In this document: in pieces, positions 1-64,000 of the stretch | How the letters are laid out: the number at the start of each line of letters is the position of its first letter | Numbering within the stretch: the stretch's first letter is position 1 | Assembly (NCBI GenBank): GCA_047967505.1 | Contig: CM106538.1 | Direction: 5' to 3' (one strand) | DNA: 64,000 nucleotides | Origin: Dipteris shenzhenensis | Taxonomy: Eukaryota | Notes under the pieces: generated by a model | Seen by the model: the letters and a program-made list of their open reading frames with translations, nothing else | Databases searched by the model: none | What the model was told of the DNA's origin: nothing | Position numbers and translations under genes: made by a program

Positions 1-2097
1 GTGTAGGAAAAGAAAGGCACCTCATCTATCGTCTCAGCTAGGCCACCCCTAGAGGGCCAAAACCACCATCTAGAGGCGTCTTGCTCTGAGATACTGGGAG
101 GATCAATGTGCCACTCCTTCCCCAACCGTCCTACCACTCTGATCATCTGCCTGTGTATCCCATCAAGACTCCCATCCATCTCAGGGTCACTCCCAGTGAG
201 GGGCTGAAGTAGGTCTCTAGGTCCTACACGGCAGAAGCCGAGGTGCGTGTTGCCGTGCTGCATCAAAATCCTCAAGGGAACACTAGTACAGCAAAACTGC
301 CCCAACCATTTGCTGTCTCTCCAAATGTGAAGTCCTTCCCACCAGGACTCAGGAATGGCTAAGTCAATCTTGCCCATCCGCTGCCCTACCCCTCTCAGAT
401 GCGCTAGGGCATCGAGCCTCGCCTTTGCCTCCATAGGTAGTCTGCTTCAGCGACCAAAAGACCTTGCTAGACCACTGTCCCACTGTGCCCAACCAATGTG
501 AGTCCGCTGCCCAAGCATACGTCCCTCCTGATCTCTAACCTTTGGGTGCCACATAAGGGGCTGACACTTGAACTCCTCTCTGCATCTAGATGGAGCACGG
601 ATGAGACCCCCTGCGAGTCTCTACCAAATCCTGTGAAGACTCCTCATCAAGGGGGAGCCCTTCCCTATAAGGGGGGCCTCTGAGAAGATCCATCTATGTG
701 AAGGCTGCCACTATCCCCGAATGCGTGGGGTGTTCCTCAGAAGCCCTCTCTGTAAGAGGAGCTTCCAACAAGGCTTGGCACCTGGAATGAGGCCACGAAC
801 CACCAACTTGCCCAGAAGGGCCCTGCTCTGCATCTCCTGATCAATGATACCCAAGCCTCCCAAGGCATGATCACCGTCTGCCAAGCTACTCGGGCTCTAG
901 TGTTCCTCGTGCCATCTGAACCTGCCCAGAGGAAGTTCCGTACCAACCGTCGGAGCTGCCCAATGCATCCTCTGTGAAAGCACCAACAGGAGGCAATATA
1001 CCAGGTAGTGGCAAGAATGACCTGGTTTGCCACTAAGGCGCGACCTGAGAGGGAGAGTTTGGCCGAGCTCCAATAGAGAAGCTTGCGCCAAACACTCTCA
1101 AGGACTGGGGTAATCTATTGCTCTGTTGTGATGTCAATACCCACCTGGCATCCGAGGTATCTCGCTTTCTGGCCCCACGGTATCCATCTGAAACCCCAAG
1201 GCCTCACAATAGATAGCCAAGGCGCCTTTGACTCTCTCTAGACTCGCCGTGGTGCCCTCAACATACAAGGCCGTGTCATCTGCAAACTCCAAGTCAAGGA
1301 GCTCCTCCTCCTACCTGATTGGGAGCCTCAACCCTGTGAGACCTGCCACCTGTGATCTCAAATAATAGCCCAGAGCCTCCACTACAAACAAGAAGAGGAA
1401 GGGAGCTAGTGGGCAGCCCTGGCGAATTGAGCGAGAGAGAGGAAAGGCCTCGCCTGTGTGTCCCCCGATAATCATCTGACTAGAGCTCCCTGCATATAGC
1501 GTTGAAACTCCTCTGACCCATCTGTCTGAGAAGCCAATCTCTTCATAGTGCCCTCCAGGAAAGACCACTCCACCATGTCGTACGCCTTCTCAAAGTCCAA
1601 GAGAAGGATGGCCAGTGGCCGTGACTCCTCCCTGGACCAATCCACTATCTCCAGAACGTGAAGATGTTGTCCAAGATGCTACGCTCCTGGACAAACCCAA
1701 TCTCTGTGTCATGGATGATGTCGGTAAGATGAGGCCGTAACTGCAAACTCAAGACCTTGGCGAGGATCTTGTATGCAGTATCAAGTGGAGTGATCGGCCT
1801 CCACTATTGGATATCTGACCTATCTCCCCCTTTTGGGATCAAACAAATCCACCCCCTGCACAAGGCTGAGGGAGAAGGCCTGTGTCGAAAATCTCCTCGC
1901 AAGCGAAACGAAAAGGAATGGAGATAATCTCCCAGAATTTTCGGAAGAAGACCGGAGTCACAAGCCATCCTCCCCCGGGCACTTCTGGGTCGGGAGAGCC
2001 TTGAGGGCTTCCCAGAGCCCCTCATCTGTGAAAGGCTCCTCAAGTCTGTTGCATAAGTCCTGCGAGACTACTGTCGAAACATGATCCCAAACTAGCT
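1..2097 (-). mobile_element. Decayed L1-type LINE, ORF2 RT and post-RT region (runs off the left edge)
   Basis: Minus-strand fragments ICLIPKGGDR (1804-2043), RSIRQGCPLAPFLFL (1311-1568), EFADD-like codons near 1280 and NQVILATTWY..RNFLWAG (737-1033); many stops and frameshifts; same family as the LINE at 58921-64000. Confidence 0.9.
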
Positions 2098-5000
2098 CTG
2101 AGTTCAACACATTTTGTCACAAGCATGGGATCAAGCGAAAACTCACCACAGCACATACATCTCAGCAGAACGGGGTAGCTGAGAGGAAGCACAAAACCAC
2201 CACGAAGACACGGCTTGCTATATTACCAGGGAGGAACCTTTCTAAAGCCTATTGAAGTGAAGCTGTAAATACAGTAGTACACATCCTCAATAGGACCAAG
2301 ACGAAGGCCGTCAAGGACAACATCCATATGAAGCATTTTATGGTAAGAAGCCCTCTATCACTCATCTTCGCATTTTTGGTTCTAACGCATGGGTGCATAT
2401 GCACAAGAAAGACACGACCAAGCTTGATTCCCTGAGCAGACAATGTATCTTTGTTGGGTATAGTGAAGAATCCAAGGCCTATCGACTCTTCGACCTAGTA
2501 AAGAAGCAGATCCTTATCAGTCGGGATGTCATCTTCGAGGAAAAGGAACCTGAACCCCAGGAGGAGCCTCATATTGAGGAGGAGGAGGAGATTGTTCAAC
2601 CGCCGAACCCACCCCGCCCCAGGTTGACCATCCAAGAGGTGGCGAAATCAGAAGTTGATGTTCCACAAGGTACTGAGGAAGAGCAGGATGTTCCAGAAGC
2701 AGTTCCAGTTCCTCCTCCCACTGAGAAGCAGAAGAGGTTGCCCCAATGGTACCTAAGAACATTGGAAGACTCTCGGGTCACCGACATACCTGAGAGTAGT
2801 AGTTCCGGATTGCATTGGTCCCAACGTCTTCAGAAGACCCCATCCGTGAATTTTGCGTTGGTGGCTCAGCGTGAAGAGCCAAGGACCTTCGAGGAGGCGA
2901 AGGACAATCCAAAATGGCAGGCTACCATGCAGGCAGAGATGGATGCTATCATGAAGAACAATACCTGGGACTTAGTGGCCAGGTCCCCGTGACGGAAAGT
3001 CATCGGCACTAAGTGGGTATATAAACTTAAATACAAATCCGACGACAGCTTGGATAAGTACAAAACAAGGTTAGTGGTCAAAGGTTTTGCTCAAGCTGAA
3101 GGCATGGATTTTGATGAGACTTTTGCTCCCACAACTCGCATGGTTACTATCCGGACAGTGATTGCCCCTGCTGCCCAATTCCAGTGGCCTATTTTTCAAA
3201 TGGACGTGAAGTCTACATTCCTTAATGGAACCTTGGAGGAGGAGGTATACGTAGAGCAGCCACCGGGCTTTCAAGATCTAGGGTCCCCATTAAAGGTCTG
3301 CATGTTGAAGAAGGCATTATACGGGCTGAAACAGGCCCCCAGAGCTTGGTACCAAAGGATCGATGGTATTCTTTCAGAAGATAGGGCTAAGTCGGAGCCC
3401 TTCTGAGGCAAACCTCTACTTGTTCATTGAGAAGGGGTTGCGATTGGTACTCATCCTCTATGTTGATGATCTTATCTTGACAGGTGACCATGTCAAGAAG
3501 ATTTCTCAGGTCAAGGAGCTACTCATGTTTGAGTTTGAGATGACTGACCTTGGGTTATTACACTACTTCCTTGGGATAGAAGTAAAGCAGGCCAAAGACA
3601 GGATCTTCATTTCACAGGAGAAATATTGCAGAGAACTTCTGAAGAGATTCTAGATGGAGGATTGCAGGACAGCAGTAACTCCCATGGAGGTCGGGCTCAA
3701 GCTAAGTGTTCACGACACATCCTAGCCGGTCGATACTCCTTTGTACCGACGATTGGTAGGAAGTTTGCTTTACCTTACCAATACTTGACCTGATATTTGT
3801 TATGGAGTTGGGCTATTATGCTAGTTCTCTGCTTCTCCCAGGAAGAGTCATTGGGATGCAGGTTTACAAGTACTGAGGTATCTAAACGGTACTTGCACCT
3901 ATGGGATCACCTATACCAAAGGCATCGAACTAGGCGGGTTCTGTGACAGTGATTGGGCGGGTGATGCTAACACCAAAAGATCAACAACAGGGTATTGCTT
4001 CTTACTTGCATCTGGTGCCATCTCTTGGCTGAGTAAGAAGCAACCCACAGTGGCCCTTTCATCTACAGAGGCAAAGTATAGAGCCGCGTGTACAGCAGCT
4101 TGTGAGACACTGTGGTTGAGGTGGATTCTGGAGGACATGGACATGTGTCAGGAGAATGCAACAGTGCTGATGTGCGACAATCAAAGTTGCATAGCCATTG
4201 CCAAGAATCCAGTGTACCATGCGCGGACCACGCACATTAAAGTTCATTACCGATTTGTTCGAGAGCTCATCATCGACAACGTGATCGAGCTCATGTACTG
4301 CCCGACTGCCAACAACTTGTCCGACCTCTTCACGATGGCACTCCCTCGAGAACAGATGGAACACCTCATCAGACATATGGGGATTGGCCCACCGTTGTGA
4401 CATTGAGGGGGGGTGTTAGATTCTTACTGTGCCCACCTGTGAGCCCCCGATTTGAGGGGACAAGGAGCAGTGAGAGGTAGGAGGGCTGGGAGAGAGACTC
4501 AGGCCAGAAACAGAGGGAGGAGAGCATGGCAGAAATAGGCGACCAGCACATGGGCTGGTCGCTGGCTGCAACAGCAGGTATATAGGGGCTTTAGGCCTCA
4601 CGTGGAGGCTCCTGCAGCAGTGCAGATTGGCTGCACAGGGCACCCTTATATAGGGGCCTGTGGCAGGCCAAGTCGGCCCAACCAGGGCCACCGACCAGGG
4701 CCAACCCTAGGCGGTTTAATGGGGCCCATGTGGTCGGCCACCAGACAGGGTACTGACCCTGCTGGTCGGTCATCTGAAGGGTCCTGGGCAGTGCCTATAA
4801 AAGGCCCACTTCTCCATTCACTCCAGCATCCAGTGCGAAACTGAAAGCCCCTCTCCAAGGCTGTGTTCTGCACTCAGATCTGGAGCAGTTTCTGAGAGAG
4901 AGTTCATCATTGTTTTCCAGCACCCTGCTGAGTTTTGTATTGCTCCCTTGGAGCCATTTTCTGCCCACCATCCGGTGGATGAATATACTCTCTCTCTCTC

Positions 5001-5123
5001 TCCGTCTATATTTCTGAGTGTGTGTTTGTTGCATCTGTGATCATCTATCTGAGTTGAGTGTGTGAGAGTTGGAGAGATCTCGGGTGGAGGATTGAGTGAT
5101 TCATTCCCTCCTATTTTCTAACA
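2098..5123 (+). mobile_element. 5'-truncated Ty1/Copia retrotransposon: integrase end, RT, RNase H, PPT, 3' LTR
   Basis: CIFVGYSEESKAYRL, KYKTRLVVKGF..QMDVK, LYVDDLIL, ALSSTEAKY..CDNQS; PPT GAGGGGGGG at 4405-4413. Confidence 0.93.
4414..5123 (+). repeat. Copia 3' LTR (710 bp)
   Basis: Starts TGTTAGA directly after the PPT and ends TCTAACA (7-bp terminal inverted repeat); TATA-like CTATAAAA near 4795. Confidence 0.85.
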
Positions 5124-6323
5124 GATTTTATATGTGGATGACATGCTGATCACGGGCCCTGATACTCAGCATATTGCAGCTTTCAAGGCTGATTTGCAGC
5201 AAGCTTTTGAAATGTCAGACATGGGACAGCTGCACTATTATTTGGGCATTCAGTTTGCTCATGTTGAGGGGGGTATCATGATGTCACAGTTCAAGTATAT
5301 TGGACAGCTCCTTGATCGTTTTCAGTTTGAGGATTGCAAGCCAATCTCTACTCCAGTGGACCCTGGCTTCAAATTTTCAGCTCATGATGGGAGCCCACCA
5401 TGTGATATCACTCTTTACCCACAAGGTGTTGGATGTCTCATCTACTTATGCCGCACCAGACCTGACTTACAGTATGCAATATCCTAGCTTAGCAGGTTCA
5501 TGCACATGCCCAATTCACAGCATTGGTAGGCAGTGAAGAGAGTCTTCAGATACTTATGCCACACCAGACCTGACTTATAGTATGCAGTATCTCAGCTCAG
5601 CAGGTTCATGTACATGCCCAGTTCACAGCATTGGCAGGCAGTGGAGAATCTTCAGATATCTCAGAGGCACTCAGGATTTAGCCCTCTTCTATGGTGATCA
5701 GGGTTCACTTACCATGCATGCTTACACGGATAGTGACTGGGCAGGTTGTTTCAACACCAAAGTGTCACATACCGGCAACTGTTTTTTGCTTAGCCCTCTT
5801 CTAAGGTGATCAGGGTTCACTTACCATGCATGCTTACACGGATAGTGACTGGGCAGGTTGTTCCAACACCAAAGTGTCACATACCGGCAACTGTTTTTTG
5901 CTTGGCAATTCATGAATCTCTTGGCTCAGCAAGAAGCAACCAACAGTTGCCACATCCAGCTGTGAGGCTGAGGACAGGACAGCCTTCACCGCTACAGTAG
6001 AGTGTGTCTGGCTTCGACAGTTACTTATAAATCTTGGTATTCGCCAGACATCCTCCACTATGGTCTACACTGACAGCCAGAGTGCTTTGGCCATTGCACG
6101 TAATCCAGTGTTTAATATGCGTACCAAGCACATTGAAGTTCACTATCATTATGTTCGAGAGTGGTTGTCAGTAGGAGACATAGAGTTGTCCTACCTTCCC
6201 ACAGAGGACAACATAGCATATATGTTTACAAGGCACTTCCTCGTCCCAAGTTCGAAGTCTTTCGACACGCTTTACACTTGGTTCCCTTTGTTACATGATC
6301 TGGCATACCTTGTACATTCATAG
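5124..6323 (+). mobile_element. Second Copia RT/RNase H remnant with two internal tandem duplications
   Basis: YVDDMLITG..EMSDMGQLHYYLGI (5134-5487), YTDSDWAG, VYTDSQSALAIARNPVF..KHIEVHYHYVRE (6060-6323). Confidence 0.88.
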
Positions 6324-6679
6324 GTGGCTATATCCTTTTGGATGAACATGTGTCACCATGACCAGAAAATACCACGTATTTTGAGACGTTTCCAGAATAC
6401 TTCAGCCCATACCATGTAGCGGGTTTGTAGGCCATCTTCTCCCGGTCGTATGAATGCCCTTTGGGCCCTGGTATGTGCCATGTAGCTCTAGTTATTGGCA
6501 CTTAGGTTACCTAGTATTTTTAGTGTCCTATGACACCTAGTACTAGTGGTACCACTAGGACACTAGGTCCTAGGGTTCTCTTTTATAGTACTTTGTACTT
6601 TCATTTTCATTATACTAGTTGATGTGACGGCTTCCACTTCTTGCTCCACTCTTGTGCATCCTTTTGCTTCCGTGAGCCT

Positions 6680-7238
6680 ACATAAGTCCGTCATCTCGAA
6701 CTCCTCCATGAGAAGTCTCTTCACCTGAGCAATCTTCTTCGTATGATCCCGTGGAATGATCCCTTTTGGTACCATGTTGGAAAGTAGAGGATAGAATCAC
6801 TCACTCCTCACACTCCCGATCGCAGCTCATACAACACTCAAAGAGAGATAGAGAGATAGAGACAAAACTCAGATATATTCTTCCACAACAGTGGGCTGAC
6901 AAAAGCTCAAGAGGTGAGCAACGACCAGCAAAGAGATGCTGATACAAAAGCTGAGTCTACTCCTCTCCCTGATACAAAATGGCCGACTTCCGGTCGGTTT
7001 CTAGGCCAGCCCTTTGGCCTATATAAGGCCCCATATGTTGGGCCTTTTTGGCCGCTGCTGGCTGGTACACATATGCTGCAGATGCCCCCGCATGGGCCTG
7101 TGGTGCTGGTGCACTGTTCCACGTAGGGTGCTGCCCTCAGACAGCAAGGTACTCTCAGCCCCCCATCCCCCTGTAGTCTCCTGCCCCCTTGTCCCCTCAA
7201 ATCGGGGGCTCACAGGTGGGGCAATGACATTTCTAACA
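6680..7238 (-). mobile_element. Copia 5' LTR (6775-7238) plus PBS, fused directly to a short RT fragment (internally deleted)
   Basis: On minus the LTR reads TGTTAGA...CCAACA and shares CCCACCTGTGAGCCCCCGATTTGAGGGG with the 4414 LTR; followed by Met-type PBS TGGTACCAAAAG, then DHTKKIAQVKRLLMEEFEMTDL. Confidence 0.75.
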
Positions 7239-7740
7239 GTTGACTGCAATTGCTCACCCACCCTGCCACGTGGCATTCTGCCACTGGTCCCCAACCCTGT
7301 CTGCAACACTGCTGCCACACTCTGCCCACCTGCCAACCTGCAACCAAGCTGTTCTAGTCTGCTGCCGACCTGTCAGGTGGATCCCAGGAGTACGGACTTG
7401 CTATGTAGGCACCTCTTTGCTGGGTAGTAACAGCTCTTCTACCCTCTGAATGGGCCCCTGGCTGGGCATCTTTCAGCCCCGCAGCCCCAAAAGATAGGAA
7501 TATTCACAGCCCTAATGAAGTGCTGACCAGCTCTGGTCAGTTTGATGGCCTGTGTGGCCAGGAAGACTTTTGATTGCTGCTCACATGGCAGCCCATGTGG
7601 CAGTCTCTCCCACTTCCCTTACATGTGCCCTCGTGGCATAATCTACGTCTTGTATTTGTCAGGCCCCGTTGCACTCCTCATGTGGGGGCTCACAGGTGGG
7701 GCATTGACCCTGGACTTCTAACACCCCCTCTCAATGACAC
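7239..7740 (-). repeat. PPT and start of a related Copia 3' LTR
   Basis: Minus strand reads TTGAGAGGGGG then TGTTAGAAG (LTR start at 7723) and CCCCACCTGTGAGCCCCC. Confidence 0.6.
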
Positions 7741-8348
7741 ACATGGTCAGATACCTACTCTGTTAAAGACCCGCTCTATCAGCTCCCATGTAGAAGCATT
7801 CAGGAACAAGTAGAGGATCTCGTCCACCAACCTGCACCTCCAGTATCTCTCGGCTGCTACGGGATCTAGTCTGGAGCATTTGTATAGTCATTGGTCCAAG
7901 TCACAAACCTCCAGAGTCTTCAAGATACCCAGGCACTAACATGAAGATATGTGGATCTTTTACTATGAAAAGGTGTGAGGTGTTTGGGGTTTTACATCCT
8001 GTTCGAAGTAGGATACGGGAAAATAGTTTCACGTAGTTTGTTCTAAATTTCATCATAGAAGATGTTTAGATCAATAAGGCAGTTAATACAGGAGTGCAAA
8101 ATAAGCCCTCCACAAAAGTATTTAAGAGGTTTTCCCAGCTTCCTATAGTTTCACTAAGGTCTGCGTTCATGTCTTCTCTAATCCAAAAACCATGTAACAA
8201 AGTTCTTATTTTGATGTGCATGAGTTTGCGAATGAAATGCCAGCACTGTTCAAGTTGATGGCTAAGGTAAGATTGCTGCCATATTTGTCAACCTCAGCTA
8301 AGCCCGCTTGGTTATTTTCTGTCGGTTGGTTAAGCAGAAAAAACATAC

Positions 8349-8580
8349 CTCCGGTTACAAAACGAGTGATTTCCCTTTCTGCAGCTAGTTGAAGAGGGAT
8401 TTGAAACGTGAAGGTGGGGTCCTCATATATTCCACGTTCTTGTTTTGCAGTTGAATTCGTCTGAATTCCATATGTGATCACAGAAGAAGAACTCTCTTTA
8501 AAATGTAGAGCTCCGGTTGTGCGCATAGGATTTGCAATCAGCCATTGGTTCACTTCAGCTATTGTTGGAAACCCCATAAC
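8349..8580 (-). CDS. ABCA2: ABC transporter A family (ABCA2/ATH1-like), exon 2
   Basis: VMGFPTIAEVNQWLIANPMRTTGALHF..ITYGIQTNST..EDPTFTFQIPLQLAAEREITR; CAG acceptor at 8583-8581, GT donor at 8348-8347; in frame with exon 1. Confidence 0.85.
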
Positions 8581-8788
8581 CTGTGAGCGCAGTCATGTGG
8601 ATGCTATCAAGAAGTGGGAGAATGCCAATCACCATTGAAGCGTGAAGTACCATCATCAGCCACCGCAGGGCGCCAAAGAAAAAAGAAAAAGTTTGGCCGC
8701 TCGTAGGATCGGGCACACGATGCCTGGAATCCAGCCGCTCATTGGGAATATTGCTTAATTGGATCGGGAGGCGAATCAGAAGCCATAC

Positions 8789-9208
8789 CTTAGATGGGGG
8801 TATAGGGCGATTGGGGTTATTCTTCATGATGTTGTCGACAATGGTTGAAGCTTTTGCAATAGAATTGCCACTCCAGATGAAATCATAGCAAGGACTCTTG
8901 ATATAATATCCAGTCTCGCAGGCGGGTATGGGTGTTACAAAGGTGGGTTCTGGATCAAAAAGATTCTTGAAGGACGTCGTGGTTTTTCGCCTTGCAGTGA
9001 CGGACTGATCAACGCAAAAGATCAAGAAGATGAAGAAGAGGGAGGAGAAAAGTTGCAATGCAGTGGCACGTTTACTGCGTAGGGAGAGGAGAACGTTCTT
9101 TCTTAGCAATGCAGAGAGTTGCTGGAGGAAAAGAGAGAATCCAGAGAGTTTGCTGGAGGGATCAGGGGGAAGGAGGCCTTGAGGGGACCGGATCTCTGGG
9201 GACGCCAT
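8789..9208 (-). CDS. ABCA2: ABC transporter A family (ABCA2/ATH1-like), exon 1
   Basis: ATG at 9208; QQLSALLRKNVLLSLRSKRATALQLFSSLFFIFLIF (ABCA N-terminal LLxKN motif plus TM1), IPACETGYYIKSPCYDFIWSGN; 420 bp, phase-0 GT donor at 8788; 208-bp intron to exon 2. Confidence 0.9.
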
Positions 9209-9734
9209 GCTGGGTGATTGTTTAAATGGGGTGCCAATGCAAAGCTCAACGAGCTCCACCACAAGGCACTCCCGATTCTATCACCTTTATTTCCGTGAGG
9301 AACGTGGCGTGTTGTCGTTGCACAATTTAGAAGCTCTCGAATTCGCTCTTACCGTGTAAGCTGTTCCTCGCTCTCTTTCTGTCTCTGTCCGTCCTGTGAG
9401 CTAGAGCGCAACAATACGGAAGTATGGTTAGATGGAGAGCAGCCAAGTGTCAGCGAAGCTTCGTTTCCGAAAATGGAGGACGTAAATCTAGATTGAGAAT
9501 GCATGGTGGCGATTCTGCTTTTGACCCGCTGCTTGCGCAGCACTCCACAGTACTGCCGATTGCCCAACCTTTGACTAAGGTTCACGATGGCATTTTTTAG
9601 AAAAGGGCAAATGAGAGAGGGGCCAGGGCCATCACATCACATCACATCACATCAATGCAAATAGCACCCTTGAGGTCTAAGAATACCATGGCCTCTATTT
9701 CCCGGAAACACCTAATTCCCTTCTTTTCAGCTTT

Positions 9735-9743
<9 letters not shown>

Positions 9744-9778
<35 letters not shown>
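9744..9778. repeat. (CT)n microsatellite upstream of ABCA2-like gene
   Basis: Perfect CT run; a short (ATCAC)n run also at about 9631-9653. Confidence 0.95.
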
Positions 9779-9784
<6 letters not shown>

Positions 9785-10010
9785 ACCTTGTAGCTTCGAT
9801 GTCACATCATCTTTAACAGTGGTAGGTTCTGTAGCAGCAGGCATTCTTGGGGAGTAGGTGCCTTAAAAGTATGAGTAGATGGAGGAGAAGCCTCCAAGTT
9901 AGGAGAAGCAGTATTACAGACAGCAGTCTTAGATGAAGGAATCTCTCTAGTAAGAATAGGAAGCTGAGGATCAACAGAGTATTTGACAACAAGACTCTGT
10001 GTGGGCCATC

Positions 10011-11830
10011 CTAGCATCTAACTACATGGGTCTCCAATTCCACAATCAGCTGGGTGTGAGTCATTGTAAGCTGATATGGCCTTATCAAGCTTTCTTTGTT
10101 CTCATTCCACCATTCCAAAAACATAGCGTCACCAAATAAAACCACATTATTGAATTGAAAATTTTCCCTAGCTAGCCATACCACACAGCTTGAGCTACCA
10201 AAATAATTTATTTCCAATTCAAAGGTTCTCCAATAGCAAGTGCATTGTTTTCTAAACTTTTCATGCGTGAGGGCTCGCAACGAACAAGTGGAATACAAAG
10301 TCTTTAGCACCTGGACATCTCATGCAATGCCATCACCTTTTCCTATCTTCAAGCTTCTGATAGGACCACACAGCCATGTGTAAAATTAGCCATAGCAGAA
10401 TGATCATTTTTTTAAAGATGTCCTTTGCCCAAATGTTCAAAACTTGCCTCTCCCTTTGTCCACATTGTCTAGGAGATTCCACCTCTTGTCTAGAACCTTG
10501 AATAAATATTCAATAGTAGAGTGGGATAGGGGTCAGGTAGAAAACAAAATTGCCTACCTAGTTGAATTCCGTCCTATAAATCAACTGGGTGCCCACCTTC
10601 CATTGAGTTTCCCCTTGCCAAAGTGCTAGTCTGTTCATAATCAGCTCTTGTTGTCTATTTTCCAGGGCAAATTTTCATCTAATTTTTTGCCAAGTCTTTT
10701 ATCTCATGCTTGCCTTGTCCCACAGCTGTCCCCAACATTGGAGACTTTTTTTTATAGAGATGGTTGGCTCTGATAAAGTCTTCATCATTTAAGTAATTAC
10801 CTTTAAAAATTACCGAATCCGAAATGGAGTCCAAGGCCATGACAGCCCCCTTACCAGAGAAAACAATATTACTTTTTATTTCTTCAAAAGATCTACAAGG
10901 AGATTACCACAAAGGGCTTCCCTTAGAGCTACAAGGCTCTCGACAGCATAAGGCAGAGAGTCAAGGATACCTCTTCCATTTAGGGGCTCTAATCAGTTTG
11001 ATATGTATGGTGCTTTTGAGGAGTAGTTAAGCCCAATCCTGTAAAGGATTCAGAATAGCCTTAATGATCCATGAGGCAAAGAGTTTCCTAGCAGCTTGGC
11101 CTATGTCTATGACACCAAGCCCACCCTCCCCTTTAGGCTTGATGCTTACCTTGGATATACTTGAAGCTCCTCCCCACAAGATGGACCTGCAAAGTTTGAT
11201 GAACTTCTCAAGCCCGGTCTTTGAAGGGGACAGCATGATAGATTAAAGATAGCAATAGGATATAAGTAATGGTTTAAAACCAACCTTCTGCCATCCAAAT
11301 TTATTTGGAAACCACACCACTTGTTTAGCTTCATTTTTAGAGTACCTCCCACCTCTCTTTCGTGGTGATATTGAAGCCCATTGTAATTCCAAGAAACCTG
11401 AAGATTGATCCATTGATGATTCCAAGGCATCCAAGGTCCCTTAGGACACCCTGATCTGAACACTTAAGGTTTCATATTCTATCTTTGTAGGGTTGATTAT
11501 GGAACCTGAGGCCTTGCAAAATACATCCAAGCACTTAAGTATCCTTTGGATATCTTGTCTATTATTCCTGGGGGTGAGATTACTATCGCCTGCAAACTAT
11601 TGGCATACCAATGGTTTGCCAGAAGGAAGCTTTATTCCTTTGATTGCACCTACCTTTACCTGGATTTAAATCAACCATCCCAATGATTTTACAACCATTG
11701 CAAATAGTAGAGGAGCCGAGGGGCAGCCCTATCTTATAAATCTTTCCATGCAAAGGGCAAACTCATCTCTCCGCCATTAACAAAGATTTTGGCAGAAGCA
11801 TTAGAGAATAGCAACCTCAGCCTGAGAAAG
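10011..11830 (-). mobile_element. Old degenerate LINE ORF2 (RT and C-terminal region)
   Basis: RSILWGG..PKGEGGLGVIDIG..WIIKAI (11027-11236), LDGRRLVLNHYL, GCPSAPLLF codons near 11720 and FAGD near 11590. Confidence 0.7.
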
Positions 11831-12789
11831 GCTACATAGGTATGCCCAAGGTGAGGGGTTTCTCTAAAAAAACATTGTCAAAATTTTGCACAGTGTGTTT
11901 CCTAGCCTCTTGGCATTATAAACCTCTCTTTCTCTTCCACCCTCTATCTTATAAAGGTCTTTGACATCATCCCATCTAATTGGCCTTTGTAGAATTCATT
12001 CACACAAGGATATTTATAGAACATACTTAAGTTTTTAATGAGCTCATGAAGTTGTGCACATTGCTTAACTCATTCATGAATCCTATTTCTCCTCACTACA
12101 AATTGATTCTCTTGATCTTAGATTGCGGCTTTTCTTTTGTTTCTACTTTCCATGCTTATCTGCCTCTCTACACTCCACATCATGCCATGCTTCTCTACTT
12201 CTTTACATACCAACCATGGTATGACATGCTCATGCAATTCCTTTACCCTCTTTGAGAAATATTTTTATTTGAATATTTCCAACTATTCATTATTATTTTC
12301 TTTAACCTTGCCTTATATGACAATACTTGTGTAACATGGGATGTTTTGTTTTAACTTTTTTGGTGGCTCCTTTTCTTGTTGTGCACTTTATTAATAAAGA
12401 GATTAGTTCATGATATGATTTTAAAAGGTTTTTTATAAAGACAGCTATTTTTACCTTGCAAGCTGCTGTCAGCTAATTATCAAACAAGTAATTTAAGTGC
12501 ACTAGAACAAAGTTGAAGCCCTATATTTCTAAATCGAGTAGCATAGTTCTATATTGGTAGGCTGCTAAAGGGGTATACAAAGGGTGTGTAAGTACCTAAC
12601 CTTGTCACCTAACATTTATTATCTTTCAACCTTTTCACACAAATGTCTGTCGCCTCCATCCAACTTAGATTTTTGCCTTCCATTACCATGTCTCATATCT
12701 TATCTAATAAAAAAATATTGCTACAATGATTGTGCCTTATCTAGAATACTCATTACCAATATTTATGCAAAAGTTGGCATGCATTAGAT

Positions 12790-13740
12790 ACATTTCTAAA
12801 CTTTTCTTATATATGACAAGATATAGCTACTCATCCTATGCTGAAATACATGGATCATTTAGTAGCTACAAGTGCATTGCATGGTTTGGAGATAAATGGC
12901 ACCAAGCCATTGATAGCACAGGCATATGATGATGACTCTCCTTTTTCTTTCCCAAGAACACACAAAGAGGCCTCTCATGCCTTATGCGTGCTTTATCGTA
13001 ATATGGTAAGGCTACTGGTCTAAAAGCAAATTTTTAAAAATTTAAGCTTCATCTCCATGAGAAAGCTTGGAATTTTATTTTATGGCCATGGGACATAGTT
13101 TTACCCACGCAACTTGTATGTCACCTTGGGTGGATACCCTTTTGGGGGGGGGGGGGGGGGGTCAATTCATATAAGCAAATGGATTGGGTGCTTGACATGG
13201 TTAAGAAAAAACTAGAATACTGGAAGTTGGCCACCTAGCCACTACATGTTTACTATCGCTTAGTTCAATCAATTCTGGTTGCCTATGTCCAATTTTACTT
13301 GCCTTTGATGATGCCAAGTAAGACATCTCCTATTTTATGTCTCATTTTATGGAGCTTTTATGACAGTCTCGCTATCGCTCTCTGAAAATCCCTTCAACTA
13401 TTTTTAGTGGATCACGTTTGCTCATCTAAAATGCATGGGGGTCTAAATATCCTTAATATTCACATGCATAGTCTAGCTTACAAGGGGAAAACAATGTCTT
13501 AGTTCATGCAGGTGATTAGCCATGGATGTATATGATGCGACATTTGGTTTTGCACTTGTCTTCTACTACCTTTAGTCACTAGTAGCCCACCCAATGGGAC
13601 TATATTTTGGGTCACATTGATGGAAAATTCAAAGGATTCCCTTTTGTCACTCACATTGGAAGCACATACTTACCACCTTAAATGGAATGGCTGGGATACT
13701 TGAGTGGGATCCAAAGATAGTGAAACATGGATTGCCTGAG
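12790..13740 (+). mobile_element. Highly decayed LINE RT remnant
   Basis: LHGLEINGTKPLIAQAYDDDS (FADD-like) and GGLNILNI codons near 13440; boundaries approximate. Confidence 0.45.
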
Positions 13741-13802
13741 TGGCATCCAGACATAGTGAAACATGGAAGAAGACTATGTGTATGTGTGTGGTGGATGAGA
13801 GT

Positions 13803-13803
<1 letters not shown>

Positions 13804-13840
<37 letters not shown>
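13804..13840. repeat. (CA)n microsatellite
   Basis: Direct reading; further (CA)n tracts at about 15026-15067 and 15117-15142, poly-G at 13144-13161. Confidence 0.95.
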
Positions 13841-13842
<2 letters not shown>

Positions 13843-15024
13843 CCATTTTTTTATAAAAAGTAAAAACTTAGTGCTTTATATTACAAGATAGCAATCCCAT
13901 TAAAAAACTAGTAAGCTAAAAGATTACATCAAGAGCAAAACTCCATAGGATAAATATACATCATGATCTATGCAGTGAGTTTGCAGACAATCAAAAAACG
14001 ATTGCTACAAAGAACGACGGAGAAAAAAAAAGTTGAAAAAGCTGGATCACCAAAGACTTTATGGTTTCTATATTTCTAGAGAGTCTAGAGTGCCCAATAG
14101 TGAACCTAGGTAAAGAACAAATCAAAATGCAACCATTGAGGATAGATCCCAAACAGCCAGAAAAGCTTGCCAAAAGAAGCCTAAGGAAATATTAGTCTTA
14201 GACTCTACCAAAGGATGCTCAAGATATGAGATACAGAAGATAACCTCAGAGCTAACACCTATGGCAAATAGCTAGAGCAATACGTCTACATGATTAAAGT
14301 TGTCCAAATGGAACAACCCCCAATAGAACACGCCATAGAAAAACCTATTGTCATAGAGATACCTTGGAGTGCCAAATCTATTTCAATCTTTTTGTCCATC
14401 ATTTGGAGGATGCAAACACAAATTTTGATTAGCCCTATTTGATGCCCAGGGTGGAGACGGCAAAACTTTATATAAAGAGGAGACTGTTATATGAGATAGC
14501 TTCAAAGGACAAATGGACGAGTGTACTGGAAGAAGAGTCCAATTCTAAAGCCTGTCTTGAAGCTCTAAGGGCAGCAGTGGCTGAAATGGTTGAAGCATCC
14601 GAGTAATGACATGCCTTACAGGACGATAGAGCATTCCCAAACCATATTTTCCAGTAGCCAAAGGAAAGGACAAAAGAGTGCCATCGTCATGAATGACATC
14701 TGCCATAGAGGAATCCCTTTTGAATTAAGAAAATACGAGTGTCTGAACTCATGTAAAGCCAATGGCTGAGAAAAAACCCTTGACCAGTGGAGGCTCTCAG
14801 CTCTCAAAGAGTTACCCTTCAAGGAATCCTAGCCATGCCAAGCCAGATGTGAGAGAATATGTTTCCAATCCAAAAACAATTAACAATAGGGCAACCTTGA
14901 CCTTGCCTTCAATACTACCCAATAGAAAATCCCGCTGATTGGGTTGCAAATAGCCAAAAGTAGGAGTAGTAAGTTGAAGAAGCAAGTAGCACATAATTGT
15001 AGCCCAAGGATGATCACCATGTAG

Positions 15025-15069
<45 letters not shown>

Positions 15070-15115
15070 TTTTGATTAGTAAATGTATCTCACACACACA
15101 GACATGTATTTCTTT

Positions 15116-15146
<31 letters not shown>

Positions 15147-15253
15147 TACTACCCCAACTATGAATTATTCTTTTATGTCCCCCTTGTGAAATCTCCCCTT
15201 TACACTCTCTTTTAAACCACCCCATACACTAAGCCCACTAATCGACACATATC

Positions 15254-16209
15254 CCCTCTAATCCCTTCTCAACCCATGCATTCATTCGCTACTTCTCCTT
15301 ACTCCACGTGTGACTTAAACTTCATTTGTCACTTAAACTTTTTTTAATTATCTAAGAATCCGTATGGTTGTCTATATTCCTAGATAAAGCGATAACAAGC
15401 CGGGGAAAACATGCATTACTTGTCTATCCAAATGTAACTATGATGTTCTAACACTTACTTTGTTTGGATGATAGCAGGTAAGTGGACCCCGACCTGGGAA
15501 CCTGGACTGCCTCAGGATTTGACATCTTTTTTCAATATTATGTTTGTCAAACTCAATATTATTAAAAATTCTTAATTTTGGTCAATTTTTTTGCAAACTC
15601 TAGTTGTTGCATTTTTCAACTTAGATGTATCAAACATTTTTTCCTTATATGTTTTTTTACTTTTTATCCACCCCTCGAAGATAGATCCTAGCCTGCAAAG
15701 AAGCTTGAGTAAATCTGATTCTTAGTCTTTACCGAAGGATGCCCAAGAAGCTCTGTGTCAAAACATACGAGACAGATTCCCTCATAGCTAAACACCGACG
15801 ATAGAATACCTCCTCTAATCCCTTCTCAACTCATGCATTCATTTGCTCCTTACTCCATGTGTGACTTAAACTTTGTTTAAATTATCTAAGAATCCATATG
15901 GTTGTCTATATTCCTAGATAAAGTGATAACAAACTGGGGAAAACATGCATTACCTATCTATCCAAATGTAACTATGACGTTCTAACACCTACTTTGTTTG
16001 GATGGTGGCAGGTACGTGGACACAGACCTTGAAACTTGGACTGCCTTAGGATTTGACATCTTTTTTCAATATTATGTTTGTCAAACTCAATATTATTAAA
16101 AATTCTTAAATTTGGTCAATTTTTTTGCAAACTCTAGTTGTTGAATTTTCCAACTTAGATGTCTCAAACATTTCTTCCTTATATGTTTCCCTTTTTTACT
16201 TTTTATCCA
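15254..16209. repeat. About 410-bp direct repeat pair (15254-15670 and 15812-16209)
   Basis: Both copies run CCTCTAATCCCTTCTCAAC...TTTTTATCCA with high identity, separated by about 140 bp. Confidence 0.9.
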
Positions 16210-17899
16210 ATTGATGGAATTAATTGTACTAAAGAGCTAGCCTGAAGCACCATAACTATAGCTCCAAGGGAATGAAATACAGCTGGCAAAAACTTTCCCG
16301 AATGAACAAATGTTAAAAAGTTGTAGATAGAGGTTAAAAGGAAGGGCAACAAGCTTAAGTCCTAGAGGGGTAGGACACATGGATGCATGTAAACAGGGTT
16401 TTGGAGCTCTCAACTTCCACGTCCTTTTGAAGTCATTGTTACGGCTTGCCTTCAGAAAAAATAGACATCCTCAGGGCTGATGTAATGGGGTGAGGATTGG
16501 TGGATGAATGGGTAGCCATTCATTAATCACAAGATGCAAGGCCAACTTGATACCATTTGGAGGTTTGTCCATCTCATGTGCATGCATCACCAAGAAAGGA
16601 AAGAGAAGAAGAAATACAAGAAGGAGAGAGAGTGAGAGAGAGAGTTTGTGAGGTTGTGAGTATGAGTGTGAATGATATTGTGAATGTGAGTGTGTTTGAG
16701 TGCAGTAGCACCCAGCTCGGGTCTTTTTTCATACTTAATAGAAGTATTTTTATGAAAAAGAAGAAAGGGTCAACCTCTAGCTCTCATTGACATGTAATGA
16801 AAGCAATACCCTTGATATTTGCAACAAGGATTGGGTCCAATGGACCTTGTGTTGTGTCTCATGTTCATGATTTCATTCATTATTTTTTCCCTCTAAAAGA
16901 CAAGACCATTAAAACTAAGACAATAAGATATGTTAAAATGCAAATCCATTAGGACATCGACTAACAAAAGGAGCTTTTATTTTTAACTTTAATAAATCCA
17001 ATTTGCACAAGTATGTCCCCAAGATGTTGAAAAAATAGAAATTCCTATTAATTAGTTGTGTAGAAAAGAAGAGGGGTAAAAAGGGAGATTGCAAGGCCAT
17101 GATTAAACTAAGGGATAAAGGGGGGAGGCAAGGAGTATCAATTAAAGAATATTGGAGGTGAAGAAGGACCTACGGAGGTGAGATTGGGGAGGGACCACTC
17201 ATGAAACCTTAAAGAGGAAGGGAAATGGATTATAATATTATATTTATATTTAGGGATGCTATCTTTAACTTATTAACCATGCACAAGGGAAAGAAAAAGG
17301 GAGGATTGAGGAGAGAGGAGTTGCCCACATGTCAACATTTAATGATTGAACTATTGAATGACGATGAACGATCTGCATTTGATAATTCTATGATTGATGA
17401 TCAACATTTGGCATTTTGATGTTTGCATTACAAGCCTCCACCAATACCTACATCACTGAAACACAGATCGAGTGTTAGGCCGAGAAGTTCATCCATTTCG
17501 TTCAATTGATATTGGGATGCACTAGTTTTTGGATAAAATTTAAGAAAAACCCAATCTTCAAAGCACATATGAAAACATAAAAACAAGCATTTTTTTATAT
17601 ATTTTTAAAGGAGATGAAACTAAAATTATAAAATTTAATGTAGCCTAGATAAGTTACACAAAAAAATAAGATTCAGCAGTTGTAAACTCTCTTAATATTT
17701 ATAATGGTATTAATAGACACCTTCAAAAGTTACAGTATTAAGGAAACCAACATTAAAGCCTAGCTTTTGCCAAAATCGTGGTAGACAACAGTACTACAGA
17801 TACACAGCTTGGTTTTCCCAAGAACGACACTCTGAAAATAGGCTCCACGCAAGAGGAAATACATCCATATCCATGAGGATTGGTGCAAAGAGCACCTAC

Positions 17900-20800
17900 A
17901 ATTGTTGTGGTTGGGTGATGGTTGGAATAGCAAATGGAGAGAGAGGATGCGAGGGGTGTACAAGTAGAATCATGGAGGAAGTTGATGTCAAGAGACTACA
18001 AGCAAATGTGCAACAATAGATCGCTTGAACTATGCTTGCATCTCATCTTGCATATTCTCTTGCAAAAATAAATCTCTTGCACTAAAATAATAAGAGGGAA
18101 GAAGCATGGGTGATGGATTGATGAAGCTTGGATACGTGTCTCAATTTTACATAAATGTTATGAGCAGTGATTGAAAAGCAACAATGACATTCTGCATTAA
18201 CAGGAAGGGCACATGAGGGAGGGGAGGATTGAGTAGGTGGCGCATGGTGGGGTGGGGGATACAGGGGGAAGAGGGGAGGGGTTTCTCCTTCATGGCAAGT
18301 GCCAAGGAAGTGGAATTGTCTATAAAGCAGTTGGCATTTCTTAGTTTCTTCACAAGAATCTATTCTATTGCGATGGAAAGGGAGATGACCAACTATGATT
18401 AAGGCATTGGATATTGGAACGATAAAATGATTCTCATTAGGCATATTCGAGGGTGCAAGTTTTTATGTCATATATGAAAATGATTCGAGGATGGTGGAGG
18501 GACAGGATGCATTGCATGGCATATAACTTCTTCTCATTTTGCTTTGAAGATTGGTGAATTGAAATATTATGTCAATCACTCGAATCAAAATATTACTGTT
18601 GATCACTCTTCTCAAAGGAGGATGTAGCTTTGAGATTGGAAGGGGTCAATCGATTTTTAAATCACTTTTAACTATTTTTGCTTGCCATCACAAGTAGAAG
18701 TAGGAGATGAATGCAAAATATTTTGAATCTTTAACTATTGGTAATGCAATTGATAATAATTGGGTGTCCATGGCAGAGAGATGAATGGGGAGGAGCCTTG
18801 ATACTGAGTGTTGGGTTGTAGAAAAGTTTGTGGAAGTTTGACTATTGAAGAAAGTTGTACACTCAAAAGAGGTAGTTTCAAAATAGATCAAAAACTTGAG
18901 CCATTATGAGATTTTTAGAAAACCGAACTCTTCTCTGATGAGTGAGCTATAGTTGGGGATCTGATTTATGGAGGTGTGACAACATTTAGCATCACTTCGA
19001 TCGAGATAAAGGGTGTATATTTGGTTTGGCAACACAACAGTGGGCACTGCAACTATCTTTGTGCACGACCTCTACTTATGTTTGATGATGCCATACTATT
19101 AAATATGGTAAATAAAGATTGACAGGACCTTCCTGGAGTTCACAAATGAATAGCTGAATAAATGTATTAAGTCTCTTTTTAAATTCAGGTGCGACGGGTC
19201 TTCTTTTTGTTGCTGTAGATGCCCAAGCAGATTGCTTGACGTGAGTTCTTCGCGCTTCTTTTGAGCTCTCTATGATGGTTGGGACATCCTCATTTGGAAC
19301 AAGTCATCGATGCCAGAATTTGTAAAAGCTTGCAAGACAAAGTCTACAAATTGACTTCTTGAAGCTCAGGATGATCTCAAGCTTCTCCATCGCTCCTTCA
19401 GAGCAAGCATACGGCAGACGGAAGCCAAAAATTCCTAGATGATTCATTGCTACTTAAAGTTGCAAAACATGCAGCAAAATTGAGAAACCATAGGCAGGTG
19501 CTTGGTGAACATGGGCTAGTCGAATCTTTGTTATAATCTATGGCGATGCACCTTTCATTAAAGTAATAGAGCTTTGAGGTAGCAGTAGTAGCAAATAGTC
19601 TCTCAAAGATGGTGCATAGAATGGAGAATTGTTGTAAAGGAGCTTTGAGGTTTCGGACGGTTGTCAGGCCTTGAAATGGAATCATCACTTGCTAGGAACC
19701 ATAGCTACCACCGTGAACTCCCCTCTCGATTCCTTCATAGAGGAGCATCATATGCATGATGACAACTACAAAATTTGCCCTTCTAGTGAGGATGGTGAGG
19801 TGGATAGAATTCTACATCCACCTTGTAGAGAAGGAGTAGAGCATTTGTGAGTCAATCATCTCTTCTTTATGCCAAAGTACTTGGGGAAACCTTCAGCGAA
19901 GAAGCTATGTGGTTGGTTGTAGTATTGTGAACAAAGAAGATTAGAGGATCTATGTTGGTCTACGATTTCATGCTGAATGGGATGCTACATGGTCACATGA
20001 TGAGCGAGCAAAAGGAGTAGGGGGGACAGGAGCTCTCCCATGGTAGATCAAGGTCAAGATTGCACTAGAAGTAGCAAGGGGAGTGGGGTGTCCCAAATCA
20101 TCAATCACAATATCAAGAGCTACCACAATATGTTCTAGATGGAGGATGGACCTCAAGAGTGCTTGATTTGGGCTTCTTACCAAAGGCGATTAAGCTCATG
20201 TGGATTGTGAACCATTAGTTATGATTTGGTGCTAGCTTTGAATTTTGGATGTCCTTATGTTGGTGTCACATGAGGCCTCAATCGCTTAGAGTGTCCCATA
20301 AAAAGAGAGAAGGTACCAAGCATAAAGCAAGTGTAATTAATGACATAGACACACCTAGATCTAAATGACATACATTGCGATGGCAAAGAATAGAACTTCG
20401 GAATAGAGTTGTGGGCACCCACTAAATCAAATTAAAGGTGAACGCAAAGCTGCCACAAATCTTGGGGCCCAAGATAACGGTCTTTAACAAAATGTAGATC
20501 ATGAGGGTGTTGAGTAGTACCATTCAAAATTGTGTGATGAGGTGAGGGTATCCAAGCTTAACATATTGGTTCATGTTATGTCGAAGTATTGAGGGAAAGT
20601 GACTCCATAGCATTAGTAAGGAGGAATCCAATGAGTTAGCATAGTGTGGATGGTAGGGAATTCTTGCAAAAGGTTGATAGTGCTTTGTTAACATGTCTTC
20701 CATTCTACATAATGGGTGACCACAAGAACAAAGAACAATGGCTTGAAGAACCAAATAGTACTAGGTGCCCAACGTGGTAAGAGGGTGTAGGGAGCTAGGA

Positions 20801-21150
20801 ATTGTGTAGGCATGGGATGTGGGTGTGATGTTAAGTTGGAAAGGGCAATCAGGAGGGGTTGTTTTGGAATTCTTTTAGTATGTAGCATCTCAATCATTCT
20901 TGAAGAGAGCAATTTGAGCAGTAATGAGCATGTTGATCGTTAGAGAAAAAAGTGGTTGTTGGATGAGAGTGATGGTTGTACATAATGGGAGGGGGGATCT
21001 GAAAGAGATAAAGCAAAGTAGAATTTTCAATGACACCAGGAAATGTCCCAAAACTTAACATATGTTTCAATGAGCTCGATACTACATTATGTGCCCTCGC
21101 ACTTAGATGAATTGAGAGAAGATTGGAACAAGTTCCTTCAATGGATGCAT
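17900..21150 (+). mobile_element. Very decayed retroelement debris, possibly Ty3/Gypsy
   Basis: Purine-rich, with only faint protease/RT-like codon remnants; no intact motif. Confidence 0.25.
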
Positions 21151-21218
21151 TAGGAAATGCATAATCTATTTCAAGGTGTCCCTAGCCTTATCATAGATGG
21201 GTCATGCTACTCGTATTA

Positions 21219-21282
21219 CTCTATAGCTTAGTGGTAGAGCTCAAGTGTGTGAAAGGAAATATTATGGGTTCTAAAATACCCT
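21219..21282 (+). other. tRNA-like remnant (possible SINE head)
   Basis: A-box-like TAGCTTAGTGGTAGAGC at 21224-21240 and degenerate B-box GGGTTCTAAAATACC at about 21266; no full cloverleaf. Confidence 0.35.
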
Positions 21283-21286
21283 CTTG

Positions 21287-21637
21287 AATTTCAAATATAA
21301 TGTAGACATAAGCTTAAAAATGTTTGTTTTGGCCCATGGAGGCTATTTAACCTATGTTTGTCCATGGTTTAATATATTTTTTGCATAGGTTAATTTTTAA
21401 TATGTTCAATAAAAAGTCTTGGAAATAGACATAGGCATCTTCATAAGGACTGCGATGTGCTCAAATGCAATTCAAATATAATGTAGACATAAACTTAAAA
21501 ATGTTTGTTTGGCCCATGGAGGCTATTTAACCTATGTTTGTCCATGGTTTAATATATATTTTCCATAGGTTAATTTTTAATATGTTCAATAAAAAGTCTT
21601 GGAAATAGATATAGGCATCTTCGTAAGGACGGCGATG
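21287..21637. repeat. About 180-bp tandem duplication upstream of the ABCA7-like gene
   Basis: Units AATT(T)CAAATATAATGTAGACATAA...GCGATG at 21287-21457 and 21469-21637, nearly identical. Confidence 0.92.
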
Positions 21638-21992
21638 AAAATGCATCGTCCCAAGCTAAGCCACGTAGCGCTTCGTTGCTCTATGCTACGCAACGTGAAG
21701 GTGGTGGGGAATGGTGATTGTTATCGCTCAGCGTGACTGTAGCCAGCCTGTAGGGATGAGAAAGGAGTGGTTGTTGACTTGTGAGGCTTCGAGGACGAGA
21801 AAGTCGAGACTTCCAAGATATGCACGTCGGGAGGTGCTTTGCTTACGCTGCAAGATCCGCCAGCTTCAGGATGACGTGGGTGATGTCGCTGTATGCACTT
21901 TTTGCAGCGCTCTTAGCTTACTTGTCCGTCGTTGTGCTCCCCTCGCCTTCTTTTCACCCTCGTCATTGCTCCCCAATCTCCTTTCCGTGGAG

Positions 21993-22109
21993 ATGGTCCG
22001 CGCTTCTTCCTCTATCACTAGCCCTCGCCAGAGCCCGCGCCCTTCCCAACAGGTCACTAGCTTCGGAACTCAGGCCAATGCTCTGCTCCGGAAAAACCTC
22101 ACATTCCAG
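21993..22109 (+). CDS. ABCA7: ABC transporter A family (ABCA7/ATH6-like), exon 1
   Basis: MVRASS..TSFGTQANALLRKNLTFQ matches the ASFxTxANALLRKNLTxQ start of ABCA3-8-type proteins; 117 bp, phase-0 CAG|GT donor; exon 2 not found in the window. Confidence 0.8.
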
Positions 22110-22479
22110 GTTTTTGCGCCTTCTTTTGCAGCGCCTTTAGCTGGCAGGACAGAAGTGCCATGAAACGATCTTTTTAATTTTAGATCTTTGGTCGATACAA
22201 TAACAATTAAAAGGAACGAATCATGTAAAAAATGATTCGTCATCTGACAGAATTGCTAAGTAATTTGAATGCCATTAGAATGACTCCAGTTGTCTTTGCT
22301 GAATTTCCTGTATGAGCAACGTAAATGAACCTCCTCACTAAGCATGATACTTTTTTATGTGTGATCCATTCGCAGTTGCCTTTAGCATCTTGCCCTCCAT
22401 TGTGGCCAAATAAACTCTGCCACTCCCAACAATCTTCGTAATGATGAAGAGGGGTTCTCATCATGCCATGCATTCTGCC

Positions 22480-23913
22480 ATACTTGTTGAGCAAAATTAG
22501 CTTACAGTGAGGCTCACACCTCAACAGTATAGCAAAGATGAGCGCAAGAATCGCACTCTCTTATGGAGATGGATAGATGCATGCTTACTAGTAAAAAGTT
22601 TCCTCACACGTTTTGGCTCAAAGGCCTCATGTGTGCAAACTATGTTTTGAATCGGGCTCCCACAAAGGCTTTGAAGACAATCACTCCCTATGAGGCATGG
22701 CATGGGAGAAAGCCTTCAGTGGATCACTTCAAAGTTTTTAATTGTGTTGCATATGCCCACGTGCCTGTGGAGTTTAGACATAAATTGTCAAATAAGACAC
22801 TTAAATGCATTTTTGTTGGGTATAGTGCACAAAGCAAAGGCTATCGTCTCTACAATCCTACTTCACGCAAGATTTTTGTTAGTACAGATGTTATATTCTC
22901 TAAAAATTCAGCACATACACATGCTGAATTTACTATTCTAGCTTCTTCAGATGATGTTTTTGAGTATACCAATTGGTTCCCCAATTGAGGTTCATGCTGA
23001 TAATCAGAATTTACAACAACCTCCTCCTAATCCACATGCCCCGATTCAGCCACAGGTTGATTTTGTACCTCCACAGGGTCTAGATGAAGTTGTTAGGCAA
23101 GAGATCCAAGAGATACATGCAGCCAAAACAGTCCCGAATTGGTTGCTACAGACTCTCAAGGAGAGTAGGCTTGAGACCCCATTACCTGGCAGAACTCGTA
23201 GTGCAGTAAGGCACAAAGGGGGGCTCTTTCAGTTGAGACAGCATATGCAGGGACTCTTCTTGATGAAGAGGGACCTAGCTCTTTTGAAGAAGCAAAGGAT
23301 AATGTGCATTGGATGCATGCCATGCACAATGAATTGTAGTCCATAGAGAAAAATCAGACTTGAGATGTTATGGATTTGCCACCAGGTAAGCATGCCATTG
23401 GTACCAAGTGGGTTTTCAAGGTAAAAAGGAAGCCAGATGGGTCTATTGACAGGTACAAGGCAAGGCTGGTTGCCAAAGGCTATGTGCAGAAGAAGAGCAT
23501 AGATTATGAGGAGACTTTTTCTCCTACATCTCGGATGACCACCATACGGTCAGTTATTGATGGCTGCAAATTTTATTTGGAATGTCCATCACTTGGACAT
23601 AAAAACAGCTTTCCTTAATGGGGACTTGGAGAAAGAGGTTTATGTCAAACTACATGACAGATTTGGGCATGTTAAATTTTTATCTAGGGATCCAATTTAT
23701 ACAAGACAAGCATGGTAGCGTTATGTCTCAATCCAAGTATGTGCAGAAACTCTTGGATAGGTTCAACATGCATGATTGTAAGCCTATAGCCACTCCCATG
23801 GAGCTGGGGCTGAAGCTTACTATGTATCAGTGGATGTCACACTTTACAGTCAAGTTGTTGGATACCTCATATACTTGTGCAATACACGGCCCGATATTCA
23901 GTATACAGTAGCT
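22480..23913 (+). mobile_element. Decayed Copia integrase-RT with internal deletions
   Basis: TPYEAWHGRKPSVDH..CIFVGYSAQSKGYRLY, IGTKWVFKVKRK..RYKARLVAKGY, MTDLGMLNFYLGI, LCNTRPDIQY. Confidence 0.9.
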
Positions 23914-26900
23914 GGGGGTTTCCATTTTCCGAGCAGAAATCCTCGAGCGGTGAGCGGCATGTCAGAGAATATGGCCAAAAACATTGTTCTTGGACCTAAA
24001 TGTAGTACATCACGTAACCAATATTATTCGAAGGAATATGTATATTTAGTATTTAATTATTCCAATGTGAGGGAGACTCTGATCGTAATATGTTTAAAAC
24101 ACATGTACCAAACTCAACAATATTACAAGATAACAAAAATATCAAAGAACCAGCAGTTAAAAATGTCAGGGAATCTTTCATTGTTATATGTTTAAAATAC
24201 ATTTACCAAACCGAGCTATATTATGAAATGACAAAAAGGTCAAAAATTACACCATGTAGACACTAACTCAGTTGCACCATTCACATAGTGATAATTTGAG
24301 GTTCAGCATATAGCCACAAAACGGCAGCGCAAAACTATAGCAGAGCGAAAGACCCATGCACACATGTCATGACCACAAAGAGTACACAAAACCACAATGC
24401 GGTGAGCAGTGCCTCGGCACAAAACGTTTTCTATCCATAGAAGACTACAGTAGCAGGTACATATGTCCACATCACGGGATTCTTGAAAGTGCATTGTAAA
24501 GCTCTTGTTTTGTCATGGATGCTTGGTGGACCTCTTTGTGATTTTCTGCATCTAGACCCAAGTACTGCAATAGTATGTAGTAGATGTGCTTGCAAGGAAT
24601 GTAACGATCCAATCTTCCAGACCTAAATAGGAAGTCTTCACAAGTGCAAGATGGAAAAACAAATATGGTCACTGTATATTGAAGCCCCCTCATGCGAGAC
24701 CCAGTTGTACCAACAATAAACTCCACGTGCTCCTTAGGCTCCACCTCCTTCACATGAAGCACCTCACATTCCATAGCCTGAATCCATCCTTGCTTGCATA
24801 TCTTTACTTATTTTTTTTCTAAAGACAACTCTCTAGCCCTCTCGAAATTCAGGCCTCGCTTGATTCTCCAAACGTTTTTTATGGCCCTGCTCAAATTTCC
24901 TTGACCCTTTTTAAAGTGGTTCTTCCAGAACAAATCCTCCTTCTATAAGAATATGCAACTCTTCCAAGCTGATATTAGTTCCTTCACAGCAACCTTCCAC
25001 TTTGCTGGCGCTGGTTCTTGCAATGCCTCAATTGCTGTTGTTGGATTCCAAGAGTGGTCCACGCTATCCCCACAGAACCAGATCATTTGTAACTTCACAC
25101 CTATCGGTGTTCTAATCCTCCCAAAAAATGAAAATGCAGGGACTCCCAAAGCTCCTTTTCTTCCCTTTGAGTCAATTAACTTGTTACACTTCTCCCCCCT
25201 TCGATGTAGATACCCTTGGCAGTGGACTTGACTCCCTGCTTGCATATGTCGAATCGCCCACTTTGTCTGATGTATTTGCACCTCTGCCACACCTTGTTCA
25301 CAACCATCAAGATTGTTATTGTCAATCACAATTGAATCTGAATGTCTTCTTCTTGGCACTGGTGTGCTAACTGTTTGATACTCAGGTCTGTGGGAGTCAT
25401 CTTTATGGATTGCAGAGGACATGGATTTTGGTCTTTTCTTCCGTACTGTTCTAATATCTCCAAGGTCAATCCCACCTTCGTGTGCCACTCCAAGTTCTGT
25501 AGCCACATCATTTGTAAGGTCAATGAAATTTCTTTTCAAATAGGATTTTTTACTCCACATAGATTCTCTTCTTCTCAGATTTTGCACTGTCGGACCTTCA
25601 CCAATATGTTTGCCTCTCATGTAGGATCCTTGTTTACTACTTTGCAAGATTGCTACAGTCATGTCAGTGATGCATGCATCATACAACGACACATACTTGA
25701 TGCCATTGTTTGTGCTCAACCAACTATCATCGATTGATTTAGACAGGTTAGTCCTAGGAACAAGGTAACGTTCTTCAACCTCCATCTCCTACACAAGAAT
25801 AAGAAATCAACTTTGGTAAGGAGGAAGCAGTGAAGCAAAATTTTAATGGATTAACAATGTTAAAATTTTCAAGTCACTCACTTTCAAAATGTATTCTCCC
25901 CAGTGGTAAACTCTTGAGTGCCACCACATGAGCCATGTCTGAATAAAGTGGATGTTGCCCTCGATTGCATGACGATTTTCAAGCCATTCACACAATGATT
26001 TGAATGCATGCATGGCAGCCTCCTTGGTTGGAGAATTCTTCCATTGTCTACATCTCATCTTGAACTCCTCTTGGTCATGAGGTGGGATGCATTTTGTAGC
26101 ATGCTTATGAAGATTATCCTCCCAATGCCACAAACAAGTGCGCTCCTTTCCCATCATCACATTCTCTGGGCCCCCATTAAAGACAATCCTAATAGCCCTC
26201 CAATTTGCCTGAGCTTCATCCCCCATGAAACCATGAAACTGTACTTTATGAAAACCCTCTTTCCCCATGACTTGGTTCAACAATTCCCAAAAATTCACCT
26301 GATTCTTTGTGTCCTCACCTTTGAAATCCCCAATGGCTATTGTTTGGAGTTCTTGAAGATGAGGGTTGTAAACATGGCAAGCCATGGTTGACCAACCTCG
26401 AATCCTCTTCACATGATCAAAGCAAACCCAGCACTACCCAAGCTCTCCATTGGGTCACATCTTGTTGACTAGGTGCACACCAGAACCAGGACCCTTTGTA
26501 GACATCTTGAAAATGTGGCATCTATTGAAGGATGAAAAAGATAACTGTCCTGGGAAAACAATACTTTGGATGTATTCGTATCTACTCTTGACTTCAATTC
26601 CAAAATACTATCAAGGCTTTGTTCACCTCCACCCTTTTGTTCATCCACATCCTTCTTCCATCTAGACACCCTACACACACGCACAAAACTGAACTCGTTA
26701 AAATCAAAGGTAGGAACTGTACATTCAAGAAGAAGAGTAATGAAAAAGTACTGAACACCTCACCTCTTATTGTCAAGCAAAGGCTCCATCTTTTTTAGCA
26801 ACGAATCCAGTTCAGTGTCAGTCAAAGGATTGGATTGATCATTGTTTGGAATGATAGCTTCCAACACCATCTCTTCCACCACCATTTTTTGCAAAGCCTT

Positions 26901-26996
26901 AGGCCTAGAAGGATGCTTACTTTCCACCATTTTAGAAACCTTTCCTTTCAACTCATCCAACTCACTCCTAGATGATCCCTCTGCCACCACATGCAT
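23914..26996 (-). mobile_element. Mutator-like (MULE) DNA transposon: spliced DDE transposase with C-terminal SWIM finger, 5'-truncated
   Basis: FDHVKRIRGW, FMGDEAQA, CLWHW (CxxH) in 25882-26430; 93-bp GT-AG intron 25881-25789 joins in frame to PRTNLSKSI; SWIM CTCEDF..PCKH (24472-24774); abrupt boundary with Copia at GGGGGTTTCC (23914). Confidence 0.75.
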
Positions 26997-28407
26997 ATGA
27001 AAACCAATGTGAATCGCACATCGACACGGCTGTTTTTTTGAATGCCTCCCCTAGGACACTCACTTCCTTCTGGACAGCCTTGGATTTGTTTTGCACGGCT
27101 GCAGGTGCACACATTAATTGGCATACATCCAGTGGTTTTTGGATTTGCAAGGATGACACCCCGGATTGGGGTAATGATATTGGCTTCACTTGGGTACAGA
27201 GGGACGTCTCCATCAGATATTTGGGCTGCCAGGTTGGGGTGGGCATCTCTCCTTCACAATAGTTTGCTCCAGTGTTGGAAAGCATCAGAGCTCAGCCAAA
27301 CTTGACTTGGCCTCCAAGGTGGTGGTGGTTAACCAGGTTCTTCTAGCCACAGCATGGTTTGTATAATCTTGTTGGTGCCACTCTAGGGATTGTATCACTC
27401 AGCTTAAGAGGCCTGTATGAAACTTTTTATGGAGTGGTCTAGATGGCACAACTGATGTTACAGCCAGGGTGGCTTGGGAGAACTTGATTCTTCCTACAAG
27501 AGAAGGGGGTTTGAATATCATCGACCCAGATCTACAGTGCAGAGCTTTACTCTGCAAGTTCGTTGTGAGAGGGCTTATGCCAAGGCAAGAGCCTTGGAAG
27601 GATTTTTTTATCAGATGCATACAGTCTCACACGCCCACTTCAGGAGAGGATTGGACACACAGTACTAGATGGGTTTTCACCACAGCCCACCTCAGGTCTC
27701 CCTCTTCCCCTCTTATGGTTGCTGTCCTGAAAGCATGGGCCAGCTTCAGGAGTACTCTTCGCAAGATTTCCCCATCCACCCGTGAAGAGATTGAAAGGCA
27801 GCCTATCATGTGGAATGACAGGATTTTGGATGAGCTTGGCAGACCACTTGGAGCTTCTCCTTACATGCAGTGGCCAAGATGGGAGAGGGGCCCTGCATCT
27901 ATAGTGGGAGCATGGAAAGCCTTTAGGAAGCTTCCTGCAGACCACCAGGCCTAGATGGTTCTTAATCTCAGAGGGAGTGCAGGGAGAGTCCAACAGATTG
28001 ATGCAGCCTTGCCCTTGGATTGGGTGGACACAGATGACATGCCTATTACTTGCTCCACCTGGATGGGGGCATTTTCCAGATTGGGAGTTCCTTTACAAGT
28101 GATTGCTTTTCTTAACCCACATGAGGATGCCTTAGTATTTGATGTTTCTTCGGGGGGCAGGCTGTCCAGATCCACAGATGATATCTTGTTGGAGGTACCA
28201 TTTCAGCCAGTCAGGATAGTGGGCTTCATGGAGCATGGCTCTCTTTCACAGTGGTACTTGGATCCTGACCCGCTTCTCCTCGCCCTTGGCTCATGGAGGC
28301 TGTGGCTCTATGGAGGTGTCCCAATTAAGTTTTTGCAGTGGGACCCTGCGGAATGGGAATGGATAGATGAAGGGCACCTAGAGAAGGGCATCCCCTTCTT
28401 TCGTTAG
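26997..28407 (+). mobile_element. LINE ORF2 post-RT region
   Basis: FCTAAGAHINW..IRYLGCQVG, NQVLLATAW, AWENLILPTREGGLNIID; same family as 1-2097. Confidence 0.85.
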
Positions 28408-28930
28408 ACGGTCAGTAATGCCAGGAAATTCCAGCTTAGCTGTAGGGGTTGGAGGCCCACCAGAGCTCATCATTGGGAGAGCTTTCAGATTCCTGCTGAC
28501 TTGTAGAAATTTTTTTGGCAAAGACTCTAGAAATCCCACCGAAATAGAAAAATCACTCTCTTCTTTTGGAAATTCACGGTGGGATAGCAACTGGCCAAGA
28601 TCTGAGAAAGGTGAACCTGAGAACCCTCCAAAGCCTCAATGCATCTGGCTCTCCAAATGTTCCATGCTGCAATGCTAGCTAGGATCTCCCATGGAGAGTC
28701 GACCGAGGAGTGAGCAGCCCTAAAAAGAGTGGCCGGAACATCCTCTAGAGAGCACGACTCCACAAGGTATCATCAGATGTGAAGAGCCCAAGAGGAATCA
28801 AGTCTCTCAAAAAATACCTGGGGCCCTGAAAGAGTAAGCCAAGCCCCTGATCCCTAGGTCATATAGAAAGGTAGGTGAACAAAAGTGCTGAAAAGTCTTG
28901 CAATCCCCTTCCATATGATTCTCGCCTGTC
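28408..28930 (-). mobile_element. LINE ORF2 3' fragment
   Basis: PWEILASIAAWNIWRARC (28527-28763), typical of the region after zf-RVT. Confidence 0.65.
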
Positions 28931-29229
28931 TGCAATCCCATAGGCAGTGCTGTATTGTCTCCAAAGCAGAAAGGCAGCGAGGGCAAGAAGGGTCAGCTTC
29001 GAACTTGGAACTCCAATTGACGATGATTATCCAGATGCTCCCCTTTTTTGGGTAACCTCGACACTAGATAAATGTTTGTTTGCTGTGGAGTACTTCCCAC
29101 CATGTCATGCCAACATACTTCATCTTTTGTCCACTAGAGAGTTTCTCCAAGGACTGACTCCACCAAGAAGAGGAAATGCATCATTCAAGCTGCCCCTTTC
29201 AAATCGATTGCAAGGCAGTTATACAAGCT

Positions 29230-29910
29230 AGGAAAGGATCACATCTTGAGACAGCAGTGCGTGCTCCAGCAGAAAATTCAGTCGATCGTGGACGAGGCTC
29301 ATGCTGGTATGGGTGAAGCACTGGAGGTCACATGTCTCTAAAAGCCACTGCCGAGAAGATCATGCGAGCTAGATTTTGGTGGACCACGTTCAAGGACAAT
29401 CATGTACATGTGTGCAAAAGTGACTCTTGTCAAGGAGCAAGGCCCCAAACATGAGTGTCTAGCCCTCAAACCATTTAGCCCCGTACCATCATACTATCAC
29501 TCAGGTTTGGATTTTGTGGGGCCAATCACTTGTGTCACAAGAGGGGGGCTGACGTATATATTGGTCCCCAAAAACTATGGCACCAAGTGGGTAGAGGCCA
29601 CGGCAATATCAACATGCACTACCCAAGTAGTGGCCACGTTCCCATATTATCAGATAATCTCTAGGTTGAGTGCCTAGTGGAATAGATGACTGATCAAGCA
29701 TCCCATTTCTTAAATGAAATCATTGGCACACTCGGCACACAACTCAAATTATCCTAAAACTATCCACTCCATATTATCCAAAAAGTGTCCATTCCATATT
29801 ATCCTCGTGGCACTAGCCTAGCTGAGAGCAACAATAAAATTATTTGTGGCACCATGGCTACACTTTTCCTAAATTGCCTGGAGATTGGGATCCTTTACTC
29901 CCAGCCACTT
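29230..29910 (+). mobile_element. Ty3/Gypsy integrase remnant
   Basis: GLDFVGPI..YILV..YGTKWVEATAI, then TDQASHF and PYYPR..AESNNK codons. Confidence 0.75.
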
Positions 29911-29919
29911 TGTTACAAA

Positions 29920-31430
29920 GCTAGCACCTTCTAAAATGCCAAGGAGAAAAATGCCTCAAACTCATGAGATATATAGTCCCCTCCTCTATCTGTGTGAAGT
30001 GTCTGCACCTTGAGTCTTGTCTCATTCTCAACCATAGCCACAAAGTGTTTGAAATGCATAAACACTTCTAATTTTGCCTTAAGACCATAGACCCAAGTGT
30101 AGTTGGTGAAGTCATCTATGAATGTAACATAATAAAGATAACCCCCAAAAGCAGGTGTCCTCATGGGACCGTAGACATCACTAATTTTGAATAAGTTGTA
30201 ATTTGCGTGTAGCTTTCACTGCACCATGGTTCTTGAAAGGAAATCTATGCATCTTGCCAAGGATGCAACCCTCACATCCATGAGGAGGAGGTGACTCTAA
30301 AGGAGGAAATGCATCAACCATATCATGCTTCTGAAGTGTCATTAAGCTGTCATAACTCATGTGCCCAAACTTGGCATACCATAACTCCGCATTCTGCATC
30401 GCAGCAGTGGGAGTGCTCATTGAAAATGCAAGATCAGATCTTTTCTCATATATATCAAGCTGAAAAAGACCCCGATACAAAGTGCCAGACAACATCAAAG
30501 CATAGTCATTATTTTTGTCTCTGACTGCACACTTAGCATTGTCGAATACAACTTGAAATCCTTCTCTATTAAGAGAGGACACTGAAAGTAAATTCTTCTT
30601 TATACCTGGCACATAGAGAACATTTGAAATTCTGAAATCTGTGCATCAGTGGATGTGAGAATAATGTCCCTACAATCCACACATTGAATAAGAAGAATTA
30701 TTTGCACAAGTCACCTTCTTTTTAGTAGCTGGTGGATGCAGAGATGCAAAAAGGCTCTTTCTAGAAGTGATGTGCTTAGAAGCACCACTATCAAAATACC
30801 AAGTATTCAGTGTCTCATTGACACTGAGAGAGCATGCAACCTTTGAACAATCATAACTGCAAGTCATGAAAGCATAAGGGTCATCATCATTAGTGGCTGT
30901 AGCAACAAAACTACCCACTGAAAAATATGAAATGCAAGGTAGAAATGCTTAGTGCTTTTCCACAAAGTTGGCTGTAACATCTCCCCCATCATGTGAATGA
31001 GGAGATGATGCATCTGACATAGCCATACCTAAATCCGTTTTCTTTTCTTTAGCTATGTGCTTCTTGCCTTCACTAATATAATGACCTGGCTTCTTGTAGT
31101 AGTGACGAATGCCCTTCTTTTTAGGCTTATCTGCATCACCCTTAGCCTTATAAGAGGGCTGTCCTGAATCAGCTTTATGTTGATGTGCGGACTGATTGGC
31201 ATGTTGCTTTTGCTGCCCTTTTCCCTTGGGCTTGAAATTGGAAAGCATGGCATGCTCGCCAGCCCGGGTTGCCATATTTCTTCATGTTTGCTCCTCCTAC
31301 AATAGAAGTCCTACCAACTTGTGAAAAGAGAGAGGATTGCTGCCCCCCCTCAATGACAAATTCAGCAAGGTGTGGAAACCAAGATAGGATTCAACAAGAG
31401 AATTCAGAGTGGTGGTAATCATCTTTGAAT
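29920..31430 (-). mobile_element. Copia gag-protease-integrase remnant
   Basis: Degenerate knuckle HYYKKPGH, WYFDSGASKHIT, KKNLLSVS..CEGCILGKMHR, YYVTFIDDFT..TDRGGDY. Confidence 0.9.
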
Positions 31431-31746
31431 CGGGGCCCCACATGATGCCTAGGATATTTGGGTCATCGTCAAATATTTTTTGGTGAAGAGATGCTTCTGA
31501 TTCTCAGCTTCTTTTTGCAATAGACGGCTTGTTCATTGGGTTCATTTTAAGTCACTTATGGCCATTTTTAGTCAAATCGCTAGTCGGGAGCAGCACACAC
31601 CTTACGAGGCATCCGAAATGTCCGGACGAGTGTTGTTGGATTTTTTTGCAAAAAGATTGTACTGTTCTCATCATCATTTTGCACTAGACGGCACCTTCAT
31701 CAGATTTGTTTTGACTCATTTATGACCTTTTTTGTACCTTATATCC

Positions 31747-31990
31747 TATTAGATATGCTCAATGCCCCACCCTCCTAGTAACCACCAATGGTCCAAGGTG
31801 CTCAAGTTGTAAGGCCCCCATATGAGGAGAAGCCATGTGTGAGCCCAGGACACTGGATGGATCTTGAGATGCATGTCAAATGAGGTCTATCAATGAGACT
31901 GTTGATGGTAGAATAGGGAATATTCTCTGAATATTCCATGGACGAGTAGTCGTTTCCATCGACTAGGTTGATCGGTCGGCTCCACCAACT
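31747..31990 (+). repeat. LTR fragment of the family at 52299-53024, in opposite orientation
   Basis: Reverse complement of about 52600-53024 with an internal deletion. Confidence 0.8.
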
Positions 31991-32089
31991 TTGACCAAAG
32001 AAGATTGCAAATCCCGTGGATTTCTCCAGCAAATGAGAGGACGAGGTAGATGCTTTAGCTCAGCACGATTTTGGCAAAGCCGATGAAGC

Positions 32090-32126
32090 TTAGGGTTTAG
32101 GGTGTAATGTTTTTTAGGGTTTAGGG
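32090..32126 (+). repeat. Short telomeric-motif tract (TTTAGGG)
   Basis: TTAGGG TTTAGGG ... TTTAGGG TTTAGGG, overlapping the viral fragment by GG. Confidence 0.8.
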
Positions 32127-32430
32127 TGATGAGGTGGGAGATTGACCGCTGTGGTATGCTTATATTGATGAGTTGCATCATCTTGGAAGCGGGTAGCATT
32201 CATAGAGGACATCCAGTAGCTCCAGCTTTCTCAGGCAGTAAACTTTGAGAAGAGGCAGCTTTCTAAGATGTCAAATCTTGTATGTCTTCAGGGCTCCACC
32301 GATTGAAAGATGGGAAGAAGAGGGGAAAGAGAGATGCATGACTTTTTTCCCATGGCTATGGCAAGGATGAAGCTTGATCATAGATTTAGAAGGGGCATCT
32401 TCAATCTGGAAAGTAGGCAATTGGGAAGAT
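32125..32430 (-). mobile_element. Endogenous caulimovirid fragment A' (post-MP region)
   Basis: Diverged duplicate of 34037-34350. Confidence 0.85.
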
Positions 32431-35269
32431 GGATTTCATCAAGGAAAGCCATGAGGGCTTTGAGTACATGATCTTGTACTTGAAGCTTGCCTTTGTGGAT
32501 ATGTTTTCCTCCCCAATAGTGACCTTTTTGGCAGAAAGAACCAAACCTTTAGCCTTATAGACCTAGACCATTTGTAAAAGATTTGCAAAATTGAAATCTT
32601 CCAGAGTTTTGTGGACTTCATGAGGCATATTATTAACATTGATAATTTTGGTTTGAGCCACAATAAGAGCCATTAAAGAATCACCAATCCCATGAGGTAG
32701 GCTGTATAGATAATGGCGCTTAGCAGAAGTGTCAGAAAAGAGACTGGCCCTATATATCAACTATTGAGCATCAGCATTATAAGCTTTGAGTTGAAAGAGA
32801 TCACAAAGTTGTAGTGCAGAAAGCGGGGCATTAGGTTGGCTGTTGCCATCAACACTTTGAAAGATCTTCTCTTTAGAAGCATCAGATAGAAATTCCCACC
32901 AATTACCAAGGACACAGGTAAATCCTTTTGTGGTTTCAACAAGAGCATCTCTACGATTGCATCTATACATAGTTACCAGAGACATCATATGACCACCATA
33001 AAAGATCTTTAGAAAGTCTTTCATTGCTTGGGGGGAAGGAGCATCAATATTGAGTATATCTCTAGGAAATGACTTGTGCATTAAACGCCTTTGTAAATCA
33101 GACTGTTCATTGAGATCTCTATCCATAAAATGAGTCTAAAATTCACCCCGCATAAATTGAGAACCGAGGACATCATGGAATTGTGTGCGGTGACCATGCC
33201 ACGGTGGTTGCTACTGCTGTTGGGATTGCTATTGATTGGTTGAGGCAGATTCTAGACTTTACACTGGATCTTCTTCCATAGGTTCAATCTTGACTCCTTG
33301 ATTCATATAGAGAGTGGGGAGTCCAATAGTAGAGGCAGATCTTGGAGAATCAGGAGGAGATTGTGGAGGGAGCTGAGGAGGTGGTGGAGGCATAAGAGCA
33401 GGTTCTTGTGGAAGATTAGGTGAAGGGATTGCTTCATAAGGGGCATGTGGGATAGTATTAGCAAAATGATTGGGTTGGTCCACTCTCATAGATGGCCCCA
33501 GTGCCAAGTATTATAGTACATAGGAAAGGTTTCAGTGGCAGGCTGTCGGTTCTCATTAGGAAGAGAGTCAGGAAAGATGGGCCAAAGCATGAGGTTAGGA
33601 GCTTTTTTGGGGCAAAAGGAATTATCAATAGGACTTGCCGATGGCAGAGGTAAGGAGGGAGGCAAAGACTTATGTAGAAGGGTGGTATGCACAGGAGGAA
33701 CAGAATCAGTAGTCAACTATTGGAGTTCTTGTAGAACAGACTAAATATTTCAGTCTAGCTTGCCAACAGCAAGTTGTAAATCATACATTGTGGTATAGCT
33801 AGCATCCAAACATACCTGTGTAGCCAGATTATGTGAATTGCACCAACTGAGTTGTTGTTGTTCAACAAGCATGTCAGCATCTGTCTCCACCAAAGCATAA
33901 GGTGCATGAATTGACTTGAGCTTGCCATCTTCCGTAGTGGATTGAAAGCCTTTAGCTTGAGGCCAATTAACAGGTGGACCATGTTCATTGGATGAAGTCA
34001 TTCAGGAGCAGCAATAATATTGTCATAATTCGTATGGTGATGAGCTGGGAGATTGACTGTTGTGGTATGCTCGTATTGATGAGTTGCATCATCTTGGAAG
34101 CGGGTAGCATTCATAGAGGACATCCAGTCATGAATAGCTTCAGCTTTCTTAGGCGGTAAACTCTGAGAAGAGGCAACTTTCTCAGATGTCAAATCTTGTA
34201 CGTCTTCAAGGGCTCCAGTGATGATTGAAACATGGGAAGAAGAGGGGAAAGAGATATGCATGACTTTTTTCCCATGGATAAGGTGAGGATGGAGCTTAAT
34301 CATAGATTTAGAAGGGGCATCTTCAATCTGGAAAGTAGGCAATTGGGAAGAGGCTTCCTGAAGAATAAACTGATAATCCATTTCCCATTTGGTTGGCATG
34401 GGAAGAGCATCATATTTGAAGTGGGTCACATCAACATTGGTGTTATCATACAAAACACATTCATCTTGGGTATTAACATGACGAGGAAGAGGATTAATAG
34501 TGATATAAGATAATTAATGCATCGGACATGGATGGCACAATACTCTGAGTGAGGCTTCATGGACAAGCCTTTAACTTGTACATAGAGATGTAGTGTCGTG
34601 GAGAGATGTGGATCAGCTAAAGACATTTTAAAATTGGGATAAACTATGGTATGAACAGGCTCACAGTTTAGACTACCATGGATAAGACCAATCCATGCAT
34701 CTTTTAGGTGAAGGTGGTGAGTATCAACAAGGCTAGCCATACAAGTAGCATTATCACCCATCCAGAACAATGGCTCTATGGCCAGAACAAAGCAATCGTA
34801 GTGTATATACTGTTAACCAGAATTTTCGAAAGATTCAATTTCTTGGGAAGTAAACAATGGAAGATACACACCGGTAGAACCTTGATCTGCTATATTTACA
34901 ACCACTTCAAAAATCTTGATATGCTTGAGAGCACAAAAATGAAAAGAACGTGTAGATATCCTCCGGATCTATGATAGGCATGTTCCAGGCAGCTTTTGGA
35001 TCAATAAGTTTAGAAGAAGAAGACGGAGAATCGGTGGAGGAAAAACGAGAAGAAAAGGAACGGATTAGACCAGCCATTAGCCAATACTTGATACTTTCCT
35101 CATGCATTTAGCTCAACCTCAACGCCTCTCTCCGGGCTTTAACGGGGAGCAATTCAACGCCTTTAGGAAAGGATAAAGAACAAACAAGGCTCTGATACCA
35201 AAAGAAGAGCAGAATACAGAATGCAGTGCAGCGTTAGATAGTAGAGGAATGGGAGCCAACAATGATACC
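32431..35269 (-). mobile_element. Endogenous caulimovirid copy A: leader, PBS, movement protein, coiled coil, Pro-rich linker, coat protein N-half
   Basis: PBS at 35200-35189; ATG at 35077 (MAGLIRSFSSRF); 30K-MP core ..ASLVDTHHLHLKDAWIGLIHGSLN..TIVYPNF; CP-like RDILNIDAP..ETTKGFTCVLGNWWEFLS; multiple stops. Confidence 0.88.
35189..35200 (-). promoter_or_regulatory. Viral tRNA-Met primer-binding site (TGGTATCAGAGC)
   Basis: Perfect match with no adjacent LTR; variants at 35872-35884 (+, TGGTGTCAGAGCC) and 57370-57359 (-, TGGTATCAAAGC). Confidence 0.9.
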
Positions 35270-35454
35270 TTTAGGGTCTAGGGTTTAGGGTTTAGGGGTT
35301 TAGGATTTAGGGTTTATGCTTGCAAACCGATTTTAGGGTTTAGGTTTAGGGTTTACTATTAGGGTTAGGGTTTTGGGTTTCGAGTTTAGGGTTTAGGGCT
35401 AAGGGTTTAGGGTTTAGGGTTTAAGGTTTCGAGTTTAGGGTTTAGGGTTTAGGG
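35270..35454 (+). repeat. Interstitial telomeric repeat (TTTAGGG)n, degenerate
   Basis: About 185 bp of TTTAGGG and variants (TCTAGGG, TTTAGGA, TTTCGAG) between head-to-head virus copies. Confidence 0.97.
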
Positions 35455-35745
35455 GGCTACCTGGAATATGCTGATCATAGATCTTGAAGATATGTATAAG
35501 TTCTCTGCTTTCCACTTCCGTGCTCTCAAGCATATCAAGATTTTGGCAGTAGTTGTGACTATTGCTAATGATGGTTCCATTGGTGGTTCCATTGGTGTGT
35601 ACCTTCCTCTATTTACTCTGCAAGAGATTGATTCCTTCAGGAACATTGGTTATCAGTATATCCACTATGGGTGTTTTGTCTTAACCAATCAAACTATTGT
35701 TTCGAATGGGTGTAAATGCTACCTGTATGGCTAGTCTTGTTGATA
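35455..35745 (+). mobile_element. Endogenous caulimovirid fragment B0 (MP 5' part)
   Basis: EDMYKFSAFHF..GYQYIHYGCFVL; diverged duplicate of about 36078-36365. Confidence 0.88.
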
Positions 35746-38700
35746 CATCATCTCCCCATTTTGTGTTCTCCCTTCCTCTCAGTATCCTTGTTAGCTCCCA
35801 TTCCTCAGCTATCTAACCCTCTGCTGCCCTTTTGCTGCTCTTTTGTTCTTTCCTGCATCCTGCTCCTCTTTTGGTGTCAGAGCCTTATTCATTCTTTACC
35901 CTTTCCAAAAGTCATTGAAGTGCTCCCTGTTGAACCCCAGAGGGAGGCGTGTGAGGTTGAGCTAAGTGCATGAGGAAAGTATTAAAGTGTCCAATGGTTG
36001 CTGTAATCCGATCCTTCTCTTCCCGTTTCTCTTCTACCTACTCTGCTTCCTCCTCTTTTGAACTTACTGACCCAAAGGCTACTTGGAATATGCCGATCAT
36101 AAATCCTGAAGATATTTATAAGTTCTATGCTTTACACTTCTGTGCTTTCAAGCATATCAAGTTTTCGGAAGTAGTTGTGAATACTGCTGTGATGAAGGTT
36201 CCACTGGTGTGTATCTTCCTTTATTTATCTGCAAGAGATTGATTCCTTCAAGAACTCTGGTTATCAGTATATCCACTATGGGTGTTTTGTCTTAGCCATT
36301 GAACCATTGTTTCGAATGGGTGTAAATGCTACCTGTATGGCTAGTCTTGTTAATACTCGTCATCTTCGCCTCAAAGATGCCAGGATTGGTCTCATCCATG
36401 GTAATCTTAATCGTGAGCCTCTCCATACTATAGTCTATCCTAATTTCAATATTTCCTTAGTAGATGAACATCTCTCGATTGCTCTTCATCTCTATGTATA
36501 GGTAAAAGGCTTGTCCATGAAGCCTTGCTCTAAATATTGTGCCATCCATGTCCGAAGTGTAAATTACCTTGTGTCCACTATCAATCCCCTTCCCTGTCAT
36601 GTGAATACTAAAGATGAGTGTATCTAGTATGGTAATACTTATGCCGATGTGACTCAGTTTAAGTTTCATGCCCTTCCCATGCCACTTGAATGGGAAATGG
36701 ACTATTAGATTGTTCTCCAAGAGGCCTCTTCCTAGCTGCCTACTTTCTAGATCGAAGATGCTCCTTCTAAATCTGTTATCAAGCTCCATCCTTGTCATAA
36801 CCATGGAAAAAGAGTTATGCGTCTTTCCTTCCCATGTTCCTCTCATGTTTCAATAGCTGGAGCTCTTGATGATGTACCAAATTCAGCATCTGAGACAACT
36901 GCCTCTGCTCAAAGTTTGCCACCTAGAAAGGCTGATGCTATTCATGATTGGATGTCCTCTACTAATGCTACGTGCCTGCACATTGATGCTACCCATCAAT
37001 ACAAGTGCGCTACACTGGTAGTTAATCTTTCGGCTCATCATCATATGAACTATGACAATATCACAACTTCTGAGCATCTGCATCTGATGAACATGGTTCA
37101 CCTGATTAATTGGCCTCGCTCCAAAGGTTTCCAGTCCACCTCAGAGGATGGCAAGCTCAAGTCGGTACATGCACCCTATGCATTGATAGAGACAAATGCT
37201 GTTGACATGCCAGTAGAGCAACAGCAACTCAATTGGTGCAATTCACATAATTTGGCTACCCAGGAATGTTTAGATGCCTGCTATACTGCACTATACGATT
37301 TGCAACTCACTGTTAATAAGTTAGATCAAAATATCTAGTCTGTTCTGCAAGAACTCCAATAGTGAATACTGATCCTATTCCCCCCGTGCATACTACTCTT
37401 ATACACAAGTATTTTTTCGAACCTTTATTTTTATCAATGCATACAAACTTTCGACACCAATATAAAAGTTTCACTTCTTAATGAAACTAATAGGAAAAAA
37501 TCATCCATGCCCACAACCGTATCCAACGGCTCTTTCTCATGGCTCCATGAGATGTGGTTGTGGGAAAGGAAGAGGGTTTAGCCACGTGATCTCGAAACTT
37601 TAGAAGAGCTTTCTGAATACTCTTTAGAATCTCCCACTTATTGCAATCTACCTTCCATCTAGTATTCACGTCCTTCTATTTTCAAACCAACCCATTTTGT
37701 ACATACACCCAATCCGCCATCCAGTTATCTTCCTCCACCCTTCTGCCATGCTCCCATCTCCACCATTTTAGCACTTGCTCCTCCTCTCCAATACTCATCC
37801 TATTCCAAAGCTTGAGATATGTCCTTCTCAACGTCCTTCCTGCTACGATCAATTCAAAAGTCTCGGCATCAGCATTGAAGGACTCTAAATCCATCTTACT
37901 ATAATCAAGGAGAATTGTAGAAAGCTCCAGTCATCAATAGATTCTCTTGATCGAAAAGTGGTAGAGCACCTCACACAATGTAAGCTCTAGTCCCTCTCCA
38001 CAGAAGCACGCCCATTTACTTATTCTATCCCTTTTACTAGTGCTTTCTCCCTCCATGACTTCTTTACCCAACCTGCTTCTCTAGTTTGCATTCTATGGAA
38101 ATGGTCCTCACCATCAAAGGGATTCTAATATGTCTTCCGCCCCATGTGTCAAAGTGTGGATCGTACTAGCCTAGTGCACACAAGATCAGCGGAAGAACGA
38201 AGGAGGCTCAAACCACACTAAGTAAGACATGAGAGGGAGATAGCAAATCTATATCTCTTGCAATAGGTGTGTTCAACAATACATGATAGGCCTCTTATAT
38301 AGAGAGTGCCCTTTGAATAGTCAACACTTGTGTGATCCTCTCATCCACATCCCTCCTTGTGGATATCCTCAATCCACATCTCCACATCATGTAGTCCACA
38401 TCCTAGGGTGGCTACTTTAATTCTTTCCTATACCATACCTTTGCACTTTAATCTATGTGCTCATGGCACCATATCTCAACACCTCCCCTTGGTGCCATGA
38501 TCCTTTGGCTACTGCAAGGTGGTCAGATGTGAGTTATATTCCATCACCTCCCCTTAGTGCTTGCATTGCTACTTAAGGTGGTAAAGTGTGGTTTTTACAT
38601 GTCAATACCTCCCCTGGGTGCTTTCATAGCTACTCTCAGGTGGTCAAATTTGATTTATAAAATATAGGCAAGGTTGGCAAGATATTTGTTTCTCAATACA

Positions 38701-41622
38701 TTCCATTGATGTCACCTTTTGGCTCATGGCTTGATGACGATGGCGTTTGCTTTTTTGCTTGACATAGCTAGTTGCATGATGCTTTGTTCTTCCATGTGCC
38801 TTAATGCTTTCTGTGTAGATGCCATGCTCTATGCTATGGTCATCTCATACACTTGTGCTTTTGGCATGCTTATGACAATGATGTGTGCATTCATGCGTCG
38901 CTTTTCCATTCGTTGCAAAGGTCTTACCAATTGATTTCTTTCAATATCGGCAGTGTCTAATTTCATACAATGATTTTGACTTGACAGGTGCATAGAGCTC
39001 AAAAAGACGATCACTTTTCCCTTTTGGAGCATGTACAAATTCTTCTTGGATTGCAAGTTACGGCTTGTTGTTTTTTTTTGTGAAGAGAGGGGCTTTTGAT
39101 GATGTGGCAGAGGAGTCACATGCTGCCTACATGCTGTGCTTGGCAAGGGGTTATTGTGCTGAGGTAGCCTTGTGCCATGTGGTAGTCTTTTAACCCAAGA
39201 CTAAGAAATTTAACTATGGTCCAAACAACTGAACCTAACCCCACTAACTTAACCACCCCTAACCATGGATAAGTTTTATCTTTGCCACGTGTCCTAAGGT
39301 GTAACCTTAGGAGAGAAAAAGAAGAGAAAACTCTACTTCTCTGTAGTGACATCGACGGCATGGGAATCTATAGCGATGGCAAATCAGCGTTAAAGAAGTC
39401 GAGTCGTCTTTGTTGAGGATGCTGCAGAGTTGATTGGTCGAGGCAGTTGTGGGTAGTGCTGGTCTTTGGAGACCGTAGGCCGTAGAGGCATCGTCGTTGA
39501 AGATGTTGGAGGAGAAGTTGTGGGACGTGCAGGAGCCATCGTTGCTATTGGAAGCTGCGTTGACATTGGCGCTAGAGCTGTGTGCTCTCATTCTCGGCAT
39601 TCCTAGCGGAGGGCGGGTTGAGAAGCTAGAACCATCATTGATTTTCCTCTTTACTGCCATTGCAATGGCATGTTGGAAACTTGTGTGTCGGTTGATGGGC
39701 ACTGCTGGTGTGCTGCTCTTGCAGGTCTGCTAGCTTTCACATAGTACTTATCATTCGCTGGAGGGTGTTTGAAGCACCGAGTCTTCCTTTGACTTGGCTC
39801 TTTGACTGAGTCGTGGTGAAGGGAGCGTCTCACTGGAAATGGCCCATGTGCTCGGGATCCTTCTTAGCTTTGAAGCACTCGTACAAGGTGACAGCGACAT
39901 CACCGAATTCTCCCAACTATTCCTTGTTCTTAGCCGACTTCAGCTCTTTCTTGGCTTTCTCCTCATCATCATAGGTACTCTAGCTATAATTACTGCTTGC
40001 ATAACCTCCATCAGCGCCGTAAGTGGACTGAGTCGAGGTATAATTAGCCTTATTGGAATATTGATCATTCTTGGTAGTTGCAAACAGCCAGGAGCTTGCA
40101 TTGGGCTGCTGGTATCCCGTGTCCCTTCCTTCTTTTCCACCACCCTTCCTCTCCTTTTGTGGGTCTTTGAGGTGATGCTTTATGCTTTGGAGACCTAAGC
40201 ACAATGGATGGCGGTGACTATGGAGAAACTTCGAGTCTCATTGGGAGCCTTCGCTTTGGAGCTGGCCCATTTGGCTGAGTGTTGGCAGTCAAGGCTTCTG
40301 TGCCTTCTTACAAAATGAAACTCTCTCTTTCGCTCCTTTACGACGAAGAAGAAACAAATCTCTCTCTTTCACACTCTCAAACTCTCTAGGAAGAAGAGTG
40401 GGTGAAAACAGAAATCTCTAATGAATGGAAATGCACGACGGAGATTTCTCTTGGACTCTCAATCTAAACTATTCTAGGCCTAGCTAACCTGCTCTAATAC
40501 CATGTCAAAGTGTGGATCATACTAGCCTAGTGCACACAAGATCAGTGGAAGAACTAAGGAGGCTCAAACCACACTAAGTAAGACATGAGAGGGAGATAGC
40601 AAATCTATATCTCTTGCAATAGGTGTGTTCAACAATACATGATAGGCCTCTTATATAGAGAGTGCCCTTTGAATAGTCAACACTTGTGTGATCCTCTCAT
40701 CCACATCCCTCCTTGTGGATATCCTCAATCCACATCTCGACATCATGTAGTCCACATCCTAGGGTGGCTACTTTAATTCTTTCCTATACCATACCTTTGC
40801 ACTTTAATCTATGTGCTCATGGCACCATATCTCAACACGGTGAACATCTTAAGAAGGTACTCAAGCCACTGTTGGATGATTTACAAATTGTTCACCAATG
40901 TTCATCTCCTTTCTCCCTTGACTATATTAGTCCCCCTCCTGAATATGTTGATACTCTTGCACCTTCTCCTACTCCTTCTAATCCTTTTAGCCCTCTAACT
41001 GATGATGCACAAAGTCCCCTCATAGGTTCTGAACTTGATGACTACATCCAAGCCTTATCAAAGAAGATCAACAGAATAGTCTGAGAACTTACCAACATAC
41101 TCTACTCATGCTATCCTCCCTTCAAGAGATGCAGTAGAAATTTATCCAAGACTATACAACAGTGAATCCCCTTTGGCCTTCAAAGAGATATTTCAACATC
41201 AAGTATCACTTCCCCTGAAAGAGAATTCAAAGCCTTTCAAGGAAAGCCCTTATGGGTTCACTCAGGAAGACCATATCCTTTGCAATCAAGAGATAAAGGA
41301 ACTACTAGATATGGGTTTGATTTCTCACACTCACTTTGAATGGGCTGCAACTACCTTCTATGTCAATAAGCATTCTGAACAAAAACGTGGTAAGAAGAGG
41401 TTGGTGATCAACTATAAACCTCCCAATAAAAATCTGGTATCTTTTTCTTACCCTATCCCCAACAAGGAGTATTTGATGAAAAAGATTATAGGATCCACGA
41501 TCTTCTCCAAGTTTGACCTTAAAGTAGGTTTTTGGCAAGTTGGCCTAATCCTAGAAGACCACCATAAAATTGGTTTTGTTGTTCCTCAAGGTTTCTACCA
41601 ATGGAATGTTCTCCCCTTTGGT
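35746..41622 (+). mobile_element. Endogenous caulimovirid copy B: leader, PBS, MP, (CP deleted), partial AP, RT N-half; interrupted by an LTR element
   Basis: ATG at 35994; YIHYGCFVLAIEPLFRMG..LVNTRH; RT FYVNKHSEQKRGKKRLVINYK..FSKFDLKVGFWQV..YQWNVLPFG (41173-41622). Confidence 0.9.
38147..40837 (-). mobile_element. Young non-autonomous LTR retrotransposon (335-bp LTRs, about 2-kb internal region without pol)
   Basis: LTRs 38147-38481 and 40503-40837 (TG..CA, 4 mismatches by eye); PBS TGGTATTAGAGC at 40502-40491; PPT AAGGGGAGG next to 38482; flanks CCATG/CGGTG versus empty site CCGTG in copy C. Confidence 0.92.
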
Positions 41623-41627
41623 ATGAC

Positions 41628-42260
41628 ATCTTTTTTTTTGCCGAAAAAACAGTGCTGATTATATTACTTCGAAAAAACAAGATACATGGGGTCAGTTTTG
41701 CAGCTGACGGGGCTATGTTCACAAATCGGATGCAGCCCTAAGTGGAAACAAAAAGCTCTCTCTCACAGAGGGATCAGGCGGGTGTGAATAAACAGCCAGA
41801 GAGGTGGTGAATAGCGCCACTGAAGGCCCTGAGAAGTATGCACGAAGAAGAGGCCCTGCATATCCCAATCTCGGAGGAAACGTCTCCGCTTCTCCCGGCC
41901 AGCCCGAGAATCCCCCTGTATCTAGTCCCACTGGCCTCTGAGTGTGTGGATAATCTCGCTCCAGATGTCGGCCATGACCTGGGCAGTCGAAAGAGAGGTA
42001 CCACCGAGGATCTGCACGAAGCGCGAGGTCCAAATGTGCCATGCGACGATGCTACTAATAATCTCCCAGACTGGCTGCCTCTCCTGAGATCCTGTGTTCG
42101 CCTCTGCCAAGTGCTACGGGATGCCCACAAGCGGCCCCCAAGTCCCCTGTGTGATAAGGAACATGGGGTCCTGCGGGCCTGCCTCAAACAACTAATGATA
42201 GCCAAGTGTGGTGCTGCACTAGCAGAACGCGCTTCACGGGCTTTGCCAACAACATCTTGA
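41628..42260 (-). mobile_element. LINE 3' end with poly(A) tail, truncating viral copy B
   Basis: QPVWEIISSIVAWHIWTSR (41922-42110); T10 run at 41630-41639. Confidence 0.7.
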
Positions 42261-42834
42261 GCTACAGCATCTACCTCGACCAATCATTTGCTGGAGGAAT
42301 CCACGAGACCTTCGCTCTTTTTTTGTCAAATCACGTCTTAAGATGCCTAGGTCTAGTTAGGCTGTGCAGGTCCCACCTTGTAAGACACTACCTGGAGCAT
42401 ATGCCTTTATGGCATATGAGACCTCTTAGGCTCGGGTCGTCATTTTGGGACTTTCCACATTCTTTTTGGACCATTTTTTAGCATTTCAGGGTTAGTTTTG
42501 GGCTAACATAACTGGTCCACAGAAATTAAATTTTTTATTTTGTGGGCTATTGACACGTGGCGATGCCCCAAGAGTAATCCCATAAGCAAAGAGGACAAAA
42601 AGTGGCCTTATAGTGGGGAGCTTCTCTCATTTGTATTCTCACATTTTTGGTGTTCCACTGATGAGCTTGAGAATATCAAGCAAAACTAGTTTGGAACAAA
42701 GCACCGGTTTGTAATACAAAGAGGATTTTTTATCTCTTTTTGTCTCTCTTTCGTCTTTATGTCTTTGTGTCTTTGTATCTTTGTGTGAGATACTTGTGCA
42801 GCTTTGTTGCTCATGCATTGCTCTTGTGTATGAG

Positions 42835-45800
42835 TGAGAGTGCTCTCAACGGAAGCAAGAACGGAAGAGGGAGAGAGAGAAATAGAGAGCCACAACCACC
42901 CTAACCTTCTTTTTTCATTCATTTATATATGTGTTTGAGGATTGTACATAACCGAGGTAAAGGCACAGTGACCTTTAACCCCCACAACCTCCCACTTAAA
43001 GGACAATGTGCCTTTAAGGGAGAACAACCAGTGAGCATACTATCCAATGCCCATCAATACATGACAATACTCAAACCGCTGACTAGGTAGACTCTTTGTC
43101 AGCATATCTATAGGGTTATCATCTGTATGAACCTTGACAAGCTCTATGCGCTTGTCCTCAAGTACCTCCCTGATGAAATGGTACCTGACCTCAATGTGTT
43201 TGGTCTTTGCATGAAAGACTGGATTCCGTGCTAGCTGAATAGCACTCATGGAATCACTATGCAATGTCGGTACACCTGTATGAATCCCCAAACCCTCCCA
43301 CTAGCCGATCAAGCCATACAACCTCCTTGCAACCCTCTGTGGCTGCAACATACTCAGCCTCTGTGGTAGACAAAGCAATGCACTTCTATGCGCGAGACAT
43401 CCACGACACTGCACCACCTGCAAAGGTGAACACATAACGAGAAGTGGATCTCCTACTATCCACATGCCCTGCATACTCTGAATCTATGTACCCAAGTACA
43501 CGCATGTCTCCTCTACCAAAGCAAATGCACATCTCCTTGGTACCCTTCATGTACCTCATGATGCACTTAACTGCCTCCCAATGCCTCTTTCCTAGATTAG
43601 CCATATACCGGCTAACAACTCCCACTGCAAATGCAATGTCTGGTCTAGTAGCTATCATAGCATACATAAGAATCCCAACCGTTGATGCATAAGGAACCTT
43701 GGCCATCATGGCCCTTTCCTCATCTGATTTGGGACTATTTGTATGACTTAGTTTTACATATGGAGGCAATGGAATACTCACTGCCTTCCCCCCCTCCATA
43801 TTGAAATGCTGCAATACTTTTGTAACATACTCCTTCTGTGAAACCCAAAGGAGTTTCTTACTCCGATCACGTGTGATGTGCATACCAAGAATATGACCTG
43901 CAAGTCCCAAATCCTTCATATCAAAGGCCTCATGCAACTTGGCCTTTAATGCATCTAGCTCATAAGTATTCTTGCTAGCCAATAGCATATCATCCACATA
44001 TAGTGCCAAGATTATTAGGCTATTATCCTTAGCCCTTTTAGTGTAGAGGCAATGATCCATTTCACTCCTTCTAAAACCCTGGGACCGAATGAAAGCATCA
44101 AACTTCTGATACCATTCTCTAGGCGCTTGCTTAAGACCATAGAGACTCTTCTTCAGCTTACAAACTAAATGCTCTTTGCCCTTTTCTTCAAAGCCTTTTG
44201 GTTGCACCCCTAGGGAGTTCATTGCATAATATGTAAGATAGCACGTGAGTTCAACATTAGGGGTTTATTTTCTTATGGACTTGCAAAAAATACACATACA
44301 TAGGGGGTATAAGGGGTACTTAAAAGACGTTTTTTTGAATGCACATGATATAGCGGGTTTTCACTTAGTGAACGCCCTAGGGTTGCACCATGTAAATTTC
44401 CTCATGCAAATCCCCATCATGCAAGAAAGCTATCTTGACATTCATCTGCATAAGCTCCATATCCTCTGTTGCCACTTGTCCAAGCATGCATCTAAGTGTG
44501 GTCATCTTCATAACCAGAGAGAATATCTCATCAAAGTCCACACCCTTCTCTTGCTTGAACCCTTTAGTGACCAAACGGGCCTTGTACCTAGGCAATCATC
44601 ACCTGTGACCTTCATCTTTAGACCCATTTACATGGCAATGCTTTCTTTCCATGTGGCAAAGAAACCAAGTCCCAAGTCTTATTCTTCATAAGTGAACTCA
44701 TCTTTGATTGCATAGCATACTCCCACTTGCATTGATCCTCGCGCATCATAGCCTCTCTATAGCAAGAAGGCTCCTCGCAATCAGTTTGCATCACATAGTC
44801 TACCCCTGGAACAGACCTATCAGGTTGTCTAGACACTCTAGATGATCTTCTCAAGGGCATTTCAGCTTGCTGTCCCACCTGCATATCAGCCACATTTGGC
44901 TCATCATTTCCTCCAATAGATGATCCATCATCTACCCTTGATTGTATACCTGTGGAGGTACTTGGTGGTACCATTTCTTGCACATTTGGTGCATGGACAG
45001 CTTGCTGTCTATCAACATATGCAGGTGGATTCACATCCTGAAAAGTGATTCTCCTCATTTCCACATCCCTCATGGGTGCCTTATGCATCTTCTTCTCATT
45101 AAAGACTACATCATGGCTGTGTATAATCTTTTTTGCTTCTGGATCCTAGAGACAATAGCCCATCTCTCCACTTTCACCATAACCCAGAAAGATGCATTTC
45201 CTAGACTTAGGATCTAGCTTCTTTCGGAGCTCTTTCGGCACATATGCATATGCCTCACACCCAAATATATGGAAATGAGAGTAAGAGGGCTTCTTGCCAC
45301 TCCATGCCTCTTCAGGAAGACCACCATCCAAACTCTTACTAGATGATCTATTGATCACATGCACTGCAGTCTTAATTGCCTCAGCCCAAAAACCACCAGA
45401 AAGACTTGCATTGGAAAGCATGCATTGCAACCTTTCTTAAATGGTACAGTTCATCTTTTCTGCAACTGGATTTTGCTCTGGAGTACGAGGGGATTTGAGC
45501 TCCCTCTTAATCCCATGTGTATCACAGAAATGTTGAAAGCCATGAGAGAGATACTCTCTACCATTGTCAGTCTGTAGGCATTTAAGCGTTCTACCTGATT
45601 GATTCTCAACCAAGGCAAGCCATTTCTAAAATACCTAGAACACATCACTCTTCTGAGCTATAGCATAAGCCCACACTTTCCTAGTTGCATCATCAATGAA
45701 TGACACATAGTATTCAGCCCCGCCTAATAACCATGTAGGCATGGGACCACATACGTCTGAATGCACCAAATCAAGCTTTTCAAACTCTTTCTTTCCCCTT

Positions 45801-48800
45801 CTTTTATGGGCTGATTTAGTCTACTTCCCATAGAGATAGTGCTCACAAAATTCAAAATCAGAGAAACTCAAATGCGGTTCATAACCCAAACGGCATAAGA
45901 GTTTCATTCCATTTTGGCTCATGTGCCCCAACCTGCAATGCCACAAAGAAGTGCTTGGCTACTCGGTTATTGCAACAACATGATCAAATACCCTTGATAC
46001 ATGTAAGGGATACAAAGTCCCACACTTGGCACCCCTGGCCAAAAGCATAGAGCCCTTCTGAATTTTCCAACTCTGAAAGCCAAAAGTGGTGTGAAAACCA
46101 GCATCATTAAGCTGACCCACTGAAATAAGACTCTTGGTCAACTTAGGCACATGTCTGACATGTTTCAAAATAAATGCAAACCCATTTGCAAAAGAAAACT
46201 TTATGTCACCTACTCCCACTATGTCACATGCATAGTCATTTCCAAGATGCACATAACCTGTCTTTCTAGTGTCATAAGTGGAGAACCATTCCCTATGGGG
46301 AGTAACATGGAATGAAGCACCAAAATCCAAAATCCAATCCTGGGAATATGCATCATCTGAAGTGGTAAGCAACTCTGTAGATAAAGTAGACATGAAGAGA
46401 ACGTCATTGTCACTATCATGTGTGACTGCATTGATCTCCTCAATCTTCACTTTTCCTTTGTCCTCCCTTGGACTCTCTTCCTTCAGATTTGCACCCCAAT
46501 TTGCATTCTTTTTCTTATCCTTTTGCTCTCTTTTCAGCTTGTAGCAATCCTTTTTCATATGGCACTCAATGTTCTGTGCCTTGGATTTGCTACGAGACTT
46601 CCCTCTTTCTTGGGACTTCCCCTTGACCTGTGATCTACCCCTTTGCATAGACTTCCATCTAATCTCCTCGGCCAACAAGCTACCCACAACATCATCAAAT
46701 TTCAGTACTCCACCAGGTGCAGAGTTACTGACAGCTGTAGGGAAGGTATCCCATGAGGATGGCAATGAACATAAGAGAAATATTGCCTTAGTCTCCGCAT
46801 CAAAATTCATCTTCTAAGCCTGAAGCTAGTTGAAAATAATATTGAATTCATTCAAGTGAGAAGCAATGGAGACCCCTTCCTTCATCTGCAACTCAAACAA
46901 CCTCTTCATGAGGTAAACTTTATTAGAGGCAGTTTCCTTCTCATAAGTGGCACACAGTTTCTTCCACAAATCTTCCATAGTTTGCTCATTTACTACTGTG
47001 AAATAAACTGACTCTGTAAGATGAAGTCTAATAGTAGACTTTGCTAATGCATCCAACTCATTCCAATCATCCTCAGACATATTTGTAGGCTTAGCTTCAA
47101 TCCCCGCCAAGGGTTTAATCTGCTTCTTTTGAATAAGCACATCCCTTATCTATTCTTTCCACAAAGAAAAGTTTGTCCCATCAAACTTTTTAATGTTGAA
47201 AAACTCCTTTTCAAACATGGAAGAGGATGCCATGATGCAAATAAAGCAAAATCCCAAATTCTAGTGCCTGTAAGAGAGAATCACACCAAATACCATGTGC
47301 ACCCAAATGTGTATGCCACAATAGACTGAAATATCACCAAAACTCAAAGCTCAAAGCATCAAAAGATGTAGCTGACTCATGTGCATGTACTATGCATCCA
47401 TATGAGCAAATCTGGCCCAAAAGAAAATGCCAACTGCAATGGCAATCCAAAATGCCAACAGGTGCCAAATGGCTTAAGCATAAACACTGTCCATGGGCAT
47501 ATGCATCAATAATATCTCATCCAAGAGAGCATAACACTATCAGTGCATCACCTACAATGTGTCAAAGCTTTCCCTCAGCATAAAATAGCATCCATGTGCA
47601 AAGCGTCCATAAAAATAGCATCCCACAAGGCAATCTAGGCCTATCAATGCATCCAATAAGGATCACAATGCATCCAAATGGCCTATAAATCATCCACTGC
47701 AACCCAATGCACACCATGAATGAGCACACATGGCTCAAACTGCAACCAAAGTGATCTGCATAAGGTATGCTCAAGAAATCATGGTCCCACGGAAAAGACC
47801 GCTACTAAAAATAGAACCTGAGATGCCTTAAAACATGGGTGCCATTGCATAATCGAACTCAACAAGAAAATATGCAAGTATCTCTCTTCTGCTAGAACTC
47901 TAAAATCCCAACCGATGAGTGAGAAATGGGAGTCAACACTTATCCACTGCCATGTGGCATAAATCTAAGGTTTCAAAACCTTAGAATGAAAAATGCATAA
48001 CAAAGAGATGAAATCGAATACACAGAGATCTATAACTCTAAAAATACTCCACGGAATCGTGCGAGAATTGACAAGTAGGGGTTTTTGGGCGTCTGGAATG
48101 CAATGGGATAGACGGTTTTGGAAACCGTGGTCTTAATCACTGGGTCCAACACACGGACTGAAAAACGTTTTTGAAAATAGAGCTGTTTGTAAACTCCACC
48201 AGAGTGTGAATGATGAGAAACATAGAAGTTTTAGGACCTCTTGAGTCCATCGGAACTGACAGATCTGCAAGATCTGCAAATGGTTACTCCAAACTTGAGT
48301 TCCAACACCCAGGCAAAAGAACACAGAAACTGACACAGTAAGTCAGAAATCCAATGGAATGATCCCAGATTCAAGAATGAAGGTGTTTCCAAGCTTTTGA
48401 AGTAAAGTGGATACCAAAAGCAAGCAATAGTTGCCTCTACAAGTCAATACGGAGTCTCCATCATCGAACGGAACAAAAGAAAGCTCAAAAAACGACTTTT
48501 TCTTTGAAAACACTTAACAGGCTCTCAAAACCACTTCGCAAAACCAAAGTGACTTTTCCAAAGGTTCCTCCAAGGTCTCTGCATACTCGGATGCAAGTAA
48601 AGTCACCCACAAATCTTCCCACAAAGCTTCTCCTTCCTCCCACAGAGCTGCTGAGCTTCCAGGCATTCACGCACGCTCAGCTAGATCACTCGGGCTCTGA
48701 TACTAGTTGACAGTGCTCTCAATGGAAGCAAGAACGAAAGAGGGAGAGAGAGAAAGAAAGAGCCACACAAGTTTTGGTGGGTGCAGAACCACCCTAACCT

Positions 48801-48879
48801 TCTTTTTTCATTCATTTATATATGTGTTTGAGTATTGTACATAACCAGGGTAAAGGCACAGTGACCTTTAACCCCCACA
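42835..48879 (-). mobile_element. Full-length decayed Copia (Tnt1/Tork-like) with very short LTRs and 5-bp TSD
   Basis: LTRs 42835-42986 and 48708-48879; TSD ATGAG at 42830-42834 and 48880-48884; PBS-like at 48705-48694; gag KFDGTNF, WILDFGASFHVT, RYKARLVTKG, LYVDDML, KHIEVRYHFIRE. Confidence 0.95.
44209..44381. mobile_element. hAT-type MITE (173 bp) inserted in Copia RT
   Basis: 13-bp TIRs CCTAGGGAGTTCA / TGAACGCCCTAGG (1 mismatch); 8-bp TSD GTTGCACC at 44201-44208 and 44382-44389; removal restores IYMVQPKGF. Confidence 0.88.
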
Positions 48880-49216
48880 ATGAGTACTTGTGCAACTTGT
48901 TGCTCATGTACTGTTTCGTGCTTGCTTGAATGTTTAGTACTTGAACATCAATTTGTTCATGTATAGTGTGTGCTCTTAGCCATCTTTTTGTCCATGAGAT
49001 TTTGGTTGCTTAGTTTTGTGTTTAGTACTTGAGTATTCTACCTTACTCATGTATTCTTAGCACTCTAAGCACATTTGCACACTTCACAAGCACATTCTTC
49101 ACACAATTTTTTAGACACAGTTTTAAGCATGTAACCGGCCCTCGAAAATTCCATTTTTTGCTGCCGTAGCTAGCCAATTACTCACACTTCACTGCTACAC
49201 ACCTTTTCTTATTTTT

Positions 49217-49234
49217 CTAAAACCCTAAACCCTA
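49217..49234 (-). repeat. Short telomeric-motif tract at the start of viral copy C
   Basis: CTAAAACCCTAAACCCTA; the final CCTA overlaps viral sequence homologous to about 33600. Confidence 0.65.
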
Positions 49235-49876
49235 GTCTTATGCTTTGGCCTATTTTCCCTTAGTCTGTTCAACCTTCTACTGAAAATTCCCTCATCAACG
49301 ATAATACTTGGCAGTGGGGCCACCACTGGGAATTGGCTGATCCAACCCATTTTGCCAATACTACTCTACGCGACCCCTTTGAACAGTTTCTGCTCCTCTG
49401 CCATGGCGTGCTGATCCTATGCCCCCCATCAACGATAATACTTGGCACTGGGGCCACTGACGAGAATTGACTAATCCAACCCATTTTGCCAATACTACTC
49501 TATGCGACCCCTTTGAAGCAATTCCTGCTCCTCTGCCATAGCCTATTGATCCTATGCCTCTGCCACTTCCTCAGCTCCCTTTGCAATCACCTCCTAATTC
49601 TCCCAGATCTGAATCTTCGTCCTCCACTGACCTCCCTACTCTGTATAATGCTAAGGTCGAACCCATGGTTGAAGATCTGACAGCCCCGCCACAACGACAG
49701 CAGCAGTAGCCACCATGGCATGGTCATTGTATAGCTTGTCATGATGCCCTTGGTTCTCAGTTTATGCATGCTGAATTCCAAACCCATTTTATGGATGGTG
49801 ATCTTTACGAGTAACCTGATTTGCAGCGACATTTGCAGCACAAATCTTTTCTGGGTTACATACTCAATATTGATGC

Positions 49877-52800
49877 TATTAAATTACACAGTGTAGCGGA
49901 ATAGAAATTGAACAAAGAATAGAGAGTACACAGCAAACTGGAGAGGAATAAATATTTCCTTCAATACTGATGTAGTACAGATGATGGCTTCGTCCACCTG
50001 TGCACTCCCACAATGGAGCTTAGATGGCGATCTAGACAAATACTAGGTGAAGAGGTACTAGCTAGAAGATCTAATCTGATATGAACTAATCTGATTTGTA
50101 TAGTTGCGATTAAGGATGTAAAGCATAGTATTGACAGCCTTAGTCCAAAAGTGGTTTGGCAGTCCAGCACCTTTTAACATACACCTCCCCATCTCCACCG
50201 TGGTCCACATTCGACGTTCAACAACTGAATTTTGCTGAGGCATATGTGGTGTCATCATTTGTCGCTTGATCCCTTTGCTCTTGCAAAAATCTCCAAACTC
50301 TGTAGAAACAAACTCACCACCACCATCCGATCTGATTTTCTTTACTTTTCTCCTTGTTTCATTCTCAACAAGTTGTAGCCATGCTTTAAATTACCAAAAG
50401 CTTGAGCCTTTTTGCAAAGAAAGTACACCCATATCTTCCTACTATAGTCATTAACAATCAATAGAAAATAGGAAGATCCCCCCAAGGCCTGTGTAGGCAT
50501 CTTACTGCACAAGTTAACATGCACCAACTCTAGAGGAGTGTTTGCTCTATTCTTGCTTTCTTGTGGGAATGCCTTTCTCTGTTGCTTGCCCATCATGCAA
50601 GCTTCACATGGTTCTTTGATTTCTGTGACTGCAGGTCCGCACAAGTTAACATGCACCAACTCTAGAGGAGTGTTTGCTCTATTCTTGCTTTCTTGTGGGA
50701 ATGCCTTTCTCTGTTGCTTGCCCATCATGAGAGCTTCACATGGTTCTTTGATTTCTGTGACTGCAGGTAAGTGAGCAACCATACCTTACTTCTGCATCTC
50801 CTTCAGCACTGCAAATCTGATGTGGCTGAATCTTTCATGCCAAATTCTGCTTGTGCCCACTCCAGCGGTGGCTATAAGAGCACTTAGCTCATACAGGTTG
50901 TTCCTCCTTACTCCTATGCCAACAAGATTGCCTGCACTATCCAAAATTTTTGCTCCTATCTTGTTGAACCTCACCTCATGGTCAAGGTCAGTTATGGAAG
51001 CAAGTGATAGAAAATTTCTCTTGATTTGTGGAACATACAGCACATTAGATAGTTTCTCCATTCACAGAAACAAATGAAACCATATCTATACCCTCAACAA
51101 GCCATTTTGTGTTATTACCAACCGTCATGGTGATGGGTTCATGTAGAGGCTGCATGGAACAATATAGACCCTTCTTGTAGGTCATGTGATGGGAGCCACC
51201 ACTATCCAACACCCATGAATCAGTGGTTGAAATTTCTTGAACTAAGGAACACTCTTCCTCAATGGCTAGAAATAGATCCAACTCTGCTTCTGCTGTGTTA
51301 GCTGTCTCTTTTCCCTTATCTATCTTCTTCAGGATACCATTCTTTTCATTTGCTTTCTTAACCCAGCAATCTGCAATCATATGGTTCTTCTTTTTGCAGT
51401 AGAAGCATCCTCCTTGAAACTTCTTCTTGCCGCCCTTCTTCTTTTTGTCACCACTAGTAGAGGACTCACCTTTGGTGGAGGAACCACCTTTGCCTTTCAT
51501 AGTGGCAGAGAAAGTAGCATCATTGCCACCTCCATCTCAAGCTTTAAGCCTCAATTCCTCCTCCTTAAGTAAAGCATAGAACTCCTCAAATGACAATGGT
51601 TGTTGGGGTCTCACCTGAGTGTTAAGCGCTGTTACCAGTCCATCAAATCTTGGTGGACATATCCGGAGACACCACCGAGCTAGCTCTTCGCTAGTCTTTT
51701 GTATCCCAGCACCAGCCATCTGGTCATGTAGACTTTTGATTCGGGTTATGAACACCTCTACTGTCTCTCTATTAAACTTCTCTACTGCGAGCTGATTCTT
51801 TAGGTTCTAGATCCTTGTTTGATTCCACGTCTCATACTAACTCTTTAATATGTTCTAGGCCACAGTTGCCTTAGATGTATGCTGAATCAAGGTCAAAACA
51901 CTATTAGTAGTACTTGTAACCAGGGCACACAGAGCATCTGTGTTCCTGCATTTCCAGAAGGTCAACATTAGGAGGTATCATACTCCCCAGATTTGCTGGG
52001 TCAGGGGTTCCTTGTGGTTCTAGGTCATAGTCCCCAGTACTGGTCTCCAGAAGCTCATATGAATCTAGAATAGCAGTAATTTTAAACTTCCACAGAGTGT
52101 AGTTCGTACCATCTAGCTTGCCTTCAGTGAAGGTTGGTGGGTGAATCCTCAATGCCTAAATTATTGGTTCAGCAGTAGCTGCTGAACTCGAGCCACTTTC
52201 TATGGAGCCACTTCCTGTTGCCATCACTCCATATGCTATTGAAGCCCTCGCCTCTCTTCTATTCTTCGATCCTTAGAGCCGCCTGGGCTCTGATACCATG
52301 TTAAATTACATGGCACAGTAGAACAAAAACTGAACAAAGAATAGAGAGTACACAGTAAACTAGAGAGGAACAAACTTTCCCTTCAACACTGATGTAGTAC
52401 AGATGATGGCTCCATCCACCCATGCGCTCCCACAGTGGAGCTTAGATGGCGATCTAGATAGATACTAGGTGAAGAGCTACTAGCTGGAAGATTTGATCTG
52501 ATCTGAACTGATTTGATACAATGGACTAGGGAGGTCGCCTCTTTATAGCTATGAGGGCAGTAGTCGGATCAACGTAGTCGGTGGAGTCAACTAGTCGACC
52601 TAGTCAGTGGAGCTGACCAGTCAGCCTAGTCAGTGGAACCGACTAGTCGTCCATGGAATATTCAAAGAATATTCCCTATATCGTTGCCTCGGGGGCTCGC
52701 CCATGGAATATTCAAAGAATATTCCCTATATCGTCGCCTCGGGGGCTCGCCCCCAAACTCCCACCAAAAGGGCTAGCGGCCCCCCTGGGACCCCCCAGTT

Positions 52801-53024
52801 GGGGGCCAGCTGGCCCCCAGGCTCTAGCAAGAATAAGGGGTTCCCACACAATCACCCTTCTACCATCAACAGTCTCATTGATAGACCTCATCTGACATGC
52901 AAGTTAGGATCCATCCAGTGTCCCAGGCTCACACATGGCTTCTCCTCATATGGGGGCCTTACAACTTGAGCACCTTGGACCACTAGTGGTTACCAGGAGG
53001 GTAGGGCATTGAGCATATCTAACA
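49877..53024 (-). mobile_element. Internally deleted Copia (5' LTR, PBS, gag, protease, partial integrase, partial 3' LTR) with TSD
   Basis: 5' LTR 52299-53024; PBS TGGTATCAGAGC at 52298-52287; KLDGTNYTLWK, CFYCKKKNHMIADC, WVLDSGGSHHMT; LTR 3' part at 49877-50100; TSD GATGC at 49872-49876 and 53025-53029; RT/RNase H absent. Confidence 0.93.
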
Positions 53025-54257
53025 GATGCTACTTCTCCCCAAGCAATGAAAGATCTCTTGAAGATCTTCTATGGGCATATGATGTCCTTAGTCATCGTGT
53101 ACAGATGGAATCCACGTGATGTTGTAGTCGAGGCTACCAAAGGCTTTACTGGTGTTCTCAGTAATTGGTGGGAGTTCCTCTCTAATGAATCTAGAGTAGA
53201 TCTTTTCGAGTCTTGACGGTTATCATCAACCCAATGCGCCTAATGCCTTCAAAAGAAGCTATCTTCTACTCAAATGCTGGAAGAGGTAGAGGCAGAGGTA
53301 GAGCAGGCCGATTTGGAGGCCATGGCAGAAATTAGAATATGTAGCAAATTCAAGAAAACTAGTCCTATGGATGAGGGCGTGGTAACCTTAGAGGTAGGGG
53401 GAGCCAAAGAGGTCATGGTGGATGGCAGAGAGGCCAAAATGCAAACAACAATGTTGAATGCTACTACTATGGTAAAGATTGCTCCGAAAAGCTGCGCAAC
53501 TCCCAACACAACCAGCTCAAAGGATTTCTCTCTTCTGTTGCGGATCCAGACTAATGGGAAGTTGTATCCCAAATTGAGTCTAGAGAATCAATGCTTCAAT
53601 GTTCAAAATCTGATACTCTACAATGTTTTGCTTGTCAGCTAGATGATTCCAATGACTATTCCCGCATGGTAAGGTCCGATGAGGATGATCCCCAAATTTA
53701 CAGCTTGATGAATCACCCTCATCATCGAGATCCCTTCCACATTGATATTGAGATATATTTGACCAGCTCCAGTGATACTCCTATTGAGCAGCCTCTCCCA
53801 TGACCCTGTCCAAAGGCTCTTTCTCACGGCTCCATGAGACGCGGCCATGGCAAAGGAAGAGGGTTTAGCCGTGATCTCTAAACTTTAGAAGAGCTCTCTT
53901 AATACTCTTTAGAATCTCCCACTTACCTCAATCCACCTTCCATCTAGTATTCAGGCCCTTCTGTTTTCAAACCAACCCATTCTATACATACACCAAATCC
54001 ACCATCCAGTTATCTTCCTCCACCCTTCTGGTGTGCTCCTATCTCCACCATCTTAGCACCTGCTCCTCCTCTCTAGCCAATAGTCCCTAATAATCATCCT
54101 ATTCCAAAGCTTGAGATATCTCCTTTTCAATGTCCTTCCTACTCTACGATCAATTCAAAAGTCTCAGCATCAACATCGAAGGACTGAAAATCCATCTTAC
54201 TATAATCAAGGAGAATTGTACAAAGCTCTAGTCATCAATAGACTTTCTTGATCGAAA

Positions 54258-56538
54258 GTGGTAGAGCACCTCACACAATGTAAAGAAGCAGGCCCATCTA
54301 CTCATTCTATCCCTTCTACTAGTGCTTTCTACCTCCATGACTTCTTTACCCAACCTGCTTCTCTAGTTCGCAATCCTATGAAAACTTGGTTAATCAATGT
54401 ACAGCCACATTTTCCGGATGTTTCTCCTTATTTACTAATTGCTCTTATATATACTGGATCTGGATTCAATATTTGTAAATATAGAGCACTTCCACAGTCA
54501 TGTTGGAATGAATTACCATCACGTGACCAAATGCATGGATCTTTTATGGGCGGTGGAGTAATAGCCTGCAAGCACATTGCTCTTGGCATTCCTATTTCTC
54601 TTGGAGGCCAATCTACCACCATCAACTTCTACCAACTAAATTCTCAAGGAGTTGATATGGTTATAGGTAATGATTTCCTTAATCATCATCTTCCCTTTGG
54701 GTTCTCTGCTATGGAAATGGTCCTCACCATCAAAGGGATTCTAGTATGCCTTCCAGCCCGTGAACAGCTCAAGAAGGTACTCAAGCCTCTGTCAGATGAT
54801 TTATAAATTGTTCACCAATGTTCATCTCCTTTCTCCCTTGACTATATTAGTTCCCCTCTTGAATATGTTGATACTCCTACACCTTCTCCTGCTCCTTCTG
54901 ATCCTTTCAGCCCTCTTATTGATGATGCACAAAGGCCCCTCATAGGTTTTGAACTTGATGACTACATCCAAAGGCTTATCGAAGAAAATCAAAAGAAGAG
55001 TCTGAGAACTTCCCAACATACTCTACTCATGCTATCCTCCTTATCTCCTCTCTCCCTCCCTTTCTTCTATAATGTGTGGCAGCAACACACACACACTGAG
55101 AGATGCATCAGAAATTTATCCAAGACTGCAACAACAGTGAATCCCCTTTGGCCTTCAAAGAGATATTTCAACATTAGGTATGACTTCCCCTAAAAGAGAA
55201 TTCAAAGCCTTTCAAGGAAAGCCCTTATGGGTTCACTTAGGAAGATTGTATCCTTTGCAATCAAGAGATAAAGGAATTGCTAGATATGGGTTTGATTTCT
55301 CACTCTTGCTCTGAATGGGTTGCAGCTGCCTTCTATGTCAATAAGCATTCTGAACAAAAACATGGTAAGAAGAGGTTGGTAATCAACTATAAACCTCTCA
55401 ATAAATGTCTGGTATCTGTATCTTACCCTATCCCCAACAAGGAGTATTTGATGAAAAAGATTACAAGATCCACGATCTTCTCCAAGTTTGACCTTAAAGC
55501 AAGTTTCTAGCAAGTTGGCCTGATCCCAGAAGACCGCCATAAAACTGGTTTTGTTGTTCCTCAAGGTTTCTACCAATCGAATGTTCTCCCCTTTGGTCAA
55601 AATACTGCTCCAGTCAAGTTTCAAAGATTTATGGATTCTATTTTTGGATCCCACCATGAATTCTGCTTAGTTTATATTGATGACATCTTGGTATATATTA
55701 AGGATGTTGCTTCACATCTACAGCATCTAACCATTGTTTACAATTTGATCAAAGCAAAAGGCTTTTCCCTTTTTACCAAGAAGATCATTATTGGCCAAGA
55801 AAGCATTGAATTCCTTGGCATCCATATCCACAAAGGTAAACTCCAAATGCAAGATCATGTGCTAAAAGCTCTTATGGCTTTTCTTGATGAGATCCGAGAT
55901 CGTACTCAGCTCCAATGTTTCCTTGGTTGCCTAAACCACCTATCTTCTTTCTATGAGCAATTAGCATGAGATAGATATGCTCTTCAACTTTGTCTCCGAA
56001 AGAATGGTCAACCTTGGAGCAATCTACAAACCCAAGCTATACAACACATCAAGGAACGTGTCCAGCACCTACCAACTCTTAGCATTCCTCCAAACATGGT
56101 CTTCTAATAATTGAGACAGATGCTTCTGACAATTTTTGGGGTGTTGTTCTCCTTGAAAGGACCTCTGCCCAAGAAAGAATATGTGCCTTCCAGTCCAGCA
56201 CCTTCCAAGGAGCAGAACAAAACTATCTTTCCATTCAAAAGGAAATACTGGCGGTCAAAAGAGCAATCCAAAAATTGGAACTCTTCATTGTAAAGAAAAC
56301 TTTTATTATTCGTACTGATAATCAGAATTTCAAAACATTATGCACCCACAAGATAGATAAGCAAATCGACCGAGGTCATTTGGCCCGCTGGCAAGAATTC
56401 TTCACCATGTACGACTTCACGATCGAATGGAAATGCACCTCCAATGTCCTTTGTGATATGTTATCATGTGAAGGTGTGACCTACTGGCAAGAAAGAAATG
56501 GTGGACTCCTCCTACCCACTAGTAATGGCCCTGGATAA
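54258..56538 (+). pseudogene. Caulimovirid pol: aspartic protease, reverse transcriptase, RNase H
   Basis: ALIYTGS (DTG decayed)..MVIGNDFL; KKRLVINYKPLN; LVYIDDILVY; IIETDAS..KEILAVKRAIQK..IRTDNQN..LARWQ; stop at 56538; no integrase follows. Confidence 0.93.
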
Positions 56539-56559
56539 GAATAATGTCGTGTCATGGTA

Positions 56560-56800
56560 ACTAGACACTACTTGATGTCCCAGGTAAGACCTTCACCTCG
56601 TGACATGTACATAAGCTTCCTACGATGATTAGACACTGCTTGATGTCCTAGATAAGACCTTCACCTTTAAGTCATGTCACCTTTTGGACAGTTCATGTAC
56701 AAAAGATTCCCACACTAAGGAAGTGGAAGACAACTAGCCATCTACCAAGAAGTTGGATACAGCTAGCCACTAACTCTCCCTTCTATATAAGAGCAGTCCT
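56560..56800 (+). promoter_or_regulatory. Putative viral pregenomic-RNA promoter
   Basis: Two ~36-bp direct repeats (56563-56598, 56631-56666) and CTATATAAG at 56783-56791, about 400 bp upstream of the PBS position; conserved in copy D (TATA at 57807-57801). Confidence 0.65.
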
Positions 56801-57190
56801 TAGTCTTGCAATATGCTTCCGAGCTTCAAGCTCTCTTGCAACCTTGCTTTTCCTTAAGTTTATGTCTCCAGTTCTCTTCGTTCTTTAGCTTTTGCTTCTT
56901 GACTTACCTTTGCTTCGCCCCTTTGTCTCCTTCCCCCATGCCTATTAGTTATTACTTTTTCACCATCACCTATGAGATTTTCTTTGCTATAGATGCTTCC
57001 TCTTCTCTTCTGTGCACTTCCCATCCTACTGCTTTATCCCATTTACATTTGCATGATCCATGCATCATCTCCCCATTTCATGTTCTCCCTTGCTCTCGGT
57101 ATCCTTGTTGGCTCCTGTTCCTCAACTATCTAACCCTCTGCTGCCCTTTTGCTCCTCTTTGGTTCTTTCCTGCATCCTGCTCCTCTTTTG

Positions 57191-57256
57191 AACCCTAAAC
57201 CCTAAACTCTAAACCTTGAACCTTAACCCTTAAACCCTAACCCTAATTCCTAAACC
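57191..57256 (-). repeat. Interstitial telomeric repeat (CCCTAAA on plus), degenerate
   Basis: AACCCTAAACCCTAAACTCTAAACCTTGAACC...CCTAAACC between tail-to-tail virus copies C and D. Confidence 0.95.
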
Positions 57257-58920
57257 CATTGGATACTTTAATAATTTCCTCACGCAGTTAGCTCAACCTC
57301 ACACACCTCTCTCTGGGCTTCAATGGGAGCACTTCAACAATATTAAAGAATGAACAAGGCTTTGATACCAAAAGAGGAGCAGGATGCAGGAAAGAACAAA
57401 AGAGGAGCAAAAGGGCAGCAGAGGGTTAGATAGCTAAGGAACGAGAGCCAACAAGGATACTGAAAGGAAGGGAGAACACAAAATGGGGAGATGATGCATG
57501 GATCATGCAAATGTAAACGGGATAAGCGGTAGAAGGGGAAGTGCACAAAAGGGAAGAGGAAGCATCTGTAGCAAAGAAAAGATCGTAGGTGATGGTGAAG
57601 AATTAATAACTAACAGGCATGGGAGAAGGAGACAGAAGGGCGAAGCGAAGGTAAGTCATGAAGCGAAAGCTAAAGAATGAAGAGAACTGGAGACATAAAC
57701 TTAAGGAAAGGCAAGGTTGCAAGGAAGCTAGAAGCTCGAAAGTATATTGCAAGACTAAAGACTCATACAAGCTCTGCCTTCTACTGAGCCAAGGGTGCTC
57801 TTATATAGAAGGGAGAGTTAGTGGCCAGCTATATCCCACTTTTCAGTGGATGGCTAGCTGTCTTCCACTTCCTTAGTGCGGGAATCTTTTTTACATGAAG
57901 TGACCCAAAGGTGACATGACTTAAAGGTGAAGGTCTTACCTGGGACATCATGCAGTGTCTAATCACCATAGGAATCTTATGTACATGTTGTCACAAGGTG
58001 AAGGTCTTACTTGGGACATCAAGCAGTGTCTAGTCACCGTGACAAGACATTATTCTTATCCAGGGCCATTATCGGTGGGTAGGATGAGTCCACCATTTCT
58101 TTCTTGCCAATAGGTCACACCTTCATGTGATAACATATCTAGAAGGACATTGGAGGTGCCTTTCTTCCATTCAACTGTGAAGTTGTACATGGTGAAGAAT
58201 TATTGCCAATGGGCCAGACAACCTCGGCCGATTTGCTTATCTATCTTGTGGGTGCAAAATGTTTTGAAATTATGATTATCAATGCAAATAATAGAAGTTT
58301 TATTTACAATGAAGAGTTCCAATTTTTGGATTGCTCTTTTGACCGCCAGTATTTCCTTTTAAATGGAGTGATAGTTTTGTTTTGCTCCTTGGAAGGTGCC
58401 AGACCCAAAAGGCACATATTCTTTCTTGGGCAGAGGTCCTTTCAAGGAGGACAACACCCCAAAAATTGTTAGAGGCATCTGTCTCAATTATTAGAAGACC
58501 ATGTTCGGAGGGAATGCTAAGAGTTGGTAGGTGCTGGACATGTTCCTTGATGTTTTGTACAGCTTGGGTTTGTAGATCGCGTTCCAAGGTTTACCATTCT
58601 TTCGGAGACAAAGTTGAAGAGCATATCTATCTCGTGCTAGTTGCTCATAGAAAGAAGACAAGTGGTTTAGGCAACCAAGGAAACATTAGAGCTGAGTACG
58701 ATCCCGGATCTTATCAGGCAAAAACATAAGAGCTTTTAGCACATGATCTTATATTTGGAGTTTACATCTGTGGATATGGACACTAAGGAATTCAATGCTT
58801 TCTTGGCCAATAATGATCTTCTTGGCGGAAAGGGCTAAGCCTTTTGCATTGATCAAATTGTAAACAATGGTTAGATGTTGTAGATGTGAAGCAACATCCT
58901 TACTATATACCAAGATGTCA
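57257..58920 (-). mobile_element. Endogenous caulimovirid copy D: RT C-half, RNase H, intergenic region, PBS, up to the ORF1 ATG
   Basis: DILVYSKDVASHLQHL, LLIIETDASNNFWGVVLLE; reverse complement of about 55680-57190, continuing through the PBS to ATG at 57259. Confidence 0.92.
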
Positions 58921-58979
58921 TACCAATCTTCGAAATGTCCATCCCTAGCTCCTGCGAGCCCTCCTCCCCTCTCCGTAGC

Positions 58980-59450
58980 CTCTACCTCCCTACCTTCCTC
59001 CGCCTCACCTACGCTCTTGCCTCGTGCCCCTCGCCCCTCACCCTCGCCCCTCACCCTCGCCTTGCGCCCCTCGCCCTCGCCTCGTGCCCCTTGCCCCTCG
59101 CCTTGCCTTCGCCATCATGCCCTCGCCTCGCTCCTCGCCCCTCGCCCCTCGCCACCACGCCTCACCTCCGCCCTCCACCCTCGCCTCCGTCGCCGCCCTT
59201 CGCCCTCGCCTTCGACCTCCGCCCTCTGCCCTCGCCTTTGACCTCCGCCCCTCCGCCCTCTGCCTTCCGCCCTCCACCCTCGCCCCGACCTCCACCCTCG
59301 CCTTCGACCTCTGCCCTCCGCCCTTGCCTCGCCATGCCCTCACCTCGCCCCCTCGCCCTATACCTGCCGCCTTGTCTCACCCTGCCATTGCCTCCTCTTC
59401 CTCTGCCCCGCCTCGCTTTGCCTCGCCTTATCCTCCTCCGTCACACCCAA
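58980..59450 (+). repeat. Degenerate (CCCTCG)n-type low-complexity array in the LINE 5' UTR
   Basis: Repeated CCCTCGCC / CCTCCGCC motifs. Confidence 0.85.
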
Positions 59451-59531
59451 GCTCCATCCCTCATCTATCTCCCCCCCTTTTTTGGTGGCAGCCTCTTCCT
59501 CATCGGAGGTCTCGCAGTTTGTCTTAGCGGT

Positions 59532-61423
59532 ATGGCAGCTCCCTGCCCGGAACCGGAGGCCCAGCTGGACCCTCCCTCTCCAGATGCCTACAGCGTGATC
59601 TTGACAGAGCAATAGTCGTGTCGGGTACAACAAGTTGCCAATGACTTTGCCCTCACTTCAGTTTATGGCAGAGTCATTGGACACTCTCCCTCCAAACCAG
59701 CCATCAGGGATTGGCTTCAATCCACTCTTATGCTAGAGGACAGCCACATCGAGGAGGTGGCCCTTATGGGAAGGGGCATCTTCTGACTTAAACTCTCCAC
59801 TGTGAAAGCTACGAGCAACCTGATTACTGGTTCCCCCACATCTGTGGATGGAAAGATCATCATGATAGTCCCTTGGTACCGAGGATTCAGCACAGTGGAC
59901 TTTGATGCTCGTTTTCGCATACTTCGCCACCCAGTGACGCTAGTCTTTCTAGGTCTTGCTGCTGAGTTGCAGCCGATAGTCAGGGACCTAGGTTCCCACT
60001 TTGGCTGGGTGATGCATGACACTTTCGTCGATGCGGTTGCTGCGGCAGGAGCTCCCAGAGTCCGTGTGGCTGTGGCAGACCCTGCGTCCCTCCCTTCAGT
60101 GATTGAGATCGTGACAGATGCTGGCAGCATTACTCAGAGCATGGTAGTCATAGGACAGCTAGGCCAGTGCCTGAGGTGTCACGGCTTTGGGCACCTGGCT
60201 GCTGCTTGTCCACGCTTCTCCAACTCCTCTTGGCCCCCCCCGCCCCCCCCACAGCCCCCTCCCCCTCCCTCCGGGCAGCCACGTCAAGAAGAGTAGAGGC
60301 AGCCGGCCAGAGGTGGCTGGTGGCTGGACCGAGGTCAGAAGAAAAAGAGGAAAGAATAAGAAGACTTCTGACAAAGGCAAGGAGGCAGAGGTTACCCAAC
60401 CTGCAGCAGCGCCTCAGAGACCTGACAGGCAGCCGCCCCAGGGTCTTGCGAGAGCTTCTTCTTCGTCTGTAGCCCGCCCTCTGCAGCCTCAGGTCCCCCT
60501 CTCTTTCGATCCCCAGCTCCCTTCCACTCAGCCCCAGCCCCTACCCCAGCCGCAGCCCCCTTTTCCCGACCCGCAACATCAACCCCCGCCTCTTCCTCTT
60601 CAGCCCCCTCCTCTTCCTCTTCAGCCCTCGTCCCAGCCCCATCCCTCCTCCCCCGCCCCTCTCAGCTCTTCCGCAGTGTTAGCTGCACCAGTGGTTCCTC
60701 AGCCGCGTGCAGCCCCCACTCCCCCTCCTCCGCCCCCCCCGCTAGTCGCATCCGTGGAGTCTGAGTTGCCTACCCCTCAGCCTCCTTCCCCTTCCCCACC
60801 CCAGGCAGGGCACCCCGAGACTGCACCACCCCTGGAGCAGTCTTCCTTGTATGCTAGCCCGACCCCCTCAGTGCAGACTCTGGCGGGCCTTAGCTCCAGG
60901 AGAGAGAGCTTCCTCGCAACTTCTACAGGTCCGGTCCCTGGGATTACTTGGATGTGGCCGACCTCGGGACCTTCCCAGCTTGCCTCGACATCAGTATCTT
61001 CTTGTTCCATAAACGGGCGGATGGGAAGATCGCAGCCTTGGCCCCGAGGGATGGCCCTAGCTTTGCTTTCACTTTTCTCAGCGACGGCATTGAGATTTGG
61101 ACAGACGACTCAGTCTGGGAGGCTCTCAGAGAGCAGACGCACACTCAGATTTGCTCCTGGATAGGCCCGTCGGGTGGATAGCTTCTCGAGACTCAGTGGT
61201 CCGAGGGTGACGTGCGCTTGTAGTGGCATTGCGCCAAGCATTTCAGATTGATTGTGATCCTCAGGCCCCCTCTGTCATGGCCCCTCCCCCAGGATGTCAG
61301 AGCCTGGACTCCTCAGAAACTTCGCGCCTTCTACGAGATGACTACCTCAGAGATCTCGAGAAAGCATTTGTCCATGGCACCAAAGGCCTCACGCCTTTGC
61401 TAAAAGTTTTGAAGAACGGGTAG
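59532..61423 (+). pseudogene. LINE ORF1 (gag-like, CCHC knuckle, Pro-rich linker)
   Basis: ATG at 59532; MIVPWYRGF; CLRCHGFGHLAAAC; interrupted by stops and frameshifts. Confidence 0.75.
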
Positions 61424-61555
61424 GATGACCCCGCCTCCCCCTCCAAACCCTCACAAAAGCGTCAGCGCCTTCATTCCGAAATACTAGCCTCTTCATCGAC
61501 CTCAGCCACGAGCAGCCACGAGCAGACAGTTGTTCGCAGCCTACCAGTCCTCATC

Positions 61556-64000
61556 ATGAGCTTACACCTTGTCTCCTGGAACGTGAACGGGTTTCATTCT
61601 TCTAGCACCCGTGGTCCTAGGAAGCTCATCTTGAGACACGAACTTCAACCAGTAGTGATTGGTCGCTTGGATATACTCCTGCTCCAGGAGCATAAGCTTT
61701 TAGTGGCTCATACCCGTAGTTGCGGGAAGATCCTCCCTGGACGCTCTCACACTTATTGGGAGCCCTCGATCGATGCACAAGTGAGGAGTGGCGGTGTCTG
61801 CACTTTCGTTTGCGAGTCATTTGCCCAGGGAGTTTTTGGCCATGGTACATTGATCCCAGGCCGTGCACTTTGGGTTGGTCTAGAGTTGGAGGGCTCCAAA
61901 CCTCAACATCTATGCACCCACAGACCTCTGATGCAGAGCCACCTTCTGGAGGACACTCATAGAGATTCTCCCAGACATGGATTCGTGGATTGTTGGAGGT
62001 GACTTCAACAATCTGGAGACTTTGGAGGACCAGCAGGGTAGAGGACCAGAGTTTACAAGTATAGCTTAGGCAGAGCAATCCGCTTGGGACTCCTTTATCT
62101 TCATGACAGGAGGTAGGGACAGCTGGAGAGACCCGTCCTTCCGCCGATGGCATGGGAGCTTGGACTTCTTGTGGGGCTTCCGTAGGGAAGGAGGCAGACT
62201 CCTGGAGAGACTGGACAGATTTTATGTCAGTGATTGGGCCATCAGCAGAGGTGGTCAAGTGGGTGTAGTGCCAGGGATGACACTCTCCGACCACGCGCCA
62301 GTGCTCTTATCACTAGACTCGGCAGCTCAGTCCCTTCCTCCCCGTTCGTGCAGGATTCCTGATTCCATCTTCTCTAGGGAGGAGGTGCGCAATAGTATCG
62401 GTAGCCTTTGGGACAGAGATTGGGGCAAGTGCGTGGATCTGGTAGAGTCAGTGGCGCAGGCTCTACAGGAGTCCACCCAGATTTGCCAGCTCGCAGCCCT
62501 TCAGGTTTGCCAGGAGTGGTGGGGCAGAGAGAGAGCTCTTCGTAGGGACCTCGCCTCCATTCAGCGACTCCAGCAGGCAGCTCCAGGTTCGGAGGAGCTT
62601 CGGATCCAGGCCCTTCGTGCCAGAGCCCTTCTTGAGGAGACTCTCCAGCGTCGCTCAGAGTTTTCTTATCACGCCTCCCTCTTCTACTGGGCTCAGAAGG
62701 GCGACCGGATGAGCAAAGAGTTCTTCAGGACGCATGGCCAGAGGGCAGTAAGGTGACCAGCTTCGGAGTCTTAGGACAGTGGAGGGGCACATCGTTACCG
62801 ACCAAGAAGAGGTCTTGGGGTTGGCTACCGACTTCTATAGGATTCTTTTCCAGTAGGAGCAGCTTGCCCCCCGTACTAGACGTTCCCGCGAGGAGGTGTG
62901 GAGGCACATTCTAGCCCTTGTTCAGCCCAGCATGCAGACGACGTTGATGGCACCGTTCACCACTGTCGAGATGCAGGAGGCCTTGATGGCCATTGATGGG
63001 CAGAAATGCCCTGGCGAGGATGGGCTCTCTCGCGCTTTCTTCACCTCCTTCTAGGATCAGATCCATCAGCCCCTCCTAGCAGCCCTCCAGAGGATTTTCA
63101 GCAGCAGATATACGCTAGAGAGCCTCTCTTCGGGATTGATTTGCCTCATCCCGAAGGGAGGAGACCGACAGGAGATCCGTCAGTGGTGCCCGATCACTCT
63201 CCTCACCACTGCCTACAAAATCCTTGCCAAGATGATCAGCGCCAAAGTTTGGCCACTACTTCCTGACCTCATTCATGACACTCAGATAGGCTTTGTCCAG
63301 GATCGCAGTATCCTGGATAATGTCTTCACCTTCTCAGAGGTGACGGAGTGGGCTCAGCACAGCGGGTCGCACTTAGCCATCCTACTTCTTGACTTTGAGA
63401 AGGCCTATGATCGAGTGGACTGGTCCTTCTTGGAGGGTACTTTGGAGAGACTAGGATTCCCAGTAGGATGGATTCAGGGTATCTCAGCGTTATACAGGAC
63501 AGCTTCCAGCAGGGTCATCATCGGTGGCAAGATGGGAGAGCGATTTCGATTGGAGAGATCAGTGCGTCAGGGTTGCCCCCTCGCTCCTTACCTATTTCTC
63601 TTCTTCACCGAGGCGATGACATACTATCTTCGGGCGAGGTCGACAGGGATCCGGGGTGTTCGCCTTCCCATCAGGGAGGACACGGAGCTCCTAGACTCGG
63701 AGTATGCAGATGACACAGCGCTATATGTTCAAGATGATGAGATGATGCTGGAGAGAGTGAGGCTGGCCTTAGAGGTCTTCTGCTCAGCAGCCGGTGTGAA
63801 AATCAACTGGAATTAATCAGTTCGTTTTCTCACAAACCCTGGGGCATGCTCACAGTGGGGGAGGTTTTTGGGTTTCAGATGGATCCCGCGGGGGCAGACT
63901 GCTAGATATCTCGGCTTTCAGGTCGGCCTGGACATCACGCCAACTCAGCAGTTTCTCCCGGTGCTAGATTCCATTCGACGGAAGCTGGCTTTCTGGAGCA
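61556..64000 (+). pseudogene. LINE ORF2 (APE endonuclease + RT)
   Basis: LVSWNVNG, LLQEHK, GGDFN, RLDRFYV, SDHAP; LDFEKAYDRVDW, RQGCPLAPYLF, EYADD; several stops. Confidence 0.93.

Follow-up and report, generated by a model that had tools for sequence, protein, structure and literature searches.

A rearranged cluster of endogenous caulimovirid fragments from two viral lineages in Dipteris shenzhenensis

The window analysed here, a stretch of 64,000 nucleotides from Dipteris shenzhenensis contig CM106538.1 (assembly GCA_047967505.1), carries between 32.1 and 58.9 kb a rearranged endogenous caulimovirid cluster, made up of at least six fragments and broken into by three LTR elements. The region is very likely a fossil locus of endogenous caulimovirid DNA, neither a live virus nor a retrotransposon. 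There is no intact viral copy in the cluster, each having stops, frameshifts, deletions or truncation, and a Pfam search and self-comparison of the window found neither integrase nor LTR in the viral copies. We place the bounds of the cluster at 32122 and 58921 (32125–58920 in the earlier note), and its viral pieces are as follows.

32122..32429, minus strand: fragment A' (lineage 1), further copy of the region that follows MP
32431..32548, minus strand: misplaced RT C-terminal piece, joining the CP end of A to A'
32566..35277, minus strand: fragment A (lineage 1), about 70 nt of intergenic end, PBS, ATG, MP, putative coil, Pro-rich linker, CP core
35455..35746, plus strand: fragment F (lineage 2), N-terminal MP piece abutting the intergenic start of B
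35743..41625, plus strand: fragment B (lineage 2), intergenic end, PBS, ATG, MP, putative coil, putative second coil, AP end, RT N-terminus
49231..57190, plus strand: fragment C (lineage 2), Pro-rich linker, CP, Arg/Gly-rich and Cys/His stretch, putative second coil, AP, RT, RNase H, stop, 650 nt non-coding
57256..58921, minus strand: fragment D (lineage 2), RT C-terminus, RNase H, stop, 685 nt non-coding, PBS (57370–57359), spacer, ATG, about 9 codons

Fragment A (PBS 35200–35189, ATG 35107) has at least four frameshifts and at least three stops, and fragment C, which terminates at the second base of the PBS site, has at least five frameshifts and at least eight stops. Fragment B (PBS 35872, ATG 35970) is missing about 1.6 kb (the Pro-rich linker and CP) and about 0.3 kb (the AP core) and is truncated within RT; D has four stops and three frame-breaking indels relative to C. 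The misplaced RT piece is 85% identical over 32431–32503 to C at 55823–55895, and its translation reads ...GKHIHKGKLQVQDHVLKALMAFLDEI. That D runs from RNase H through non-coding sequence to PBS and ATG shows the genome to be circularly permuted, which the start of B within the non-coding region also fits.

Combined, the pieces cover PBS, a spacer of 81–86 nt, ATG, MP, putative coil, Pro-rich linker, CP, AP, RT, RNase H and stop, and continue through 650–685 nt of non-coding sequence to the PBS; they indicate a compact genome of about 6.3–6.5 kb. The earlier note had described overlapping copies that tile one reconstructable genome, about 6.5 kb of it recoverable. All of the elements that it named are present at the positions given and the size agrees, but the pieces come from two viral lineages and the genome is recovered only as broken, mixed-lineage fragments. 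'Reconstructable' is too strong a word for a two-lineage chimera in which every copy is broken and the middle is mostly single-copy.

The domain identities follow from Pfam matches that exceed Pfam's own cut-offs for MP (34429–34812(−), 36.1 bits; 36196–36498(+), 40.1 bits; cut-off 23), RVT_1 (55241–56104(+), 105.5 bits when read through with X at stops; 41080–41655(+), 40 bits), RT_RNaseH (56083–56535(+), 82.1 bits) and RT_RNaseH_2 (58303–58590(−), 42.5 bits). In the HMM check proposed earlier for MP and CP, MP is thus recovered, but CP scores only 19–20 bits against DUF7746, under the cut-off of 27; AP likewise scores 13.9 bits against Peptidase_A3, under the cut-off of 21.3. For both calls, collinear phmmer matches to relatives lend support; among these, the CP of fragment A matches P0017 and P0141 in their CP regions. 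In fragment C the YIDD motif of RT and the DAS motif of RNase H are both present, and the sole AP copy has a Tyr at the position where we take the catalytic Asp of the retropepsin D(T/S)G motif to be expected. Two peptide strings quoted earlier were both found: YDLQLTVNKLDQNI closes the open frame 36751–37335, and YDQFKSL...IIKENCRKLQSSIDSLDRKVVEHL sits in copy B near 37.85–38.0 kb. The CP C-terminus, previously given as missing, has a candidate in copy C (53195–53800, Arg/Gly-rich with a degenerate Cys/His motif), found in one copy only and badly broken.

In C and D the RNase H frame has its stop at an identical point, and there is no conserved ORF and no Pfam match in the 650 nt (C) or 685 nt (D) between this stop and the PBS, as the earlier statement that no ORF follows RNase H would have it. 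Its companion, that integrase and LTRs are absent, also holds: rve matches are confined to the Copia elements, and no LTR pair bounds any viral copy. The tRNA-Met primer-binding 12-mer occurs at six sites with at most one mismatch, against 0.47 expected in shuffles. Three of these are viral (35200–35189(−), exact; 35872–35883(+) and 57370–57359(−), one mismatch each) and the remaining three belong to LTR elements. The 'short leader' described before is apt for the PBS-to-ATG spacer of 81–86 nt but not for the true leader, TATA box to ATG, of about 500 nt, which begins in the following region.

56562..56790, plus strand: promoter-like intergenic part, two direct repeats and then a TATA box

The direct repeats lie at 56562–56598 and 56630–56666 and the TATA box, CTATATAAGAGC, at 56784. 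Repeats and TATA box are kept in D (TATA at 57807), and the TATA box conserved between C and D lies 405–437 nt upstream of the PBS.

The RT-RNase H region falls inside caulimovirid clade B, with 100/99 support, on a branch of its own. In a careful tree of 39 rows the window lies within a 31-row clade (100/99) separate from an 8-row clade of solendoviruses and viral contigs with a long ORF about 1 kb from the PBS; a 62-row quick tree and a 123-row FastTree agree. The caulimovirus-type 'Enzymatic polyprotein' of PDB 8r0s scores 191 bits, versus 115 bits for Ty3 RT. In the database search 222 of 831 candidates pass E<=0.001; among the matches listed, all 120 lack an integrase domain, and MP, Peptidase_A3 or caulimovirid coat domains are found in many of them. 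Because the tree has no Metaviridae row, the exclusion of Ty3/Gypsy rests on the 8r0s and Ty3 scores together with the integrase-free matches; with the position in clade B, these bear out the earlier assignment to caulimovirids.

The proposal of a new lineage stands in part. It agrees with the separate branch and with RT identities that, among the matches listed, reach at most 52–53% to any protein or contig, compared with a threshold of 62% for separate groups (Vassilieff et al. 2026, PMC13308828), but the set compared had Adiantum nelumboides as its only named fern. No near-identical described virus appears among the matches listed. There is a considerable chance, somewhat below even, that the window belongs to Fernendovirus 1 or 2 or to one of the 35 groups newly described by Vassilieff et al. 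2026, in which case the lineage is not new. The screen in that study covered 93 plant genomes, 17 ferns and 9 lycophytes included, and sorted its 47,135 endogenous RT copies into 71 groups (PMC13308828). Unannotated endogenous copies would be absent from the protein databases searched, and the window occupies a part of clade B shared with fern (Adiantum), gymnosperm and petuvirus-like rows. However, the three proteins of the fern Adiantum nelumboides reach only 44–48% identity in RT and group in a 100/100 clade of their own, apart from the window, the best identity among the matches listed stays at 52–53%, and decay since capture, at about 4–5% per copy, is too small to reach 62%.

The virus probably had one long frame of about 1,860–1,920 codons, ending about 20 residues past RNase H. 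A single uninterrupted frame is consistent with the tiling and with the relatives: the petuvirus-like plan suggested earlier agrees with three complete single-ORF contigs (L081, L082, L083) and with the collinear P0141. Between AP and RT, an identical change of frame is required in both B and C and could be ancestral. It is unlikely that there were instead at least two ORFs, with an MP-coil ORF ending at stops shared by A and B and a CP-to-RNase H ORF expressed by another route. Just after the first coil A and B have two TAG codons at homologous positions, 8 codons apart; the 451 aligned codon pairs contain 8 other stops, each confined to one of the two copies. This stretch is conserved far above the 78% average (30 of 31 nt identical in a core that includes both TAGs), and the downstream coding frame in B is shifted by one base. 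However, the private stops of B are all TAG (5 of 5), and at 4 of them A has a glutamine codon, as deamination of methylated CHG sites would produce. There are about 14 sites of this kind, and the estimated probability of both TAGs of A coinciding with those of B is about 0.2. In addition, the A frame continues unshifted from the coil into the Pro-rich linker, the alternative frame has no opening ATG, and the relatives P0141, P0012, L081, L082 and L083 are single-frame.

The pieces derive from two related viruses that diverged under protein-coding selection, lineage 1 represented by A and A' and lineage 2 by B, C, D and F. A' is 89% identical to A (34033–34351) and 77% to B, and F is 86% identical to B (36077–36356) and 73% to A. 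Between lineages dN/dS is 0.10–0.14, whereas differences within lineages are near neutral. From MP to the coil, A versus B gives dS 0.96, dN 0.13 and dN/dS 0.14 over 432 codons (p=7e-34; 0.79 and 1.29 in two wrong frames used as controls), and A versus C gives 0.10 in the CP core (controls 0.63 and 1.48). Within-lineage pairs range from 0.60 to 2.1 at nucleotide identities of 90–92.5%; A' versus A gives 0.97, and F has diverged from B neutrally. Copies of the same lineage differ by about 8–10%, and their decay shows a methylation-type mutation pattern.

That a recently active or still infectious endogenous virus could be read from these copies is highly improbable: the promoter-like repeats, the TATA box, the PBS and the ATG have been conserved from copy to copy and C keeps YIDD and DAS, but several stops and frameshifts are present in each copy, neither the CP nor the AP core is left in B, the only AP copy has Tyr for the expected Asp, same-lineage copies are 8–10% apart, and old LTR elements are nested inside. 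Least credible is an LTR retrotransposon lineage with an acquired movement-protein-like domain, given that RT and RNase H families and a tRNA-Met PBS are common to LTR elements (the window's Copia elements share their 12-mer with the viral copies) but integrase is absent between RNase H and PBS, no LTR pair bounds any copy, RT is far nearer the caulimovirus polymerase than Ty3, and the near relatives among the matches listed are all caulimovirid-type.

The LTR elements inside the fossil viral cluster include two within viral fragments.

38147–40838: small LTR element in B, LTRs 98.8% identical over 336 nt, PBS 40502–40491(−)
49878–53024: deleted Copia element nested in C, GATGCT duplicated on either side of the insert

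The LTRs of the Copia element nested in C are 85% identical over 217 nt, and C and D are about 91% identical. Because these LTRs are more diverged than C is from D, a simple order of capture and then insertion fits poorly, and the discrepancy calls for a subsequent duplication, for gene conversion or for a recombinant Copia.

An unexpected feature is that three fragment junctions coincide exactly with (TTTAGGG)n arrays.

32089..32126: telomere-type repeats, TTTAGGG on the plus strand, about 4 units, interrupted, outer end of A'
35270..35454: telomere-type array, TTTAGGG on the plus strand, 26 units, whole gap from the upstream end of A to the start of F
57191..57257: telomere-type units, CCCTAAA on the plus strand, about 9.7 units, gap between the ends of C and D

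Viral homology in A' stops at ...CATCACC and the repeats start directly; on the sense strand of D the viral sequence finishes ...CCAATGG, followed by GTTTAGG.... For the central array (Tandem Repeats Finder, period 7, 26 copies) both breakpoints are fixed to the base. These caps may hint at the route by which viral DNA was captured, although the junctions, read from the assembly, may include misassembly. We infer a history, its age as well as its route, in which dsDNA of an MP-CP-AP-RT-RNase H virus of caulimovirid clade B would have been captured by the host chromosome in rearranged pieces, placed variously head-to-head, tail-to-tail or misjoined, most likely through end-joining repair of DNA breaks. 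The two related source viruses would have diverged earlier under protein-coding selection; neutral decay after capture would account for the 8–10% between same-lineage copies, and LTR retrotransposons would have inserted into the locus later. A review describes endogenous caulimovirid clusters that are rearranged and bordered by (TA)n repeats, and suggests capture as filler DNA in double-strand break repair (PMC10377300, section 3.1). The tandem, inverted and multi-copy rearrangements are the same here, but the junction filler is telomere-type (TTTAGGG)n, unlike the (TA)n of those clusters; the word stem 'telomer' has no occurrence in that review.

Petuvirus is given as the sole ICTV genus in clade B (PMC13308828), and the layout described here can be set beside complete IMG/VR contigs L081 (7107 nt), L082 (6996 nt) and L083 (7206 nt). 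These have the PBS at nt 1, ATG at 155, 131 and 51, and one ORF of 2129, 1812 and 2179 aa, respectively. The window shares with them the PBS at the genome start (spacer 51–155 nt in the contigs, 81–86 nt here), a long frame of MP, CP/Zn knuckle, AP, RT and RNase H (single in the contigs and probably so here), the lack of a separate downstream ORF of at least 200 aa, and the same major clade. The non-coding remainder is about 0.6–0.7 kb in L081 and L083 and about 1.4 kb in L082, compared with 650–685 nt here. The frame ends about 20 residues past RNase H in the window, L082 and P0012, whereas L083 and L081 add 395–530 residues. However, RT-RNase H identity to the three contigs is only 37–43%, and the window lies outside the 100/100 petuvirus-like clade of L083, L082, Citrus and Eutrema. 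The estimate of 6.3–6.5 kb is also below the family range of 7.1–9.8 kb (PMC13308828), a shortfall that deletions could explain.

The closest relatives found are P0141, P0003, P0121, P0001 and P0002, endogenous caulimovirid proteins encoded on JGI/IMG and Logan contigs, which are 51–53% identical in RT and have the shortest path to the window in every tree, but form a 96/95 clade that excludes it and are only 25–30% identical in MP. P0141, the closest, is collinear (MP 79–217, CP 627–773, AP 1191–1292, RT from 1439). Fernendovirus 1 and 2 are caulimovirids endogenous to ferns and clubmosses (Diop et al. 2018, PMC5766536; Vassilieff et al. 2026, PMC13308828); they resemble the window as clade B endogenous elements and come from vascular plants that do not flower. 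Their complete genomes are reported to have eluded rebuilding (Diop et al. 2018, PMC5766536), and a full layout for a lineage of the Fernendovirus type would therefore add something.

The viral cluster at 32.1-58.9 kb resolves, by self-comparison of the window and six-frame translation, into no fewer than six pieces of a single type of element, and the bounds that the earlier note had set for it (32125-58920) match the fragment limits so obtained. Three LTR elements lie within or between the viral pieces.

Viral fragments, LTR elements and telomere-type arrays of the cluster, with the evidence for each viral piece in brackets
32089-32126: telomere-type array of about 4 units, at the outer end of A'
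32429-32122, minus strand: fragment A', a second copy of the segment that follows MP (self-comparison)
32548-32431, minus strand: misplaced RT piece, after A (self-comparison and translation)
35277 down to 32566, minus strand: fragment A (self-comparison and translation)
35270-35454: telomere-type array of 26 units, the whole A-F gap
35455-35746, plus strand: fragment F, the MP N-terminus (self-comparison)
35743-41625, plus strand: fragment B (self-comparison and translation)
38147-40838: small LTR element inside B, LTRs 98.8% identical over 336 nt
about 42835-48880: Copia between B and C, LTRs 84% identical
49231-57190, plus strand: fragment C (self-comparison and translation)
49878-53024: deleted Copia inside C, LTR remnants 85% identical over 217 nt
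57191-57257: telomere-type array of about 9.7 units, the C-D gap
58921 down to 57256, minus strand: fragment D (self-comparison and translation)

The sequence GATGCT is duplicated on either side of the Copia nested in C. One LTR family, with pieces 80-94% identical, recurs at 31746-31985 (flanking the outer end of A'), at 42231-42330 (beyond the end of B) and at 52607-53025, as the long LTR of this Copia; this recurrence points to repeated hits on the locus by the same retrotransposon family. The Pro-rich linker of C contains a tandem duplication (49289-49558; two copies of 134 nt, 88% identical), and a protein similarity of C upstream of 49231 was dismissed, with a local nucleotide alignment of 61% over 49 nt. 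A GC-rich low-complexity block of period-7 repeats (58940-59360; units such as GCCCCTC and CCTCCGC) directly adjoins the truncated RT end of D. The window also holds several further Copia fragments, a MULE-type SWIM finger at 24475-24807, and a LINE-like element at 61424-63813 (weak endonuclease match, RVT_1 at 93.9 bits), an inverted, 68%-identical relative of which lies at the opposite window end (1260-1855). A search with a Copia ORF of the window gave best matches of 66-73% identity, with 60% or less to named sequences, which come from assorted angiosperms, and so offers no pointer to a fern or lycophyte host.

Several lines of evidence bear on the family to which these pieces belong. The RT scores 191 bits against the caulimovirus-type 'Enzymatic polyprotein' 8r0s and 115 bits against a Ty3 RT (4ol8), and 222 of 831 database candidates pass E<=0.001; among the 120 matches listed, none has an integrase domain and many have MP, Peptidase_A3 or caulimovirid coat domains. 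Integrase (rve) matches in the window are confined to Copia elements, in line with the earlier reading that the viral element has neither integrase nor LTRs. MP, RVT_1 and the RT-linked RNase H exceed Pfam's own cut-offs in several copies; MP, previously recognized as a 30K protein, reaches 36.1 bits in copy A and 40.1 bits in copy B (cut-off 23), and its core has a between-lineage dN/dS of 0.13. The RT-RNase H region is thus kin to caulimovirid polymerases and not to those of Metaviridae, and the tree described below, which has no Metaviridae row, places it inside a caulimovirid clade.

The candidate coat and protease domains fall below Pfam thresholds. Against a cut-off of 27, the CP profile DUF7746 reaches 19-20 bits in A and in C; by phmmer the segment aligns collinearly with the CP regions of two database relatives, P0017 and P0141. 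Its only Cys/His signature is a degenerate stretch in the single copy C, with no canonical CCHC zinc knuckle in the CP-region sequence of the window. Peptidase_A3 reaches 13.9 bits against a cut-off of 21.3; phmmer aligns the AP segment with the AP regions of relatives at 21-33 bits, and with TVCV and SPVCV at 17 and 27 bits, E-values for the CP and AP matches referring to a database of 166 sequences. What we take to be the site of the catalytic Asp in the AP D(T/S)G motif reads Tyr in copy C. Both segments match relatives in the correct order (P0017, P0141, the P0121 cluster, TVCV and SPVCV). Pfam returned no match for the first coil, the Pro-rich linker or the second-coil segment, and a search of the ESM Atlas with the open 195-aa segment after MP gave no usable match.

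Given low dN/dS between the groups, A and A' had one source virus and B, C, D and F another, and the two parted while protein-coding selection was acting on both. The values below are Nei-Gojobori estimates from pairwise alignments in inferred frames.

Pairwise dN/dS between viral copies
A vs B, MP to coil, 432 codons: dN/dS 0.14 (dS 0.96, dN 0.13)
A vs C, CP core, between lineages: dN/dS 0.10
A vs C, Pro-rich linker, between lineages: dN/dS 0.38
A-B alignment, two wrong frames (control): dN/dS 0.79 and 1.29
A-C alignment, two wrong frames (control): dN/dS 0.63 and 1.48
A vs A': dN/dS 0.97, 92.5% identity
B vs F: dN/dS 2.1, 90% identity
B vs C: dN/dS 0.88, 91.9% identity
C vs D: dN/dS 0.60, 91.5% identity; non-coding part 90.5%

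From MP to the coil, the synonymous excess between A and B has p=7e-34. Since the segment between MP and CP, which belongs to no known family, is under the same constraint (dN/dS 0.14), it is genuinely coding. Copies of one lineage differ mostly through neutral decay. The signatures of selection thus show two diverged viruses captured side by side.

No copy is open. Copy A has at least four frame changes and at least three stops, and copy C at least five frame changes and at least eight stops besides its nested Copia. Copy D differs from C by four stops, three frame-breaking indels and one further indel of 3 nt. From MP to the coil, copy B has five private stops and one frame change; its Pro-rich linker and CP are missing (about 1.6 kb), as is the AP core (about 0.3 kb), an LTR insert interrupts it, and it terminates inside RT. 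Its stops in the MP-coil region (36499-36750 and 37336-37362) are TAG in seven of seven cases, four of them opposite glutamine codons of A. Between A and B there are 206 transitions and 85 transversions, and the decay of B looks methylation-driven at CHG sites. Neutral substitution in plants proceeds at 0.5-1.3e-8 per site per year, and at such rates the within-lineage difference (K of about 0.08-0.10) dates the last identity of the copies to roughly 3-10 million years ago. The LTR remnants of the nested Copia differ by more than the viral copies do (K about 0.17, over 217 nt only), which implies that this Copia is a recombinant or else that duplication or homogenisation of the copies followed its insertion.

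Tiling of these broken copies recovers most of a genome. The tRNA-Met 12-mer has six matches at <=1 mismatch in the window where 0.47 are expected, and three of the six lie in viral copies A, B and D, which bears out the proposed PBS. In A the ATG comes 81 nt after the PBS and in B 86 nt after it, and the two positions are homologous. At the other end, C and D share a stop codon about 20 residues past the RNase H domain, and the interval from this stop to the PBS (650 nt in C, 685 nt in D) agrees with the non-coding stretch of about 650 bp reported before. A pair of direct repeats and a TATA box, CTATATAAGAGC, are kept there in both copies; with the TATA box 405-437 nt before the PBS, the pregenomic leader is probably about 500 nt, longer than the 'short leader' of the earlier note. 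Stop-to-stop frames in this region are CT-rich, lack any Pfam match and are closed in D. Because D continues from RNase H across the non-coding region to the PBS and ATG, and because B starts within the non-coding region, the viral template was circular or terminally redundant. With its PBS, its circularly permuted genome and neither integrase nor LTRs, the element conforms in these respects to an endogenous caulimovirid.

Non-overlapping coverage sums to about 6.3 kb (about 1,860 codons), or an estimated 6.5 kb once deletions private to C are allowed for, close to the 6.5 kb thought recoverable. Such deletions are 33 nt of the non-coding region and, judging by the translations, about 58 codons that CP seems to have lost. 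Most of the sequence from CP to AP is represented by C alone. The order MP-CP-AP-RT-RNase H and the stop after RNase H are read across copies, none of them open, and are consistent with the petuvirus-like single polyprotein proposed earlier.

It might be asked whether the frame is single at all, as A and B have two TAG codons in common, at homologous positions directly after the first coil. The stretch is unusually conserved (30 of 31 nt identical in a core that includes both TAGs), and the frame of B is shifted by one base downstream, as might be expected if the stops were a real ORF boundary in a split genome. However, the frame in A goes on unshifted, and relatives have one frame. In addition, all five private stops of B are TAG, four of them opposite glutamines of A, as deamination of methylated CHG sites would be expected to leave; given about 14 sites of this kind, a coincidence has an estimated chance of about 0.2. 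The ORF does contain shared stops, but their coincidence was judged not significant, and a split genome is kept as an improbable rival.

The junctions between fragments are the most unusual part of the locus. A two-unit CCCTAAA 14-mer has 23 matches at <=2 mismatches where 0.41 are expected, in four places only; three are arrays exactly at viral fragment ends, and the rest of the 64 kb has no clear array. The remaining site, 49223-49236, has two units with two mismatches, lies partly over viral homology, and was set aside as ambiguous. In the A-F and C-D gaps, where the array is the sole filler, both breakpoints could be placed to the base; at the outer end of A' the viral-side breakpoint alone could be. 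The sense strand of D reads ...ATGG at its junction, then GTTTAGG, and copy C terminates at the second base of the PBS (57188-57190). In caulimovirid DNA the minus-strand discontinuity lies at the PBS, and the end of C could mark capture of a linear form broken at this gap, or chance. Some herpesviruses carry native telomere repeats, an origin excluded here by the ordinary viral sequence at homologous positions in other copies. For the same reason the repeats must be filler, foreign to the viral sequence.

The arrays could come from an assembly error, or from capture into an interstitial telomeric array. Our own tentative inference is that telomerase acted while breaks were being repaired: linear viral DNA, or a broken chromosome, would have had its exposed ends lengthened by the enzyme before the following fragment was attached. 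Among 107 related loci (723 kb), at least three telomere units occur in L041 alone, where 12 nt separate the end of the array (2589-2616) from a fragment, truncated at its 5' end, of an unrelated endogenous caulimovirid. A 2023 review (PMC10377300) names (TA)n flanks and break repair, never telomeres, and full-text literature searches for telomere repeats at pararetrovirus junctions returned co-mentions only and no linking paper. Break-repair capture has so far been argued mainly from (TA)n flanks, and telomere repeats at junctions offer a concrete, countable clue to the same route. It is possible, though doubtful at this stage, that such repeats record pararetroviral entry into plant chromosomes and that the element is a new group-level lineage of clade B, a caulimovirid subclade. 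If this were true genome-wide, telomerase-assisted break repair would be a route of endogenous caulimovirid capture of which we found no description, and the element, at about 6.3-6.5 kb, would have the family's most compact genome plan.

The place of the element among caulimovirids was assessed by RT identity and by phylogeny. Its best RT identity is 52-53% (in the protein collection and the best 80 of 495 confirmed metagenome stretches), with at most 46% among 27 IMG/VR contigs; the scans of these 80 stretches and 27 contigs found no relative above 52%, and nothing retrieved is near-identical to it, described viruses included. The careful tree (IQ-TREE) used 39 RT-RNase H rows hand-picked from 62, themselves drawn from 124 proteins and 107 loci. 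In it the window falls inside a 31-row caulimovirid clade (100/99 support), apart from eight rows comprising TVCV, SPVCV and multi-ORF viral contigs; quick trees and FastTree are concordant. Within the clade it is a branch of its own, with its placement unsettled, outside all the well-supported subclades: the Adiantum subclade (100/100), the L081 and L017 subclade (100/100), that of the relatives P0001, P0121, P0003 and P0141 (96/95), the large angiosperm group (100/97), and a petuvirus-like group of L083, L082, Citrus, Eutrema, Gossypium and others (100/100). The label 'petuvirus-like' follows group names in PMC13308828 ('Petuvirus gp C. sinensis / E. salsugineum') and the single-ORF contig L083. 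The branch is long, in part through decay of the copy. Caulimovirid affinity is thus upheld among the rows used, and by RT-RNase H the element does not group with Petuvirus.

Named fern matches, from Adiantum, have 44-48% RT identity to the window. Vassilieff et al. 2026 (PMC13308828) sort 47,135 copies into 71 groups by a threshold of 62% RT identity, fern and Lycopodiaceae groups among them, and according to Diop et al. 2018 (PMC5766536) complete genomes of Fernendovirus 1 and 2 were not rebuildable. By the 62% rule the window is distinct from everything retrieved from the protein collection, the metagenome stretches and the IMG/VR contigs, and by RT identity and its separate branch it may be a new lineage. 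Beside a catalogue of 71 groups and 47,135 copies, a further decayed cluster is a small addition, unless telomere repeats turn out to be a general companion of such fragments.

The fossil record of plant DNA viruses consists mainly of endogenous caulimovirids, whose deep lineages in clade B are poorly known in whole-genome layout. The locus leaves the overall picture of the family unchanged and supplies a nearly complete layout for a lineage with an RT match of <=53% to anything retrieved. L081 (7107 nt) is near-identical to the metagenome contig L017 (7028 nt); their polyproteins extend about 530 residues past RNase H, and within clade B the two make up a separate clade with 100/100 support. 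The complete IMG/VR viral contigs L081, L082 and L083 share the plan of the window, with the PBS at nt 1, the ATG at 155, 131 and 51, respectively, and a single ORF of 2129, 1812 and 2179 aa that encodes MP, AP or a Zn knuckle, RT and RNase H; P0141, the closest relative, is likewise collinear with the window.

Follow-up and report, generated by a model that had tools for sequence, protein, structure and literature searches.

Plant pararetroviruses lack an integrase, and their entry into the germ line is understood in outline only, as a matter of break repair, often at (TA)n sequences. The locus described here, in which caulimovirid fragments adjoin telomere repeats, raises the question of how the two came to be joined. 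The sequence base was a single window of 64,000 nt from Dipteris shenzhenensis (assembly GCA_047967505.1, contig CM106538.1), that is, one locus in one assembly.

Viral fragments and telomere tracts in the window

The anatomy of the locus, the positions of its junctions and the polarity of its repeats could be established directly (Table 1). The DNA beside the repeats is caulimovirid. A movement protein (MP) domain (PF01107, E = 6.6e-9) lies at 34429-34812 on the minus strand, copy C gives Pfam matches to RVT_1 (E = 3.6e-20) and then RT_RNaseH (E = 3.8e-23), and TBLASTN with a caulimovirid-type polyprotein yielded 40% identity. A, B and D each contain a tRNA-Met-type PBS (TGGTATCAGAGCC, 0-1 mismatch), and the motif agrees with that given for a caulimovirid in the excerpted text of 10.1101/2025.07.25.666790. 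No integrase match was found among the viral ORFs scanned, which were a subset of frames. The viral map is circularly permuted: D runs through RNase H, leader and PBS to +125, A and B run from leader and PBS into MP, and the stretch between the RNase H ORF and the PBS is just ~650 nt long.

Table 1. Features of the virus-telomere locus, in order along the window.
Feature	Position	Strand	Remarks
X, first ~343 nt of a retrotransposon LTR	31746-32088	+	truncated exactly at T1 start
T1, telomere tract	32090-32126	G-strand on +	two 2-unit blocks with an 11-nt spacer between
Block A, divergent strain, mosaic	32127-35268	-	BLASTN/TBLASTX mapping, junction alignments, MP Pfam match
A, MP-region fragment	32127-32429		
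A, RT fragment	32431-~32556		
A, capsid-side region	~32560-33600		
A, MP, then PBS, then leader	33664-35268		PBS 35188-35200, exact match; ends ~88 nt upstream of PBS
T2, telomere tract	35270-35454	G-strand on +	26 degenerate units, 72% matches, 9% indels
MP N-terminal region, fragment of ~290 nt, sense	35455-35742	+	86% identity to 36077-36356
Copy B, sense	35743-41622	+	leader (-130), PBS (35872-35884), MP, partial RT
Y, non-viral retroelement-like DNA	41623-42834	-	adjoins B end; T9 run 41631-41639
Copia LTR retrotransposon	42835-48880	-	RVT_2, gag, Pol_BBD; LTRs; TSD ATGAG; PBS 48693-48705
T3, telomere tract	49217/49220-49234	G-strand on -	2.1 exact units only
Copy C, sense	49235-57190	+	capsid-side, protease, RT 55241-55966, RNase H 56083-56535, leader
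T4, telomere tract	57191-57256/7	G-strand on -	9.7 units, 77% matches
Copy D, antisense	57257-~58921	-	RT, RNase H, leader, PBS 57358-57370, ~+125 nt
LINE	58922-64000	+	GC-rich 5' region, weak endonuclease match, RVT_1 E = 1.4e-26; leaves window

The viral pieces represent more than one strain and have been interrupted by later elements. Block A is ~77% identical to B and D, and a lone C at 35269 separates it from T2. Copy B is interrupted at ~38143-40839 by a 2.7 kb insertion bounded by LTRs, and ~1.4 kb found in A and C is missing from it. Copy C, which terminates 2 nt inside the PBS, holds a 3.1 kb LTR-retrotransposon insertion (49878-53024, TSD GATGCT), and D, 88% identical to C, is cut at its RT end at ~58921 and at its other end stops at ~+125 nt, where the putative polyprotein ATG lies. 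In alignment, the start of X coincides with the terminus of the insertion that lies between TSDs in copy C, an element in which a tRNA-Met PBS adjoins the LTR. Y has no Pfam match and no similarity to the viral blocks, and resumes at 48886-49216 on the other side of the Copia element, which is a later clean insertion outside the virus-telomere structure. Pairwise divergence is 11.5% for C and D, 13.7% for the MP N-terminal fragment and B, 14-15% for B and C, and 10.7% for the two A-strain pieces; these values are similar to one another, and the LTRs of the insertion within C differ by 14.7%, a pattern that fits one epoch of integration.

The window contains exactly four TTTAGGG-type tracts, at the positions reported in a first-pass annotation of this DNA. 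A two-unit repeat pattern matched 14 times against 0.03 expected in the window scan, and all 78 occurrences of exact repeat 10-mers in the 64 kb fall within T1-T4, with none outside. The tracts are unidirectional, 18-185 nt long and non-terminal. T2 includes a 17-nt non-telomeric insert and two instances of the variant unit TTTCGAG, 49 nt apart, and T4, on which a 1.5 kb imperfect palindrome is centred, is perfect on the side of copy C and degenerate on the side of copy D. T3, whose left flank is non-viral, is a very short tract, and copy A has a telomere-like sequence of its own (CTCCTAACC) at the homologous viral site.

Junctions between viral ends and telomere repeats

Each junction was mapped by alignment with a homologous copy that is continuous across the breakpoint. 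The alignments bear out that the tracts directly abut caulimovirid DNA, six of the eight tract ends being viral at base resolution. The first-pass annotation had gone further and placed repeats at six of six outer viral ends, which is too generous: there are 11 viral breakpoints, with repeats at six, three virus-virus joints without them (~32430 and ~32558 inside A, and 35743-35746, where the MP N-terminal fragment meets the leader of copy B), and two against retroelements. Its proposal that LINEs cut the two remaining ends is plausible at ~58921, given the RVT_1 match, but at 41622 copy B adjoins Y. BLASTN/TBLASTX mapping located no remainder of copy B in the window, so a LINE cut at 41622 is unproven and the window does not give the original outer junction. 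The short overlaps between virus and repeat that it described are present, as GG at 32125-6 and 35455-6, CC (= GG) at 57256-7 and CCTA at 49231-4, the last being a 4-nt overlap of T3 with the start of copy C; microhomology of 2-5 nt was seen at four of the six viral junctions.

In the window, telomere repeats coincide with viral fragment ends far more often than chance allows: random placement in 1,000,000 trials never put more than two of the four tracts at a viral breakpoint. None of the four tracts is free of virus, among the other retroelement termini of the region at least eight lack a telomere motif, and Tandem Repeats Finder detected no (TA)n array at viral ends in the window. In the herpesviruses HHV-6 and Marek's disease virus, viral DNA is likewise joined to telomere repeats, but their own genomes carry the repeats and integrate at telomeres by homology. 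Integration of this type does not apply here, as leader and PBS are continuous in the uninterrupted copies B and D, with no repeats at the sites where A and C join the tracts; the virus therefore does not carry them.

Three of the six repeat-joined viral ends lie within 130 nt of the PBS, at +2 (C), -88 (A) and +125 (D), with P ~1e-3 for a ~6.4 kb unit and a 130-nt window picked after seeing the data. Ends this close to the site of minus-strand priming fit the joining of free replicative viral DNA ends, and the same clustering of viral ends is described for rice endogenous RTBV-like sequences in the consulted part of PMC526188. This evidence bears on a reading that is not specific to the virus, in which the locus was left by chromosome-end fusion, by rearrangement or by misassembly and lies among clustered endogenous virus copies by coincidence; the association would then be uninformative on how the virus integrates. 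The G-strands of the two clusters do face each other (T1 and T2 on plus, T3 and T4 on minus), T3 joins non-viral DNA and T1 a broken LTR, as in generic fusions, and the association was seen at a single locus in one assembly. Nevertheless, we regard this reading as improbable: six viral tract ends, three of them at or near the PBS, point to free viral ends rather than breaks in integrated copies, and at least eight of the region's other retroelement termini have no telomere motif. The palindrome arms have diverged to 77-88% identity, which marks the structure as old and argues against a read artefact, a missed adapter or an assembly duplication.

Possible origins of the repeats

A homologue of X at 42231-42330, within Y and 80% identical to part of X, continues beyond the truncation point without telomere repeats. 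Since X is truncated exactly at T1, the flank did not originally have the repeats, which were added to a broken end or became joined to one. We tentatively favour the explanation that viral DNA was captured in the course of break repair, during which telomerase lengthened free 3' ends, although the case for it is far from secure. The locus would then be an ancient break-repair scar in which at least four independently truncated caulimovirid pieces, from two strains and from linear or open-circular DNA, were end-joined to one another and to broken retroelement DNA. Between independent molecules, telomerase would first have added TTTAGGG to a free 3' end, the broken LTR X in the case of T1 and viral ends in the case of T2, T3, and T4, and the extended end would then have been ligated to the next fragment. 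Possible primers lie 5' of each G-strand (X, the A antisense end at -88, the C antisense end and the D sense end at +125), and two of these four ends show register with the repeat, through the nucleotides TAGG and GG. From these features we infer telomerase action, its timing, and the making of the whole structure in one or a few episodes.

Several features count against telomerase extension. Two of the four proximal junctions are without register, a stray C stands at 35269, and the three virus-virus joints have no repeats. T2 and T4 are degenerate, with the T2 variant recurring, and repeats newly made by telomerase should at first be perfect; the decay could be due to age or to an origin in an old array. 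T1 and T2 around A, and T3 and T4 around C, are co-oriented, an arrangement that independent telomerase events would give one time in four. A variant of the proposed mechanism, in which a former healed chromosome end captured virus serially, would be favoured by the same co-orientation.

Co-orientation is also what a landing pad predicts, that is, one or two break-prone interstitial or subtelomeric arrays that existed beforehand and were split by viral ligation into T1 plus T2 and T3 plus T4. Repeated NHEJ or MMEJ of linear viral DNA would have been the route, making it the telomere-repeat equivalent of the (TA)n bias known for endogenous caulimovirids; a fragile simple repeat with viral filler is the accepted (TA)n model in the excerpts of PMC4241990 and PMC8256270. 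The degenerate tracts and the higher-order duplication in T2 are also as in old arrays. We hold this origin, the main rival, to be possible but somewhat doubtful. The truncation of the LTR at T1 means that the array itself would need an earlier break and addition, B and D on the far sides of T2 and T4 require two hits per array, one at its very edge, and virus-free tracts number zero of four in the window. The junction phases are uninformative here because of the microhomology.

Telomeric-repeat RNA, G-rich or C-rich, could also have been reverse-transcribed by a viral or other RT and co-ligated with viral DNA at breaks, with template switching or a separate cDNA as the source of the tract. 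Retrotranscribed telomeric RNA has been proposed for some interstitial telomeric sequences (PMC7215372, in the portion consulted), RT and viral cDNA ends are abundant in infected cells, and the -88 and PBS +2 joints lie in the strand-transfer region. However, no TATA-like motif occurs ~30 nt upstream of the -88 end, which thus bears no mark of a pregenomic RNA 5' end, PBS +2 is the 5' end of minus-strand DNA and could not be extended by template switching, and T1 is attached to a host LTR rather than to viral cDNA. We judge such a route highly improbable.

Telomerase extension, if it occurred, need not have been habitual. The first-pass annotation inferred a telomere-linked route of integration for this lineage; as a rule for the lineage this is not supported by one ancient locus, in which as few as one or two repair episodes may be preserved. 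It seems rather unlikely that free replicative pararetroviral ends in this plant lineage are routinely capped by telomerase as broken chromosome ends are, with virus-telomere chimeras as normal integration intermediates.

Relation to known systems and significance

We found no description of virus-telomere joints of this kind in the searchable literature. Hepatitis B virus (HBV), a hepadnavirus, is an animal pararetrovirus whose double-stranded linear DNA integrates by NHEJ, and we know of no telomere-repeat filler at its junctions. It resembles the present case as a pararetrovirus without integrase whose junctions cluster at the ends of a linear replicative form (PMC526188, consulted in part). 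EPRVs at (TA)n, namely florendoviruses and rice RTBV-like sequences, are attributed in the excerpts of PMC4241990, PMC526188, and PMC8256270 to host break repair by NHEJ/MMEJ, again without integrase. As far as these excerpts describe them, their copies are rearranged, truncated and clustered as here, with microhomology at the joints and viral ends concentrated near the intergenic region and discontinuities. The present locus differs from them in that the adjoining simple repeat is TTTAGGG, with no (TA)n at any viral end, and in that repeats occur also between viral molecules and not only between virus and host.

The addition of repeats at breaks has a parallel in mammals, where telomerase-linked telomeric repeats are inserted at sites of double-strand-break repair with in-register nucleotides (PMC7215372, in the sections consulted). 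The resulting interstitial telomeric sequences, like those here, are described there as short unidirectional tracts at repair joints, with NHEJ-type changes and some register. The same sections concern chromosomal breaks in primates, rodents and horses and involve no viral DNA, whereas three of the four tracts of the plant locus start on viral ends in the reading proposed above. By this analogy we propose that the locus may be a plant counterpart of mammalian telomeric insertion, acting on viral DNA ends.

The locus gives a hint that viral DNA may be captured by a route not yet described. Even as the accident of a single locus, it would still be a well-resolved complex repair scar. If telomerase capping were routine, TTTAGGG tracts would be expected at viral ends genome-wide, centred on the minus-strand priming site. 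A telomere-linked route, if true, would explain mechanistically how interstitial telomeric repeats can arise in plants and would link the endogenisation of viruses to cells with active telomerase, those of meristem and germ line.

Telomere-type tracts and the viral DNA they adjoin

The two-unit telomere pattern TTTAGGGTTTAGGG, with at most one mismatch allowed, has 14 matches in the 64-kb window against 0.03 expected from shuffles, and Tandem Repeats Finder returned four telomere-type arrays (T1-T4), every one of them unidirectional. All 78 exact repeat 10-mers, counted on either strand and in every phase, lie within these tracts, and none occurs elsewhere in the 64 kb. Within T2 (35373-35447), the variant unit TTTCGAG together with two perfect units occurs twice, 49 nt (7 units) apart, which shows a higher-order duplication inside the tract. 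T1 contains an 11-nt spacer, and T2 a 17-nt insert.

Viral DNA is confined to 32127-58921 of the window, and all of its copies carry stops and frameshifts throughout. Pfam scanning of stop-to-stop ORFs recovered movement protein (MP), reverse transcriptase (RT) and RNase H domains, and a tRNA-Met-type primer-binding site (PBS) is present three times; its motif, TGGTATCAGAGCC, is also the one given for the PBS in an endogenous caulimovirid of a conifer (10.1101/2025.07.25.666790). Copy D runs from RT and RNase H through a leader of ~650 nt to the PBS and then to +125, copies A and B run from leader through PBS to MP, and the viral map is circularly continuous across these three copies. Judged from sequence, the viral DNA is caulimovirid, and a distant member since its RT is only ~40% identical to the closest proteins in a large protein collection.

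Features of the virus-bearing region, in window coordinates
Feature	Coordinates	Strand or orientation	Details
X, truncated LTR	31746-32088		first ~343 nt of an LTR
T1	32113-32127, other block from 32090	G-rich strand +	two 2-unit blocks
J1	32126/32127		repeat and internal MP-region site
Block A	32127-35268	antisense	mosaic of four pieces
A, piece 1	32127-32429		MP-region fragment
A, piece 2	32431-~32556		RT fragment
A, piece 3	~32560-33600		capsid-side region
A, piece 4	33664-35268		MP-PBS-leader
Viral movement protein, PF01107	34429-34812	-	E=6.6e-9
PBS	35188-35200	-	0-1 mismatch
J2	35268/35269		A antisense end ~88 nt upstream of PBS, one C, then TTTAGGG
T2	35270-35454	G-rich strand +	26 units, 72% matches, 9% indels
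J3	35454/35455		repeat and internal MP site
MP fragment	35455-35742	sense	~290 nt, joined directly to copy B leader
Copy B	35743-41622	sense	LTR-bounded insertion and internal deletion
PBS	35872-35884	+	0-1 mismatch
RVT_1	41080-41655	+	
Non-viral retroelement-like DNA	41623-42834 and 48886-49216		~1.5 kb, split by Copia
Copia insertion	42835-48880		clean, TSD ATGAG
T3	49220-49234	G-rich strand -	2.1 exact units
J4	~49231-49235		repeat and internal site between MP and capsid side
Copy C	49235-57190	sense	capsid-side region to leader
LTR-retrotransposon insertion in C	49878-53024		3.1 kb, TSD GATGCT
RVT_1	55511-55966	+	
RNase H	56083-56535	+	
J5	57190/57191		C ends ...CTCTTTTG, 2 nt inside PBS
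T4	57191-57257	G-rich strand -	9.7 units, 77% matches
J6	57256/57257		D sense strand ...CCAATGG, then GTTTAGG
Copy D	57257-58921	antisense	
PBS	57358-57370	-	0-1 mismatch
LINE right of D		+	RVT_1 E=1.4e-26, weak endonuclease match

The first-pass annotation had joined six of six outer virus ends to telomeric repeats. Six viral ends do carry them, but the breakpoints number 11 rather than 8, the others being three virus-virus joints (~32430, ~32558 and 35743-35746) without telomere repeats and two ends against retroelements. The description of the latter two as cut by LINEs is reasonable for 58921, whereas at 41622 it is not demonstrated, because the adjoining fragment has no Pfam match and, in our own reading, one frame only vaguely like a LINE C-terminus, and the remainder of copy B is nowhere in the window. 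That fragment contains a T9 run and has 100 nt in common with X. In the 5' region of the LINE that truncates D, low-complexity sequence forms a long, degenerate, GC-rich array of CCCTCGCC type (59026-59358), and the ORFs there gave no Pfam match.

Four tracts of the observed lengths were placed at random in the 64 kb 1,000,000 times, with touching defined as lying within 5 nt of a viral breakpoint, of which there are 11. One or more tracts touched a breakpoint in 14,699 trials, two did so in 74, and more than two in none; the observed number is four. The association between tracts and virus ends is real and non-random, a solid observation at a single locus.

Junctions at base resolution

Junctions were each aligned with a homologous copy continuing uninterrupted past the breakpoint. 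Copies B and D run through the sites where A and C join repeats, so the virus does not itself carry the repeats, and the reading that they are part of it was rejected; past the position of J5, for example, D and B carry on as GTATCA. The nucleotide overlaps reported earlier were confirmed (GG at J3 and J6, CCTA at J4), and the overlap at J1 measures 2-5 nt. Two tract ends are non-viral: at 32088 X is truncated, its homologue at 42231-42330 continuing beyond, and the DNA adjoining 49216 resembles no viral block (0 of 4 comparisons scored above shuffles, whereas the positive control did). Copy A reads CTCCTAACC at the site homologous to J4, but that T3 is mere diverged viral sequence is unlikely: the DNA to its left is non-viral by those four comparisons, and by our own arithmetic an exact repeat 14-mer is expected ~0.003 times per 64 kb.

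The stretch 55680-58921 forms a 1.5-kb imperfect palindrome, its centre occupied by T4 together with 123 nt of asymmetric viral sequence, and a weaker palindrome (77%) is centred on T2 (arms 33664-35268 and 35782-37414). The C/D arms are 88% identical over 1554 nt and the A/B arms 77% over 1643 nt; at only 77-88% identity, a technical palindrome was rejected. Two further readings were discarded, a single duplicated joint because the six junctions lie at different positions and the tracts are unlike in sequence, and one inverted duplication giving both clusters because junction positions and content differ. That generic end fusion, rearrangement or misassembly produced the joints we regard as improbable.

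Origin of the tracts

A DNA end is available on the 5' side of each G-strand: T1 has X there, T2 and T3 have the antisense ends of A and C, respectively, and T4 has the sense end of D. At its far end T1 is joined to A, T2 to the MP fragment, T3 to non-viral DNA and T4 to the PBS end of C. Because the tracts are unidirectional, with an extendable end on the 5' side of each G-strand and a ligated far end, we tentatively favour telomerase extension: free 3' ends (those of X, A, C and D) may have been extended by telomerase and would then have been ligated to another fragment, during one or more end-joining episodes that captured viral DNA. This would be analogous to interstitial telomeric insertions at mammalian break-repair sites, where telomerase is implicated by nucleotides in register with the repeat and by inserts derived from telomerase RNA (PMC7215372). 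The exact truncation of LTR X at T1 shows that, here at least, a broken end was either extended with the repeats or ligated to them.

Of the six viral ends joined to telomere repeats, three are no more than 130 nt from the PBS, among them J6, ~125 nt beyond the PBS start, and the start of the B leader at -130 is a fourth end within that distance. For a ~6.4 kb unit the clustering of the three has a P value of ~1e-3, which is indicative only, since the 130-nt limit was set post hoc; over six ends, the probability that one falls within 2 nt of the PBS start is ~0.005. On one view, what becomes joined are the free ends of the replicative form, whether open-circular or linear (PMC526188), and the concentration of viral ends around the priming site agrees with it. 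The end at -88 was also considered as the 5' end of the pregenomic RNA and rejected, no TATA-like motif being found upstream.

Viral integration into a pre-existing, fragile telomere-repeat array is a more doubtful reading. In its favour, and against telomerase extension, both tracts flanking A share one orientation, as do those flanking C, the tracts are degenerate, T2 with its 49-nt higher-order duplicate, and the accepted model for (TA)n is integration into fragile simple repeats (PMC4241990; PMC8256270). An origin of the tracts by reverse transcription of telomeric RNA appears very unlikely. The earlier telomere-linked interpretation is partly supported: the association is non-random and the repeats are not viral, while the mechanism had been left between telomerase and a landing pad.

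Age, nested elements and relatives

Divergence is 11.5% between C and D, 13.7% between the MP fragment and B, 14-15% between B and C, 10.7% between the two A-strain pieces and ~23% between A and B or D; the two LTRs of the insertion within C differ by 14.7%. By sequence comparison, these values would fit one old integration epoch with two co-circulating strains and nested retrotransposon insertions afterwards.

Nested in copy B is a young, non-autonomous LTR element of 2.7 kb (38143-40839), bounded by 336-nt direct repeats 98.8% identical, with a tRNA-Met-like PBS at 40490-40502(-) and ORFs without a Pfam match. The LTR-retrotransposon remnant in C has a PBS at 52286-52298(-) and internal tandem repeats of 26, 50 and 132 nt in its LTRs, and X is a second LTR of this family, cut off at T1. 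The capsid-side region of C carries a 134-nt tandem duplication, 88% identical, at 49289-49558. The Copia target (42800-42834/48881-48930) is a short tandem-like repeat, TACTTGTGCA.CTT.GTTGCTCATG, on both sides of the TSD. For the RT of the Copia element, the best matches to named sequences do not exceed 60% identity, and the best unnamed ones reach 73%. Outside the virus-bearing region, DNA at 5443-5903 and 21290-21637 in the left part of the window is also tandemly duplicated, the periods being 108-180 nt.

In viral contigs the RT protein had 8 pattern matches, of which none was confirmed as a related locus, and a 25-nt leader stretch had no match in metagenome or viral contigs. RT alignment in metagenome contigs found 17 loci at 24-42% identity; the two-unit telomere motif is present in 0 of the 17, which, being short and distant, say nothing on this lineage. 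The full-text literature, with most subscription-journal papers and all supplements (e.g. PMC4241990 Supplementary Fig. 2, on empty sites) outside its scope, yielded no link between endogenous pararetroviruses (EPRVs) and telomeres, and the pararetrovirus/telomere co-occurrences examined were unrelated. In its accessible text, a 2021 review (PMC8256270) names no neighbours other than AT-rich or (TA)n repeats and retroelements, and 'telomer' is absent from that of the caulimovirid survey preprint (10.1101/2025.07.25.666790). The locus is a previously undescribed variant of known processes, namely the capture of EPRVs through break repair and the insertion of telomere repeats where breaks are rejoined.
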